From IMG/VR virus record IMGVR_UViG_3300011008_000008: a DNA stretch of 64,000 nucleotides; one strand, 5' to 3'. Both the position numbers and the translations under genes were made by a program. Under the pieces are notes generated by a model. It was given only the letters and a program-made list of their open reading frames with translations. It made no database searches and was not told where the DNA came from. Of this stretch, positions 1 to 64,000 are shown piece by piece; positions within the stretch are counted from its first letter, which is position 1, and each line of letters opens with the position of its first letter. This DNA comes from a virus (Duplodnaviria > Caudoviricetes).

Positions 1-49
1 ACAAATCCTGCTGTACTTCAGTTAAAATCATTTCTAAAAACTTCCTTTC

Positions 50-316
50 TTATAGTGTACTGCAATCAAACTTCGTATTACTCTGCTTTAGATAAACATC
101 AACATATAATTCGTTGGCATCTCTGTTGTAGGTCACTTCCGGATAATAGTGCCCCAGCTTTTGTGCATATAACGTACACTTTTTGAAACCAAGTTCATGT
201 GCAAACCAAACAAACTGCAATTCGGAGATCGTAAGCTCCAAATTAAACTGCTCCTTCATCACCTTGATTACCGCTGTCTTTGCAATTCTTTCAAATTCAC
301 TCGTTGTCATGATCAT
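50..316 (-). CDS. Hypothetical phage protein
   Basis: ORF with upstream AAGGGAG RBS, co-oriented with neighbours. Confidence 0.6.
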   Translation of the reverse strand: MIMTTSEFERIAKTAVIKVMKEQFNLELTISELQFVWFAHELGFKKCTLYAQKLGHYYPEVTYNRDANELYVDVYLKQSNTKFDCSTL

Positions 317-324
317 TCTCCCTT

Positions 325-669
325 TTAATAATACTTCTTTGCTTCGTGTTTGCCCTTAACTCTATGTGCTTTTACATCATCCATAAAGCATTGAGACAGA
401 CTCACAATATAGGCTGGCTTTTCCCCGAAACAGACCATAGCCATGTTTTCTTCTGAGTCTATCAATACCGTTGTATACTCGGATGTCATTGTTTGACCAT
501 AGCAGTATCCCGGTTCAGCGAATCCGCCGCCAGTATTAGGCCAGGTTTGTGGAAACATATATATTTGATCTGCTTGACCGAAATTGTAACCTTGTTTCTT
601 TATTTCTGCAATACGCTGATAGAATATGTAATTAAGCAATTCAATGTTTGGGATGGTCAAATGCTTCAC
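325..669 (-). CDS. Hypothetical phage protein
   Basis: ORF in minus-strand operon; MFPQTWPNTGGGF motif. Confidence 0.6.
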   Translation of the reverse strand: MKHLTIPNIELLNYIFYQRIAEIKKQGYNFGQADQIYMFPQTWPNTGGGFAEPGYCYGQTMTSEYTTVLIDSEENMAMVCFGEKPAYIVSLSQCFMDDVKAHRVKGKHEAKKYY

Positions 670-829
670 TTCCTATTATGTTTCTTATATTCTTTAAAAT
701 AATATGATACAATCAATCCCACCATGAAGAATATTGGGATTGCGATACATACAATATTCACTAAATATGTAATGATTAAATCAGCTTTTGCAACTCCAAC
801 AAGTATTTTTTGTTCGTAGTTCATCTTTA

Positions 830-1120
830 TTATATCCCTTCTGTTTCAATACGCTTTAGTAAATCATTGTATTTTGCATAAGCCTGTTGTTGTGATTGAC
901 CGCAATACAACCACTGGTCGCCATCCCACACATGCCATGTCGGTTCCCTGCCAAAGAAATCTTCATTGCCTATAATAGGGCCACTGTGTATCTTCTTCTT
1001 TGAGCAATACATACACAGTCGCTTGTTTAGTGTTTGTTCGATTAAATGTAATTCTTGCTTATTATCATTGCCCCATCTATAGAATGATTCAGCCCAGCGC
1101 TCTCTCCTGTTGTATTTCAT
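830..1120 (-). CDS. Hypothetical protein overlapping the RT 3' end
   Basis: ORF track; co-oriented. Confidence 0.5.
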   Translation of the reverse strand: MKYNRRERWAESFYRWGNDNKQELHLIEQTLNKRLCMYCSKKKIHSGPIIGNEDFFGREPTWHVWDGDQWLYCGQSQQQAYAKYNDLLKRIETEGI

Positions 1121-2156
1121 TGCTCTCCAGATATTCGTTAATGCTTTTAGTTAATTCACATCTTAAATGATAACAATTCCCATGTGACAAATGATTCATC
1201 ATAGACTGAAATATCTCGTCAAACTTCTTTCTTGACATCTTGCCAGCCTTGACAAGTTTGGCGCATTTGCGCAACTTCTTTTTTGTCTGACGTTTACGGT
1301 CTCCATTCAACTTGCGAATAACCTTGCCGTCATCGGTCAGATATACATGGAATCCAAGGAATCTAATACCCTTCTTAATCGGAACGATCTCTGTTTTACC
1401 ATTGAGCGTCAACCCATATTGCGCCAATAAGTCCTTGATCCTCACCAACAGAACCTTCAGCTTTTCTTTATCGTCACAGATGATATAAAAATCATCCATG
1501 TATCTGCCGTATAGATCAAAGCCGTATTCCTCAGTTATAACCTTGTCCAGTTCAGCAAGATACATAAGCGCGAAAACTTGACTGGTCTGGTTGCCCAGCG
1601 GCAAGCCATCGCCATCTACGCTATCAATCAGCAGATTGCATATCCATCGGATATTTTCGTCATCAAAGTATTGTGCAACAACTTCCTTCATCTTATCATG
1701 CTTGATTGAATAGAAGAATTTTGTAATGTCACACTTTAGAATATATCCTTGCGAGCCGTGGGTATTGTAGTAGTCAAGAAGATGTTTTGTCAGCCTGTCC
1801 AGACCAAACAGCGTACCTTTACCAAGTTGACCTGCGCAATTATCTATAATAAATTCATGCTGCATCCTCGGCAGCAGAACATAATCACACAGACAATGCT
1901 GTAAAACTTTGTCCCTAAACGCACCAGACTTTATTACTCTTCTCTTTGGTTCAGTTACAATAAACTCCTTATATAGAGAAATTCTATATGTATGCTGAAT
2001 AAGCTGTTGCTTCATGTCATAAAGGTTTTCAAGTGCCGAAGCCTTAAACTGCCTTGCCTCGGCACTCTTACCTTTACCACGAAGCGAAACCTTCATGGAT
2101 TTATAAAGGTGATCAAAGCATATCAGCTTTTCAAAATCATCAGAAAACTTTTGTAT
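1089..2156 (-). CDS. DGR reverse transcriptase (track start 2096; frame stays open to an ATA at 2156)
   Basis: GLPLGNQTSQ (DGR-type SQ motif), YGRYMDDF catalytic motif, FRDKVLQH, IRFLGFHVY; next to TR and avd. Confidence 0.93.
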   Translation of the reverse strand: MQKFSDDFEKLICFDHLYKSMKVSLRGKGKSAEARQFKASALENLYDMKQQLIQHTYRISLYKEFIVTEPKRRVIKSGAFRDKVLQHCLCDYVLLPRMQHEFIIDNCAGQLGKGTLFGLDRLTKHLLDYYNTHGSQGYILKCDITKFFYSIKHDKMKEVVAQYFDDENIRWICNLLIDSVDGDGLPLGNQTSQVFALMYLAELDKVITEEYGFDLYGRYMDDFYIICDDKEKLKVLLVRIKDLLAQYGLTLNGKTEIVPIKKGIRFLGFHVYLTDDGKVIRKLNGDRKRQTKKKLRKCAKLVKAGKMSRKKFDEIFQSMMNHLSHGNCYHLRCELTKSINEYLESNEIQQERALG

Positions 2157-2253
2157 TTATCCCACTACCTCATGAGAAGGGATATGCGCTCTTTTGATGT
2201 GGCGTACTCCTTTTAGTTTCAATAGAAACCTAATCGCTCTCACAATCCACCAG

Positions 2254-2334
2254 AACGGACGCACCCCGTTACTCCAATCACAGTTGTTCCAATTCAGCGT
2301 ACCATCGTCATTGACGTAACAAACGTTGCGAGCA
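2254..2334 (-). repeat. DGR template repeat (TR)
   Basis: 81-bp ungapped match to 2778-2858; 12 of 13 mismatches are at TR adenines (coding strand); AAC/AAT-rich. Confidence 0.95.
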
Positions 2335-2356
2335 GCAGCACATAACCCGTATTCAC

Positions 2357-2725
2357 CTATATATTTTTTGATCTCCATGAAAGCGTCATAAACTTTATAT
2401 CCTTTACAAGCCCTGTCCATTTTTCGCATGTCGCGCCGCTGATTAGCTTGGCATGCAAGCTGTATTCAATATAGGACATGAGCTTGTCGCAGTTGGAAAC
2501 TACGCTTGTTTGCAAGTCGTATTTACGATCCTTACGACTTGGCGAATTGGCAACAATGCCATTGGCATCTGTAGCACAGCTATGTATGTTCAACGCGCAT
2601 TCCTGCAATTTGTCCGATAGTCTTTTGAACTTTACCGGATAATGGTTTCTGCTCGTTGTCATATCAAAGACGCTTGTCATAAGCTCTTTGGCCTTATCAC
2701 CTATCGCAAATGTTCTATCACTCAA
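2357..2725 (-). CDS. avd: Avd-like accessory variability determinant (four-helix bundle)
   Basis: 122-aa helical protein (YPVKFKRLSDKLQECAL...KWTGLVKDIKFMTLSW) between target and TR/RT, the canonical DGR position. Confidence 0.82.
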   Translation of the reverse strand: MSDRTFAIGDKAKELMTSVFDMTTSRNHYPVKFKRLSDKLQECALNIHSCATDANGIVANSPSRKDRKYDLQTSVVSNCDKLMSYIEYSLHAKLISGATCEKWTGLVKDIKFMTLSWRSKNI

Positions 2726-2734
2726 GATTCAAGA

Positions 2735-3364
2735 TTAAACCTCGTCAAAATTCAAGATTGAAGAACTCAAGATGCAAAACGGACGCACCCCGCTACTCCA
2801 ACCACAGTCGTCCCAACCCAGCGCACCATCGCCACGGACGCAACAAACGCTGAGAGCATAACCATCTTCCTTACTAAACGGCGTAGCAAGCCACCACCAA
2901 TTACCATAAGCGGGCAGATACTCGCGGTAACGGCGATACAGATCGGCGGTCAGCAGCGAAACGTTGTCCTTAACATAATTCCCCTTGCCCGTGCCATCGT
3001 TGGCAGTCAGGTTCACGGTATGCTTGACAACATTATCAGCACCAACAGCATTACACAGCTCCTTATAAAAGTTATTATTGAGGAACTGGCGGATCTCGCT
3101 GGCCGCATAGTCGCCGGTCTTTTCGTCAAACCTGGCTTCCTTCACAAACTCCTTGGTGATCAGAGCTGTCGTATCTGTGCCATGTCCAAGAACGATGTAC
3201 TCACGCTTGCCGATCTTGACAGTCTTACCGGGCGCAACCTTGCCCAGCGGTTTGTCGCTCTGCTTCTTCTGGTTTTCATCAAAGATCAGGATAGAAAAAG
3301 TGCCATCATCGGACTGATTCACAGTTACCTTGACATTGGTGTTGTTAATAACATTGACGTTCAT
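2735..3364 (-). CDS. DGR target protein with C-terminal CLec-like (DUF6273-like) variable domain
   Basis: YAASEIRQFLN, WWWLATP...V...G......GVRP motifs; VR at 3' end. Confidence 0.88.
   Translation of the reverse strand: MNVNVINNTNVKVTVNQSDDGTFSILIFDENQKKQSDKPLGKVAPGKTVKIGKREYIVLGHGTDTTALITKEFVKEARFDEKTGDYAASEIRQFLNNNFYKELCNAVGADNVVKHTVNLTANDGTGKGNYVKDNVSLLTADLYRRYREYLPAYGNWWWLATPFSKEDGYALSVCCVRGDGALGWDDCGWSSGVRPFCILSSSILNFDEV
2778..2858 (-). repeat. DGR variable repeat (VR)
   Basis: Differs from TR by 11 A>G, 1 A>C and 1 non-A change; invariant GGGGTGCGTCCGTT at the 3' end (IMH-like). Confidence 0.95.
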
Positions 3365-3398
3365 CTTTCATTTCCTCCATATTCTTATTTACAAATCT

Positions 3399-3444
3399 AT
3401 TATAACTCCAGAGTTATGTATTGTCAATAGTTTTTTGTCTTATT
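3399..3444 (-). promoter_or_regulatory. Sigma-A promoter of the DGR operon with upstream AATAAGACA operator-like motif
   Basis: TTGACA (3422-3427)-17 bp-TATAAT (3399-3404) on minus strand. Confidence 0.85.
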
Positions 3445-3635
3445 AAGTAAATTATTTTTTAGACGTACTCTCGCTAACACGTCGCAATAACAAATATTAC
3501 TATTGCAACTACAATCAATACAATCGCCCAGCTTGGCACAATCTGCACGCTCCTCTAAAATCAAAATGCCCTTATTTACAGCTTTTTCTACTTCAAAAAC
3601 AGCAATGAAATACGTGTTTTATCGTCCTCTATATT

Positions 3636-3860
3636 TCAATCCTTCGGCAACTCCGGCAAGTGCATTCAATGACTGACCAGCCAAGGCGATTTTATGCCAT
3701 TCCACTTCCATCGTTTCTTTTCTTTGCCATCTATGTTAACGATCTCAAATTCCATACACAATACCTTATGTTTGTCATTACTCCACATAAGCTCTGTCGC
3801 AACGATATAATCTCCAGGCTGATCGGGCAGCTTGTCCTTCACACTAATCCAGTTATCCAT
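3636..3860 (-). pseudogene. DUF551-like protein with premature TGA at the conserved Trp
   Basis: WISVKDKLP N-terminus; reads VSH*MHLPELPKD* against family ending VTHWMPLPEPP. Confidence 0.6.
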
Positions 3861-3883
3861 TCTAATACCTCGTCCTATGTTGT

Positions 3884-4213
3884 CTATGGTATGATCGATA
3901 TCAGCTTACCCTCATCATCAGAATCAGCTTTGCTTTCATACCATAACTTCATGACACATTGGATCGCATTTGCGGTCTCCATATCTCTTTGCTCAATTGC
4001 GTCATTCAGCATCATTTCAAGCCATGTTTTCGGTATGGCCTCAATTGTAGGTATGTGTTTCATCACATCCCTGAAAGATTGTGTTGAGTAATACATGGCA
4101 ATATGTTCAAATGGTTTGTCACGATCATCTGCTTCATCCAGCGCAGCGCTAAACTCGGAATTGACCAATCGCCTGTCAAAACCATCAGCATCAATCAGCC
4201 TCATCCGGTTCAC
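3884..4213 (-). CDS. Hypothetical phage protein (MRLIDAD family)
   Basis: RLIDAD...PTIEAIP motif common in Firmicutes phage ORFs. Confidence 0.6.
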   Translation of the reverse strand: MNRMRLIDADGFDRRLVNSEFSAALDEADDRDKPFEHIAMYYSTQSFRDVMKHIPTIEAIPKTWLEMMLNDAIEQRDMETANAIQCVMKLWYESKADSDDEGKLISIIP

Positions 4214-4553
4214 CCCTATCGTAATCCTCTACAATGTTATCAAGATTGCGCCACGGCAACGCCTTTACATGTGCTCCATCCTTCGATACATAAATACGTC
4301 GCTGCATATTATCATCCCGGATTTCCTCAAACTCATACATTTCACATCCGAGTTCAAGATCATATACCTTATCATCTTCACAGGCTGGCATACATATGTG
4401 ACCTTCACAATGGCACTTCAAAACAATGCGCGTTAGCAAACGCTCGGCCAATCTGCGGAAACGACGTTCGCCAATGTATTCACAAACAGAAATGACGATA
4501 TTTAAAAACGCCAGAAACAGCATGATAGAAATCAAAATAATCATCGTTGACAT
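4191..4553 (-). CDS. Hypothetical membrane-anchored protein
   Basis: Hydrophobic N-terminus, GGAGG RBS. Confidence 0.55.
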   Translation of the reverse strand: MSTMIILISIMLFLAFLNIVISVCEYIGERRFRRLAERLLTRIVLKCHCEGHICMPACEDDKVYDLELGCEMYEFEEIRDDNMQRRIYVSKDGAHVKALPWRNLDNIVEDYDRGEPDEAD

Positions 4554-4604
4554 CGTATAACCTCCAAAGTTGCTTATTTTTTTAAATGTGCTTTTGTTAG
4601 TCTG

Positions 4605-4949
4605 CTATTCATTTTTGAAAAACTCTTTCTGGTCGAACCATTTATCTTCGATGATATTACCGATCTTGCTTATGATACTGCCCCGGCCATCCGAAACGAC
4701 GCGACAGTATTTACCATTCAAATCCTCCCAACGCTCGACACCAACCACATCCATAATGCGCATAAGGGCTTCGAGACCTTTTGCGGAGCCGTCAAAATGA
4801 TCTGACCCAAGGTAGCCGTGCCCTATGCAGATGCCGCCGTATATACAGCCAGCGCCGCCCATATCGAGTGTTAGGCCATATGTTAAACACCCATGATCAC
4901 GCATTGAAAGAGACACATTAGTAATCTTCGCATTCATTATTTCTGTCAT
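4605..4949 (-). CDS. Conserved phage hypothetical protein
   Basis: NAKITNVSLSMRDHGCLT motif; AGGAG RBS. Confidence 0.65.
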   Translation of the reverse strand: MTEIMNAKITNVSLSMRDHGCLTYGLTLDMGGAGCIYGGICIGHGYLGSDHFDGSAKGLEALMRIMDVVGVERWEDLNGKYCRVVSDGRGSIISKIGNIIEDKWFDQKEFFKNE

Positions 4950-5034
4950 TTAAGTATTCTCCTTTGTTTTGATTTTCTGCCACCTGGTAAAAACACCGAA
5001 TCGGTGTATTTTGTACAAACTATGCATTTCATTC

Positions 5035-5343
5035 TCACACAACCATCACGGAGGGCATAGTATCTACAAAATTAAACAGTTGTACATAATCACTATAGTC
5101 AGTAAAACCACCACTACTATTAGCAGCATTTATCCCATCTAATACATCCAGTCGGCTCACCGCATTATCGCAGAATCGCGTTTCCAGCATAGCGATCACA
5201 CCGGCGTACATCTCGTTCAATTCACCATCATCCTGCACCAAATCGCAGATTTCACATCTGTCACATCCAGTCTCCGCTTTTCTGTTCACACATTTGCGTT
5301 CGATTTTTAGAAGTTCAATCATGCGCTCAATGGTCATTCCCAC
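5035..5343 (-). CDS. Hypothetical protein with CxxC and CDNAVSR module
   Basis: ORF track; module shared with 18822-19391. Confidence 0.55.
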   Translation of the reverse strand: MGMTIERMIELLKIERKCVNRKAETGCDRCEICDLVQDDGELNEMYAGVIAMLETRFCDNAVSRLDVLDGINAANSSGGFTDYSDYVQLFNFVDTMPSVMVV

Positions 5344-5750
5344 TTCACTGCCTCTCGTTGCTCATTTGTCGGTTTTTTATTCCAGCAACGCCATTTAATA
5401 TTGTAATCCCATGTGTCTAAATACTGTTCACCATCTTCATCTACCCAATAAAACCCGGCAGTATTATCATCATAGACAGCCACCGTCAACGCCGGGAATA
5501 ACTCATCATATTGTAGAGTTTCAATCCAAACTATCTCTGTATCACAGACTTCATCCAGTGTCATAACACGCGGTTCAAGCGCTTTCAGCAGAGCAATAGC
5601 ATCGCTGTACATTTGTTCATATTCTTTATACTTATAATCAAACTCTTCCACTGATCTATTTATCGCACTACATGCACAGTAAAAGATTTTCTGTTCTTCC
5701 AGAAATCGTATAACATTATTCCGCTTCTCCTGTTCAGTCATCCACCCCAC
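5334..5750 (-). CDS. WRCW-motif paralogue family protein
   Basis: EPRVMTLDEV...WRCWNKKPTNEQREAVKW. Confidence 0.65.
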   Translation of the reverse strand: MGWMTEQEKRNNVIRFLEEQKIFYCACSAINRSVEEFDYKYKEYEQMYSDAIALLKALEPRVMTLDEVCDTEIVWIETLQYDELFPALTVAVYDDNTAGFYWVDEDGEQYLDTWDYNIKWRCWNKKPTNEQREAVKWE

Positions 5751-5828
5751 ACCCTTCTATAATAGTCCCTACGTAGTTTGGCCTTGAATCTCTCCAATGC
5801 CCTTTGCAACGGGCTTTCGCCACGATAT

Positions 5829-6071
5829 TCAGTCATCATTTGCCCTCCGGTTCCAATCTTCGACCACAGACTCAAAAGCATCTGTATATTCTTTAAGTGA
5901 TACAAGCGGCAATTTCCTTGTTGCATTAAAAATCTTACTTCGCTCACAGCATTTCTTTTTACAACGAGCTACGACTTTTAATTTTACTTCAGTACCATAT
6001 TGTAATCCATAAAATTCAACACCACTTTCTGCCACGCCTCCGCAGAACGGGCATGGTTTTAGATTATACAT
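5829..6071 (-). CDS. Lar-family restriction alleviation-like protein
   Basis: LKPCPFCGG...C..C...WNRRA signature. Confidence 0.7.
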   Translation of the reverse strand: MYNLKPCPFCGGVAESGVEFYGLQYGTEVKLKVVARCKKKCCERSKIFNATRKLPLVSLKEYTDAFESVVEDWNRRANDD

Positions 6072-6594
6072 TCCACTTTTCCGCCTCTCTTTGTTCGTTT
6101 GTAGGGCATAATGTCCAACAACGCCAGGTTATGCCATAAGTATCAAAATCTGCATGGTGCAAATACCAGTTCCGCAAGTAATAAATCTGATCGTGTACTT
6201 TGGTCTGAATGCCGAAACTTGATGTTTGATATATCAAAGTTTTACAACCCTTCGGATATTGTACACATGGCAATAAATGATCTACGATATTCACATGGAT
6301 TAATCGTGTAACGCCACCCCTATACTCAATCCAGCAGAAATTATCATCCGTATCTTCATCCGGTTTCATCTGTTCAATTTCCGCTGGTGTCATTACCATT
6401 GGCTTCTGAGATTTCAGCAAAGCTTCTTTGGGGATTGCTCTTTTCCCCATCGCCCATTCAATAAGCCCTACTGCCTGAAATGCAGCATCCTCGGAGACTA
6501 CCAGCTCGCTTAGGCAATCCATTATATCTCCGATCCTGACGTAATCATCGCGGTTTAAATACGTTCCTTCAAAACTGATTTTCTCTTGACTCAT
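6064..6594 (-). CDS. WRCW-motif paralogue family protein
   Basis: KPMVMT...YGITWRCWTLCPTNEQREAEKW. Confidence 0.65.
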   Translation of the reverse strand: MSQEKISFEGTYLNRDDYVRIGDIMDCLSELVVSEDAAFQAVGLIEWAMGKRAIPKEALLKSQKPMVMTPAEIEQMKPDEDTDDNFCWIEYRGGVTRLIHVNIVDHLLPCVQYPKGCKTLIYQTSSFGIQTKVHDQIYYLRNWYLHHADFDTYGITWRCWTLCPTNEQREAEKWNV

Positions 6595-6851
6595 TAGATT
6601 TTTCTCCTGTTTAGAATGCTACCACCATCTTCTTGAACAGCTTTGACACATAAGAGTTAATCCAGCATTGCTACATGTTTCGCATAAACGCCTTGTAGAA
6701 CGATTCATAATCCCCATATATCTAAACCCAGGATTATTATAAAATCCATCGCCTACCGGCACAGTACTACCTAAAGAATATAACTTCTTACCATCTTGAG
6801 TTATATGCTCTGCCAGATAATCTTCATACCCATATATGTTCTTTTGCTTTT

Positions 6852-7226
6852 CTATTCCCACTTCGGTCTGCCTCCAAATTGTTGTAGTTTATAGCTGCCA
6901 AACTGATTCACTTCTATGGTATAACATCCGCATGGCAATGCTCCAGCCAATGAATCGACAGTTCTTTCTACCTTTTCAAACCAATCCGTATTGATAAAAT
7001 CAGTATGCAAAATCACTGTGCCTCCGCAAAGCCTGTCAAAACAATTCCCGTCAGGCGTCCAGCAATTCTTTAGGCAACCATTAGCCATACTGCCATATGT
7101 ATCATCATCTTGATCATGATAGAAGATTGTGCCAGCTTTCAGCAATCCAAAGTCCTTCGTAAGTTTATAATAATCATATTCGGGGCTTGAAAATGCTCTA
7201 ATTGATTTTACCATTATGTCTTCCAT
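6852..7226 (-). CDS. Hypothetical protein
   Basis: ORF track, co-oriented. Confidence 0.55.
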   Translation of the reverse strand: MEDIMVKSIRAFSSPEYDYYKLTKDFGLLKAGTIFYHDQDDDTYGSMANGCLKNCWTPDGNCFDRLCGGTVILHTDFINTDWFEKVERTVDSLAGALPCGCYTIEVNQFGSYKLQQFGGRPKWE

Positions 7227-7681
7227 CTAAAAATTCCAGCGATCATCACCATACAAATACACGAAAGCAAAACAAACAAAATGCATTGTAAATATTGCTT
7301 CCTATTAATTCTTTCAATAGCTTCACATAATCCGCCAATCATATATATACCTGCACCAAGCAATGCAAAAGCTTTGATTACCAATTTTATCATTTAACCC
7401 ATCCTCATATAAATCAATTAATATAAACTGCTTTACACGTCTCGCAGCCCCAGTGTGGATATCCTGGATCTCCAAGATTATGCTCGTCAACTATTGCGAT
7501 GCTTTCTATAAAATCGCCATCAACAACAACCGGTAAATCAAGCGGGAATGCCATCAATGCAGTAATCAGTTGACCAACATTCATTGCATTCGCTGCAGAT
7601 TCCCGTTGACGTTTAAACCTTTCCTGCACCTCAATCGGCATTCCCGTTTCCATTATTCTGCTACCTCCATTATTTTCAACT

Positions 7682-8497
7682 CTACCGAAGCAAATCAATA
7701 TCAAGCTTATTCTTACGCAGTTTATTGTTATACACATTCACCATATGTCGCGCAACTCTAACACCGCCGTTGCCACGCTCGTCTCTGGAATCACGAATAA
7801 AACTTAATGCCGTATGCTTGCTCAGGCAATTAATCAACCGATCATAATCTACTGCTTTACCATATGTACCGTAAATTCTAAATAGTGCTGATGTAATATC
7901 ACTACTGGTTCTACCAGCACAATTACCCCATGCAGCATCAATAGTATCGATCACACGCTTCAATCCATCTGCGCCATATGTATCATGCCCTTTAATAATC
8001 GTTGCAAGACAAGTGAATGTATTCTCTCCTTCTTTCTTGCTCGGATTAATCTTATATCCCCGATCCTCCATAATGCTTTTGATTGTCATATAATTTGGCA
8101 TTTTCTCACCAGCAGCATTACCGGCATTCCATATATCTCGAATACTCACCCTACGTTCATTATCATGCTGTTTTGCAAACAACATCGCTTCATCTTCATA
8201 TGTAAGCCCATAATGAATTTGCGCTGGAATCTTCGCAATATTCATCTTTTTATATGCAAGCACACGATGTTGACCATTAAAACACCACAATCTACCATCT
8301 CTAAAAGAGAGTTCAATAGGATGCATTCTATGAATATCAAAATATTCAACTATATTAAGCACGACCTGTTTATTAATAGAGCGCTGATACTCAGCAAAGT
8401 TAACATCCTTAACAGCCACTTCAATCATAGTAATTTTCCTATTATTCATTATAAACATTCTCCTTTTACCTTTTGTAATATTTTTATTCGTATGCAA
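7682..8497 (-). CDS. ParB/DGQHR-like (DUF6551-like) protein
   Basis: YQRSIN...PIELSFRDGRLWCFNGQHRV motif. Confidence 0.7.
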   Translation of the reverse strand: MHTNKNITKGKRRMFIMNNRKITMIEVAVKDVNFAEYQRSINKQVVLNIVEYFDIHRMHPIELSFRDGRLWCFNGQHRVLAYKKMNIAKIPAQIHYGLTYEDEAMLFAKQHDNERRVSIRDIWNAGNAAGEKMPNYMTIKSIMEDRGYKINPSKKEGENTFTCLATIIKGHDTYGADGLKRVIDTIDAAWGNCAGRTSSDITSALFRIYGTYGKAVDYDRLINCLSKHTALSFIRDSRDERGNGGVRVARHMVNVYNNKLRKNKLDIDLLR

Positions 8498-9587
8498 GCA
8501 ACGTCGAAATAACTTCTTCGATTTCCTGATAGATTCTATTCAATTCACTACGGTTCTCTGTAGAAAGCTCATGGTACTTCTTTTCAAAGTCGGCACTTTC
8601 CATAAGACTACTGTACGTACTAACAAAATCTTGCGCACAACCTTTCAGCATAAATGCCAGTTCATTAATAGGCTCGCTACTAACAACCCCTCCAAACTCT
8701 TCCTCTGCACACAGTTCATATGCTTTTTTCCCGCGCTCTTTCTTACCTTGTTTTCTCTTATTATTAGCGATCTTTTCCTTTTGTCTTTGCCGCCTTGAAG
8801 AATTCTTCATCAGAGTATTTTCCTTCCTTAATGCTCTGATCTCTCTATCCTTCTCGTCCAGTGCCTCCTGATGCTCAGCTACAATATCCGCAGTAGCCTT
8901 TTCAATCTTATCCTGTAGCTCTTTGTCGGCACGTCGCCTCTCATCTTCCGCTTTACCTGTTACTTCATCTATTACAGCTTGCGCTTCCTTTCCAGTAACA
9001 GATTTATGTAAATCCAAAGCAGCAACTACTTTATCTTGAATATCCTTGTCCTGATGGGCAATATTTAATATCGTCGAATCTGCGATAAGGTTGTTTTTAT
9101 TAGCCTCTTTTAATTCTGGATGTTCTTCAACAACACCCATAATTGTTTTTGCAACGCTTGCCTGAACAGGCTTCATTCCAGCTTTTACTGCAATCTCCCC
9201 CTGCGTCAGCTCGGCATTATTCCTGTCGTTATACCACCTTTCCATTATTTTCCGTCGTTCATTAAGCTGATATGCCGTGCCCTCTATATTGCCACGCTGC
9301 TGAACATTTAATGCAACTAAATCATGTAGCATTTTTTCTTCATCACCATTATAATTTATAGTATCAGCAGCTATATTCCAAAGTCCAAGCTCTTTCTGTG
9401 CTCTCACTCTCTGATGCCCAGATATAATTACACCGTCGCTTGAAATCACAATAGGCTCACGCGCTCCGCCAGTTGATGCTATATCCCTCTTGAATTGTTC
9501 CCATTTTTCGCCTTGCATATCATCGAAAAGTTCTTTATTGCGAGGATGGTTCTTCAAATTAACAATAGATACAATACTGGTTCCCAT
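8484..9587 (-). CDS. ParB N-terminal-domain protein with HTH and coiled coil
   Basis: LKNHPRN...EPIVISSDGVIISGHQRVRA; LTQGEIAVKAGM HTH. Confidence 0.75.
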   Translation of the reverse strand: MGTSIVSIVNLKNHPRNKELFDDMQGEKWEQFKRDIASTGGAREPIVISSDGVIISGHQRVRAQKELGLWNIAADTINYNGDEEKMLHDLVALNVQQRGNIEGTAYQLNERRKIMERWYNDRNNAELTQGEIAVKAGMKPVQASVAKTIMGVVEEHPELKEANKNNLIADSTILNIAHQDKDIQDKVVAALDLHKSVTGKEAQAVIDEVTGKAEDERRRADKELQDKIEKATADIVAEHQEALDEKDREIRALRKENTLMKNSSRRQRQKEKIANNKRKQGKKERGKKAYELCAEEEFGGVVSSEPINELAFMLKGCAQDFVSTYSSLMESADFEKKYHELSTENRSELNRIYQEIEEVISTLLAYE

Positions 9588-9660
9588 AATAATGCCTCCC
9601 TCTACGCTTGTATTAGTTTCTTATACCATTTGATTGACATTCGTACTATGTTTTTCAATT

Positions 9661-9915
9661 TCAAAGCAGCGTCCACCAAAGATCAAACATCTTCTTATAC
9701 TGTCCACGATTCAGGTTATAATCGCCGTTCATCCTGCGCACCCTTCGATTGCAGACGTTGCAATAAAACTTCTTTCGATTGTAGTTGGACGAATACGGAT
9801 ACCACTTCATAAGGCGGCCACGATAGAAGCCAACGCCCGTACACCAGCCATTACCACCGTTTTCATAAATGTGCTTCAACCTTTTCTTGTCTTCCTGCTT
9901 GCGAAAATAACTCAT
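9661..9915 (-). CDS. Basic hypothetical phage protein
   Basis: ORF with RBS; NRRVRR...YKKMFDLWW motif. Confidence 0.55.
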   Translation of the reverse strand: MSYFRKQEDKKRLKHIYENGGNGWCTGVGFYRGRLMKWYPYSSNYNRKKFYCNVCNRRVRRMNGDYNLNRGQYKKMFDLWWTLL

Positions 9916-10675
9916 ATCTATCCACCTTTTATAATATCTTTTCGACTACTCAAAAGAGATTCCAAATTCTTCCTTATACAGCTTCAATAGCCCACTTACA
10001 AATAACTCTGCATCTTCCTTGCTCATACCACTAACAGAAAGTTTACCATTCGGCAGATGTATTACCCAAGCAATTACAACTGTACCAATCATTCCAGCAT
10101 GTCCATCAGTTGAACAAGGAAGTTCATTTTTCGGGACAATGCAATTGGCCGTTTCATTTTCCATCCCCTCAGATCCATAAAACATGATATAATCTTTTTG
10201 AGTTATACCGTCAACTCCAACTCCATATTTTGAATCATATTATTATCACAATTGACATAATCAAATTCATTTGACATAACTGTATCGCAAATAAATTGTG
10301 GCAAATACTCATCTGGCCTCATGCCATTAAAAGGTGTAATACCAAGATACTGAACTTTTCCAGCCGGATAGATAATGATAAAATACTCTTTGATATTATT
10401 CATGTTATTCTCCTTTAATTTTTTCTTTAATCAAATCAGTTACACTTGAAAATAAAGGCTTACTAATCATAATAGATTTATACTTATCTGTAGTTTGATT
10501 GATTATTTGACACCATTTCTCCGCCTCCTCTTTATCCTTGAAGAAGCAAAGTTCAGCATAATCTAACCCTTTCTCGCAAATCGCTACTCCCCAAATTGTC
10601 TTCATTTTTTAATTTCCTTTCAACTATAATCCAAGAATAATCTTTTATTCTAACGTCTGCATGTTAGTTATAATC

Positions 10676-11263
10676 TTATTCAAATATATTTTTTAGTATC
10701 ATTATTGGCCTTACAATAATATTATGCCTAATATTATGTCCCCTACGCATAACACTCCCTCCGCATCCAACATGTGCAGCACTTTGCGGGTGGCTACCTG
10801 GACTTCTAAGCCACCAAGATCCTTCTATCTTTCGTTCTTCTCGATTCAAAAATCTTTTAGCTTCATTTGCACTCAATAATGAAATATAGTCATCCGCATC
10901 AAAAAGTGAGACATCTCCATTATCAAAATAGTAATCCAAGTAATCCCATGTTTGCCACGTAGGTTTTTCATCCGCTGTATATATTGTTCGGATAATATAT
11001 TGTTTTTCTTCTTCTGAAAAGGCGTTATTATAAAAGGTATCATTTAACCATTTCCTCAGATCGCTTCCATACCAAGTTATTCCTTCATTTTTAGTATGAA
11101 ATGACATCCTGCATATGCCCTTATTTGAAATAAACAAACTGACATTCCCAATATTTTGAATTTCCAGCCATTTAATCGGTTTGCAATTCCATTTCCCGAA
11201 ATATATTGATCTTCTATCCATAGTATCATTCCTCAATCCTGCGATATTACATTGATTTGGCAT
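10676..11263 (-). CDS. DUF6273-like CLec-fold protein, paralogue of the DGR target
   Basis: PIKW, WYGSDLRKWLNDTFYNNAFS, WWLRSPG...VRP. Confidence 0.75.
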   Translation of the reverse strand: MPNQCNIAGLRNDTMDRRSIYFGKWNCKPIKWLEIQNIGNVSLFISNKGICRMSFHTKNEGITWYGSDLRKWLNDTFYNNAFSEEEKQYIIRTIYTADEKPTWQTWDYLDYYFDNGDVSLFDADDYISLLSANEAKRFLNREERKIEGSWWLRSPGSHPQSAAHVGCGGSVMRRGHNIRHNIIVRPIMILKNIFE

Positions 11264-11763
11264 GACTCCATGATATCAAGCGCTGCATTGTGCTTTTCCG
11301 GCGTCGTTCCGGCACAGCCAGCGGCAATCACCGTTATAGGCAAATTTGGATAGAACGTCTTGATCGTCAGCGCGTTCGAGATCACGCATATGTCCGTACA
11401 GAATCCCAGCATAACGACTTCATCATACTGATCAAGGTATTCCCCTTCCCAATCGTCATAGCCAAACTGCCACTTGTTCACGTAGGAAACATTCTCGCTC
11501 TCTTTATATCCGATCTCATCAACAACACGCCAACCCCAGCTTCCACGAAAACAATGCTCAATGGGGAGCTTCTTTCCTTCCAGGGTATTCAGATAGTCGG
11601 CATCGTGGCTATCCCTTGTGTAGATAATCTTGTGTCCATCCGCATGAAATCGGTCAACATACTGCTTGATAATCGGGATCGCGGCAACGGCTTCTTTTGT
11701 ACCGAGTGTTCCCGACGTAAAATCATTCTGAACATCGACAACAATCAGCGCTTTCTTATCCAT
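11233..11763 (-). CDS. Isochorismatase-family cysteine hydrolase (nicotinamidase/PncA-like)
   Basis: ALIVVDVQNDF, TRDSH, HC, K, GFCTDICV motifs; start re-set to MDKK after AGGAGG. Confidence 0.85.
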   Translation of the reverse strand: MDKKALIVVDVQNDFTSGTLGTKEAVAAIPIIKQYVDRFHADGHKIIYTRDSHDADYLNTLEGKKLPIEHCFRGSWGWRVVDEIGYKESENVSYVNKWQFGYDDWEGEYLDQYDEVVMLGFCTDICVISNALTIKTFYPNLPITVIAAGCAGTTPEKHNAALDIMESCQINVISQD

Positions 11764-12067
11764 CTGCTTCCTCCTGATATTCAAACAGGAACGGCACGCC
11801 ATTTCTGTTCGGATAAACCACAAACCAATCCGTCTTGTTCACCAGCGCATGCTTGCTGCCGCTCTTTAAGATTGTAGCTTTTCCGGTTTCGCCAAACAGC
11901 ACTACCATATGACCATCCGGATATCTCGAATTATCCTTGACAAGCTTCAATATAAAAGCCTCGTCTGTCTCTTTGGCATCAACCGTGATGTCATAGACGC
12001 TATCTCCATGCCAATCCAAGCGGCAAACATACCTTCCCGTTTTCATCCTGCGACCTCCTTTAGCCAA
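11756..12067 (-). CDS. Hypothetical protein
   Basis: ORF with AGGAGG RBS. Confidence 0.55.
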   Translation of the reverse strand: MAKGGRRMKTGRYVCRLDWHGDSVYDITVDAKETDEAFILKLVKDNSRYPDGHMVVLFGETGKATILKSGSKHALVNKTDWFVVYPNRNGVPFLFEYQEEADG

Positions 12068-12182
12068 AGTAAAATTCCATTCCCAGCCAACAAATCATTG
12101 TTCCATGCGGCATAAAGTAAAACCGTGGTATTATGTAAGAGAAAAACCGATTTATCTTCCTTTTCAACCTGGCGATCATTGC

Positions 12183-12830
12183 CTATACAATTCCTTTCTC
12201 AAAAATTTCATTTAAAACCCTCGGCTTATACTTCCTGCCGTTTAATCCCTGAATGCGTGATATTGTATGCGATATGGATTCCGGGTCTATCTTGCAATCC
12301 TCAATGATGCTAAGGATCAACAACTTGTCTTTAATCCAGCGCCGCCGAATCAGAACGCTTTGCAGCTTCTTATAGGCCATATACCCTTCGTAGGCGTTCA
12401 AATTCTTTTGTTCTATGTAATGCTGCAAATCCGTTACCTCGCGGTCAATGGAGCTTTGCTTCGCCAGCAGATCATCCTTCTTTGAGAACAGCGTTTCGGC
12501 GCACTTTAGAAATTCAATGATCGTCGTTTCAATATCTCCATCGTTGATCGCCTTGATTTCCTCCACGACATCCGATAACTGCATATCTGGCTTCTGTTGC
12601 TTTGTGGATTTATCTGGAACTTCAACGACGATGCTGTAATACTTTCTCTTTAGCTCTTTGCCCAGAGCAGATTTTCTTATCTTCTCCGCCCTTTTAAATT
12701 CATCCCACGAATCCCCATAGGCAAGACCATTGACAGGGACATACTTGTTCGACTTACTATCGCGTCGGATATAGTTTCCGTTGCCATCTGTAAGCATGTA
12801 CCTTTTCACTTCATCATCTCCTATTATCAA
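12183..12830 (-). CDS. Conserved coiled-coil phage protein
   Basis: IDREVTDLQHYIE...LNAYEGY...RRWIKD...YKPRVL motif. Confidence 0.65.
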   Translation of the reverse strand: MIIGDDEVKRYMLTDGNGNYIRRDSKSNKYVPVNGLAYGDSWDEFKRAEKIRKSALGKELKRKYYSIVVEVPDKSTKQQKPDMQLSDVVEEIKAINDGDIETTIIEFLKCAETLFSKKDDLLAKQSSIDREVTDLQHYIEQKNLNAYEGYMAYKKLQSVLIRRRWIKDKLLILSIIEDCKIDPESISHTISRIQGLNGRKYKPRVLNEIFEKGIV

Positions 12831-12894
12831 TACTTTTTTGTCTTATTTCCTTTGTTATAATATTAGGTTGCGCTTAAAAACGCAACCCAATATA

Positions 12895-13128
12895 TTATGC
12901 CGCGTTTTCCTCTTGCTCTACCAGATTACAAAAGAACTTGTATATCCTCTCATAGATGATGTCAACCTGATCTTCGCCAAGCAAATACCACTTATGTAAA
13001 ATCAAATTCTTCTTCAATCTATTAAAAGTGACATCCAGCTTCGGCCCATCTTTAAATACAACCTTGGCGGTATTTAAGTCGATTCCGTCTGCTACAATCC
13101 TTTTAATGCTCTTGACTTCAAATTCCAT
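12895..13128 (-). CDS. Small protein behind a LexA-box promoter (candidate induction factor)
   Basis: GAAGGTG RBS; SOS box directly upstream. Confidence 0.55.
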   Translation of the reverse strand: MEFEVKSIKRIVADGIDLNTAKVVFKDGPKLDVTFNRLKKNLILHKWYLLGEDQVDIIYERIYKFFCNLVEQEENAA

Positions 13129-13149
13129 ACATACACCTTCTTTCAGAAT

Positions 13150-13163
13150 CGAACATTCGTTCT
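13150..13163. promoter_or_regulatory. LexA/DinR SOS box
   Basis: AGAACGAATGTTCG (minus) fits Gram-positive GAAC-RNRY-GTTC, just downstream of an extended -10 TGnTATAAT (13179-13187). Confidence 0.7.
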
Positions 13164-13270
13164 AAGAACGTTGAAAACATTATAACACAAATCAATTCTC
13201 TCCACAATAGAACGCTCCATTAATTTCACTGTACTATCATTACTTTTTTGTCTTATTTTATTGGCTTAAT

Positions 13271-13294
13271 ATATATGGGCCGAAGCCCATATAT
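13271..13294 (-). terminator. Hairpin after the MrpR-like gene
   Basis: ATATATGGGC-CGAA-GCCCATATAT perfect inverted repeat. Confidence 0.65.
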
Positions 13295-13295
13295 A

Positions 13296-14288
13296 TCATC
13301 GCCGCATAAAAGGTCTCATGTTCCTTTTTATATGAGTGATGTTATAGTCAGACACTCCATACTCTCTCGCTACGGCGGTTAGTTTTTTGACACTGCTTCT
13401 CTCCCTTGAAGGTGTAAGCAATCGATTCGTTTCTTCTACACCCCATTTCTTTACCATATAATCGTAAAAGCCAAGCAGATAAAGCATACGATAGTTGATT
13501 TCAAATCCAAGCGCTTTCCTAAGCCTTTCTGCAATCGTCCTATTGATCAGATTGGCAACTAAAATTTGCGACCTATTATTAAACCCAGATTCTTCGCTCT
13601 TTCTGATCGGGAATTTAAAGTAACTATCATGCCATGAAGCCATACAAAATTCATTTCTCCAGGCGCTCATGGTTTCCATATTATGAATCTCGACCAGAAG
13701 CTCAAAGCACCGATCATCTAACCAAATCGTTCTGCCGAAGAAGTTGATTTCCTTTTTCTCAAAGTCAATCATGCTTTCCTTCAACCTGACAATTTCTTCC
13801 GCTCTCTCAAATCCGTTGTAGAAGAGCCGGATAACACATTCAACATACTTGGCTCTATCTGTTTCATTGGTTTTGTATACTTCATCGATTGCATTCTGAA
13901 CAATTTCCCAGGTAACAGGTTCCAAATAACTCGAAAGCCTTTCATAAGCTGCGGCTCCACGCATTTTTGCATCGCGCCACGGATTCTTCATCATTTCATA
14001 ATGGTCAATATAGTATTCAAATATCTTTCTATAAAGCACTGCGATGCAATCATACGAAGTATAACTAATCGAAAACCCGCCCTCACTTTTAAAGGTGCTG
14101 ACCATATCAAACAGTTCATCAACATTCATATCGACAAGCTGTTTGCCAATCTTTTCCTCATAAGCGAATACTTCCGGACGATATACCTGTCCCCTTGTCC
14201 TTTTAACATAGCTCTCATCCTGCTGCTCGGCGAAAAACTCTTCAAAGAGCTGCCGCGTTGAAATCATAGCCATTACTGTTACCTCCAT
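13296..14288 (-). CDS. MrpR/YopR-like repressor (degenerate tyrosine-recombinase fold)
   Basis: YEEKIGKQLVDMNVDELFDM core-binding-like N-domain; VIRLFYNGF..AEEIVRLKESMID box; no HxxR; ~330 aa as for SPbeta MrpR. Confidence 0.62.
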   Translation of the reverse strand: MEVTVMAMISTRQLFEEFFAEQQDESYVKRTRGQVYRPEVFAYEEKIGKQLVDMNVDELFDMVSTFKSEGGFSISYTSYDCIAVLYRKIFEYYIDHYEMMKNPWRDAKMRGAAAYERLSSYLEPVTWEIVQNAIDEVYKTNETDRAKYVECVIRLFYNGFERAEEIVRLKESMIDFEKKEINFFGRTIWLDDRCFELLVEIHNMETMSAWRNEFCMASWHDSYFKFPIRKSEESGFNNRSQILVANLINRTIAERLRKALGFEINYRMLYLLGFYDYMVKKWGVEETNRLLTPSRERSSVKKLTAVAREYGVSDYNITHIKRNMRPFMRR

Positions 14289-14296
14289 TCAATTAG

Positions 14297-14355
14297 ATTC
14301 TACCACGAAAAATAATTATTGTCAAGTATATACTCAAAATATTATTGTCTTATTT
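14297..14355 (-). promoter_or_regulatory. Promoter of the MrpR-like gene with upstream operator-like motif
   Basis: TTGACA-17-TAGAAT; TGTCTTATTT at 14346-14355. Confidence 0.7.
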
Positions 14356-14358
14356 CTT

Positions 14359-14763
14359 TCAAGAAAACATTCTGACAATCGGAAACTGAATTTCCAACGC
14401 CTGGTATATCCTTGACAGCGTTGCTGTATCGTTGATCTCTCCTATGCGGATGCTCAACTGTTTCACAGACACCGTTGTAATCTGTTCGATGAGCAACGTG
14501 CTTGCTTTCCGCAGCCCATAGCGTTCATAATCCCGCAAGTCAACATGAATCGGCAGATTATTCTTGCCCACCTTGGAAGTGAGTGGAATAACATTCAATG
14601 TTGGACTGAACGCATTATTCTTATTGTTGGATAAAACAAATACTGGCCTATATCCCCCTTGAACACTCCCGTTCTTTTCATAAAGCTCACACATCAGATT
14701 TCGCCAAACTTGGGCTTCTCCAGATAAGGCTTGATGTTCATGATCTCCGACATGTATATCCAC
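14359..14763 (-). CDS. PemK/MazF-family endoribonuclease
   Basis: GSVQGGYRPVFVLSNNKNN...VIPLTS...HV...LLIEQITTV. Confidence 0.88.
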   Translation of the reverse strand: MDIHVGDHEHQALSGEAQVWRNLMCELYEKNGSVQGGYRPVFVLSNNKNNAFSPTLNVIPLTSKVGKNNLPIHVDLRDYERYGLRKASTLLIEQITTVSVKQLSIRIGEINDTATLSRIYQALEIQFPIVRMFS

Positions 14764-14832
14764 CCCTTTCTCACACAGATATATTTTTATATTTCAGTGC
14801 GTCAAAAGCGGTTTCAATACTTTCTGCGTCGG

Positions 14833-15150
14833 CTATCTCTTGAATCTTGGTTCAGGTCTTACATCAAATCTGTATCTGTCATCCAAGAATATAAGCTTGC
14901 CGATCCCATTGATGCGATAACAGTGAAAGGGCTTGTTTGGGTCGTTATTATCTTCAACGCATGCTTTCATTTTAAGCATCACAGCCTCGACAATTTCTTC
15001 GGTTCTATCCTCTGACTTAGAATCCCATTTGATTTTGTCATTCTTGATTTCACCGCGACCAATATAAAGCCGTTTCCCGTATCTATCAAAACCAATGTGG
15101 AACTTATTCCACAATACTGCCATTATGCCCCCTTTCCATTGACAATTCAC
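14833..15150 (-). CDS. Hypothetical protein
   Basis: ORF behind its own promoter (15187-15215). Confidence 0.55.
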   Translation of the reverse strand: MNCQWKGGIMAVLWNKFHIGFDRYGKRLYIGRGEIKNDKIKWDSKSEDRTEEIVEAVMLKMKACVEDNNDPNKPFHCYRINGIGKLIFLDDRYRFDVRPEPRFKR

Positions 15151-15167
15151 CGCTTTGACACTTACGA

Positions 15168-15233
15168 TGTCCTCTTGACATATATAAGTATACCAGCTTC
15201 GGTAAATACTGTCAATACGTTTTTGTCTTATTT
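15168..15233 (-). promoter_or_regulatory. Repeated promoter cassette (leftmost copy with TGTC-N5-GACA)
   Basis: TTGACA-17-TATACT, palindrome 15168-15180, upstream AAATAAGACA. Confidence 0.8.
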
Positions 15234-15490
15234 CTTGACTTTGTTACAATTCATGTAACATTTTATTTAGCACAGTTAATATTTTTTACTTTCGATATAT
15301 CACCCCTTGAAATTACTGCCTAAACTGCCATATCTTTCAGTGATCAACTTCAACAAAGCTTGGAGTGCCTGATAACCTTCACCTTCCACTTTCCAATATT
15401 CATTATTTTGAAGCCCTATAATGTGCGCAATAACCAAATCACGGAATGCTGCTTCCCCACGAGTGTATTCATTCACGCTGTTTCCCTCCT

Positions 15491-16438
15491 TCACTTTACA
15501 ACCTGCTCAACCATCGCCATAATGTTGGCGAATGCTTCAACATGAACCATAGGTTTAGTCTCGCTGGCGTTATCCCTACCGGACTCATACGCAAGCTGAA
15601 TAATCGTTCTTAAATCATCACTATTCAAAGTAACCACCGGGGAATCGGATGCTACTGCAAACGATTCATTCCCCACCACATACCGATCAAAGCACTCCCC
15701 TATTTCGTCGTGCAAATCATCAACGCATTCCTTCGTCCTGTCCGTATATGCCTCGGTTACTCTGGTGCTGGAATGGTTGTAAATACCGCTTACGGTTTCC
15801 AGAATGCGCGGATCTTGAGGATGAAGCTTCATTGCCGTAGCGCCGAAGGTCTTGCGACAGCTATGCGTACCAACATTGTATTCAATCCCTACTGCTTCAG
15901 CGGCCTTTTTGATTGCCTTGCGGCATCCATCATAGGAAAGAACGCGCCCAGCATAATTTCCCGTTAGCTGTAGACAAACCGGATTCTGATATTCATTCTC
16001 GGCAGGATTGCAACCCGTCTTTTCGCAGTAAAGATTGATTGCATTACGAACAGAAGCGCTGATGTGGGGATTCGCAAACTTGCCTGTCTTTTCTTCCTTG
16101 ATTTCCAGCAAACAGCTTCTAAATGCGCCAGTCCTGGGATCAAAGAAGTGCACCCACCTTAAACTGCGCATATCGCCATTGCGCCGAGCCAGATTGACAG
16201 ACAGTGCAAACAATAGATAGTGCAACCACATATCACGATCTTCAAAATAATGAAGTATCTTGTTTGCATCCTCGATCTTGAAATAGAATACCTCAGATTT
16301 CTTGCCCTTCTGTGCATTGCTCTTGATGTTCTTGGGCGTACCATCCTTCTTCAGCCGCATCGGGCGAAGCTGAACGATATTGTTGATACGCTCCTGACCA
16401 ACTTCTTCAAAACAGATTGCACGTTCAGACATTTTCAA
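15491..16438 (-). CDS. Tyrosine recombinase/integrase-family protein
   Basis: R (ARRNGD), K (EEKTGK), HSCRKTFG, H (YNHSS) and Y (TEAY) catalytic set intact. Confidence 0.9.
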   Translation of the reverse strand: MKMSERAICFEEVGQERINNIVQLRPMRLKKDGTPKNIKSNAQKGKKSEVFYFKIEDANKILHYFEDRDMWLHYLLFALSVNLARRNGDMRSLRWVHFFDPRTGAFRSCLLEIKEEKTGKFANPHISASVRNAINLYCEKTGCNPAENEYQNPVCLQLTGNYAGRVLSYDGCRKAIKKAAEAVGIEYNVGTHSCRKTFGATAMKLHPQDPRILETVSGIYNHSSTRVTEAYTDRTKECVDDLHDEIGECFDRYVVGNESFAVASDSPVVTLNSDDLRTIIQLAYESGRDNASETKPMVHVEAFANIMAMVEQVVK

Positions 16439-17049
16439 TGCCTCCTATCATTTTGCCTTTGCGTTGATTAAATTATAGCATGCCCTTCATGTATTGTCAA
16501 TATGTTTTTGCGTTATTTCCTTAAATTATTTTACTTCATTTTTAAATATACGTATTTTCTGGTTTTCTCCCCATAATCTATCCGTATTTAAAAATCTCCT
16601 TTTATTGCCCTGCTGTTTTTCTTCATATTTAAAAACATAAAAATGCCGACACCTATGGCATCGACACATCTTTCAATCATTTTCATCGTATATTTCCTGC
16701 CCTGTATTAATCACATATCCAGGCCCACAATTTGGACATTCCAAATCCTTCAACCATACACCCTCCGGATAGACACCAAGCCAACGCTCCATACACTTTA
16801 GGCAAACCACTTCCGAAACAATGTGCGGTTTCAGCTCATAGATATCAACTATCTCACCCATCTTAAATAATCCGCTCCAGCCATGTTACAATGCAAATGA
16901 TCATCGCCAAAGCTTCAAACGCGAACGCCAATGATTGCTTATGATTAAGTTCCATTTCGGTCAAGCTCAAATCATATACGTCCCATATAAAGATTCCAAA
17001 GCAAAAAATCAGCATGAACACTCTAAATACCATCGTGCATCATCCCCCA

Positions 17050-17394
17050 TCAGTAATACTTGATCCCAACCTTCAATCCAGATTCTCTTGCTATCTGGAT
17101 CATGTGCCTGGTTCCCCTGCTCTCGCCATCCCAGAACGCCAGCAGCGCGTTCGCGTACTTCGCCATCTCTGCATTGCGCAAATACCCTGCTCGTTTACCA
17201 TACCTGTCCCATTCCGCAGGAAAAACTCGCAAAGAATAACCTCTATCCTTCGCATACCTCTCCCCTAAAGCATCCGCGCCACGCGCACCGCCGCTGACGA
17301 TCTCTATATCATCGGTAATTTTGGACAGCATAAAATCAGCATATCTACACAGAAGATTATAATCTTCAAATGTGCGCGATCCCGCAATTATCAC
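17050..17394 (-). CDS. SLOG superfamily (DUF2493/YspA-like) protein
   Basis: IIAGSR, IVSGGARGADALGERYA, RNAEMA, AFWDGESRGT. Confidence 0.85.
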   Translation of the reverse strand: MIIAGSRTFEDYNLLCRYADFMLSKITDDIEIVSGGARGADALGERYAKDRGYSLRVFPAEWDRYGKRAGYLRNAEMAKYANALLAFWDGESRGTRHMIQIARESGLKVGIKYY

Positions 17395-17407
17395 CTTAAA
17401 AATACAA

Positions 17408-17980
17408 TCATTCCCCTTCGCTCCACGGCGTTTCCTTCATCTGCCTTGCCGATGGAATAGATGTCCAATAGCGCAAATCTCTGCGCCCGTTAATATATCC
17501 CTTGTGTATTGCCATCCAGCCAATGGGTCTATTGACGCTCTCGCAAAACGCAGGTAAACAACCATCTGTATCTAAAGCCGGATTGTTTTTGAAATCATCC
17601 TCGGTTATCAACCTCGGGCTGGATATTGCCGCCGCATATCTCGCGTAAGCCCATACCTCGTTGATCAGACTGGCCAAACCGTCACGGGTTCTATATCCAT
17701 CCCAATCTATAAGTATGTCGGCAATGTTTTGTAGATTCTCGGAAGCAGTCATACCTTCAAGCCATCTCTTTGTTTCATCTTCCAATTCAATCGGCTTGGG
17801 CCTTTCTATTTCAGGCTCCTGGTTCTGCGCTTTCAGCATTTCGATAACATCATCTACTTTGCATAGCATCTGTACTGTGATTCTCATTTCATCCATCGAA
17901 TGATTATGCACGGATTTTTTCATCCATGTTGCAACATCTTCCAGCCCATTAATTGTTTTCTCTCGCTCAGTCATTCCCAC
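17408..17980 (-). CDS. WRCW-motif paralogue family protein (divergent)
   Basis: SPRLIT...LRYWTSIPSARQMKETPW. Confidence 0.55.
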   Translation of the reverse strand: MGMTEREKTINGLEDVATWMKKSVHNHSMDEMRITVQMLCKVDDVIEMLKAQNQEPEIERPKPIELEDETKRWLEGMTASENLQNIADILIDWDGYRTRDGLASLINEVWAYARYAAAISSPRLITEDDFKNNPALDTDGCLPAFCESVNRPIGWMAIHKGYINGRRDLRYWTSIPSARQMKETPWSEGE

Positions 17981-18274
17981 GCCACCGCCTGTCCACAGTA
18001 TTTACAGAAAGATGTCAACGTCTTTCCTTCAATCTTTTTGCCGCATTTCGGGCATTTCCCGATCCACGGCACATTTGGATTAAGTACGTTATCATGTGCT
18101 TTGTGGACGTTTATGACAAGTTTTGGCTCCCGCGTTTTCAAGGCTTCAATTCCTTTCTGATATGCTTTTCTGATACGTCTTTCACATTCAGTTCTGGTCT
18201 GCTCTGTCTCTTTAGAATCATCATCCCACCTAACCTGTATTGAAGCCTGTAATTGAAGCCATTTAATCGCTTCT

Positions 18275-18718
18275 TCATTCGTCATTCCACTTTTCAACCT
18301 CCATCTGTTTATTTGTCGGGCGTGAAGTCCAACAACGCCAGTAGCGTCCATAATCCTCCATAGAAAGTACTGACTCATTATTACAGCCCCAGAAATGTAC
18401 CGCAAGCCCTTTTGATGCAGAGTCAAATTCTATGACCTCGCCATACCAGGACTTATTGTTGTATTGTGTTTCCACAAACACAACATTGCCAATTTGAAGC
18501 TCGTGGGCTTTAATAAGTCTCGGTTCCTGCACCTTCAGCAAATCAAAAGCATCTGCACATAATCTTTCCTTGTCACACGTAACCTCTCTGTAATCGGCTT
18601 CTTCATCTTCGTCAATGCTAATCAGATAAGGGCATTGATCACATGCGCCCAACCATTCTTCTTCAACACAACATTTCAAGCCTTGAAGAACCCTTGTAAG
18701 CTTTTCCGCATCTGTCAT
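18275..18718 (-). CDS. WRCW-motif paralogue family protein
   Basis: QEPRLI...YGRYWRCWTSRPTNKQMEVEKW. Confidence 0.65.
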   Translation of the reverse strand: MTDAEKLTRVLQGLKCCVEEEWLGACDQCPYLISIDEDEEADYREVTCDKERLCADAFDLLKVQEPRLIKAHELQIGNVVFVETQYNNKSWYGEVIEFDSASKGLAVHFWGCNNESVLSMEDYGRYWRCWTSRPTNKQMEVEKWNDE

Positions 18719-18821
18719 TAATCCTCACCGCTTTCTTTGTAGTATGAGCAATCGGAACAATCTTCTTCCGGATGAAACAACAACGGACATACATACCAGT
18801 CAGGTAATGTACAAATTCCTT

Positions 18822-19391
18822 CTACCACTTTTCCCACGGCGTTTCCTCCCACGGTATCTCCTCCATTTGCCTTTTCGTCGGGCGAGCTGTCCAGCATCGC
18901 CAATGATTCATATAGCCAGCTTTTGTGAAACTATTTGAATTTCCACGTCTATCAGTAAACCATACGTAAGTATCATCGACAAAGTGGAATAATCTGCATA
19001 CAGGATCGTTATCTCCGTTCTGAATATAGACATAATCTGATCGGTAAACTTCTTCCAGAGTCATTACTCTTGGAGCTTCCGGCTTTAAATAAACAGACGG
19101 TGCATGTTCAATTACTTCCGATTCAACAACGGATACACCGCCAAACGGATTGTCCCAGGTCGCCGGTTCAGTTAGATGGGAAAAATCAAGAAGGTAATCA
19201 CGACTTACTGCATCATCGCAAGGCTCTTGTGTTTGCAACAGATATAACGTGCTACCCAGCAAAACAGAATGACAATCTCTTTCCAGATTGTGATACGGGC
19301 ACGCGGCAACATTACATTGGATGATATCATCTCGTCCCAAACATTGTTGCAAACCATTTATAACCTTTTCCCGCTTCTCCTGTATTGTCAT
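18822..19391 (-). CDS. WRCW-motif paralogue family protein
   Basis: APRVMTLEEV...WRCWTARPTKRQMEEIPW; CDDAVSR module. Confidence 0.65.
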   Translation of the reverse strand: MTIQEKREKVINGLQQCLGRDDIIQCNVAACPYHNLERDCHSVLLGSTLYLLQTQEPCDDAVSRDYLLDFSHLTEPATWDNPFGGVSVVESEVIEHAPSVYLKPEAPRVMTLEEVYRSDYVYIQNGDNDPVCRLFHFVDDTYVWFTDRRGNSNSFTKAGYMNHWRCWTARPTKRQMEEIPWEETPWEKW

Positions 19392-19852
19392 TCCGCCGTC
19401 TCCTTTTCAACATCCGCATTCAAAACATTCAATCTGTCATCCTGCGCAAGCAAGCGCATGACTTTCAAGCTGTCGCACTGGATATAGCGATCCTTAATCA
19501 CCTGTAGATCTTCCTTGTTGGGTTTGAAATACTGTTTGCACAACTCAACCACATTGGCAATCGTCGCTTCGATATTATCCGCTTGGATATCCATTCCATA
19601 GACCGAGGCAATGGCTGTTCTATAGTCCTTCTTTGTTTTGCAATTTTCAAATTTTCTGCGTAGAATTTCGAGCACAAATGCGCCCTCTCCACATGATGGT
19701 TCAAGGAAAGTTTTTTCGGGTTGAAATATATCCGGGGCATGTTCTTCCAGCATGTTCAGCATATCATCTACAACCCATTTGGGCGTAAAAATTTCTGTCC
19801 CCGTTCTCTCCCTGCCTGAACTTGAATGCTCACCGGCATCATATATCGCCAT
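19388..19852 (-). CDS. Short N6-adenine MTase-like protein (SAM-binding half only)
   Basis: EIFTP, FLEPSCGEGAF, VYGMDI; no NPPY/DPPY motif. Confidence 0.7.
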   Translation of the reverse strand: MAIYDAGEHSSSGRERTGTEIFTPKWVVDDMLNMLEEHAPDIFQPEKTFLEPSCGEGAFVLEILRRKFENCKTKKDYRTAIASVYGMDIQADNIEATIANVVELCKQYFKPNKEDLQVIKDRYIQCDSLKVMRLLAQDDRLNVLNADVEKETAE

Positions 19853-19857
19853 TTATT

Positions 19858-20430
19858 TCACCGCGCCTTTTTCAGAAATGCTATATCATTATCAATCTTC
19901 CAAGGGTGTCTGATGTCTGATTCTTTTAGTTTTGTCCTTGCAGTAATTAGATTTGCGCATGCAGAATCATAATGTTGTTTACACAGTTTCTTCCCTGGCA
20001 CAGCCTTTTCTCCGCAACATACGCAAAATCCATCAATATGTACCCTTTTTACATACGTCCGCGCATAACGGCGCTTGTCTCTCGCTCTTTTCTTTTTGTG
20101 ACAGTTTTCACAAAGCGCGTGTTTTCCGTCTATTGGCTTGCCGCACTTTGGGCAAAGTCCCTTTTGTTTACGTTCTGCTTTCCGCTTTCTTCCCTCTGCA
20201 GCTATTTTGTCTGGATTATTCTTAGTCCATTGATCGTTATAATCAGCCCTTCGCTGCTGGCATTCCGGACACTGTACAAAACCTATTGCTGCATCCCGCT
20301 TCCCGCATGTGGTACAAATATGGTGCTCCCTACGCCACGCACGCACTTCTTTCCAGTATGCGTTTAGTCTCGCCTTGCGCTTCTCCTTATCCAGCGGCAT
20401 TATCTTTTTCCTCCGGGACTGCGTTTTCAT
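19858..20430 (-). CDS. Basic Cys-rich Zn-ribbon repeat protein
   Basis: Repeated CxxCG...CxxC units. Confidence 0.65.
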   Translation of the reverse strand: MKTQSRRKKIMPLDKEKRKARLNAYWKEVRAWRREHHICTTCGKRDAAIGFVQCPECQQRRADYNDQWTKNNPDKIAAEGRKRKAERKQKGLCPKCGKPIDGKHALCENCHKKKRARDKRRYARTYVKRVHIDGFCVCCGEKAVPGKKLCKQHYDSACANLITARTKLKESDIRHPWKIDNDIAFLKKAR

Positions 20431-21280
20431 TCACATCAATAAAGCCCTCTGGACAATCCTCCCAATCATACCAGGATTCACTTTTTTTCAAAGTGCCATT
20501 CTGGTTTAACTTCGGCGCGTACCTTACCTTTGTACACAGATATTTACCATCTCCCAAGTAAAAGTCCATGTTGATCCTGTTCCTTCTTGGAAAAGCAATT
20601 TCACGAATTGGTCTGCCTTTATATTGTGCTTTAAGTCCAAAATGCACCAGCTCATTTAGCCAATCCTCGTAAGATTTTGTTTTCCATATGGAATATTTGT
20701 GATACGGACATTCCCTATTATGCTCACAATGTTCTTCAAAGTCCATCCAAGTCTCAAAATCTCCATAGATCGGTTTATCCTGCGGCCACTTCGGTTCAAA
20801 GTATTTGCAATAATGCGCACCCACCGGCACATATTCTTCTGTAACCTTGAACTCTATGCCATTGCATTTATCGCATATGCCATAGCTATGATATCCTTCT
20901 GTCCTCGACTTGACATGTTTGCACAAATTACAGTTTGGAATATAACCTTCATCCGCACGGTTAGAATATTCACATCCCTGACAAAGATAGCCGAAATAAC
21001 GTTCGCCGAATTTCTGTTCACAGAGTTTTCGGCCATCCTCGCTATAGGTGAACACATCAAAGATGTTCCATTTACCATCTCTTTCTTCATATCTGCTTTT
21101 GTTTCTGCCGCCGCCCTCAAATACCCAAATATGGCAGCGAACAGTGATGATATCGCCATCTATGGCAACCACTTCTCCATCCTGAACAAAGGTGTCATAC
21201 TCACAGTGCCCCTTCCGGTGGGGGATATAGCATCTATCCCCCACCTTGAAGTTATGATAAATTTCCTGCATGCCAGTCAT
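20387..21280 (-). CDS. Cys-rich hypothetical protein
   Basis: 297-aa ORF with several CxxC. Confidence 0.6.
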   Translation of the reverse strand: MTGMQEIYHNFKVGDRCYIPHRKGHCEYDTFVQDGEVVAIDGDIITVRCHIWVFEGGGRNKSRYEERDGKWNIFDVFTYSEDGRKLCEQKFGERYFGYLCQGCEYSNRADEGYIPNCNLCKHVKSRTEGYHSYGICDKCNGIEFKVTEEYVPVGAHYCKYFEPKWPQDKPIYGDFETWMDFEEHCEHNRECPYHKYSIWKTKSYEDWLNELVHFGLKAQYKGRPIREIAFPRRNRINMDFYLGDGKYLCTKVRYAPKLNQNGTLKKSESWYDWEDCPEGFIDVNENAVPEEKDNAAG

Positions 21281-21282
21281 AC

Positions 21283-23121
21283 TTATTTCCTCTTGTCGAT
21301 CAGCGGCAGCTTGCCCAGCTTTTTGTAATAATCAAAAACAACGTTATACTGACGGGAATCGAAAGAACTATATTTTCCTTTGCGCACCACCACGCCATTA
21401 TCCCGGCTGATTGTCTCATAGAACAGGTCTTCGGACACGTTTTCCAGCCAGCCGTCATAAACCAGCACATCACCATAGATATTCATTCTGTACAACCTGC
21501 GTTTGTTTTCCGGCCTAATGATCAACTCAACCGCATCTTCGTATTGCGCGTAACGCTCACATTTGAAGCTGTCGAATGTTGCGCGGGTCATATGTACACC
21601 GCCAATCATACAATCCATTTGAATAATAGTAATGCGCTGTCCGTTCTTCAAACCAGCACGTTTAAACTGCGCCTGAATCTTATTCATTTCAGTATAAACG
21701 TAATAATATGCCCGTTTTACATCCTCGTAGTCACCGTCAATCGCTCGAATCATATCAGTATTCAAGCTGATATTGTGGTCACAAATGTATTCTTTTAGTG
21801 CTTTCTTATATGTGCCGAATCCATCTTCCTTCCAGGTCTGCATGAGCTGATTATCTTCAATCACCTTTGCACTGACATCAATCAGAACTTCCGCCGAATT
21901 TTTGAACGCCTCATTTTCAGCTTCGGTAATAACCTGTTCGCTCTCATGGCCTCCTTCAAACATGGTTACATCATCGAAGAAGTAAACATAGCGGCAATAG
22001 CTGTAGCCCTGGGCATCCACGACACACATTGGCACGCCATCGCAGAAAATCGCAACGCAATTATCGCTGTACCATTCAACTGTTTTGCGTTCTTCGGCAT
22101 TCATCATGTCATAATCAAGCATGGAATTGATACGCCAGTCATCCGTATTGCTTCCGCCAGTCCCGTTGACAAAATCCCAATCCTCCATGAAATGACTTGC
22201 AAAGAAATCATACTGCTCTTTATTCATGTGAACTTCCTTGGAAACCTTACAAACGTAACGCTTGGCATCTTCGCATTCCTTATACTCCTCGGCGGTGTTC
22301 AGCTTGCTATAGCAAGGATCAACCAAATCCCGGCAGAAATAATCGACATCCTTAATGGTCACGGAAGCCTGAATGCTATTGATCATCGCTTCTTCAACCT
22401 TGCGCTGTTCCTCAGCCTTTGCTCGTTCGATTGCTTCACGCTTGGCGCGTTCTTCGCACTCTTTCAGGAACCGTTCACGCGCGGCAGCTTCAAAAACCGC
22501 CTTATCCTTCTGGAAATCTTCGCACATGTTCGCAATAGATACGCTCATTTCGGTCTGCTTATAATCCCACGAAATATCACATTTAGAGAAATAGAAATTA
22601 TAAGAAGAACCATAATCGCCATAGGGATCATATTCAATGCAATACTTATAGCTGAAAATATATCCGGTAACGTAATCACGAATCGCTTCCAGTTCGTCGC
22701 TCTCCTTTTCAAAGGGCGAAGCCTTGATCTCGGCATCAATAGAATTGTAATCGCTGGTGATGGAAAATTTGCACATCGGGAACCGCTGCTTGATATGCTG
22801 GCGAATCTCCATTGCCATTTCCTTGGTGTGCTTGCTTTTGTCAACATGGTTTTCAATGCCATCCGTCCGAGTAAGCTCCCAGAGTCCCAAATACTTTTTT
22901 GTCTTATTTTCTACACTAAAAAAATTAGCGCCATCAGCATTCAGGGAATTGGCAACACCAATAGTCTTTTCATTCTGCCGCGCATACCACATCTTCTGTC
23001 GATTGCTCCACTTGAATCCGTTCATCTTCAGCATGTCCATGATTGCGCCATCCGGCTTCGCATTGAAACGCAGTTCGATTCCATTCTTCTCGGCGTTCAT
23101 CGTGATATTGATGTTGCTCAT
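21283..23121 (-). CDS. Large polyvalent protein with LPD29-like domain
   Basis: KEMAMEIRQHIKQRFPMCKFSITSDYNSI; N-terminal GIELRF..KP...LK.NGFKWS...WYA module; own promoter 23152-23180. Confidence 0.65.
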   Translation of the reverse strand: MSNINITMNAEKNGIELRFNAKPDGAIMDMLKMNGFKWSNRQKMWYARQNEKTIGVANSLNADGANFFSVENKTKKYLGLWELTRTDGIENHVDKSKHTKEMAMEIRQHIKQRFPMCKFSITSDYNSIDAEIKASPFEKESDELEAIRDYVTGYIFSYKYCIEYDPYGDYGSSYNFYFSKCDISWDYKQTEMSVSIANMCEDFQKDKAVFEAAARERFLKECEERAKREAIERAKAEEQRKVEEAMINSIQASVTIKDVDYFCRDLVDPCYSKLNTAEEYKECEDAKRYVCKVSKEVHMNKEQYDFFASHFMEDWDFVNGTGGSNTDDWRINSMLDYDMMNAEERKTVEWYSDNCVAIFCDGVPMCVVDAQGYSYCRYVYFFDDVTMFEGGHESEQVITEAENEAFKNSAEVLIDVSAKVIEDNQLMQTWKEDGFGTYKKALKEYICDHNISLNTDMIRAIDGDYEDVKRAYYYVYTEMNKIQAQFKRAGLKNGQRITIIQMDCMIGGVHMTRATFDSFKCERYAQYEDAVELIIRPENKRRLYRMNIYGDVLVYDGWLENVSEDLFYETISRDNGVVVRKGKYSSFDSRQYNVVFDYYKKLGKLPLIDKRK

Positions 23122-23420
23122 GGTTTATTCTCCCTTCAAATTTCTAAATGTATTATAGCACACGGTTAAACTAATGTCAATACTTCGTTGTCTTATTTTA
23201 TTAAATAAATTTTTAGGTGTGTTATTTACTCCACACCTTTAAAACGTTGTACTCAGTGCTAACCAGCTTTCCGTCTGCATCGCAATCCGCATAGAACAGC
23301 ATAACGCTTTCGCCACTGCTCAATCCCCTGGCCAATTCCTCCGCCTTTTCCATGGCGACATCCTTGCTGTTGTACACTACGATGCTATCCTTATCCTTGG
23401 TGATATGTTCCACGCCATAC

Positions 23421-23789
23421 TTAATCATTATACAATTCCTCCAATTCAGTAATTTTCTTGTCTAACCGTTCGCTGGTTTCCTCGTCTAACCATGTGCTAT
23501 TTTCATCAAAGAAGCATTCAAACGGAATATCAAAGACATCCGCTATCTGCAACAACTTGATCATGGGAATCTTGGTCGGTCTGGATGAATTATGCCACGC
23601 TATCACAGTGTTATAGGCTGACTTCGTAATAGCCGCAATGATAATAATACGCTTACTGCCATGTTCATTTTTAAACTTATAGTGCGTATTGAACAGCGCA
23701 TAGATATTATTATAAATCACCGACTTATCTACGCTCTCGTACCGGTTGATTATGTCAATCAGTTCTTTATTGGATATAGCCATCAACAT
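23421..23789 (-). CDS. XRE-like HTH protein
   Basis: AAITKSAYNTVIAW...IPMIKLLQIADVFDIPFECFF. Confidence 0.55.
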   Translation of the reverse strand: MLMAISNKELIDIINRYESVDKSVIYNNIYALFNTHYKFKNEHGSKRIIIIAAITKSAYNTVIAWHNSSRPTKIPMIKLLQIADVFDIPFECFFDENSTWLDEETSERLDKKITELEELYND

Positions 23790-24406
23790 ACCACCTATCT
23801 AAATAATAGTTTCTGTAATTTAGTTACAGTTAAATGATACCATAAGCGAAATGGTTTGTCAATCTGCTGGTTATCCCGCTTCTCGCATGCGCATCTTAAA
23901 CGCCTTGACATTGACTTCCTTCTCGTTTTCATCCGCCCACATCAGCGTGCCGATGGAACCGCAAGACGGGCAATCCTCAATCCCACACTTAACCAACATC
24001 AGCTTGCCGCAATCGCAGCATTTTACATAATCGCCAATTTCCATATGCTTCGGAACAAAAATCTTTACCTTCATCTTTTCCTCTCCTATTTGCTAAATTC
24101 GTCTATGTATTTTTCAATTTCATACGTTTTGTCAAGCGCATTGAATACCTTTTGTGAATCCCTGGGAAAGTGGTTTAAATAGCCGTTCAATTCTTTCCTC
24201 ATCTGTTCAAGCAACTGCCCAATATGATAACTCATAGCGCCTATAACTTCTTCCACCATGATCTCATTATCATCATAGATATCCTGCACAGCTTCCCGCG
24301 CTTCAAGTCCAAGCTCTCGATCAATCAAATCAATGAAATCTCTATCACTTGAAATATACTCGCGCCTACCATCCCTTAAAGTTATTACCGTTTTCATAGC
24401 GTCTCC

Positions 24407-24952
24407 TTATGACCAGTCTATAAAGTCTCGCCTGTAATCCTTGACCGGATAATCCTTGATCCTCTCCCATTCGTCCAACGCCACCCGCCTGTCAAGCGTA
24501 CAGAATATTAGATTGTCGGGGCGAAAACTGTTGCGCTCATAGATCGCATATCGGTTTCCGCGAAATGGGTTCGCTTCATAGCGCATATACCGCTTATCAT
24601 TGCTGTATTGCTTTTCTATATCCTCCCTCTTTTTCTGCTCTCTGGATATCATCTTTCTGTATTCCAAACTGTTATGTGCGCCGACAAACATCTCTTTTGC
24701 CCAAACGCTGGCATCAATCGGTGGCTTGAGATGATAAACCATGACGCAAATACAACTGTACGTCCTGGAAATCAAATCACGTATCTCTCTTTCATCATTC
24801 GTAAAGTCTGACAACGCAAAGCCTATTTCCCTCGCAAGCCTTTTGGCTCCACCCGTGCCATCATACATTCCGCCAGGTTGACAGTGCCTATAGGCAGAAT
24901 CACGGAGGCGTGATACATAATCGTTGAATTGATCAAGTACCTTCTGCTGCAT
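24407..24952 (-). CDS. Hypothetical protein
   Basis: First ORF behind promoter cassette 24970-25034. Confidence 0.6.
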   Translation of the reverse strand: MQQKVLDQFNDYVSRLRDSAYRHCQPGGMYDGTGGAKRLAREIGFALSDFTNDEREIRDLISRTYSCICVMVYHLKPPIDASVWAKEMFVGAHNSLEYRKMISREQKKREDIEKQYSNDKRYMRYEANPFRGNRYAIYERNSFRPDNLIFCTLDRRVALDEWERIKDYPVKDYRRDFIDWS

Positions 24953-25749
24953 GTTTTCATCCCTTTCTATGTCCTTTTGACAGATATATTATAGCTCCAG
25001 CAATTCGCATTGTCAATATCTTTTTGTCTTATTTAATAAAATTATTTTCTGGCATTTTTAAAAACATAACCGATCTGGAAATTAGTTGTTTTCAAATATG
25101 ATGAATTATTGCGCATAGAAAAGCTGCCGGAATGTTCCGACAGCTCTATAATCAGTACCGGCTTATCTCATTATCTGTTTCATCGTATACAAACTGCTGC
25201 ATCTCATGGTAAATGGCATTTACTCTCTCCTGGATAAGCAGTTTTGCCATATCTACAGCTTCATCAAAGTTCTCCGTATGAAGATCAATACCGTCTATAT
25301 TAAGCGGGTGGCAGGTTAAAAATAGCATATCCCCCAGGCCAACCAGCTTATGAATACAGACTCGCAGCTTGTTATCTGCCAAGTTGTAAATATCTCCGCG
25401 CTTGTTTACTGTCCACTTCATCGCTTTTACCCTCCACTTGATCATTATAACATCCGTATTATTGTTTTGCAATATTGATTATTCTATTATGCCACTTTCT
25501 CCACAGTCGCATTATCAAAATCAATCAACCGGGTATACGCCATCAGCCGCTTCATCAAATCAAGCGCCATATACTTATATTGAAACGCTATATTTCTCAC
25601 GTTCCCGTCGATATCAATCCTCAACATGTGCAAATTGTCCTTTTCTTCGTATTTTACATTAATATACTTCATTTTGCAATTCTCCGTTGTCTCAAAACCC
25701 TCTAAATAAGAGGGTTTTTCTGTCAATGAAATAGTCTTTTTATCGACGC

Positions 25750-26391
25750 CTAAGAAATTCCAGTCAGCGCGTCACGTTTCTCCCTTGATCGCAGCACAAA
25801 CGCCCTATAATCGTCGTATGTATCAAAGTTGATATACTTCATTTCCTGAACATCCAGGCATCGCTCGCCCCTCGCCAGCTCGTAAGCATTCGCGGATAGC
25901 AGAATATAGAACGTCCGATTGCTTTCCTGCTCCTGCAGGAAGTTAAAGAAGTCCTTCATCTCAATTACATTGTCGATTGAATAACCGGAATCCATCGCAT
26001 CCAGCAAAAGCCATACCTCTTTTGCTTCGCTTCTGCGAATCTGCTTTCCAATATCCGAAACCAGCGTACCCAGGTTTTCAGACATGGCCTCACCCTCAGA
26101 TCCAAGGGTTAGCCGCGCCAGCCTATCATATCTTCCTTCCAGCGTAGCCCTATCCCGCGCCATGATCCCACCGTCATGCAGATTGCTATAATTGATAATA
26201 AGTGCGTCCTTCTTTTTGCTTATCAAATCATTGCACATTCTCAGGAATGTGGTTTTCCCGCAGCCATTGCACCCCACCAGCGCAGTCAACCCAGGTTGAA
26301 TCGTTACGGTGTTCTTCGCATATAGAGAATATCCAACGCCATAGTAATCTTTGAACAGCTTCAGCTTCTTTCCTTCCATATCATCCTCCAC
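25750..26391 (-). CDS. ABC/AAA-type ATPase
   Basis: Walker A GCNGCGKTT; SEGE signature variant; Walker B-like LLLDAMDSG. Confidence 0.8.
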   Translation of the reverse strand: MEDDMEGKKLKLFKDYYGVGYSLYAKNTVTIQPGLTALVGCNGCGKTTFLRMCNDLISKKKDALIINYSNLHDGGIMARDRATLEGRYDRLARLTLGSEGEAMSENLGTLVSDIGKQIRRSEAKEVWLLLDAMDSGYSIDNVIEMKDFFNFLQEQESNRTFYILLSANAYELARGERCLDVQEMKYINFDTYDDYRAFVLRSREKRDALTGIS

Positions 26392-26431
26392 AATAAAATC
26401 TCATATCGAAAAACAAATAATCTTCAAACTG

Positions 26432-26875
26432 CTATATGGTCAACGTAGCATTCTGCATATATTCAGCATAGTATTTTGAATAGTCATTGCCAGTCGCTGT
26501 ATGCACATTACACCCAACGCCCTGCAATATCCCCGCAATGATCGATCTGTGACACAGATTTTCCTCCTTGCAGAAACACACCAGTGCAATACTCCTACCC
26601 GCCTTATCCTTCTTGTATAACTCGTTTAGCTTTTCCCTCGCAGCTTCGCTCCTCATTTCCTTCAGAAATACCGGCAGATATTCACTCCTGAACGTTTCTT
26701 CGTTCCATCGTCCATCCAGTTTTAGCTTGTTGAATTTGCCCCATAATTTCTGGCTCGGTGATAAATCCACCACCTGATTAATCCAAGGCGATTTTCCCCT
26801 ATAAAACCTGACTATAGCCCACACCTCGTTAAACTGCCCCTCTGATACATCTCTAATATTACAAATGGAAATCAC
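26432..26875 (-). CDS. DUF488-like protein
   Basis: LSPS..L...F...Y...F..EM; IALVCFCKEENLCHRSIIA. Confidence 0.7.
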   Translation of the reverse strand: MISICNIRDVSEGQFNEVWAIVRFYRGKSPWINQVVDLSPSQKLWGKFNKLKLDGRWNEETFRSEYLPVFLKEMRSEAAREKLNELYKKDKAGRSIALVCFCKEENLCHRSIIAGILQGVGCNVHTATGNDYSKYYAEYMQNATLTI

Positions 26876-28566
26876 TGTTTTTTAGCCTCCCCATTGACAT
26901 ATGCTTCCAACTCTATCCTGGCAATATCTTCAATGTTTTTATAGTTTGCAACCTTGAAAGTTCCATATTCATTATTTCCAAACAATAACATGTTTTGATT
27001 ATAACGATCACGACACATGAAACACTTGAAGCCATTCCCATCATAGAAAACCAAATCTCCGAATCTCTCCATGCTCACACTCTTTTCTCAATATTCAAAA
27101 ACAAAAACTATTTAGCAGCATAGTACACTTCTGCCGGAACATGATAAATCCAATCGCCACTTCTGACCAGCATGGCATCCATACCATAATACAGCTTCTT
27201 CATGCCATAGATACTCCCGCTTTTATGGAAGTTTGGGTATTGTGAAAGATTATATTTCTCTCCCTGCTTTTTGCTCATGTAACGCACCCTCACGCCATCA
27301 TCTCCCTTTTCATTTTCTTATACTCGTTATCCATTTCATCCAGATATTCAAGGTATTTCTGCCGATCTCTGAATACCTTCACCTTGCGTCCTCCAGTCCT
27401 GGCTTGCCGGATTGCATTCTCTGCATACTGTTCATCAATTATGGTTACGCTGCCGCTTTGATGGATGATATACACATCATTTTCCATATGCGTTCTCCTT
27501 AAAGTCTGCATTATCTATCATCAATACATTTTTGTCTTATTTATTCATTCAAAAAAATATCCTTGAATGACGGTTTGAGTTTCCTCACCACTTTGACCGT
27601 GCCTTTGATATAATTATCGTCATGAAGCGACGCAATATACTGACTGCCAACTTCAATTGCTTCTTCTCTATTCTTCGCCGTTGCCATAAATCGCTTTGTG
27701 CCATAGAAATAATGTCCAACTTCCATCAAATACTCGTGCATCTATTTCCCTCTCCCTTCCTTTTCTTCCAACGCATCCAACGCCATACGCAGCAGCTTGA
27801 TTTGCCCCGGCTCCATGTAGTGCGTTATTTCACAAGCCCTTAGAAAATAACGCATAGCATTGATCTGTTCGCCAATTGTCATTTCACTATAGTTTTTCAT
27901 GCCTAATCCCTCCAGTCATTCAATTATTTCTACGTTGTTCAACGCTGTCCAGTACACATTGCCGTCTGTGTCCTTGATACCGATTCTCACGCTCGTATAT
28001 ATTCCCCACGGATCGCCATATTTGCTATTGTCATATGATCCCATCCAGAAACATTCGCCAAATGTTCCATGCGGAACCTTGCGCCCCTTGACCACCCTGA
28101 CCATCTTGTGGTAAAACTTCTTGACATCATTGATTAAAGCCACCGCTTTATAATTTCCAGTCGAAGCCATATGAAACGCCATCTTGTCAAGCTGCTCAGT
28201 GCTGCACTTGCTCAATTCCTTCATGGTCATAGCTGCTTACCTCTCCATCCATCTTTAATGTCAAATACCAGGAAGTTGCAGTTTTCCATTCCATCGTGTT
28301 CCCATCAAGAGTCTGGCTTATATCGGAATGAATGGAAAACTTTACTCCGTTCAATTCGACTGTATCATTATCAATTTGACCGAAACCTTTATCAAGAAGA
28401 TGTTTCAAATATTCTTCCTTCATTGCCACGCCTCCATCCCATGACTGAAAATTTCCATGTCCTCTTGACAGTTATATATTACCACAGTTAACATGTATTG
28501 TCAATACTTTTCTGTCTTATTTTATATGATAATTTAACTTCGTTTTCAAATATCATATTTTCTTGT

Positions 28567-28606
28567 TTATGAATGACTTGCCCGCGTATAATGCCCACGG
28601 GCGGGC
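28567..28606. repeat. 40-bp GC-rich hairpin repeat, copy 1
   Basis: 38/40 identical to 37981-38020. Confidence 0.85.
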
Positions 28607-28884
28607 GGCATGTCAGTGTTCTAATGACTCTGCTTCGGATAGATATTTTGCTTCGGATAGATAGTCGTTAAGTTCCTCAAAGAGTTCGACGGCGTTATCC
28701 AGCGCGTCAATCTCCACACCTATTACCTTACCGCGCTCACTTTTCTGAAAACTCTCCGGCATATTGTCATAGGATTTAAATTCTTCGTTTAGGATCAATT
28801 CAATCTCCCGCTTATATTCCTTCAACTTTGATTGCACTTCCGCGATGCGGTTCATATAAGCCTTATTCATGTGTTACATCCTTT

Positions 28885-29310
28885 CTACTGCCCCTTGTTC
28901 ATATTGTCCGGGTTACTCGGCAATTCACGACACCACATCAAGAGCTTGATCAACTCCATGGCCTTTTCCCTCTCAAAGTCCTTGCGGTTCAGCTTCGCGT
29001 CGTAGAAATGCCAGATAGCATGTTTTCCCCTATTGTACTTAAACCCATCCGGCATCTCCGAATTAATGATCGTAGGATAATCCATCCTCAAACAAATGGC
29101 GGTGTTTGAACCTGGTTTGCCGGTGTAGTGTCCCTCGCAGCTTCCAGTCGTTACATACCCTTTTTCATTCAGGATTCTAACATGATCCTGTATTCGTTCG
29201 TCAATGTACAGCAATTCCCACGGCGGGAAATAATCACATGTACATTCGTACAGCTTGTGAAAACACTGAGGGCATACAAAATTCATGTACGCCGCCTTAC
29301 TTCTCCGCAT
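28885..29310 (-). CDS. Hypothetical protein with Zn-ribbon and LNEKGYVTTGSCEGH motif
   Basis: CPQC...C.C; SCEGH. Confidence 0.6.
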   Translation of the reverse strand: MRRSKAAYMNFVCPQCFHKLYECTCDYFPPWELLYIDERIQDHVRILNEKGYVTTGSCEGHYTGKPGSNTAICLRMDYPTIINSEMPDGFKYNRGKHAIWHFYDAKLNRKDFEREKAMELIKLLMWCRELPSNPDNMNKGQ

Positions 29311-29663
29311 ATACTCGCCCTCCTATTTAAATTCATCCTCGGCAATACAGGTATTGATCAAAAGAATACTTTCTTTAGTTTTCGTATCATAAATTGCCTT
29401 TAAGCCTATGCACTCTGAATCGAACGCACGCACTGTTTCAAATCCTTCAAGTGCATAATTTCGTTCGCAATATTTCCCATCAAAAAGAACTCTTGCGCCA
29501 ATTATAGGATCATCTTTTACAGCCCATAGGTTTGAAGCCACATGCCTATTTGAATAATCCACTATCCTTATGTGTTGATCACCAGATAATGTATAACATA
29601 TCGTCTGAACGGCGACTTTATTCGCAATTCTTTTCATAATACGATTACCTCCGATCCGTCGTA

Positions 29664-30116
29664 CTAAACAATCCTCTGCTTATAGTCTGATTTCACATAC
29701 GATTCAGCCACCGCATCATAAAGATAGTTTACATCAATTCCATTCTCCTGGCAACCCCTTTGGATGATGTCAAAATAATTTTGATAGGGCGGTTCATAGC
29801 CTTTCCTGTCCTTCGCCATGACATAGGCGATGCACGATTCAACCCTGCCGTTTTCCAGCCAGGTCTCCACTTCCTCCTTGACATAATACCGAGGATAACC
29901 CTCGTACCTGTCAAGCATTTTCCAATCCTCCGGCGCAATTTCCCAGACTACGACGGGAACAGTATCTTCGACATTTTCAGTGGGAATAATATCAGCATGG
30001 ACATTAAACACCAACTTCCAGCCATACAACAGACCATTGCAAACAACCTTGGAATTGGGGCAACGATACGCCATCTGCTCCAGATTCATATTAGAACCAT
30101 ACGCAATATACTTCAT
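29664..30116 (-). CDS. Gamma-glutamylcyclotransferase (AIG2-like) family protein
   Basis: YIAYGSNMN..QM..RCP, LDRYEGYP; start re-set to MKYIAY after GGAGG. Confidence 0.85.
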   Translation of the reverse strand: MKYIAYGSNMNLEQMAYRCPNSKVVCNGLLYGWKLVFNVHADIIPTENVEDTVPVVVWEIAPEDWKMLDRYEGYPRYYVKEEVETWLENGRVESCIAYVMAKDRKGYEPPYQNYFDIIQRGCQENGIDVNYLYDAVAESYVKSDYKQRIV

Positions 30117-31458
30117 TTGATTTCCTCCATTCGCTTTAATATCCATAATGCACAACTTCCAGGTTACGCCATTCATCGGAACAAAACCCCGTCAACATTC
30201 CATACAACGGTATTATGCGACGATAATATTTATAATCATCATTTCTATTCTCGTCAATCCAACTGATAATATCCTTGGCACTGGCAGATTTGCAATGTTC
30301 CCCGTAGCAGTCTGTGTCGGTATCTTTGGTACATTCGTAACCATCCGGCGTTACTCCGCCACTAACGCCATACAGCTTATAGTCGATTTCCTTCTGAAAT
30401 ATTTTCTCAAATCCTGCTGGCATCCTCTCGCAATTAAATTCCGCAATGATTACTGGAATTACTTTCTTCCTGCTTAATGATCTGTTCGCATCCACAAAAT
30501 AAAGTCTGCTACAATACGCCATCCTTAACGCCCCTTTCTTTCAATGTCCTCTTGACAGTTATAATAATACCACATAATAAATGTGTTGTCAATAGGTTTT
30601 TGTCTTATTTATAAAATAAATTTAATCCTGTTTTTAAATATGGATTTTTCCTGTTCAACTACGATCTGCGAATCATTTTGCAAAATGAAGATTATCTGCT
30701 TTAAATTGAGCTAATTGTTTTTATTTTTGAAAACCGAATTTTCCTGACCGGCAGAACGGATTAACCGTCTGCCAATTCAAACCGCCATCTGTTCCGCTTT
30801 ACCACTATTTTGTTATCGGAATATCTGTTCGTTTTCGTGTTATATGCCCTCAAATCATTTGTAATAACGTAGTTTTCGGAGTAATAATACTTGTTGATCA
30901 TTCTCTCCAAATCTTCTTTGCTTCCGGCGCTGCAAATCAAATTTCCTTTCACGGCTTTTCCTCCTTCTCAACATTGCGGATTCTGTGCTAACCATTCCTG
31001 CTTCGGTAGGATGATCTGAATGCGTTTTTCAATGCTCAGCCCCTGTGGTGACGCCTCAAAGTCTGTAAAAATGTTTCTCGCCAACCGTTCGGATTCGTCG
31101 AAACTGTACCCCTTGCACTCAATCTTTTTGATTACGGCCATAAGATTGTGATAGGTCAATCTTTTCATCGCCATGTGCGCTCCCCCTTTTCATATCGCCT
31201 TAATTACACGCTCTCGCGCTACTTCCAGAACGTTCGTCATATTTCTGATTTCCTGCATACAATCGTCCAAACCAAATTCATGATAAAGGATTTGCGCACA
31301 CATCCTGGCGCGGCCATAATATTCAGAAGCGGTGCTTAGGCTTCTGATACATTCCTTTTCGTCAACCCATTTTCCAATATCCTGCCCCGCCATCCTAACC
31401 CAATGCAAGAATAAACCACGGTTATACTCATAAGATTTTATAATATTCTCCTGCATGT

Positions 31459-32280
31459 TCAACCCTCACTTTCTTCTGTCCGAATGGCCTTGATCAACTG
31501 GTCAAGATACTTCCAAACTGCCGTTGACCCCTTGGATTTTCCATTGGGTCTGTACTGACAACGGGTAACTTCTCCACCCTCGCTAACTGTGATTCTGGCA
31601 AGGCTATTATTCACCCATCCCCTGGTGCGAATCGGCAGGGAAACACCGTATTTATCCATCAAATAACCGACCACGCAATAATCCTTGCTGTCATAGCGCT
31701 CTTTGTAGATTTCAACAGTATTGTTATTCAATACGCCGCCGCGCTTGATGGTTTCGATAGCCTTATCAATCAGCTTAAACGCCTGTTCGTTCTGCTCCTT
31801 GACATATAGCGCATCCTCTTCCTGGCGCTTCTGTTCCTCGGCTCTGCGCTTCGCTTCGCTGCGCTCTTTATGGATTCTTCGCGCCTCGTTTGCGCCATCT
31901 ACCAGCTCAGGCGCAATATTTTTCAATAGCTCAACTTCGAGCACCGTAAACCAATACCCTGCGTCAATGGCTTGCTTGGCATGTATCAAATACACTGGCC
32001 AATCACGATCCAGATGATGATAGGCCGCATCATTCAAGACCCACTGAAGATCTGCATCATCTGCATATGTGCCCATTGCAATACCAATGCCCTTATCCGC
32101 AAAATAAGCATAGGTCACACAGTAATTGCGCCCATATTCGTCCGGCTTGGGTTCACCTATGTAAATGCATCCTTTCGCCTGTCTCATTTCGACATTGTGA
32201 TACACCGCCTTGTCCCTGGTGAAATTGTAGGTGATCACCCTGTGCGTTTCAAACTGCGTGGACAAATCTCTGATCATCAT
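31459..32280 (-). CDS. Hypothetical protein
   Basis: 273-aa ORF behind promoter cassette 32310-32374. Confidence 0.6.
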   Translation of the reverse strand: MMIRDLSTQFETHRVITYNFTRDKAVYHNVEMRQAKGCIYIGEPKPDEYGRNYCVTYAYFADKGIGIAMGTYADDADLQWVLNDAAYHHLDRDWPVYLIHAKQAIDAGYWFTVLEVELLKNIAPELVDGANEARRIHKERSEAKRRAEEQKRQEEDALYVKEQNEQAFKLIDKAIETIKRGGVLNNNTVEIYKERYDSKDYCVVGYLMDKYGVSLPIRTRGWVNNSLARITVSEGGEVTRCQYRPNGKSKGSTAVWKYLDQLIKAIRTEESEG

Positions 32281-34486
32281 TATTATATCCTCCCTTTAAA
32301 ATGTTTCTATGTCCTTGTGACAGTTATATAATAACTCATCTTATATGTAATGTCAAGTAGTTTTTGTCTTATTTTATAAATTAATTTATTCTCATTTTTC
32401 AATATCACATTTTTTGACTTCCTTCTTGTTTTTGAAAATTGAGAATAATTGCAGTTCGTTTTTGAAAATCAGATTATTCTGCTATAGATCAACGCCATAC
32501 GGATTTACCGCATGGCGTGTGTCAAAGCCCCTATTCTATCTCATTCCAGTACAGCATTAGCAATAGACCAATGTGTTTTACCTCGTCAATAGACAATTGC
32601 CGCCCCGCATTATCGCCGCTTGTAAACTGTAATGCGTACTCTACCGGCTTTTCATCTACGTATTTTATCCTTATACCTATGCCAATTCTATTCATCAGCG
32701 CAGCCGCGCCGCCGTCTCTCAAATAGTTGATGATGTTCAGTGCGTTCTCGGATAGTCTTTCCTCTGTTAAGGCAACGCCGGAATAAAGCCGGTTCCACAG
32801 TTTCATATAGTCAATATAATTCGCTTTCATGCAAACACCCCCCCCATCCAGGCTCAAGCCATCGCTTCCAGTGCGAACATAAACGCTGCCGCTCCCCTGT
32901 CGCTGGAAAGTATGTCGCCACGGTATTCGGCAAACTCTCTCACAAACCTGGCGCTGTTCTCATTCTTGAACATATCATCAAAAGCGTCTACCGCTTCATG
33001 ATATCCAGCAACTTGATCATAATTCTGATACAGAAAATCATATTCCTCGTTGAACCGGTTCAGAAACTCGTGAATGTTAATCGCCTTGGCCATCTCGATG
33101 CCCTCCAATCAATTTAACTATGTCCTTGTGACAGTTATATTATATCTCCAGGTTTCTGTATTGTCAATAGGTTTTTGTATTGTTATTTAAATTATTTTCC
33201 AGCTTGTCAGATCGCAGCACGCCCAATATTCTCTCATTTTCAAAAACAAATCCATTATTCTCTTGTTTTTCAAAATTACGATTTCTTGCACGCAAAAAAA
33301 ACAAATATTGAAAAACAAGAATATAAAACAAAATGGCAACGCTTCCGCTGCCATTCCGTTTTCCATTATTCATATTTTTAGAAGCACGGTTTCCAGGCTC
33401 CCATTTCATCCAGGCCAACACGACAATCTTTCCTCTGTCTCGTCGCGTCAATTATTGCTTCCTGCTTGCGCCCCATTCGCTTGAATAGCAAATCCTTTGC
33501 CTTGATAATCTCGATGCCCGTTCGATCCTTAATCGCGTTCCTGAGCGTCCTATAATCCACATATGCAGGTAAACCGAGCACCATTTTCCCATTGATCACC
33601 AGCGTGCAGTAATAGCTCCCGTCAAAATCCCGAACGATATCAGCATACCATTTATTCATAATGCCCTCCTATTCTTCGATAGTAAAACTTTCCACGCACC
33701 ACTCGAAAACTTCCGACAAATAATCCTCGATCTCTTTATTGCTCATGTAGCCATCAATAATGATTCTTTCCGGCAAATCGGCGACTTCCTCTCCGTCTGT
33801 GTCCCACTTGATATTGGTCACTTTGATATAATTCGTCGGCTCTATTTTGACAATTTCCATGACGGGATAAACTATATTCCCATCCAGGATAATATTATGT
33901 CCATTTGTGCTAAAGCTTATCTTGCTGCATTCCAGCGTGTTTCCATTGGTAAAGTGTACGGTCATCTTGTTCATGCTCTTTTATCTCCCTTCTATGCATC
34001 ATCATTATTTATCTGTGATTCCATCGCAGTAAAGCCCGCCTGATTTTTTCGCACCCTGCATCAGTTCCAGGAATAAATGCATCAGACTTGCAAAATTTTC
34101 ATCCTCGACGTAATACCCTACGCCGAACCAGTCACCCTGTAGATCCTCGGCGTTGATTACCAAATCTCCATACTGTATATCCCCATCGGCAACGCCCTCA
34201 CTCAGCCATGACTCAAAAACTTCTTCATCGTTGACCTGTCGTGCAATGTACTCCATAGCCTTGACCATCTTAATGCGCTCAGCCCTGTTCATCATCTTCA
34301 TAACCTCCTATGCTCTCTCGCAATAGACCTTTGTGGTTGTGTCCTTGATATAGCATCCATCAGAAAACCATTCGCAGTTATCATCCATCCATTCTTCACG
34401 CGCTTCTTCCGTATAAAACGCCTTGATCACGTCGCCACTCAACCAGTCCGACACCAAATATAATCCCATATACACAGCCGCCCCTC

Positions 34487-34678
34487 CTATCTGCTCTTTG
34501 CTTCACCAGACACTTTAACGTCGTGTCCGTCGATCTCATTGATATCATAATAGCCCTCGTCCAGGCGCTCCCATGCGATGCGCTCCGCTTCCTCGGCAGT
34601 CTCCGCCTCAATCTCGTCGGTCTCGATCAAGGTCTCATAAATTGTAACCTTCCACTTCTTCATCGTTATTCCCTCCAT
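34487..34678 (-). CDS. DpnD/PcfM-like small acidic protein
   Basis: WKVTIYETL...EIEAETAEEA. Confidence 0.55.
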   Translation of the reverse strand: MEGITMKKWKVTIYETLIETDEIEAETAEEAERIAWERLDEGYYDINEIDGHDVKVSGEAKSR

Positions 34679-35041
34679 TCATTCATTATTTTACATCCGT
34701 TCAATATTGTTCTTCAGCACAAAATTATGGATATGCGCCGTACAGCTTGCCAAATCTCCGTATTTAGCAATGATTTTCCTGTGCTTCATCGGATAACCGT
34801 ATTCACTTTGAGTATAGTACTCAGCATAGAGTCGAAACGGATTTGTGTTGGTCTTATCATCGTAATAGATTGTTGCAACCATGCCTTTGAGACTAATACT
34901 TCCAATCTTTTTCATAGGATACACCACCTTTAATCATTCTGATTTATCCGCATTTTCGACCCTTCTGCGTTATGCCCTGACTCTCTGTATACTGTCGGGA
35001 CTCTCTCACGATAACGCTACTTTGGATCAAAATCCAAATTG

Positions 35042-35392
35042 TCAACCGGCGATCAGCTCACACTGGCTGGCCTTGAAGAAAAACGCAGTCTTTAAAAACA
35101 TCTTCATCTTGACGTTCTCGCCGTCCTGAGCTTCTTCTTCGGTCTGTTCTTCCTGCTTCTTCTTGCCCTTCCCAGGCTTCCAAATAGTAATTGCGGCGAC
35201 GTTCTTTTCTCCGCGCTTCACCTGATAGCCCAGCTTCTTCCAAACGGCGTAGGTGTGAATGGCTTCCGGCTCCATGACTTCGATCTCGCTGCCGTCCGGC
35301 ATTTCCATTACCATCTTGCGCCCCGTCGTTCCGATTACGCCATCCTCCATCAGCTTCACAGAAGCGTTGAAAATGATCATCTCGTTCGTCAT
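35042..35392 (-). CDS. ArdC-like N-terminal ssDNA-binding domain protein
   Basis: TYAVWKKLGYQVKRGEK...IWKP...FF..SQ. Confidence 0.75.
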   Translation of the reverse strand: MTNEMIIFNASVKLMEDGVIGTTGRKMVMEMPDGSEIEVMEPEAIHTYAVWKKLGYQVKRGEKNVAAITIWKPGKGKKKQEEQTEEEAQDGENVKMKMFLKTAFFFKASQCELIAG

Positions 35393-35595
35393 GGTGAAAA
35401 CCTCCTAAAAGTTTCTATGTCCTCTTGACAGTTATTATTATAGCTCCAGCCTAATGATTTGTCAATACTTTTTTGGATTATTTTATAAAAAATATTTCCT
35501 GATATTGGAAAACATCCGATCCACTTTTATTCCATTTTCAAAAACCAGTATTCCATAAAAAAAGAAAAGCGTTTGACCGCTTTCCTTCTGTCGAT

Positions 35596-36444
35596 TTAGT
35601 TTTTTGAAATGAGCTTTTCCCGAATATACTGATACCCCCTGTCACTCTCCTCGATGCTGTCATACTTCCTGTTTTTTGTATTATCCTCGAAGCGTTCAAA
35701 TGCTGCCATGACGCCGTAAAAGCCACTGCTAAAATACAATTTCTCCCCTATCCTGTTGACTTCCTCGGCTGTTTGCGCGTTTTCCAGGTCAGAAACAATC
35801 TGCTTCTTTCGCTCAGCGATCAGTGCGCGAAGCTCCTCCAGCTTTTCCGTTTGGTCTGCCTGCAAATAAGCTTTCTTTTTCCTGTCAGCTCGAAGCGCCG
35901 AAGCGCGGCGGCGCAAATCCTCCCGCTTGTTATCCAAGATGTAGCCGCTTTTATCAATGGTGTAACAGTTTGTGTCCCTGCTGTAATAACTCCAATGGTC
36001 TTTCACCGGCGCGACTTTATAGCGTGCGCTAAAATCAATCGTCCTTTCCTCCGGCTTGCGGATATACTTCTTATCCTGAACGATGATATAGTTTTCTATG
36101 TGCGGCATCTTGCGGCACATCTCAAAATCCCCTTTTCTGTAAAAGGTCTCGAAGCCGCAGCACCTATAATCAATTTCAATGCCGCTATAACGCAACCCGA
36201 CAATATGCAGTCTGGAATAACGCTCGGTTCTCGGATTGCGAACCAGCATAACCACCTTATCACCAGGGTGATACCCATATTCAGCGATTGCCTTGGCCAC
36301 TTTGTTGAGCGTAAAGCTCCCTTCCATCACGATACAGGCGAAGGGCTTTTCAAAGTCGAAGCCCGCCACGTTATGCAGTTTGACGAATGCCTTTCTGTCA
36401 ATCTTCGTCAGCCTCTTGATGTTCTCCATGCAATTATTCTTCAT
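35596..36444 (-). CDS. Hypothetical protein
   Basis: 282-aa ORF, GGAGG RBS. Confidence 0.6.
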   Translation of the reverse strand: MKNNCMENIKRLTKIDRKAFVKLHNVAGFDFEKPFACIVMEGSFTLNKVAKAIAEYGYHPGDKVVMLVRNPRTERYSRLHIVGLRYSGIEIDYRCCGFETFYRKGDFEMCRKMPHIENYIIVQDKKYIRKPEERTIDFSARYKVAPVKDHWSYYSRDTNCYTIDKSGYILDNKREDLRRRASALRADRKKKAYLQADQTEKLEELRALIAERKKQIVSDLENAQTAEEVNRIGEKLYFSSGFYGVMAAFERFEDNTKNRKYDSIEESDRGYQYIREKLISKN

Positions 36445-36474
36445 ATCTAAAAACCTCCATTCTTTAATCTTGGC

Positions 36475-36777
36475 TCACATGTTCGCAATCGTCGTTAGCT
36501 GCTTGACATACTTGATCAGCTTCTTGCGGCAAACCTCAGTCTGCTTGTGCGTCAGAAACCCAGTGCGATTGAAAAACTCGGCGAAGCTGGTAAGGATCGG
36601 CGCATCCACGCCATTGAATCCCGCGCCGTTGCGCTCGTTCGCGCTGCCCTCAATCCGTTCATCGGCGGTCTGGCGCTCGTACAGCTTAATCAAGCACTTG
36701 CAAACCATCTTGTCATTGACCAGGATTAGCTGCTTGATTTCTTCTTCCTTCCAAACACGCATTTCCAACGCCTCCAA
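36475..36777 (-). CDS. Conserved phage hypothetical protein
   Basis: LYERQTADE...NGAGFNGVDA motif. Confidence 0.65.
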   Translation of the reverse strand: MEALEMRVWKEEEIKQLILVNDKMVCKCLIKLYERQTADERIEGSANERNGAGFNGVDAPILTSFAEFFNRTGFLTHKQTEVCRKKLIKYVKQLTTIANM

Positions 36778-36882
36778 TCTGTTCTATGTCCTCTTGACAG
36801 TTACAATTATAACTCCAGCATCATGTATTGTCAATACTTTTTTGCATTATTTCTTAAAATTACGTCATAACAATTTCTCATG

Positions 36883-37629
36883 CTATGCTAATTTTAAATT
36901 AGTATCTGTTATGACTTTTGATGTGTCTATGCCGCAATTCTCGCACATGGCCACAGCGATTTGCAGGGCTTTGGGCCACTCTCCAGGCTTGATATAGTCC
37001 AGGATATTTCCAACACCTTGCGCCCTCGTATGACGCGATTTGGCGTTAATGTGACCGTGATAAAGCAGGTTCTTATAATAGACTTTCCAGGCTTGCGCAA
37101 AATCATTATCTCGGCATCCGGCGAATGTGCGCACCAGTCTAACAACGCTCTGCCGATAGTCCAGCGTCAAGGCATCCAGTGCCAACGCCTTATTGGTCTG
37201 CACCAGCGCGGCATTCCGTTCTTGTTCGTTTTTCAAAATCTCTAAAATCTGAATGATCGTTTCCGGCTGTCGCATCAGCTCGGTGATCTTCTCCGGGGTT
37301 ATGTAGGCTCCGTGCTTTCGGATTGATGGGATAACATCATGTGTTATCCAGCGTTTGAATGCTTTGGCTGCTGGCAGTTTGGATGATAACACCAGGCTAT
37401 ATAAACCGGACTCATTGATAATTGCTAAATTCTGTGCTCCTCCAAGGGTGTCGCATTTTGCTACTCCCCTGTCTTCCTCGTCTACACGCTTTGCCAACGC
37501 ATCGCGGCTGTTACTATATCCCAGAATATCCGTCACATCTTTTCCAACAAACCAGGGTTCACCATCAATTGCCAAGGTTCTGATTGTTCCAAATTCATCG
37601 TTTTTGAACATCGTGATTTTCTGTTCCAT
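36883..37629 (-). CDS. BRO-N family antirepressor-like protein
   Basis: FGTIRT..IDGEPWFVGKDV...INESGLYSLVLSSKLP.AK.FKRWIT..VIPSIRKHG. Confidence 0.9.
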   Translation of the reverse strand: MEQKITMFKNDEFGTIRTLAIDGEPWFVGKDVTDILGYSNSRDALAKRVDEEDRGVAKCDTLGGAQNLAIINESGLYSLVLSSKLPAAKAFKRWITHDVIPSIRKHGAYITPEKITELMRQPETIIQILEILKNEQERNAALVQTNKALALDALTLDYRQSVVRLVRTFAGCRDNDFAQAWKVYYKNLLYHGHINAKSRHTRAQGVGNILDYIKPGEWPKALQIAVAMCENCGIDTSKVITDTNLKLA

Positions 37630-37980
37630 CGTTCTGCCTCCGTTCAGATAATCCTCGTTTTAAAAAACCTCCGCAAAATGCGAAATCTGCGGAGGCCAAT
37701 TTGAATGTACGGTTTTGCTTTTTCAATGTTCGGTTTTCCGCTTGAATGTTCGGTTTTCCAAATCACAGGCAGCAAAACTCATCCATGTCTTCATCGGATA
37801 TTGAATCGTAAATCTCGCTCAGTTCATCCCATAACTTCTGTGTTGTTTCCTCAAATTTGTTCGGACCGTCCATCAGCACGTTGTAATAATTGGTTTCCAG
37901 GTCGTGCAGTTTCTTCACATCGATATCTGTGATCTTCATTATGTAATCCTCCATTGTTTTTGAATATCTCGTTTTTATGC

Positions 37981-38020
37981 TTATGAATGACTTGCCCGCG
38001 TATGAGGCCCACGGGCGGGC
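37981..38020. repeat. 40-bp GC-rich hairpin repeat, copy 2
   Basis: 38/40 identical to 28567-28606. Confidence 0.85.
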
Positions 38021-38676
38021 ATCAATTCTTAAAGGGTTTCGCCGGGGTGATTTTCCAGCCAGGAATCAACCAGTTCCTGTATGTATGCTTTTGCTTGCTT
38101 TAGCGTCATTTCGCCACCCTCAAGGTCTCCATCTACACAGGCTTCATAATAGATTTTCTGCGTTCCGTCCGGACGAATCAGCTTGCACTTCTCCACCGTG
38201 GCAACGCTCCAAGGCGTGATCTTCCTCGGCTTCCCCACTGTTCCCATGCGATATACAGTCCCGCCATAGGTGATTTTCATAACGCCCTCCTTATGCTGAC
38301 ACTTTTCTACATAGCTCTTCCAGTGTCTTTTCGTAGTCTTCCAGTTCTCGCAAAATACGGGTCAATCCGAATTTGTGCAAACCCTTGTAAGCATTCCAAT
38401 AGGCCACCGCTTCATCGTCGGCATCAAACTCATTGTAAATGTCATACAATTCCTGCTGGATGTTCTCGGCAGTGACGCCATCCGCATAATTATGTGCGCG
38501 AAGGTCGATAAAGTGAACCATGTTGATCTCGATACCGTCTGTCCAGGTCATAATCTCATAACCGCACAGCTCGCCGTCCTCGTAATACTCGCTCACTTTG
38601 AAATCCTCGTCCTCGATGATCCGCAAAATCTCCTTGACGCTTTTCATGGTCAATTCTCCTTTCCCCGCGCATGGCT

Positions 38677-39219
38677 CTAACGCAAATTGAGTTCTTCAGT
38701 AAAGACCTTTATGATTTTCCGCCCAGTGTATTCTTCCACGTCCTCGGTAACGGTCACGCGGAACAGACTCTTGTAATGTTCTGCAAATTTTTCCTTGTTG
38801 AGTCTCCACGATCCCTCCCTGTCGATCTTGTTGTAAATGAAATGGTTAGAATCGACGCCCATATCCCGAATGCCGATGTAATGCACATAGGCTTCATTTT
38901 CCACGCCGTCCATGATGTTCTCGCCGATCATCGCCATAGCGCCCTTGATGCTCTCGATATCGTAGATAATATCCGAGGCGTAAAACCGGCAGCTTCCCGC
39001 CTCCTGAATCAGCCAGGTAAAGGCCGTGGACGTGTTGCAATCTATCCGGATTTTTCCGTCGTTGCGGCGTTCCACGCTTCCCTCGGCAACATCTTCACGC
39101 AGCACCGGAAAATCCTTGACAAACTCGCTAATGCTGTTGATGATCTTGATATTCTCCATTGTCGTACCCCTTTCTTGCGTCGTGGTGTCTTGCTTGACTG
39201 TGATTAGATTATACATCAC
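38677..39219 (-). CDS. Hypothetical protein (real start probably the MENIK codon)
   Basis: AGGGG RBS before internal ATG. Confidence 0.55.
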   Translation of the reverse strand: MMYNLITVKQDTTTQERGTTMENIKIINSISEFVKDFPVLREDVAEGSVERRNDGKIRIDCNTSTAFTWLIQEAGSCRFYASDIIYDIESIKGAMAMIGENIMDGVENEAYVHYIGIRDMGVDSNHFIYNKIDREGSWRLNKEKFAEHYKSLFRVTVTEDVEEYTGRKIIKVFTEELNLR

Positions 39220-39310
39220 ATGTAATGCATTTGTCTATTGACGCTTTCCACAAAATTACATTACATGTATTGTATGTTCAGTACATTACATGCAATGTAT
39301 TTAAAAACTA

Positions 39311-39339
39311 TTGACTAACTATTACATGTATGGTATAAT
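39311..39339 (+). promoter_or_regulatory. Sigma-A promoter with TTACATGTA site in the spacer
   Basis: TTGACT-17-TATAAT with TG extension. Confidence 0.75.
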
Positions 39340-39362
39340 TCATACGAAAGGATGTTGATTAT

Positions 39363-39557
39363 ATGCCAGTATCAGAAGCAAAGAAACGCGCAGACGCCAA
39401 ATATAGGGCGAATAAACGCAAGCAAATCCAGCTTGACTATTCTATAGAAGAATTTGAACGGATTAAGAACCATTGTGAATCCAAGCAAACACCAGTCGCC
39501 ACATGGTGTAAAAAGGCGATCAACGACGCCATTGACCGGGAAAGCAACGCCGACTGA
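39363..39557 (+). CDS. Ribbon-helix-helix/Arc-like DNA-binding protein
   Basis: VSEAKKRADAKY...QIQL...EEFERIK......ATWCKKAI; the only convincing plus-strand gene in the left arm. Confidence 0.7.
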   Translation: MPVSEAKKRADAKYRANKRKQIQLDYSIEEFERIKNHCESKQTPVATWCKKAINDAIDRESNAD

Positions 39558-42022
39558 TTTCCTTGGTTTTTCAATATCGAATTTTCTTGCGGTTCTGGGT
39601 TCAGCTTTATCAGATTTTCAAAAACCACGATCTGTATAGACTACAATCTCTTATTTTTCAAAATAAGGATTTTTTGCTAAAGCGCCAGGATTACCCGGCG
39701 TTTTTCCATATGTATTAATGAAACTGGTATCTCCGCTTGTTGTGGGTCTGGTTGTAAATCTTCTCCCGCGCTCGCATGATGCTGTCGATCAGCGCTTCAA
39801 CGATTGTCGCTCCGGTCAGTATAAAAATTATTGACATTAAAAACCCTCCATTTCAAAACTCGTTAAGCTGTCGTTCTTCAACATAAATGTATTTCTCCAT
39901 ATCCTCGTCGGTATACTCATGATCTCGCTGGATTGCACGCAGCATGTTTTCCAGATTTTCCGCGTCACAAACGCAAATCAGTCTCAAGCTGTCCCTTGAC
40001 TTCCACTCGTCGCAATCGAAAATAACAAAAACCTTCATCTGTGTTCGCTCCCTTCTTCAAATCGTCCGTTGTTCAGCAGCCACGGCCAGGAAAGTAATCA
40101 CACTCCCATACCTCGTTAAGGTTGATTTCCTCCACGTTGATATAGTCGCGCATTTCCTCGTCGGTAAATCCGCAACGCGCTCGCACAGCGTGCAGCATGT
40201 TTACCAGGTGTTCAGAGTCGCAAAATCCAAGCGTCCGTTCACTGTTATTCGCTACATAATGCGAATAGTAAATCCGATAGAGTTTCAAAAGCAAAGCCTC
40301 CTATAAAAAGTTTCTGTGTCCTCTTGACAGTTATTATTATATACTTTTTTGTCTTATTTGTCAATGGATTTTAATTATAATTCTTTGACTTATTTATTGT
40401 TTGAATTAGTCATCTGTACATGAATCAAACAGTTTTTAGAAATTGCATTTTCCAGGTTCAGCCCGTCAGAAAATCCAATATTGGAAAACATGATTCTGGC
40501 GCGTGAATGATCTATGGTTTTCAAATATCAGGATTTTAAAACCCTCTAATTTAGGATGTTTTTGTTTTCAAAAATCCGATAAAACTGTAATTTCATTGCC
40601 AGTTTTCCGGAATTTTCAAAAACCTGAGTATTTTCCAATCGTTTTGAAATATGGCGATTTTCTGCAATATTTCCAGCACGATCATTCATTTTTCAAAATA
40701 GATTTTTCCTGTACAGTTTTCCTTGGTGTTTCAAAATCCAAATTTTCTGTCACCCGCCCGCATAAAAAACAGGATTCGGAAAACTCCAAATCCTGCCAGG
40801 CCGGTAACGTCATTTATTCCAGTATTCTAAATTCCTCAATGTCTCCATTGTCGATCAGGTTTCTGCAATAGTTCCGTATATAATCCTGCATCAGGTAAAC
40901 GTCCTTCAGGTTGTTGTCCTTCATATAGCGCAACAGGTTCAGCGCCATCACGATCTCGCCCTCGCTAAATCCCTCCCGGTCTTCAAGGTTTCCTTTGTGG
41001 TCATAGGATTCCACAAAAATTTCCCAGCCCTTGCGCCCGATTTCGATATAACCGCCATTGTTTACTTCAATACGCATCATTTTAAAACCCTCCATTCTCC
41101 GTCAGCATTTCCAAGTAAATCTTATTGGCCAGCTTGTCAACGTCCACATGCTTTCCTTCTTCGCGCTCGCGCCTTGCAATGTCCAGCGCCAGGTTTACCG
41201 CGTCAGCCATTTTCCAATCCATCTTAAATCCTCCCTTGATCAGTCGTTGCCATGCTCGCGCATAAATTTCTCGATATCCGCGCCGGTATTCCACAATCCG
41301 TAATGATCCCGTACCCAATTCTCTACGTCAGCGCTCTCTCCCAGCTCGTCAAGATGAAAAATCCACCTTTCGCCATAGTCAGCCATCAGTTCACAGAATT
41401 TCTTAATGCAGCGTTTCTTGTCGCGCTCGAAAATCTCAAAATCACACTTCAACATGTCGGTTATCCTCACTTTCAAAAAAGTAACTATGTTTGCTTGACA
41501 GTTACTATTATACTCATCCTAATCCATTTGTCAATAGGTTTCTGAAAAAAGTTTTGATATTATTTTCTCCTATTTTTAGAAATTCTTCTTTTCTGTTCGC
41601 CAGGAACAAACGTTTTGGAATATAGGGATTTTCCGACAGCTCCCAGGTTTTCCAGGTGTTTTGAAATATCCGGTTTTCTTGCAGCCAGAAACCCGTTTTT
41701 TTTTGAAAATGGACTTTTCCTGCGCGGCAGCATCAAAAAGCGTTTGTTTTTGAAAATCCAGATTTTCTGCGCGACAAAAAAAGAAGGTTATGAAAAACCA
41801 TAACCCTCTTGCGCTGTCTCATCTCAGGCCGCTTTGCTCGCCTTTTTCCAAATCCTGTAAAACTCATTGCTCACGACTGCAAAACCTCCGTCAACCCGAA
41901 TGACGGTTTCTCCGGCGTTCCTTGCCTTGTTCGCTTCCCTCTTGGTCTCGTAGGTGATCAGATTCGACAGCGCCATGGTTTTATCCTCCCAACGTCAATA
42001 TGTTTTTGTCTTATTTCCTATG

Positions 42023-42361
42023 TTAAATCAAAGAGATCAGCTTGTTCAGGTTAAACCGATTTCCCGCTTCAAGCACGTTTTCCTTGACGCTCTTAGCGAA
42101 GACCCAGCCGTTCTTGGTTCCGTCCTTCTTGAACACGGATATCTTTTCCAGGTATTCTCCCCTGCCGTCGTAGTACTTCATATAGCACACCCGGCGCTCC
42201 GTGATCGTCGTTTCATCCTCTCCGATCTGCTTGATGAATGCGGGATAGTCATAGCCATACGCGGGATTGTGCAGGTAATTGGCCACATCAAACTTGTAAC
42301 CCTCCGGCAGCTCCATCTTGATCAGCTTCCTAATGTAATCCGGTTTCATGTTACGCGCCAT
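42023..42361 (-). CDS. Hypothetical protein
   Basis: AAGGAGG RBS; own promoter cassette. Confidence 0.6.
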   Translation of the reverse strand: MARNMKPDYIRKLIKMELPEGYKFDVANYLHNPAYGYDYPAFIKQIGEDETTITERRVCYMKYYDGRGEYLEKISVFKKDGTKNGWVFAKSVKENVLEAGNRFNLNKLISLI

Positions 42362-42778
42362 TGTTGTAACCTCCTTAAAAGTATCTATGTCCTCTTGACA
42401 GTTACTATTATACTCATCTTTTCCTTCTTGTCAATACCTTTTTCAAAATTTTTTGATATTATTTATTCCGTGATTTTCCAGGTACATCAGCAGCGAATCA
42501 GGTTTTTAGATTTTCAAATTTTCTGCACACACCAGATCAGGCAGCAGCGCCAGGTCTCCCGCGAATTTCCGTTTTTAAATATCCGAATTTTCTGCGCGTC
42601 CAGATCGGCAGGAATGCCACGCGCAACAATGCATCGTTTTTTGAAAATCCATATTTTCTGTATCTGCTCCGGATCATCAGCGCAATAAATCCGAATTTTC
42701 AAAAACAAATATCTATTGACGCCCAGGCCAAAAGAAAAAAGCAACCCGTTTACAGATTGCTATTTTTCCACCAGCTCA

Positions 42779-43171
42779 TTAAAGGATCAGCACGCAGTTA
42801 CCGACGTTTGTCTTTTTCCCGTCCTCGAATCTGCAATAATCCGCAACCCAACGTTGATAGCGATCATATACCGGGTAAACCTTAACGACTTTTCCGACGT
42901 AACCACGCGGAATGTTCCGTCCCTTAACCACCATCACGCGCTCCCCAGGCTGGATTATTCCATGCTTGCGATTGTAGGCCCGCAGCGCGTCCGCGTCAAT
43001 GCTGGCGTTATACCAGTAATCGCAATCCCTGCTGCAGTCTCCATAATCGTAATCCCTAACCACAATATTTTCCTCGTCGCCGGTCAGGATGTTGTAAAGA
43101 GTCGCTATTACAAAAGTTCCGCCATTTTGCGCAATTTTCCGCCATCCATTGGAATAAACCAGGTTTTCCAC
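42779..43171 (-). CDS. Hypothetical protein with KOW/SH3-like VVKGRNIPRG motif
   Basis: Motif shared with 27916-28230 (VVKGRKVPHG). Confidence 0.55.
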   Translation of the reverse strand: MENLVYSNGWRKIAQNGGTFVIATLYNILTGDEENIVVRDYDYGDCSRDCDYWYNASIDADALRAYNRKHGIIQPGERVMVVKGRNIPRGYVGKVVKVYPVYDRYQRWVADYCRFEDGKKTNVGNCVLIL

Positions 43172-43754
43172 GTTCAGCCCTCCCCTATTAATAGATTTTC
43201 TTCAATTCACGCTTTAAGCGCCTTTTCAGAATCGCGTCAATTACAATGTCAGTGATCAGCAGCCAAACACAAACGAACACCATGCCCCAAACCATCCAAA
43301 TGACCCAATCCATCTTCAAATCCTCCTTAAAAGTAACTATGTCCTCTTGACAGTCACATAATAACTCCTCTTTTCTGTTTTGTCAATACCTTTTTGTCTT
43401 ATTTTTTGAATTTTCCTAAGAATATTTTTTGTTTTCCGATATTGGATTTTCTATTAGCACGCTAATCATTTTTCCTTATTTTGAAAAATTCCAAATAATT
43501 GTACGCTGTATTTTCCGTTTTTAAATATCCAAATTTTCTGCAATGGGCTATTTTTGAAAATGAGTTTTTCCTAATGAGATTTGATTTTTAAATATTAGAT
43601 TTTCCTGTTTACCGGGTTTTCCAATATGAGATTTTACAGCATCGCCGCATCCAATTTTCCGCAATTTTGAAAAACATATATTTCGATTTTCCACCAGGCC
43701 AAAGAAAATCCCGGCAAACTTTACAGCCTGCCGGGTTATGTATCAAATTTTCTA

Positions 43755-44120
43755 TTAGTCCTCGTCGCTGTATTCGATATCCACAAGATCAAATTCCTGC
43801 GTAGTCATTTTGTACAGAACAGACTCTTGATTGAAACGTTCACGAAATGCGCGGATCATGGGAATAATTTCCCGGCGCTCAACACCTGCAATCTCAATTC
43901 TTATTGACGGTTCCTTAACTACCGTACCGTCTTCGTGGCGGTAGATTCCGAAAACGCCTTCAGTGAACAGGGTAGCACAAAAGCCACGGTTACAAATCTC
44001 ATCTTCGATAATTCGCAGGTAATCGGCTTTTGTGATTTCCTGCTTTTTCGTCTCTTGATCAAACATCCCTATTGTGATGATGTGCTCATTGTAGATTTTC
44101 ATGGTGTGTGCTCCTCTCAT
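43755..44120 (-). CDS. Putative SAM lyase-like / DUF3574-like protein
   Basis: GIYRHEDGTVVKEPSI and FNQESVLYK resemble T3 SAMase GCYRE...EEKTV / EQDCVLVYK. Confidence 0.5.
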   Translation of the reverse strand: MRGAHTMKIYNEHIITIGMFDQETKKQEITKADYLRIIEDEICNRGFCATLFTEGVFGIYRHEDGTVVKEPSIRIEIAGVERREIIPMIRAFRERFNQESVLYKMTTQEFDLVDIEYSDED

Positions 44121-44492
44121 TTCGTCGTCGTTACTATGTCCTCTTGACAGTTACTATTATACAGCATGTGATAGGGTTTGTCAATACTTTTTTGCATTAT
44201 TTTATAAATTATTTTTTGCCGGGTTTGAATGCAGAATCACCAGCAACAGAACAGCCATAACAGCGAATTGATGTTTTTAAATATCACGATTTTTTGAAAC
44301 CATAGAACAGAAAAGCGCATATTTAAAAATGCCACTTTGCAAACAGTCGTTTTTAAATATACGGATTTGTTGCGCATGCCCAAACAGAAAACCGGCGTTT
44401 TTGAAAATTAGGATTATTTGCGCGGGCGATCCTGTCATTTTTCAAAACGCAAAAAAAGACAGGGTTTTCACCCTGCCTGTTATCGGTTTGGA

Positions 44493-45332
44493 TTAGAGCA
44501 TATCCGCGTACTTGTGAAACTGCACAACAATCTTTTTCGCGGCAACGCTGGCCTTGTGCTTGCGGTATTCGGTAGCATTGCTATAACGCTTAGTGTCGAA
44601 GTCGTTGTCATTGAAATGGGCGACGAAGTTATTAACAACAGCTTCAGCAGCAGCCCGGCAGAATTTCACAGCGGCCATGTACTGTTTAGCGTTCTCAAAC
44701 TTGACGATCCGGAACTCCAGGGTGTTATCATGCTGGGTGTTGATAAAGTTGGTGTGCTCAGTCGGGGAAACGTTGTTGTTAATAGGCCGCGCCCAATGTC
44801 CGAAATCGCGCCCGAACAGCTTCCGAACCTTTTCCGGGTTAGCTTGCATTTCATCCGACAGGGCGACAAACAGAGAATGATAGAATCGGCGAATATATCC
44901 CATGGTGACGGCGTTGATCATGGTACGGTGTCCGACGTGGGTATGAGTCCCGCAATCGTCGTTGATCTCCAGCTCACCAGCCTGCATCAGGCGTTCAATG
45001 GTGACGGACTGCTTAGAAATAGCGTTCAAGCCCTTGAAAATGGGGGACTTGTACTCAACATCGACGGTGCAATCAGAGGTAGGAATGTAACCATTCAGCA
45101 GGATCTCAGCGCGGGACTTCGGCGTGCTATAGGACGTTTCAAGCTCGATCCCGAAGGTCCAAGGGTTAACCTTATCAGTGCCGAAGGTAGAGTCATTCTC
45201 ATGGCTATAACCATACAGCCGGTTAGCATGAAACGCGCACATATAAGCGGAGCGACCACCGCGCCTATAGGCGTCAACCTTGACAGTGCCAATGTCGGAG
45301 CACTCGGAGCAGCAGCAAATGGGAGTAGACAT
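44493..45332 (-). CDS. Amidoligase (COOH-NH2 ligase) family protein
   Basis: TFGIELET, SDCT..VEYKSP, CGTHTHVG, TLEFR. Confidence 0.85.
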   Translation of the reverse strand: MSTPICCCSECSDIGTVKVDAYRRGGRSAYMCAFHANRLYGYSHENDSTFGTDKVNPWTFGIELETSYSTPKSRAEILLNGYIPTSDCTVDVEYKSPIFKGLNAISKQSVTIERLMQAGELEINDDCGTHTHVGHRTMINAVTMGYIRRFYHSLFVALSDEMQANPEKVRKLFGRDFGHWARPINNNVSPTEHTNFINTQHDNTLEFRIVKFENAKQYMAAVKFCRAAAEAVVNNFVAHFNDNDFDTKRYSNATEYRKHKASVAAKKIVVQFHKYADML

Positions 45333-46160
45333 TAAGAAAACCTCACTTTCAAAATCGTTACTGTGTCGGCAACATTGTTACCCGGTCGATGGCAATAATA
45401 TACCACGGTCAAATGGGTTTGTCAATACTTTTTTGCATTATTTTTTAAAATAAATTTTTTGTGGCGTGGCCTTATATAGAAGCAATTGATTTTTAGAAAT
45501 GGGAAAAATGTGGGAAATAGGGGAAATATGAGTATTTATCATGGATTGTGATTGATTTATTAGATTTATTTATAATTGCCTGGTGTACAGTCTCAAATGC
45601 CGAAAAATCAAATTTTGGTTTTTGAAAATGGGATTATTTTGTATTCCAATTTTCGACTCCATCACCGGATGTATTGATACAGTATAGGCCATACACCTAT
45701 ACCAGTTTGAAGTCTATATTTTGATATTATGTAGACTTGACCTAATTTAGAGTGATTTATATAGGGGGATAGGTTTACATTATAGGTTTATATACCAGGT
45801 TAGTAAAAGGAAGAAGGTGTTCCACTTCCCTCTGCTCTCAAAAATTCCCGCCATATCCCCATTTTCAATAAAACAAGTTCACCCAATTTTTCGCCACCAT
45901 AATCCTCTAAATAAGAAGTCTACCGAATGTCGTTTTTAAAAATCGCAAAAAGCTCTAAATTCGCTGATTCTTACATCTGCCCGAATAATTCATTTTTGAA
46001 ATTTACCTCCCGAAAAATTCCTCTAAACAAGAGTGTTTTTTAAATCCGGATTCGATCTACCGAAAATTGCAAAACGACGATTAAATTGTCGCAAGAATTT
46101 TTCGGAAATCTATTCCTCTAAATTACAGTGTTTTGATTGAGAAAAATGACAATAAAACAA

Positions 46161-46204
46161 CTTGTCATTAATCCTGAGTCGCCAGACGAGGGATTAATGA
46201 CAAG
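46161..46204. repeat. Perfect 14-bp inverted repeat
   Basis: CTTGTCATTAATCC-16 nt-GGATTAATGACAAG. Confidence 0.85.
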
Positions 46205-46718
46205 CCTTACAAACGTTGAAATAGTAATAATATCTCTAAATTACAAGATTCGTAATTGAACGTGCAATACGCAGATGAATTCATTTTTCATGTGGTTTTG
46301 CCTTCAGACTTCTTGGAATGAATTCAGTTGCGTAATGACATTTAAAATAATACTTATCAGAAAAATACTTTAGTATGAAACAGTATTATTTTAAATGTCA
46401 TTTTAATCATACTGTAGTATATAAATACAGAATTTCATACATCAATCTTTTATCAAAGTATATCTTTATAAATTATATAGATTTTTCTTTATATATTATA
46501 TATAGTCATCTATATATTATAATATACAGAAGTCTTTTATATATTATATATATAATATAATAAGAAAAGAAAAATCTGTCCGGCGTTTCAATTCCCTCCG
46601 GTCATTGAATCACCGCCAATCCGTCATTCCCTTCGGTCATGGCGTCTTGGTATCCATAGCCCAGCTTCATTTTCTTCTTCAGCTTCAAAATAATTTTAAA
46701 GATAATATCAAAAAGTAC

Positions 46719-46747
46719 TTGACTTATTTATTGTGAAGAGTTATAAT
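46719..46747 (+). promoter_or_regulatory. Sigma-A promoter of the RNA polymerase operon
   Basis: TTGACT-17-TATAAT; AAGGAGG RBS downstream. Confidence 0.75.
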
Positions 46748-46804
46748 AACAATAGTATTTAGTATACTCCAGCTTGCTATAAGGAGGTTGATCTTATAAT
46801 AAAC

Positions 46805-47188
46805 ATGGACGAGCATAAATTTGGAAATCTAACATTGCGCAGACCGTCGAAATCATTGACCGACGCTGAATGGCAAATTTACTTTGAAGCCATGCGCGAC
46901 AGCATACAACCGTCAAATGATCGCATTATGCAGAAACCCAGGTTAAACCCTTCGCCAGATGAAGTACATGTGGTCGAATCGCATATTTCGATAATTAACA
47001 GCCAGCTCGGAAACTACTGTGACTTTATCAACAGCATACTAAAAACAATTCGCTCTGGGCACGACGATTATTGCTATTTCATATATCAGGTTGCTGACCT
47101 GCTTCGATATGAACGAGATCGTTTGCGTTCAGAGTATTTGCCAGACGATGGCTGCATAAGGGTTTGGCTTTCAAGATCAAGCGGATAG
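46805..47188 (+). CDS. Hypothetical protein
   Basis: First gene after the strand switch. Confidence 0.6.
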   Translation: MDEHKFGNLTLRRPSKSLTDAEWQIYFEAMRDSIQPSNDRIMQKPRLNPSPDEVHVVESHISIINSQLGNYCDFINSILKTIRSGHDDYCYFIYQVADLLRYERDRLRSEYLPDDGCIRVWLSRSSG

Positions 47189-47207
47189 ATGAACATGAGA
47201 AGGTGGG

Positions 47208-49979
47208 ATGCTATTGGAACTAAAATCATGTCATAAATTGATATACAAGATACATAGCAAACAACTAAAGAAAGCAAAGTGGAATCTAACTTTGGATCTG
47301 AATACTGCGATGCGCGAAAACTCGGAATGTGTCGTTGCCCTTAACAACAGTCAAGCATTGCGGTTCATCGACGAAATCAACGGCGTCGAAAACATCACGA
47401 GCAAAGTTAATCACTTGTATAATCGAATCAAGGCAGAAAAGAAGAAGCAGCGGAGCAAGGAAACCAAAGTCACGATACGACAACTCTATCAGACTTTGTA
47501 TGACCTCCAGTTTCAAAAAGACTATGTTTGCATTATCATGGACAGCAACGCCGACTATGACCGGGCGAACAAAGGATTTACAATCAACGGAGTAAAGTAC
47601 AGGAGATTGCTTGGTACAAACGGCGGAATTAAGAATTCGACGATTGTCTATGTCAGCGAAGCTGTATATGAGCCATTGAAGAAAAGGATGGACAACGGCA
47701 GAGATATGTCTAAGCAGCTTGTGCCCGCCAAGCTCGAAGCGTATCAAGCATTAATTTGTTCAGGGTCAACTCCCCTACCTCCGCCGCGAGGATTCATTGT
47801 GGTTAAAGACTGCATTACGCATTTCAAAGATAATGTGATTATGATAAATGATGAAGCTGATGGCGAACCTGTTCTAACCTACGAGAACAAGTATGAAATA
47901 GAGCATAATGATTCAGACGGCTATGGTCTAATGTCTCCTGCGTATTCAAAGATTGTCAATGGGTTTCTGACCGGCGATGATCAGCATACCATCTCTGGTA
48001 TGAACACCAGGTATGCATGGACTAAGGGTATGGTTTACACGTTTGATTTTGTAGAGTTTGCGGAGAAGATAGCTGGCACATATCTGATCGAGGATGTTTG
48101 GGGTTGCATCCGAGACGTGCGAGACGCCGATGTTATCCTTACAGAATCAATGCTTAAACTCTGGGATAGCTATGATAGCTGGGAGGATTATTATCGCAAC
48201 TGCGAAGAAAACCATTATGAGTTTTCAACACCGAAGATTACTCCGGAGAAATTGGAAAACGTGCGAGACACAAACTACCAGTTCTTGCAGAGCTATGAGT
48301 TTTCTGACGAGGAAATCAAAGAGCTGTGTGAGCCTACGTTCTCAGAGATTAATGACGCTCTTGGACTGGATTATAAAAAGAGCTTGACGTTTATGACCGG
48401 GTATGGCTTAACAGATGAAAGCGCAAGTCTTGAAAAATACAGCGCTCCTATTCAGGCGTTGATGATTGAACCAGGATTAATCAATGATTCATTCATTCGC
48501 CGGAAGATTTGGAGCATGATTGAGCGTCGAATAGAGATGGCCAAGCGCGGCGCGATTCGCGTGAACGGCAACTATGCAATGATATCTGGAGATCCATATG
48601 CTTTATGCCAAAGTATGTTTGGTTTGGAAATTACAGGATTGCTTAAAGCTGGCGAAGTTTATCACAAGTATTGGATAGACAAAGGGGCAGATGAAATAGT
48701 ATGTTTTAGAGCGCCAATGACTTGCCACAACAATATTCGTCGGATGATTTTAAACAAGTCTGTTGAAGTGCTGCATTGGTATCAATATATAAAAACGGCT
48801 CTAATCTATAATGCGTTTGATACAGCGTGTGAAGCAATGAACGGTTCTGACAAGGACGGGGATACGAATATGTGTACGGATAATCCAATTTTGATTCGTA
48901 GGACATTAAACTTGCCCACAATTGTCTGTGTGCAGCGCAAAGCTGAAAAAAAGATTGCATCAGAGGATGACATCATACAGGCTAACAAACTTGCATTTAA
49001 TGATGATATAGGAGTGATAACCAATCATGTAACAAGTATGATTGAGCGTCAGTCTGGTTTTGATATTGGGAGTAAAGAATATGAAACTTTGTCTTATAGA
49101 ATAATGTGCGGTCAGCTATATCAGCAGAATGCTATAGATCGCGCAAAGGGCATTATTGCAAAGCCAATGCCGACATACTGGTACAGCTATAGAGACTGCT
49201 TGCCGAAACCAGAAGATAAACCAGAAGAGCATAAAGCGAAGGAACTTAATATTCGTATTGTAGCTTCTGAAAAACCATACTTCATGAAGTATGTATATCC
49301 ATCATTGAAGTCGAAATATAATTCCTTTATGCAGAATAATAAGTATAAAGCAATCCGTCTATTCTCTGATAAAGGAATTAGGAACCTGGATGATCTCGAA
49401 CAGTATCCAGATAAGACAGATGAAATGCGTGAATTTCTCGAACACTTCCATAGCCATATGGTTGTTGGAGAAAATGATTGTGTGATCAATAGAATTTGTA
49501 AGCTTGCTGAAAACGAGTTCTCAAGTTTTTCAAAACTAAAATCAAGTGATCTATTGTTTGATTATAGCTCTTTGAAATGTGGCGTTGAATATTCTGCGAG
49601 TTTATATAACACAATCCATAGTATATATCATGAATACAAAAGAAGGGTAGAAAAGAAGAAAAATCATCTGAGCAACTTGAAGTCTGAAAAGAATATCGAT
49701 TATGATGATAAGGCACTATTTGTTGAATGGTTTAAAAGGCAATGCGCCGAGGTTTGTACTAACGAATACGAGCTTTGTGATATATTACTTGACATCTGCT
49801 ATCAAACAGAGGGAGATAAATCATTTGTCTGGGAGGTATGCGGTGATACAATAGTAAACAATCTATTATCTAAAAACGAATGGATGTTTAGCTACCCGGT
49901 AGAAACCAATGAGGATTCTGATTTTGTATTCTGCGGTAGAAGTATGTCTTTACATAGAAAGAGAGTCGATCATGATTAG
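47208..49979 (+). CDS. YonO-like single-subunit (RdRP-like double-psi-barrel) RNA polymerase
   Basis: SDGYGLMS, FRAP, and GSDKDGD (DxDGD) motifs; position upstream of HU/terminase as in SPbeta. Confidence 0.85.
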   Translation: MLLELKSCHKLIYKIHSKQLKKAKWNLTLDLNTAMRENSECVVALNNSQALRFIDEINGVENITSKVNHLYNRIKAEKKKQRSKETKVTIRQLYQTLYDLQFQKDYVCIIMDSNADYDRANKGFTINGVKYRRLLGTNGGIKNSTIVYVSEAVYEPLKKRMDNGRDMSKQLVPAKLEAYQALICSGSTPLPPPRGFIVVKDCITHFKDNVIMINDEADGEPVLTYENKYEIEHNDSDGYGLMSPAYSKIVNGFLTGDDQHTISGMNTRYAWTKGMVYTFDFVEFAEKIAGTYLIEDVWGCIRDVRDADVILTESMLKLWDSYDSWEDYYRNCEENHYEFSTPKITPEKLENVRDTNYQFLQSYEFSDEEIKELCEPTFSEINDALGLDYKKSLTFMTGYGLTDESASLEKYSAPIQALMIEPGLINDSFIRRKIWSMIERRIEMAKRGAIRVNGNYAMISGDPYALCQSMFGLEITGLLKAGEVYHKYWIDKGADEIVCFRAPMTCHNNIRRMILNKSVEVLHWYQYIKTALIYNAFDTACEAMNGSDKDGDTNMCTDNPILIRRTLNLPTIVCVQRKAEKKIASEDDIIQANKLAFNDDIGVITNHVTSMIERQSGFDIGSKEYETLSYRIMCGQLYQQNAIDRAKGIIAKPMPTYWYSYRDCLPKPEDKPEEHKAKELNIRIVASEKPYFMKYVYPSLKSKYNSFMQNNKYKAIRLFSDKGIRNLDDLEQYPDKTDEMREFLEHFHSHMVVGENDCVINRICKLAENEFSSFSKLKSSDLLFDYSSLKCGVEYSASLYNTIHSIYHEYKRRVEKKKNHLSNLKSEKNIDYDDKALFVEWFKRQCAEVCTNEYELCDILLDICYQTEGDKSFVWEVCGDTIVNNLLSKNEWMFSYPVETNEDSDFVFCGRSMSLHRKRVDHD

Positions 49980-50865
49980 TCCGATTATTAACGAAAAAGA
50001 TTATGCTGAAAGATTACTTCACGATCTATGCACAGATGATAATCCGTACTATGCTTTATCTATTATTGCACGATACTATTATCATAATGCTGGATATAGG
50101 AAAAAGCGAATAATTACTTTACTGACAAAATACTTGTATAGCCACTATCTTGTTGAGGAATACGACAAGCTTGATTGGAGCGAACGCATTGAGAGGATTT
50201 CAAATAATGCCAGGAAAAATCCTCTCATTGATGTCAGCAGTATTAAGATTACTTCTGCTGAAATGAAAACGGTTGATTCAATCACAGGAGCAGCGTTGAA
50301 GCGTTTGGCATTTACATTGCTATGTTTGGCGAAGCTGAATAATTTAAGAAATAAGAAAAACAACGGATGGCTGAATTATAGTTCTAAAGATGTATTCGCT
50401 TTGGCAAATATATCATGCAGCTCATATGAACGTGAAGTGAAGTTGGGGATTCTATACAGATATGGGTTGTTGGAATTTCCTAAAAGAAATGACAACCTAA
50501 GCTATCGTGTAACCTTCATCGATAATGAATCAGAGCCAGTGATGTTTGTCGATGATATTCGAGTATTAGGGTATCAGTATATGAATTATCATGACGGCGG
50601 TTTTGTTCAGTGCTGTGAGTGCGGAGTTTATATGCGCGATAAAGCTGGAGATAATACGCCAGGGCGAAAAAGATTGTATTGTGATAATTGTGCTGCCCCT
50701 AAGCCGATGGAAACCAAGATAGTCAAGTGCTCCGATTGTGGAATACAGTTTGTTGTGAATAGTAAAAACAATGTCAGCAAGAGATGCCCCTACTGTTCAA
50801 ACGAGCACCGCAAAGAATATTTAAGAAAATATATGAGGGATCGTCGCGGTTCAGAAATTGTGTAA
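49972..50865 (+). CDS. Hypothetical protein with C-terminal Zn ribbons, coupled to the RNAP gene
   Basis: CCECG, CDNC, CSDC, CPYC; ATG overlaps RNAP 3' end. Confidence 0.7.
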   Translation: MISPIINEKDYAERLLHDLCTDDNPYYALSIIARYYYHNAGYRKKRIITLLTKYLYSHYLVEEYDKLDWSERIERISNNARKNPLIDVSSIKITSAEMKTVDSITGAALKRLAFTLLCLAKLNNLRNKKNNGWLNYSSKDVFALANISCSSYEREVKLGILYRYGLLEFPKRNDNLSYRVTFIDNESEPVMFVDDIRVLGYQYMNYHDGGFVQCCECGVYMRDKAGDNTPGRKRLYCDNCAAPKPMETKIVKCSDCGIQFVVNSKNNVSKRCPYCSNEHRKEYLRKYMRDRRGSEIV

Positions 50866-51173
50866 ACATAACAAAATAAAAAATAGGGAAAAATCACCTT
50901 CAATTTTCCCTCTTATTTAGAGTTGTTTTTGAGTCAAAAATAAATTTTGTACGATTCCCTATTATGGAAGGAAAGAACAAACAACCTTCTGTCTCATTTC
51001 TTTTCTTTTTCTCTTTCTTTGTGGCGGTACTGGTATGATGTATCATTGTGCCAGTACTGTATTCATTTTAGAATCCTCTCTTATCATGGACGGCTGTAAG
51101 AATCATCCTTCTAATAGCAAATGCTAAATACTTGGATATACTTTTGATTCTTTGATTTCCGTTCATTTCTTAA

Positions 51174-51250
51174 TGCGGGGTGACGCAGTTGGTTAGCGTT
51201 CCAGCCTCATAAACTGGGTGTCAGGAGTTCGAGTCTCCTCCCCGCAACCA
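51174..51250 (+). tRNA. tRNA-Met(CAT) (CAU decoding class not determined)
   Basis: TGCGGGG/CCCCGCA acceptor, CTCATAA loop, GTTCGAGTC T-arm, CCA. Confidence 0.88.
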
Positions 51251-51316
51251 GATCGTACATAGCATACCTACGGGCGCTATGTCTTTTATCTATGACATTG
51301 CTGTCATAGAATTTTT

Positions 51317-51393
51317 GGTGTCGTAGTTCAATTGGCAAGAATACTGGCCTGTCACGCCAGAGGTTGAGGGTTCGATGCCCTCCGACATCGCCA
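51317..51393 (+). tRNA. tRNA-Asp(GTC)
   Basis: CTGGC-CTGTCAC-GCCAG anticodon arm, TTCGA, CCA. Confidence 0.9.
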
Positions 51394-51426
51394 CGGATTG
51401 GAGTATCCCGGAAAAACTCTTTATAT

Positions 51427-51511
51427 GGGTAAGTCGTATAGTGGCAATTACAGAGGACTGTAAATCCTCCCCTTTCGAGGTTCGTTGGTTCGAGTCCAAC
51501 CTTGCCCACCA
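51427..51511 (+). tRNA. tRNA-Tyr(GTA)
   Basis: GAGGA-CTGTAAA-TCCTC, long variable arm, CCA. Confidence 0.9.
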
Positions 51512-51524
51512 TAAACCTGATTAT

Positions 51525-51602
51525 GGACGCATAGCTAAATTGGTAAAGCACTTGACTGTTAATCAAGAGATTTTTCTTTGGGTTCGAGTCCCAATGCGTC
51601 CT
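51525..51602 (+). tRNA. tRNA-Asn(GTT), no encoded CCA
   Basis: GGACGCA/TGCGTCC acceptor, CTTGA-CTGTTAA-TCAAG arm. Confidence 0.8.
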
Positions 51603-51782
51603 CTCGTGGGATTAATTAAAATTGAAAGAGGTTGTTTACTATTAAGAAGATTACTGTTGAAGAAATGAGATTACTTGAAAAGAACGGTATTATTAGAAAT
51701 ACTCAGTATGGTTATATTGATCGTAATGGAAATGTGACAGGCTATTATAGAACTCGTCATAAGGCATATATCGAAGATAAGT

Positions 51783-53036
51783 ATGCAGACATTGCGAAGA
51801 AACTATCTTACAATTAAAACAGAGGTTATAAATTTGGAATTTAAAAGATTAAACAATGAAAGCGAAGAACAATTCTTATGGCGTATAGGTCAAGCAAAAG
51901 ATAATGGTTTGATCGACTGCGACTGGTCTGATATCGCTGATATTATGAATAGCGAATTCAGAACTGACGAATCAGAATATCGAACAGAGGCCGCGTATCG
52001 GAAACCATATCAACAGGCCAAGAGATTTTTTGACGCTGGAATCTTTAAAGATCATAATGATAACACTTACATACAAGAACTACGCCAAACCAAAGAAGAA
52101 CTTCGCAAAGAAAAGCAAAAGTTATTTGATGAACGAACTGAATTAAACAGAATACTACGGAACGAAGCACGAGTTGAAAATGATCTTGCTTATCTTGAAA
52201 CTATTATTTCAGACAGAAGCAAAGCAAGATATATACCGCAAGAAATCCCACATATAGATTCAGACAACGATCTTATAATATGCGTGTCTGATTTTCATCT
52301 TGGTATTACGAATCACAATACATTTGGTCAATATGATTCAGACATTGCCGTTGATCGGCTTGCTGAATACTATAATCAGATTGCAGACATTGCAGATAAC
52401 CATAAATGCAAAGATGCATATGTTGTATTCCTTGGCGATCTTATCAATGGAGAAATCCATCTTACCTCCCAATTAGAGAACAGGGAGAATCTAACCGAAC
52501 AAGTACAGAAAGCAGCAGAAAGTTTATCTGATTTTGTTCATTTGCTTAGTGGTTTGTTTGAAACAGTTTATATCAATGGTGTTGCCGGTAATCATAGTCG
52601 TACTTCTTTTAAGGACGAAGTACTTCGCGGAAATAAACTTGACAATCTGATTCCGTGGTATATGAAAGCCGCACTGAAACACATTGAGAATATCAAGTTT
52701 ATCGATGAATATAATTATGATCCCACAATAGGCAAGATCGATATTCGAGGAAATGAGTACTTGCTTGTACATGGAGACTTTGATCAATTCAACGAGGCTG
52801 GCGTATCCAAGCTTGTTATGATGATCGGTCATAAACCGTGTTCTATATTAATGGGTCATATGCATCATAATAGCTATGATGATATCAATGGTGTGAAAAT
52901 TATTCGTAGTGGCAGCTTCGCCGGAACAGGCGATGATTATTGTATTACGAAGAGACTATATGGGAAGCCAAGCCAGATGGCTGTAGTGGTAAATGACAGT
53001 GGCGTAAAATGCTGCTACCCAATTGATTTAGTTTAA
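51783..53036 (+). CDS. Calcineurin-like metallophosphoesterase (YonJ-like)
   Basis: SDFHLG, GDLING, GNHSR, HGD, GHMHH. Confidence 0.85.
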   Translation: MQTLRRNYLTIKTEVINLEFKRLNNESEEQFLWRIGQAKDNGLIDCDWSDIADIMNSEFRTDESEYRTEAAYRKPYQQAKRFFDAGIFKDHNDNTYIQELRQTKEELRKEKQKLFDERTELNRILRNEARVENDLAYLETIISDRSKARYIPQEIPHIDSDNDLIICVSDFHLGITNHNTFGQYDSDIAVDRLAEYYNQIADIADNHKCKDAYVVFLGDLINGEIHLTSQLENRENLTEQVQKAAESLSDFVHLLSGLFETVYINGVAGNHSRTSFKDEVLRGNKLDNLIPWYMKAALKHIENIKFIDEYNYDPTIGKIDIRGNEYLLVHGDFDQFNEAGVSKLVMMIGHKPCSILMGHMHHNSYDDINGVKIIRSGSFAGTGDDYCITKRLYGKPSQMAVVVNDSGVKCCYPIDLV

Positions 53037-53053
53037 GAAAGAAGATAGAGAAA

Positions 53054-53332
53054 ATGAAAAAGAGTGATTTGCTAAATAATATTTCAAAGAAAACCGGTAT
53101 TCCGAAGTCGGAGTGCGAAACTGTAATTGATGCTATGATATATGAGATTACTGATTCGCTTATCAATGGTGAGAAAGTATCTATTAAGAGCTTTATGACT
53201 TTTGATCTTGGTTTGCGTGCTGAACGCAATGCCAGAAATCCGTCCACCGGCGAAATCGTGAAGTTCCCTGCCGTTAGGACAGTAAAGTGTAAAATGAGCA
53301 GAGAAATAAAAGACGCAATTAATAACAAATGA
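53054..53332 (+). CDS. hup: HU-family DNA-binding protein
   Basis: KSDLL..IS.KTG, GEKVSI..F.TF, RNARNPSTGE. Confidence 0.92.
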   Translation: MKKSDLLNNISKKTGIPKSECETVIDAMIYEITDSLINGEKVSIKSFMTFDLGLRAERNARNPSTGEIVKFPAVRTVKCKMSREIKDAINNK

Positions 53333-53345
53333 TTGGAGAAAATAG

Positions 53346-54131
53346 ATGAAGAAGTGTGATTTAACAGATATATACGAACTTGCAGATATAATCTATGATC
53401 AAGCAGCAGATGGTAATTGGGTTTATGCAACTTTATTTTATGACGATGCTACAGAACTAATGAGGGCGTTACTTGATTATGAAGATGTTTCTGTTCAATG
53501 TATTGATATCGCAGACGATACCATAGATGGATACAACAAAGAGTATCATGTTGCTTTAGATCCTAATCTGTCCCTTGCCGTTGAACATGCTTGGCAGGAT
53601 AAGAATGAATGGAATGAAGCTGGTTATTTATACTTTGAGGCTGATGTCTTGTATATTGATGGATCAGCTAATTATGCCGTTGTTAAAAGGCAGGGCAATC
53701 CAGAATGTGATGTTTATGAATTAGAAATCGAAGATAGTATAGAATTTGATGATGAATCAGATGAATCAGATTTTTGCAGTCTACTTGACTTTTTATTGGA
53801 TGTTATCGAAGGTGCTATCTCCGAAGATGATTCAGAGTATGACGAAGATAAAAACGATGAGGTTTTAGAGTTTATTCATCGTAGATTCCCGTGGGAATTA
53901 ATATGGGATTATGAGAATTGTTATTATTTTGCACTCATCCTAAAAGATAGATTCCCTGGTGGAGAAATTTTCTATGATGTAATCAACGGTCATTTTTCTT
54001 ATAAGTATAAAGGCAAGCATTATGACCACACAGGCGTAATTAATCCGGACGGCTACTTGGTGAATTGGGAAAAGTTTGATGATTATGATTCAATACAAAA
54101 GAAAAGAATTATTCGTGATTGCATAAAGTAA
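53346..54131 (+). CDS. Acidic hypothetical protein (two-domain)
   Basis: ORF track. Confidence 0.6.
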   Translation: MKKCDLTDIYELADIIYDQAADGNWVYATLFYDDATELMRALLDYEDVSVQCIDIADDTIDGYNKEYHVALDPNLSLAVEHAWQDKNEWNEAGYLYFEADVLYIDGSANYAVVKRQGNPECDVYELEIEDSIEFDDESDESDFCSLLDFLLDVIEGAISEDDSEYDEDKNDEVLEFIHRRFPWELIWDYENCYYFALILKDRFPGGEIFYDVINGHFSYKYKGKHYDHTGVINPDGYLVNWEKFDDYDSIQKKRIIRDCIK

Positions 54132-54164
54132 TTCAACGATTCACATAAATAGGATGATGATAGA

Positions 54165-55064
54165 ATGCCAAATGTAATACAAAGTGATAAATATACCTGT
54201 TGTGAGTGCGGCAATTCATTACCAAAGAATAAATTCTTTAAAAGTTCAAGCAGTATATTTTCAGGCATTGGGCATCTTCCTATATGCAAAGACTGTTTGG
54301 AACGAGAATTAAAAAAATACAAAATTGAATATCATGGCGATAACAATAGAGCTATGCAGCGCTTATGTATGATGTTTGACATATACTATGACGCTGCATT
54401 ATTTGAATCCTGTGATGGTAATGATGAGAAGGTTGTCGGCAACTATATTAGAAAAACAAACCTTGGACAATACAAAAACAGAACGTTTGATACTTCTGTT
54501 GAAGAAGGATTTGTCTTTATCGACGGCAACTCTTTAGAAGATAATTCAAAGCCAGTAGTCGAAAATCCTCCCAATCCAAAGTTGGTTGAAAAGTGGGGCG
54601 GAGGTTTATCGAATATAGATTATGATGAACTTGAAAAGCATTATAAGTATTTAAAATCTGCCAATCCAAATTGTGATAGTAACCAAGAAATATTTATTGT
54701 AGAGCTGTGCTACACAAAGATGCAGCAAATGAAAGCTGTGCGTGAGGGGCGCGTAGATGATTACAAGAAACTCGCTGATTCATACCGACAGTCGTTTTCA
54801 CAAGCTGGTTTGAAAACTGTGCGAGACACAAGTGCCAGCGAAGGATTTACTATAGGCGTCAATGCAGAATTAATTGAGAAGTACACTCCAGCAGAGTATT
54901 ATAAAAATAAACAGCTTTATAAGGATTATGATAATATCCAAGATTATATTGAGCGCTTTCTATTACGTCCGCTTCGCAATTTGAAATTTGGTTCAACTGA
55001 TCGTGATCATGAGTATTATGTAAAGGATGAAGATGATTCAGATGATTTCATCGACGATGAATAA
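54165..55064 (+). CDS. Zn-finger protein, candidate terminase small subunit (YonG-like)
   Basis: CCECG...PICKDC; directly upstream of the terminase large subunit. Confidence 0.55.
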   Translation: MPNVIQSDKYTCCECGNSLPKNKFFKSSSSIFSGIGHLPICKDCLERELKKYKIEYHGDNNRAMQRLCMMFDIYYDAALFESCDGNDEKVVGNYIRKTNLGQYKNRTFDTSVEEGFVFIDGNSLEDNSKPVVENPPNPKLVEKWGGGLSNIDYDELEKHYKYLKSANPNCDSNQEIFIVELCYTKMQQMKAVREGRVDDYKKLADSYRQSFSQAGLKTVRDTSASEGFTIGVNAELIEKYTPAEYYKNKQLYKDYDNIQDYIERFLLRPLRNLKFGSTDRDHEYYVKDEDDSDDFIDDE

Positions 55065-56880
55065 AAAGCGACCAGTCAATTGCGATGCAGACGAAAAGCA
55101 ATCAAGTTTATATACATTATTTCCGCCAGATAGTCTATTGGGAGACGAAACTTTTACAGATCATTTCATACAATGGGTAACTTTTTTTAGGAGAAATCTA
55201 CATAGGTTTGCAATGGATTATCTTGGATTGAAACTGCACTTATATCAGATAATCATGTTATATCTGATGGGCATATGTCAATTCTTTGTTGTCATTGCAA
55301 GCCGTGCATCTGCCAAGTCATTTATTATTGCCCTGTACGCTTGTTGCAGATGTATACTATACCCAAATTCAAAAGTTGTTCTTGCATCGGGTACTAAGGG
55401 GCAATCTAAACTATTAGTTTCTGAAAAGATACAAAAAGAATTGATGTCCTTGTCCCCCGCCCTATGCAAAGAGATTTTAAAAATCAAAGATAATCAAAAT
55501 GAAGTAATTGTCTATTTCAGAAACAATAGTACAATCACTGTTGTTCCCGCCAATGAGAATGCGAGAGGTTATCGTTCAAACGTTATTGTTCGAGAAGAGT
55601 TTAGACAAATCAAGAAGTTTGTTGACGATAGTATTTTATCTCCTTTCCAAATTATAAGGCAAACACCATATATGAGCGATTCTTTTTATTCTGGCAATAA
55701 AGATCTGCAGGAAGAATCTGTTGATATTTATATTAGTTCAAGTTGGTTTGACGATGGTCAAAACTGGATGTGGAATATTGCAGATCAAGCATACGATGAT
55801 ATGCTCAAGAATAAGCAATCATATCTTCTCGCATTTGATGAATCAATTGCTTTGAAGCATAATATCAAGTCAATGCGTTATTTCCAGACAGAGAAGAAAA
55901 AGCAAGACCCTATCACATGGCAAATTGAATTTCTTAATGCTCGATTGCGCGAAAACCATTCTGCGTTCTTCACCTATAATATGTTACAGCAGAACCAGCG
56001 GGCCAAGAAACCATTTTATCCCAGGACATTGCTTGACTTTAGAATGAACAAAAAGAATCCTTATGATATACCAAAGCAGAAGAACGAGATACGAATAGTA
56101 GCTTGTGATATGGCTTTTATTGAAAATAAAAAGAACGACAATTCCATATACTCTTGTATTAGATTGCTTCCTGAATGTACTACCTATAACAAAGCGGCTA
56201 CCGAGGAAATCACAGTAGACAACGGTTATAGAAGGATAGTTCCATATATGGAATCTGCTCAAGGCGGAGATGTCGTAAGGCAAGCTACGAGGATCAGAGA
56301 ATTATTCGATGACTTCAGCGCGGATTATATTGTTCTCGATATGAGAAACGCCGGTATCGCAATATATGATCTATTAGCAAAAGTCATGTACGATGAGGAT
56401 AGAGGTATTGAATACTCTCCTCTATCTTGTATGAACGATGATTCAATCGCAAATAGGATAAAGGTAGATGGAGCCTTGCCCTGCATATTTGCAATTAATG
56501 CTTCACAGAAATTGAATAGCGATATTGCATTAGATTTTAGGCGTATATTAGAAACTAAGAAGATTGATTTCTTGGTTTCTTTTGAGCAAGCCAACGAGGA
56601 AATATTACCAAACATAAAAGAATATGTTGGATCGCCTGATGCGGAAACACAAATATTTTATGAATCTCCATTCCTGGAGACACAGGCTTTAATTAGTGAA
56701 ACGACAAGTCTGATATATGAGAAGAAACAAGATACCGGTGTAATCGTTGTGCGTGAGCAAGGAGTAAACAGGAAGGATAGATATACAAGCTGTAGCTATG
56801 GTTCCTACTTCGCGTCTCTATTGGAAAAAGATTTAGTTTCACACAACGAGGATTATGAATTTGCTACTTTTATAAATTAG
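55027..56880 (+). CDS. terL: Terminase large subunit
   Basis: ASRASAKS Walker A variant, ARGYR..VIVREEF Walker B, VACDMA and KDRYT nuclease motifs. Confidence 0.85.
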   Translation: MKMIQMISSTMNKKRPVNCDADEKQSSLYTLFPPDSLLGDETFTDHFIQWVTFFRRNLHRFAMDYLGLKLHLYQIIMLYLMGICQFFVVIASRASAKSFIIALYACCRCILYPNSKVVLASGTKGQSKLLVSEKIQKELMSLSPALCKEILKIKDNQNEVIVYFRNNSTITVVPANENARGYRSNVIVREEFRQIKKFVDDSILSPFQIIRQTPYMSDSFYSGNKDLQEESVDIYISSSWFDDGQNWMWNIADQAYDDMLKNKQSYLLAFDESIALKHNIKSMRYFQTEKKKQDPITWQIEFLNARLRENHSAFFTYNMLQQNQRAKKPFYPRTLLDFRMNKKNPYDIPKQKNEIRIVACDMAFIENKKNDNSIYSCIRLLPECTTYNKAATEEITVDNGYRRIVPYMESAQGGDVVRQATRIRELFDDFSADYIVLDMRNAGIAIYDLLAKVMYDEDRGIEYSPLSCMNDDSIANRIKVDGALPCIFAINASQKLNSDIALDFRRILETKKIDFLVSFEQANEEILPNIKEYVGSPDAETQIFYESPFLETQALISETTSLIYEKKQDTGVIVVREQGVNRKDRYTSCSYGSYFASLLEKDLVSHNEDYEFATFIN

Positions 56881-56892
56881 GAGGACGATTTA

Positions 56893-58557
56893 ATGAAAGA
56901 AAACATTACGACCTCTAATGCTGCCAAACAAGGAAATCGTCCTCGCAAGTCTAACACTAAACAGCCAAATGTTGGTCTTAGAGAAGATAAGAAGGTTCAA
57001 AACGAATTCAATTCTTATATTGGTTCTAAAGAATATTCATACTTCTATTTCGGTCTTAATATTTTAGATATGTATAAGCCGGAACAATTGGCGGCATTAG
57101 TTAAAGACCCTATAGCTAATAACAAGACATTACGAGATATTTCCTTAATGCTCTATGGTACTAATGGTACATATACAAATGTTGTTGATTATATGACATC
57201 TTTACCAACGTTGAGCAAAGTCATTATACCACATGGAAAAAGCGAAAACAAAAAGAGGAAAAACAAGTCATTAATGATTTCTGTCCTTAGAGCAATCAAG
57301 GATAAAGAGTTTATCCGAGACGCTCTATTTAAAGGAATGGTTGAGGGCGTTGCTTTCTATTATTTTGAAACGCAAGGAATGCCTACAGACAACAAGAAGT
57401 TTCTCACAGACTATGATGTTTATAATGTATTGGAAATAAACGAGCTTGGTTTTAATGCCAGCATCATTCCGCTTCCAGTTGATTATACTCAAATTGTTGG
57501 TTTGAAGAATAACGATTATGTTCTTGCTTTTAATCTGGATTATTTTGATATTTGCCCAAATGAACCAGTTGAGCGTAAGCTTAGGAAATATCCAAAGGAA
57601 ATCAGAGATGCTTATTACAAGCGGCGCAATCAAGAGCAAGAGTCCGATACGGGCAATTGGGTAATACTTGATAACACAAAAACTATTGTTCATAAGATAA
57701 GGTCAAAGTCCGAGGAAAAGTTTGGTAGGCCACTTGTACTTGCGGCAATCATGGATATTCTTTATAGGGATTATTTCACTGATACAAAGCGGAATGTGTT
57801 GGATGAAATCAATAACCGCATTGTTTATCAAACATTCCCGGAGGGCAAGGACAAGGGCACGTCTGCATTGACAAAGGTTCAACAGGAGAATCAGCACAAT
57901 GCTGTAAAGAGTGCTGTATTAAATAAGAATAATCGTGGTGGCGTATCATTCTTTTCTATCGCCGCTGGAACAAAGATTACTGCCTTAGACACAACCAATA
58001 TAGATATTTTCGATGAGAAGAATGAAGCAGACCTCGACAACAAAATTGCCTTGGCTCTTGGCTTCGCTGGAAATGCTCTGTCCGGAAGCGGCAGCGGTAG
58101 TTATTCTGCCCAGGAATCAAATCTTGAACTGGTTACTTCTCAGATCTATCAGTGGATCGGACAAATTCAGAATGAGCTGAATAAGTGTATCAATGCCAAT
58201 ATAATCAAAGATTCACGAAATTGGGTTGATGTTGAATACCTTCCCATTACTCATTTGAATAAAAAGAGTATGGTCAATTATGCCAAGGAACTGTATCTTG
58301 AAGGTAGTGGCAGCTTATCACTATGGGTTGCGTCATGTGGTATTTCTCCAGATGCTTATTTTGCATTACTTGATGAGGAACTTGAAAATAATATTTATGA
58401 TAAGTACAAGCCACATCAGACTTCATATACATATTCCAATAAAACATCTTCTACGGACAAGGGTGGCAGACCTGTTTCTGATACACCATCTGATAGCACT
58501 ATATTATCCAGAAGTAATAATGGTAATGCCTTGCCTACTCCGAGCGATAATGAATAA
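56893..58557 (+). CDS. Portal protein (YonE-like)
   Basis: Size and position after terL; C-terminal GGRP. Confidence 0.75.
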   Translation: MKENITTSNAAKQGNRPRKSNTKQPNVGLREDKKVQNEFNSYIGSKEYSYFYFGLNILDMYKPEQLAALVKDPIANNKTLRDISLMLYGTNGTYTNVVDYMTSLPTLSKVIIPHGKSENKKRKNKSLMISVLRAIKDKEFIRDALFKGMVEGVAFYYFETQGMPTDNKKFLTDYDVYNVLEINELGFNASIIPLPVDYTQIVGLKNNDYVLAFNLDYFDICPNEPVERKLRKYPKEIRDAYYKRRNQEQESDTGNWVILDNTKTIVHKIRSKSEEKFGRPLVLAAIMDILYRDYFTDTKRNVLDEINNRIVYQTFPEGKDKGTSALTKVQQENQHNAVKSAVLNKNNRGGVSFFSIAAGTKITALDTTNIDIFDEKNEADLDNKIALALGFAGNALSGSGSGSYSAQESNLELVTSQIYQWIGQIQNELNKCINANIIKDSRNWVDVEYLPITHLNKKSMVNYAKELYLEGSGSLSLWVASCGISPDAYFALLDEELENNIYDKYKPHQTSYTYSNKTSSTDKGGRPVSDTPSDSTILSRSNNGNALPTPSDNE

Positions 58558-58624
58558 AGCTATTATTTGATTGTAATATATATTCCTTACAACAAATAGT
58601 TATTTTAGAAAGGTGGTGTAAGTT

Positions 58625-59836
58625 GTGAAAACATTTGAACTCTCCAAGCAGATGAGCAGAAATGGTCGAAGAAAATTCACTATGGTTCTGCATGAAATAT
58701 ATCCAGACGATTGCGTTGATGAAAGTATTGAACAAGGCACTGTTTATAATAAAAACGGAATTACATGGATACGTGAATACTGCGAAAATGCTCTTGATTC
58801 AATTAAAGATATGAGTCTACGCGCTGAGTTTCTGGACGATGATCGTACAGAGATTTGCGGCCACGGCGAAACAGGCGTAGAAGATGGATTGCCTATTTTT
58901 GAAAATGCTGATATTCTCGGACATTTTACTAAAGGATATATCGATACAATTACAGACGAAGATGGAATAGAACATACTGTTATGCTGGCAGATGGGTATA
59001 TTGATGAAATGTGCCACAAGAACTATGTTAAGAAGCTGGAAGAAGACATCGAAAATAATAATCCACCTTTCGGCAGTGTCGAGATATTCCGAACAGATAA
59101 CAACGATAGGATTATATATAAATACGGTTACAAACGTGAAGGGAGAATACCTACAGAGTTTGTATATAGTGGCTATGCCCTATTGGGTGTTACACCCGCC
59201 GATGATCAGGCTAAGATCATCGAGCTAAACGAACAAAACAAGGAGGATGGATGTACTATGACTGAGGCTGAAATCAAGGCTCTCGTTGAACAAACAGTTA
59301 ATGAGATGTCTAATCATACTGCCGAAATTAATGAGTGCAAGCAGAATTGCGAGGCGCAGATAAATGAAGCCAACGCCGCGAAGGATGCTGCAATTAATGA
59401 AAAGAATGAAGCGATTGCTAATTCTGAGCAGATTCAGGCCGCGCTTGATGAATGTCGTAACGAACTAAGCGAGGCTTATAGGAAGATTGATGGTTTATAT
59501 GCCGAGATGAATGTTTTAAATGAGGAGCTTGGCAAGGCTAAGGCTAAGGAGCGCATTGGCGAATTGAATGATGCTCTTTCTCGTTTTAACGATGAACAGC
59601 GCGAATATGCCAAGGATGAAATCGAGAGCTTTAAGGCTGATCCCGTCAATTCTGAATTGAACGCAGTCGTGGATAAGATTCTAAGAGAGATTGGTAATAA
59701 GACTATGGAGGACGCTGCCGCCAAGGAAGCTGAAATGATTGCTGAACAGAATGCAGCAAACATTAGTGATATAGATATTTTTAGTGGCGTAGCTAATCCG
59801 GTTGAGCCAAATATTGAAGATACCAATATCTTTTAA
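58625..59836 (+). CDS. Prohead protease/scaffold (YonD-like)
   Basis: H...GSVEI protease-like N-domain plus acidic coiled coil. Confidence 0.65.
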   Translation: MKTFELSKQMSRNGRRKFTMVLHEIYPDDCVDESIEQGTVYNKNGITWIREYCENALDSIKDMSLRAEFLDDDRTEICGHGETGVEDGLPIFENADILGHFTKGYIDTITDEDGIEHTVMLADGYIDEMCHKNYVKKLEEDIENNNPPFGSVEIFRTDNNDRIIYKYGYKREGRIPTEFVYSGYALLGVTPADDQAKIIELNEQNKEDGCTMTEAEIKALVEQTVNEMSNHTAEINECKQNCEAQINEANAAKDAAINEKNEAIANSEQIQAALDECRNELSEAYRKIDGLYAEMNVLNEELGKAKAKERIGELNDALSRFNDEQREYAKDEIESFKADPVNSELNAVVDKILREIGNKTMEDAAAKEAEMIAEQNAANISDIDIFSGVANPVEPNIEDTNIF

Positions 59837-59860
59837 TTCATTGAAAGGAAGGACAATACA

Positions 59861-60313
59861 ATGATTAAGTGCGAAACTGTTGGAATGATTGAAGTTTCTA
59901 AGAATAACCCCCTGCTAACATCCGAAAAAGATGTTGCCAATTATGATTTTATTACTGTTGATGAGCTCCTGTATCTGATTTGCAACACCATAGTTGGTGA
60001 TGATGCCTATCGTGATGCTGTCACCATCAAGGCTGGCGAGTTCCTGAATGGTTATCAGGTAGATGCTTGGGTTGGTCAGAAGCTTGTCGTGGATGAGTCT
60101 CATATCGCTTATGCCGATGGCAAGACTTATGCTGATTTGAAAGTCGCCGATCCTGATGCTGATCCCGCCGTTGAAGCTACTCTTCTGACCGTGAACGACG
60201 AAGGTAAGCTGGCCGTTGCTGCTTCTACTCCTGCGTCTGGCATTTACTTCAAGGTGACTGATAAGGTTACTCTGACCGAAAAGGCTGTTAAGGTGCTTGT
60301 TTGTGCTGCTTAA
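59861..60313 (+). CDS. Capsid decoration-like protein
   Basis: Position before MCP; high-expression codon bias. Confidence 0.55.
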   Translation: MIKCETVGMIEVSKNNPLLTSEKDVANYDFITVDELLYLICNTIVGDDAYRDAVTIKAGEFLNGYQVDAWVGQKLVVDESHIAYADGKTYADLKVADPDADPAVEATLLTVNDEGKLAVAASTPASGIYFKVTDKVTLTEKAVKVLVCAA

Positions 60314-60353
60314 TAGTTAGGTTATTCTAATTCTGAAAGGAAGGTTTATTTGC

Positions 60354-61454
60354 ATGAATACTTATGAACTAAATAACATCCGCAAGGATGCTGATATTTT
60401 TTCTGGTAAGTTCAATCAGCACTCTCCCGTTGTTGAGATTTTTACAGCGATGGTGAATGGTGAGGATTTGGCTCGCTTTGGCAAGAAGGGCGACGAGGCC
60501 GTTAAGTATATTAAGGGTCTGGGCGATAAGGCCGCGAACGGTGATACAAGTGCTGTTGCCGAGCTGAATACCCTGCGTCGTTTCATGATTGAAGGCCCCG
60601 TGATGGAGGAAATCAAGCTGCTGGGTATCTTTGGTTCTTATCAGAATGTTGGATACGATGAGACTATTGAGCGCGAAGTGTACACCGAGGGCGGCGAGTA
60701 TTCCCGCGAACAGGCTGCTAATGGCGATGTGGTGTTCCCGGTGATCACCAAGCAGGTCTATCCTGTGTCTTCTTTCACCATTTCTGGCGGCTATGCTGTG
60801 GACTATCGTCGGGTTGCCCTGGGCGATATGAGCAAGGAAAATGAGGGCATGGCTCATGTGCGTACTGACATTGCCAACCGTGCGAAGCTGGCTGTGGTGA
60901 AGCGCGTGTACGATGCTATCAAGAACGCCACTGGCGTGAAGTATATGTATGAGTTTGCTGGTCTGACCAAGGCTGGTGTGGATAAGGTGCTGACCGATGT
61001 CCGTCGTGTTGGCCGTCCTACTGTTGTCGGCGACTATGCTGTGATTTCTCAGTTTACCCCTTGGGCTGGCTATGTTGGCTCTATTAATAGCAATACCATT
61101 ACTGGCATTTCAGAGAAGATCATGAACGAGCTACAGGCCAATGGTACTCTGTCCATGTACAATGGTGCTATTCTGACTGAAATGGCGAATCCCTACAACT
61201 ACTTCAAGCTGAATGCTGCTGGCGATAACTTTGAGACCCTTCTGCCCGCTGGTCTGGCTTTTGTTATTCCTACTGGTGCTGAGTCTCCGATTGCTACCTG
61301 GACTCGTGGCGGTCTTACCAGCTTCACTGGTAACGATGTTAAGACTGGCAAGATTATCTCCCGCTTCGATCTTGAGGTTGCGGTGGATGTCGCTAAGACT
61401 AAGGAGCATCAGATTGGTGTTATCTATGACACCAATGTTGGTGGACTTCAGTAA
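60354..61454 (+). CDS. Major capsid protein
   Basis: 366 aa, strong codon bias, followed by terminator. Confidence 0.8.
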   Translation: MNTYELNNIRKDADIFSGKFNQHSPVVEIFTAMVNGEDLARFGKKGDEAVKYIKGLGDKAANGDTSAVAELNTLRRFMIEGPVMEEIKLLGIFGSYQNVGYDETIEREVYTEGGEYSREQAANGDVVFPVITKQVYPVSSFTISGGYAVDYRRVALGDMSKENEGMAHVRTDIANRAKLAVVKRVYDAIKNATGVKYMYEFAGLTKAGVDKVLTDVRRVGRPTVVGDYAVISQFTPWAGYVGSINSNTITGISEKIMNELQANGTLSMYNGAILTEMANPYNYFKLNAAGDNFETLLPAGLAFVIPTGAESPIATWTRGGLTSFTGNDVKTGKIISRFDLEVAVDVAKTKEHQIGVIYDTNVGGLQ

Positions 61455-61466
61455 TTGATAAACACC

Positions 61467-61500
61467 TTAGTGCGGATTGTTGTTTGATAATCCGCACTAA
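61467..61500 (+). terminator. Hairpin after MCP
   Basis: TTAGTGCGGATT...AATCCGCACTAA. Confidence 0.7.
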
Positions 61501-61545
61501 GTTATATATCGAAAGTGAAATAGGTTTAAGAAATGAGGTATAATA

Positions 61546-62034
61546 ATGGGCCAATCAACTGCGAAAAAGGAATTGAACCTTGACGAGAAAGTTACCGTCA
61601 GGAGTATTTCAAACTCTTTTATTGGGTTCCAACGTATAGCCGATGGTGCTATTGGCGACATTAGCATTGCCAAGCGCGGAACAGCCAGACTTACTCGAAA
61701 TGAAATTATTGCCCAAGTTCAGAATAACAATGTTTTGTTTACCGGAACTGACGGCAAGGGAAGCCACGCTTCATTAATAATAGAAGATGCTCCTACGCGA
61801 ATTGAAGTAGACTTTGAGACCGAGGATGGAAGCATTAAGCAGAATGTTTTCAGCACTGATTTGGTGAAGAGCCTATTTAAGATTTCAAATCAGGTTTCTT
61901 TTGAAAATAGCGTTAGGGACGCGATTCGTACACAAGACGAGAAGTCTGCAATCATTGATGCTATTAAGGAACTAAAGCTAAATGATTATAGTAAAATTAG
62001 ATTCATCGAAAACTATACAGGTTTTAAGATTTGA
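61546..62034 (+). CDS. Hypothetical virion-module protein
   Basis: Synteny. Confidence 0.55.
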   Translation: MGQSTAKKELNLDEKVTVRSISNSFIGFQRIADGAIGDISIAKRGTARLTRNEIIAQVQNNNVLFTGTDGKGSHASLIIEDAPTRIEVDFETEDGSIKQNVFSTDLVKSLFKISNQVSFENSVRDAIRTQDEKSAIIDAIKELKLNDYSKIRFIENYTGFKI

Positions 62035-62453
62035 AAATACTAATTATTGAAGGGGATGATTTTATGCAAACAAAAGCATCAGATGTAATTGAAAGCTTTG
62101 AATCATCTTTTCAAGATAAATGTGAAATACCTGCTTCGCTTGAATATCTTTGGTTAAAAAAGGCAATTGCACGATTCTGTATAGAACTCTCTGAAATCTC
62201 ACTGGATGATGAAAGCAAGTTATTTGATTCGGCGCTTAATCAGTATGAGATAGACACACTCGCAATGTTTATGAAGAAGTTTTACCAGGAACGCGAAGTA
62301 TCTAAAGTGAACAAGCGAGTATCTATTGTCAGCAAAGATCTGAGTATAGATGGCAATAACGGTTCTAAAACTGCTGCAAAAAATGAGTTGGATTATATAT
62401 GCAGCGAGTCAGAATACATGATAGCCAATCAGAAACCTACTGCATATGTATAG
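62031..62453 (+). CDS. Putative head-tail adaptor
   Basis: Synteny and size. Confidence 0.5.
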   Translation: MKILIIEGDDFMQTKASDVIESFESSFQDKCEIPASLEYLWLKKAIARFCIELSEISLDDESKLFDSALNQYEIDTLAMFMKKFYQEREVSKVNKRVSIVSKDLSIDGNNGSKTAAKNELDYICSESEYMIANQKPTAYV

Positions 62454-62466
62454 GCGGTGAGTATGG

Positions 62467-63543
62467 TTGTCTAAGGAATGGTATTTACTTAAAAGACCGT
62501 ATGATCAATTAAGCGGGTATGAAAGTGACGCCCTGGTTGACTTTGGAGAGGATGGTTTTCTCGAAGCATTAGATTCGGAACTGGCAACTACTGTTGAGCT
62601 ATGCAATTTTGATTTGACTGAATGTACACCTATAAAGGCAATTATTCAGAATAACCATCAGGATACAAAACTGAAAACAATGCAACGAATGATGCTTGCT
62701 CCAATAGGAACATGTAAAGCAGGGATGTATGTCAAATATAAGAATAGATATTGGCTAATAGTAGGACTTGTTGATGATAACAAAGTCTTTGAAAAGGCGA
62801 TTTTATTGATATGCAACTATCAAATTAGTTGGATCAATAAGAGTGGACAAATCGTGCAACGCTGGGTCAACGCTGAATCCGCTTCACAATATAATAATGG
62901 TGAAACCAATATGAGGTTCTACTTTATTAGAAGTGACCAGCTAATGGTGTATTTGCCGGACGATCCAGAAAGTCTAATGCTTGATAGCGGTCAACGGTTT
63001 ATTGTTGATAAAAGATGCCAAGTGTATGAATTGGATTTTGGCGAGGATTTAGTCAAAGATACCAGCAATCCATTAATTGTTTATGATATAACTCGAAGCG
63101 ATACTGTTTTGGATAGCTACACAGACAGCGGTATTATTGGATTTATATTTACACAAGGCGAGCAGCATGAGAACGATGGTTATTATGTTGTAGACGGTAT
63201 AGGCTACTGGTTATGTGATATACCTTCTGAAATAAGTCAGGAAAAACCATTATCATGCGCTATCAATAGTGATTCCGATATAATTTATATCGATCTCGAA
63301 CCTGGTATGTATACGGCGGTATTCTATGATGCTGATGGTAATGAGATCAAGGAAAATTTGCCGGAATATGAATTTACCGTTGATCCAGAGTATGTTTCAA
63401 AACTTGACATCCAGCTCGTCAATCAATCAATGTTAATAGCTACTTCCGACAACAAATTAAATGGCAAGACATTCAACATCAATTTAGGAGCAGATGGATA
63501 TGAGTCAGTATCGAAAACAATTTCAATAAAGACATTTATGTAA
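62467..63543 (+). CDS. Putative head-closure/neck protein
   Basis: G.YVKY..RYWLI...CNYQISW motif; synteny. Confidence 0.5.
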   Translation: MSKEWYLLKRPYDQLSGYESDALVDFGEDGFLEALDSELATTVELCNFDLTECTPIKAIIQNNHQDTKLKTMQRMMLAPIGTCKAGMYVKYKNRYWLIVGLVDDNKVFEKAILLICNYQISWINKSGQIVQRWVNAESASQYNNGETNMRFYFIRSDQLMVYLPDDPESLMLDSGQRFIVDKRCQVYELDFGEDLVKDTSNPLIVYDITRSDTVLDSYTDSGIIGFIFTQGEQHENDGYYVVDGIGYWLCDIPSEISQEKPLSCAINSDSDIIYIDLEPGMYTAVFYDADGNEIKENLPEYEFTVDPEYVSKLDIQLVNQSMLIATSDNKLNGKTFNINLGADGYESVSKTISIKTFM

Positions 63544-63558
63544 TACTGGAGAGATATC

Positions 63559-64000
63559 ATGGATAGAAAGAAAACAACCGCAGAACGTGGCTTGTTTAAA
63601 AAAGAAATCCATTCTGCTCTATATAAAAGCGATGATATAAAAGAATTATTGCTTGGTGATACATCGGAATTGAGCAGGGCGGATATTCAAGAGAAGTTTA
63701 AACAACATGTGAAGTCTCACTTGTTTATAGAGGATACAATCAAAGATGCGACAACATTTATTTTCTACGATGTGCGCTTCCCCACCCTACATTCAAATAT
63801 TAAAGACTGTACCGTGATAATGTATTTAATATGTCATAGAGATATATTAGAGAATTATTCTAAGGAAGGGTATTACGGAGATAGAATTGATATCTTATCC
63901 CAGATGGTAGAAGATGCGTTGATCAATAATAAAAATGTGTCAAACAATTTCGGCATTGGAGAATTGACTTTAGACAGCATCGATATATACAATGCCTCAC
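63559..64000 (+). CDS. Partial virion-module ORF running off the window
   Basis: GGAG RBS, ATG at 63559, open to the end (MDRKKTTAERGLFKK...). Confidence 0.55.
   Translation, partial: MDRKKTTAERGLFKKEIHSALYKSDDIKELLLGDTSELSRADIQEKFKQHVKSHLFIEDTIKDATTFIFYDVRFPTLHSNIKDCTVIMYLICHRDILENYSKEGYYGDRIDILSQMVEDALINNKNVSNNFGIGELTLDSIDIYNAS

Follow-up and report, generated by a model that had tools for sequence, protein, structure and literature searches.

The early arm and its intergenic repeat

The window analysed here, a stretch of 64,000 nucleotides, belongs to a virus genome that is complete at 151.6 kb (151,571 bp; G000) and of the SPbeta/c-st type, marked as such by its YonO-like RNA polymerase, MrpR-like protein and HU; it comes from a large phage of gut or rumen origin that has not been cultured. 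The phage group, which has kinship with SPbeta, c-st and the Enterocloster phages, is probably temperate, given its tyrosine recombinase, MrpR-like protein and MazF block and the provirus label of two relatives. The early arm is hypervariable, almost none of its ~110 ORFs being common to nine relatives; an intergenic unit is common nonetheless.

Read on the minus (transcribed) strand, this unit is 25 bp long, nCAR-AAAA-W-Tnn-AATTTT-n-AAAAA-Y, and contains three A/T tracts. It is asymmetric, with near-invariant G/C positions and near-invariant C/Y edges, and in a cross-phage logo of 424 units C occupies position 2 in 96% and Y position 25 in 98%, while the A/T tracts are invariant. The first-pass annotation had described a degenerate repeat of ~24 bp; the repeat is real, but its length is 25 bp, it is best read on the minus strand, and the 5' half of the motif proposed there (GTTTTTRAAWAT) is a near-palindromic core. 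Searched as a 24-mer with up to three mismatches it gave 27 matches, against 0.07 expected from dinucleotide shuffles, all between 16538 and 45641 and 24 of the 27 on one strand, as had been claimed of its copy number and predominant orientation. Nearly all positions reported earlier were regained within 1-2 bp (16538, 30630, 30723, 32458, 33265, 39566, 40641, 41699, 41746, 42502, 42571, 42637, 43517, 44273, 44349, 44397 and 45618), together with the inverted copy near 40464.

A fixed position weight matrix (PWM; seeded from 18 sites, threshold at least 14 bits) found 43 matches in the 151,571 bp of the genome, where about one was expected (first-order Markov simulations gave 0-2). Thirty-seven lie between 16000 and 46200, 32 of these in the same orientation. 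Early-arm intergenic DNA (6,969 bp, 64% AT) holds 26 matches, or 3.7 per kb, against a single match, or 0.1 per kb, in the remaining intergenic DNA (10,460 bp, 62% AT), and Markov models of orders 1, 3 and 5 fitted to the intergenic sequence itself produced 0.08-0.58. Counted in 5-kb bins moving off the strand switch, the matches number 16, 9, 5, 4 and 1, bearing out the peak reported there, and in all motif-bearing phages the units grow denser toward the gap at the strand switch. The unit is enriched over the Markov models and non-uniformly distributed, and the original claim stands on both counts.

Arrays lie between terminators and early promoters

Direct reading together with scans gave a cassette order of intrinsic terminator, array of one to five units, near-consensus sigma-A-type promoter and leader box, and the relative L030 has the same layout. 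The units sit in untranscribed spacers of the early arm, at -73 to about -450 relative to the promoters, not over -35, -10 or +1 and not inside transcription units. All the arrays that follow, from high to low coordinates, are on the minus strand.

Array 1 (45440-45642) combines a strong unit at 45618-45642 (PWM score 26.6) with a weak one at 45440 (11.7), downstream of which a promoter at 45425-45397 (TTGACA-17-TATATT with TG) drives the first early gene, an amidoligase-like one. Array 2 (44273-44421; units 44273, 44349 and 44397) is flanked by a terminator at 44478-44457 and a promoter at 44184-44156. In array 3 (43431-43700), between a terminator at 43735-43710 and a promoter at 43386-43358, the scored units 43517, 43550, 43584 and 43616 are spaced by ~33 bp and accompanied by degenerate copies, and array 4 (42502-42706), with its terminator at 42761-42740 and promoter at 42434-42407, has units 42502, 42571 and 42637 plus an inverted one at 42682. 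The five units of array 5 (41572-41770; 41572, 41612, 41658, 41699 and 41746) follow one another at 40-47 bp between a terminator at 41810-41781 and a promoter at 41534-41507. Array 6 (40432-40750; terminator 40797-40768, promoter 40364-40336) contains the scored units 40432, 40517, 40641, 40688 and 40726 as well as weaker or inverted copies. Array 7 (39566-39677), with units 39566 and 39653, an inverted unit at 39601 and a promoter downstream at 39237-39208, adjoins the 3' end of a plus-strand RHH-like gene.

Scattered units follow on the same strand between 37600 and 37980, at 37600 (over the first codons of a Bro-N gene), 37644 (inverted) and 37956. Array 8 (33265-33316) consists of unit 33265 and the inverted 33292, past a terminator at 33362-33325 and upstream of a promoter at 33167-33139, and array 9 (32394-32482) of units 32394, 32428 and 32458, spaced by 30-34 bp, with its promoter at 32356-32328. 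Units 30630, 30675 and 30723 make up array 10 (30630-30747; spacing 45-48 bp), whose promoter (30592-30564) drives an operon with the gamma-glutamyl cyclotransferase (GGCT) gene and the gene for a 141-aa protein; a single unit (28542-28566, PWM score 19.3) lies downstream of this operon. Weak units at 25040-25112 precede a promoter at 25016-24988, an isolated strong unit (19635-19659, PWM score 25.3) falls within the ORF at 19388-19852, and array 11 (16538-16650) pairs unit 16538 (27 bits) with weaker copies upstream of the promoter (16500-16472) of the MrpR-like, recombinase-fold gene.

In four cassettes of this genome (arrays 5, 9, 10 and 11) 37 bp separate the proximal unit from the -35 element; the distance varies across phages, being 20 bp elsewhere. 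Between units a register of 47-48 bp is preferred (39 of 153 unique same-orientation pairs), followed by 57-58 and 29-30 bp; the spacers, 44 sequences in all, are unrelated, and no helical phase could be shown either between unit and promoter or between units. Units face the downstream promoter in a ratio of 28:2 in this phage, of 155:46 over ten contigs and of ~50:50 in one relative. The early promoters carry a separate +1 palindrome, which seems suited to a repressor and looks a more obvious repressor operator than the units do. Phages that retain the unit differ in their leader box, so these two are independent elements. The promoter cassettes in G000 are visibly duplicated, and the strand-switch gap has its own, different repeat set.

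A word kept in divergent phages, and the genes that track it

The unit occurs at the equivalent genomic place in about a dozen related, uncultured phage contigs (G001-G005, G011-G015, L179 and L188), with up to ~20 copies per promoter in one relative, whereas four complete relatives (G006, G007, G009 and G010) and the cultured Enterocloster phages, in which it is absent, give 0-2 matches. Its arrays cut across the core-gene phylogeny, the core of G000 being ~74% identical to that of motif-less phages and ~63% to that of motif-bearing ones. Between divergent phages the unit is nearly unchanged, while the spacers are not conserved. A 2.4-Mb Ruminococcus MAG includes a motif-bearing 150-kb contig, a host assignment that comes from binning alone; outside that contig the MAG has just one unit-like site, giving no sign of a host regulon that uses the 25-bp word.

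In whole-genome presence profiles of the 151-kb genome the arrays were tracked by three genes alone, all enzyme-like and all on the minus strand: the Amidoligase_2-like first early gene (44493-45332; Pfam PF12224, E 7e-9), the GGCT gene (29664-30176; GGACT/AIG2-like, Pfam PF06094, E 8e-13, phrog_2520) and the gene for the 141-aa Zn-ribbon protein (P0001; 28885-29310). The last is present in 8/8 adequately complete motif-bearing genomes and 0/9 motif-less ones; it has an S-C-E-G-H motif, a sub-threshold Pfam TYW3 match and fold matches of Z 6.5-7.5 to TYW3-like chains, of which even Z 7.5 is borderline, a level common for chance. No phage DNA-binding protein co-occurred or co-varied with the unit in these profiles across relatives. 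HU and an MrpR-like protein, both named earlier as candidates for binding tests, are found in all relatives, with and without the motif; the MrpR-like proteins are 42-53% identical in phages of both kinds and ~25% identical in the motif-bearing G013-G015. The RHH-like gene occurs in G000 alone. CodY boxes, DnaA boxes and known RNAs were not supported as the identity of the unit.

Proposed docking sites and competing explanations

The units exist, are strongly enriched, asymmetric and confined to the early arm, are conserved across phages and follow a 47-48 bp register. We tentatively read them as sites where a pre-existing factor, probably from the host, docks cooperatively to act on early promoters. 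A sequence-specific DNA-binding factor would dock on the 25-bp units in the immediate-early spacers, neighbouring bound molecules would interact, and the resulting nucleoprotein array would set the activity of the adjacent early promoters. The factor would be present at the moment of infection, and might be a host protein, the transcription apparatus of the host or a partner of that apparatus. A pre-existing factor is favoured because neither co-occurrence nor co-variation with the unit was seen for any phage DNA-binding protein, because the unit hardly varies and because its A-tract/T-tract/A-tract layout resembles an UP element. Recruitment or activation at time zero is likewise favoured over silencing, since the early promoters already have the separate +1 palindrome. 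As for UP-likeness, 42% of the units lie, at a constant offset, within three mismatches of the UP-element consensus AAAWWTWTTTTNNNAAA (PMC2412878), compared with 7% of shuffled ones; promoter 42434 has a further copy of the unit core at about -50 to -39. Against the UP reading, UP elements do not feature the most conserved bases, C2 and Y25, and they occupy -59 to -38, whereas the units are found from -73 outward. The docking interpretation has also to reckon with related phages whose equally strong promoters do without arrays, with the single unit-like site in the rest of the Ruminococcus MAG, and with the variable distance from proximal unit to -35 and the lack of helical phase.

Known systems share parts of this arrangement. 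The stoperators of Cluster A mycobacteriophages (repressor sites of L5 and Bxb1) are likewise dozens of asymmetric, phage-specific intergenic sites, mostly oriented with transcription (PMC6550527), but they are single 13-bp sites in both genome arms, mostly inside transcription units, that block elongation and co-vary in sequence with each phage's repressor; the units here are 25 bp long, arrayed in register within terminator-to-promoter gaps of one arm, and have no cognate or co-varying protein that we could find. SPBRE, bound by the SPbeta master repressor MrpR, comes from the same broad phage assemblage and is also repeated at early-gene promoters (PMC10516654), but its motif is 15 bp long and present singly, at about 9-10 promoter regions, whereas up to five copies stand at a promoter here and their presence is independent of the MrpR-like protein. 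UP elements, the sites of the RNA polymerase alpha-CTD, share the tract order and, at one phage promoter, the position of the unit core, but they occur once per promoter, while our units are repeated and have their first two tracts 3 bp farther apart. The PeSL cassettes of T4-type phages resemble the early arm in their hyperplastic region of small, mostly unique ORFs and their repeated terminator and early-promoter module (PMC2839356, PMC4122927), but are without multi-copy site arrays between the two. F sopC comprises twelve 43-bp repeats, and pSM19035 has omega-binding heptad arrays. Both, like our putative sites, are regular repeats with one binding site each, upstream of promoters; they are confined, however, to one or a few loci and have ParA/ParB- or RHH-type partners, whereas this genome has no ParA, ParB or TubZ, and its sole RHH-like gene is unique to this phage.

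A less probable but still serious alternative is that the units form operator arrays for a phage-encoded regulator, whose cooperative binding would silence the whole early arm, either in the lysogen or at a late stage of infection. The stoperator and SPBRE precedents, the probably temperate character of the group (recombinase block, provirus-labelled relatives), the unit 37 bp upstream of the MrpR-like gene promoter, the absence of this phage-specific unit from the putative host chromosome and the distribution of the 141-aa Zn-ribbon protein all fit it. It sits poorly, however, with units placed past terminators and upstream of promoters, with an MrpR-like identity pattern independent of the motif and no other protein co-varying with the unit, with tracking proteins that look like enzymes (amidoligase, GGCT, TYW3-like fold) and with the +1 palindrome as the more obvious operator. 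Improbable in our estimation is a role as recombination linkers, in which the units and the common promoter and terminator would supply short homologies for swapping early cassettes and protein binding would be secondary: the hypervariable arm with its shared unit, the match to PeSLs (PMC4122927, PMC2839356), the incongruence with the core phylogeny and the cassette duplication within G000 speak for it, but homology needs no near-invariant 25-bp word amid unrelated spacers, and exchange requires no 47-48 bp register and no arrays that reach ~20 copies.

The first-pass annotation had inferred a distributed, polar protein-loading array. The generic idea fits a unit that is asymmetric, kept across divergent phages and set in register; the proposals of phased curvature, a centromere and a polar DNA-entry signal fail. 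A genome-end array, whether it resembles a centromere, signals packaging or DNA entry or coats the DNA that enters first, is slightly less probable still than recombination linkers, even though density climbs toward the strand-switch gap, the counterpart of this gap is where SPbeta-like phages start packaging (10.1101/2021.11.22.469490) and five Enterocloster phage records start 240-840 bp upstream of the YonO-like gene. The complete genome has no ParB_N, ParA-type (AAA_31, CbiA) or tubulin/TubZ gene, the arrays occupy at least 13 separate loci over 30 kb, orientation varies between phages although DNA entry would need strict polarity, arrays are missing from close relatives that share the packaging genes, and the gap has a different repeat set. 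TYW3-type enzymes act on modified bases, and the arrays might serve the enzyme trio (amidoligase-like, GGCT, TYW3-like), for example as recognition or loading sites for site-directed nucleic-acid modification. These are the sole genes tracking the arrays across an incongruent core phylogeny, and three units precede the operon holding two of them; but all three lie in the array-bearing arm, so that linked co-transfer would suffice to account for the association, DNA binding by the trio is without support, the TYW3-like match is borderline, and modification targets are normally short and genome-wide rather than spaced arrays, which makes this very unlikely. Early promoters of Bacillus phages are stimulated by upstream curved DNA, and each unit has three A/T tracts, but intrinsically curved or easily melted DNA acting upstream of promoters with no protein is the least probable explanation of all. 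The phased A-tract curvature suggested earlier is contradicted by a Fourier power at 10-11 bp of 0.4-0.6, below the random ~1; the A-tracts within a unit, at a distance of ~16 bp (1.5 turns), would bend the DNA in opposing directions; conserved C/Y positions and asymmetry are unnecessary for curvature; and other intergenic DNA of equal AT content is without the unit.

Docking of a probably host-supplied factor stays our preferred, if tentative, reading; the temperate look of the phage group suggests that a silencing role would suit it as well as an activating one. The 25-bp word itself, shared with a scattered minority of related phages or more, is previously undescribed.

A 25-bp oriented unit is concentrated in the early arm

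The first-pass annotation, made from the sequence alone, had proposed that copies of a degenerate 24-mer fill the early intergenic spacers of the phage under study (G000), and on both enrichment and distribution the proposal held. The 24-mer has 27 matches vs 0.07 expected. In intergenic DNA of equal AT content, the motif reaches 3.7 copies per kb within the early arm but 0.1 per kb outside it. On the transcribed strand the unit has the sequence GCAGAAAAT-N4-ATWTTYAAAAAC, and the logo obtained from 424 units, nCAR-AAAA-W-Tnn-AATTTT-n-AAAAA-Y, is asymmetric, with a C at position 2 in 96% of them. Copies were counted with a fixed PWM built from 18 seeds; iterative refinement drifted to a palindromic 12-mer core, over-calling sites. 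With this matrix 43 copies are found genome-wide, 37 of them in 16000-46200 of the window (32/37 co-oriented), compared with 0-2 in Markov simulations, and when Markov models of order 5 or lower were trained on this intergenic DNA, they yielded less than one match. Unit density drops with distance from the strand switch. An Rfam search had no matching family, and TRF missed the arrays. Two high-scoring units lie in coding DNA, one at 37600-37624, in the first codons of a Bro-N family gene (MEQKITMFKN...), and one at 19635-19659, within the ORF 19388-19852.

Among same-orientation neighbours the commonest spacing is 47-48 bp, seen in 39 of 153 unique pairs, followed by 57-58 and 29-30 bp. The sequences of the 44 spacers of the 47-48 bp class are unrelated, so it is the register itself that is constrained. 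No single helical period was found among the units, and phase-locking did not hold up robustly when pairs of the 47-48 bp class were left out. As for the shared orientation noted in the first pass, co-orientation with the downstream promoter holds in G000 (28:2) and over ten contigs (155:46), but not in the related genome G002, where it is about 50:50. Phased A-tract curvature, one of the explanations offered there, does not fit: Fourier power at 10-11 bp is 0.38-0.57, and the dominant spacings of the A/T tracts are 15-16, 32 and 46-48 bp. Since the tracts are out of phase at 10-11 bp, the curvature model was removed. The sequence statistics point to sequence-specific docking of a protein, with interaction between neighbours.

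Arrays lie between terminators and promoters

Direct reading and scans gave the same cassette order along the − strand: gene end, intrinsic terminator, array, A/T-rich promoter-upstream box, promoter (TTGACA-N16/17-TATAAT), +1 palindrome (ACTGTCAAGAGGACATAG), Shine-Dalgarno sequence and next gene. Arrays of 1-5 units are present at 13 of 19 strong promoters, with about 40 units per genome. Each array begins 10-35 nt past the terminator hairpin. Between the end of the proximal unit and the -35 there are exactly 37 bp in four cassettes, a distance that varies in other phages. Because the units follow terminators and precede the next promoters, the arrays sit in DNA shielded from transcription.

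On the − strand, the +1 palindrome recurs at some 13 promoters in 15187-44184, together with a box, AATAAGACAAAAA, that lies upstream at about -52 to -40. The leader box of the related locus L030 differs (GATAACAAAAACACAAC) and the unit is kept, which indicates that unit and leader box are independent elements. Because the leader box varies in this way between the two phages, it is phage-specific, and as an operator for the MrpR-like repressor it is the better candidate. The only + strand gene in the array zone, at 39363-39557, encodes a 64-aa RHH-like protein (phrog_13890) and has its own sigma-A promoter at 39311-39339.

The phage and the strand switch

The window corresponds to 87572-151571, reverse strand, of a 151,571-bp IMG/VR virus record rated complete, and the ends of this record overlap by 99 bp, as expected from a circular assembly. 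Genes in 1-46100 of the window are on the − strand and are mainly small ORFs, and from 46800 the + strand encodes a 923-aa polymerase-family protein, an exonuclease, HU, terminase and portal. Encoded beside the strand switch, the 923-aa protein (47208-49979, +) is YonO-like and, like YonO of SPbeta, has a match to the RdRP/two-barrel polymerase family (PF05183); its probable role is transcription of the + strand late arm. Its cultured kin are in Clostridium phage c-st and Enterocloster bolteae phages, with the SPbeta group more distant. The block 13296-16438 (−), kept in essentially all relatives, encodes a 330-aa recombinase, a 134-aa MazF/PemK toxin and a 315-aa protein with a Phage_integrase domain, and is probably the lysogeny module. 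From this recombinase/MazF/MrpR-like block, the provirus label carried by two relatives and the polymerase kinship, G000 can be placed among the SPbeta/c-st-like phages of Clostridia in gut or rumen samples and is probably temperate.

The strand-switch gap itself (45430-46800) has a separate set of repeats, comprising AT-rich 20-23-bp iterons (46457-46556) and five copies of CCTCTAAAT, together with an inverted repeat of 21 nt (46334-46354 / 46382-46402) and a hairpin of 14 nt (46161-46204), both perfect. The gap is a probable pac and/or origin region, as judged by analogy to SPbeta and to where Enterocloster phage records start. The equivalent strand-switch region of the related loci L020, L023 and L042 has six DnaA boxes (AGTTATCCACAAT) and (AT)n tracts, a cluster that G000 does not have.

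Arrays are conserved in some relatives and cut across the core phylogeny

Using the polymerase as the anchor, we fetched 43 related loci. The unit occupies the equivalent place in L030, L033/L034, L040, L041 and L046 and is absent from the other fetched loci. The 10 kb upstream of the anchor hold 27-40 matches in four motif-bearing loci and 8 in L040, with at most one downstream. Motif-bearing whole genomes have 36-55 copies, clustered in the 5-25 kb by the strand switch, and four complete motif-less genomes have 0-2. A consensus-pattern search retrieved more motif-bearing viral contigs and two phage-like contigs within MAGs, and the unit is near-identical across 13 contigs. Neither the G000-type unit nor the leader box turned up in exact searches of viral contigs, the DNA of the region had no match in the GenBank phage collection, and the cultured Enterocloster phages PMBT24 and CB473P3 are without arrays. 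The largest array seen lies at 4540-5500 of L041 (genome G003), where about 1 kb of noncoding DNA holds about 20 units, mostly 46-47 bp apart, with a single promoter downstream.

Three genes, but no DNA-binding protein, track the arrays

When whole-genome presence/absence profiles were compared at two stringencies, the only genes that tracked the arrays were those for an Amidoligase_2-like protein (44493-45332), a gamma-glutamyl cyclotransferase (29664-30176) and a 141-aa Zn-ribbon protein (28885-29310), all three on the − strand, the last being present in 8/8 adequately complete motif-bearing genomes vs 0/9 motif-less ones. The core genes of G000 are about 74% identical to those of motif-less phages vs about 63% to those of motif-bearing phages, so the distribution of the arrays and of these three genes conflicts with the core phylogeny. 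As they share one arm, linkage alone could explain their co-occurrence. The three may form one accessory enzyme pathway for peptide, metabolite or base modification.

The 141-aa protein looks like an enzyme, not a regulator. Its model (pLDDT 80) has TYW3-like chains as best matches in a wide structural alignment, at a borderline Z of 6.5-7.5; TYW3 is also its only recurring Pfam match, below threshold, and an S-C-E-G-H motif is invariant. A DNA-binding fold had no support, since Foldseek gave nothing significant (weak MotA-CTD rows at a TM of about 0.2) and the wide aligner placed MotA CTD at Z 4.2. Its look-alikes in the Atlas are viral hypotheticals, and it has no match among GenBank phages.

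Other candidate binders fared no better. A co-variation screen of 91 conserved ORFs found none that separates motif-bearing from motif-less phages. The MrpR-like protein (315 aa, 15491-16438; Phage_integrase domain, E 4e-9) occurs in every relative, motif-bearing or not, with 42-53% identity, falling to only about 25% in the motif-bearing genomes G013-G015. HU is likewise in all relatives (35-50% identity) regardless of motif, the RHH-like 64-aa protein is unique to G000, with no homologue in any relative, and no sigma factor gene was found in G000. The centromere suggested in the first pass found no partner: the complete genome has no cognate NTPase or centromere-binding protein for a parS-, sopC- or tubC-type site among the ParB_N, AAA_31, CbiA and Tubulin families, in a search whose controls were positive. 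A host regulon was rejected too, as 15 of 16 matches in a Ruminococcus MAG, the putative host, fall on a phage-like contig, and a scan of bacterial genomes gave mostly single chance matches. Known boxes did not exceed expectation, either for CodY (AATTTTCWGAAAATT; 7 vs 9.0 expected for 15-bp boxes at up to three mismatches) or for DnaA boxes/origin iterons (TTATCCACA; 16 matches vs 19.4 expected, unclustered in G000).

What may dock on the arrays

The arrays are a new form of a known class, the dispersed arrays of phage cis-regulatory sites, and neither the unit nor arrays like these are described in the literature and annotated phages that we searched. Dispersed, oriented arrays can govern entire phage genomes; to our knowledge, the known ones (stoperators, SPBRE and P1 C1 operators) each consist of single sites and have an identified phage repressor. 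The main rival to the reading we prefer is that a phage-encoded repressor binds the units with stoperator- or SPBRE-like logic (PMC6550527, PMC10516654). Like the unit, the stoperators of Cluster A mycobacteriophages are asymmetric and predominantly co-oriented (PMC6550527), and G000, like SPbeta, encodes a predicted recombinase-fold MrpR-like protein. Stoperators, however, lie inside transcription units and away from promoters, where the bound repressor stops elongation, whereas the units come after terminators and before promoters; and stoperator sequence co-varies with the phage's own repressor, whereas the unit is near-constant and has no co-occurring or co-varying DNA-binding protein. SPBRE is a single 15-bp element per regulated promoter region, with some 9-10 per genome, as opposed to 25-bp units at 1-5 per promoter and some 40 per genome, and the comparative evidence argues against the unit being the site that the MrpR-like protein recognises. 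A role in cassette exchange, as in PeSL (PMC4122927), may also apply and is compatible with either a host factor or a repressor. The composite terminator and early promoter flanking variable small ORFs are also present in G000; the locus pairs compared for cassette breakpoints were at least 99.8% identical or else too distant.

We favour the reading that a pre-existing cellular factor, either a host protein or RNA polymerase (alone or with a partner), would dock on the units and have a positive or organising role at promoters that must fire first. It is favoured because the unit is near-invariant despite almost no common early genes, because no phage DNA-binding protein accompanies it, and because it flanks the first-firing promoters. 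The UP element, the alpha-CTD site with the consensus AAAWWTWTTTTNNNAAA (PMC2412878), has a similar tract layout: 14 of 33 units (42%; the median for units is 4 mismatches) match it with at most three mismatches vs 7% of shuffles, the offset being constant, and the unit core occupies the UP position of promoter 42434. An UP element nevertheless lies at about -59 to -38, abutting the -35, whereas G000 units end at least 37 bp upstream of the -35, and the unit has conserved bases that the UP consensus does not. A bolder reading, which we think improbable, is that arrays and the three tracking genes are one mobile early-arm module of an undescribed kind, horizontally exchanged among otherwise different SPbeta/c-st-like phages and acting either as a UP-like, multi-copy 'antenna' that captures host RNA polymerase for the infecting phage at time zero or as spaced loading sites for site-directed nucleic-acid modification.

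What sets these arrays apart is a longer unit, a regular spacing and a location in insulated spacers ahead of the strongest early promoters, with no recognisable phage-encoded partner. Among large uncultured phages of gut and rumen they are a handy marker of a mosaic early-arm type. A phage protein as the binder would define a new regulator family; if a host factor or RNA polymerase itself docks on them, the arrays would represent a novel means by which a phage controls its first minutes of transcription, and would offer portable upstream control elements for Clostridia.
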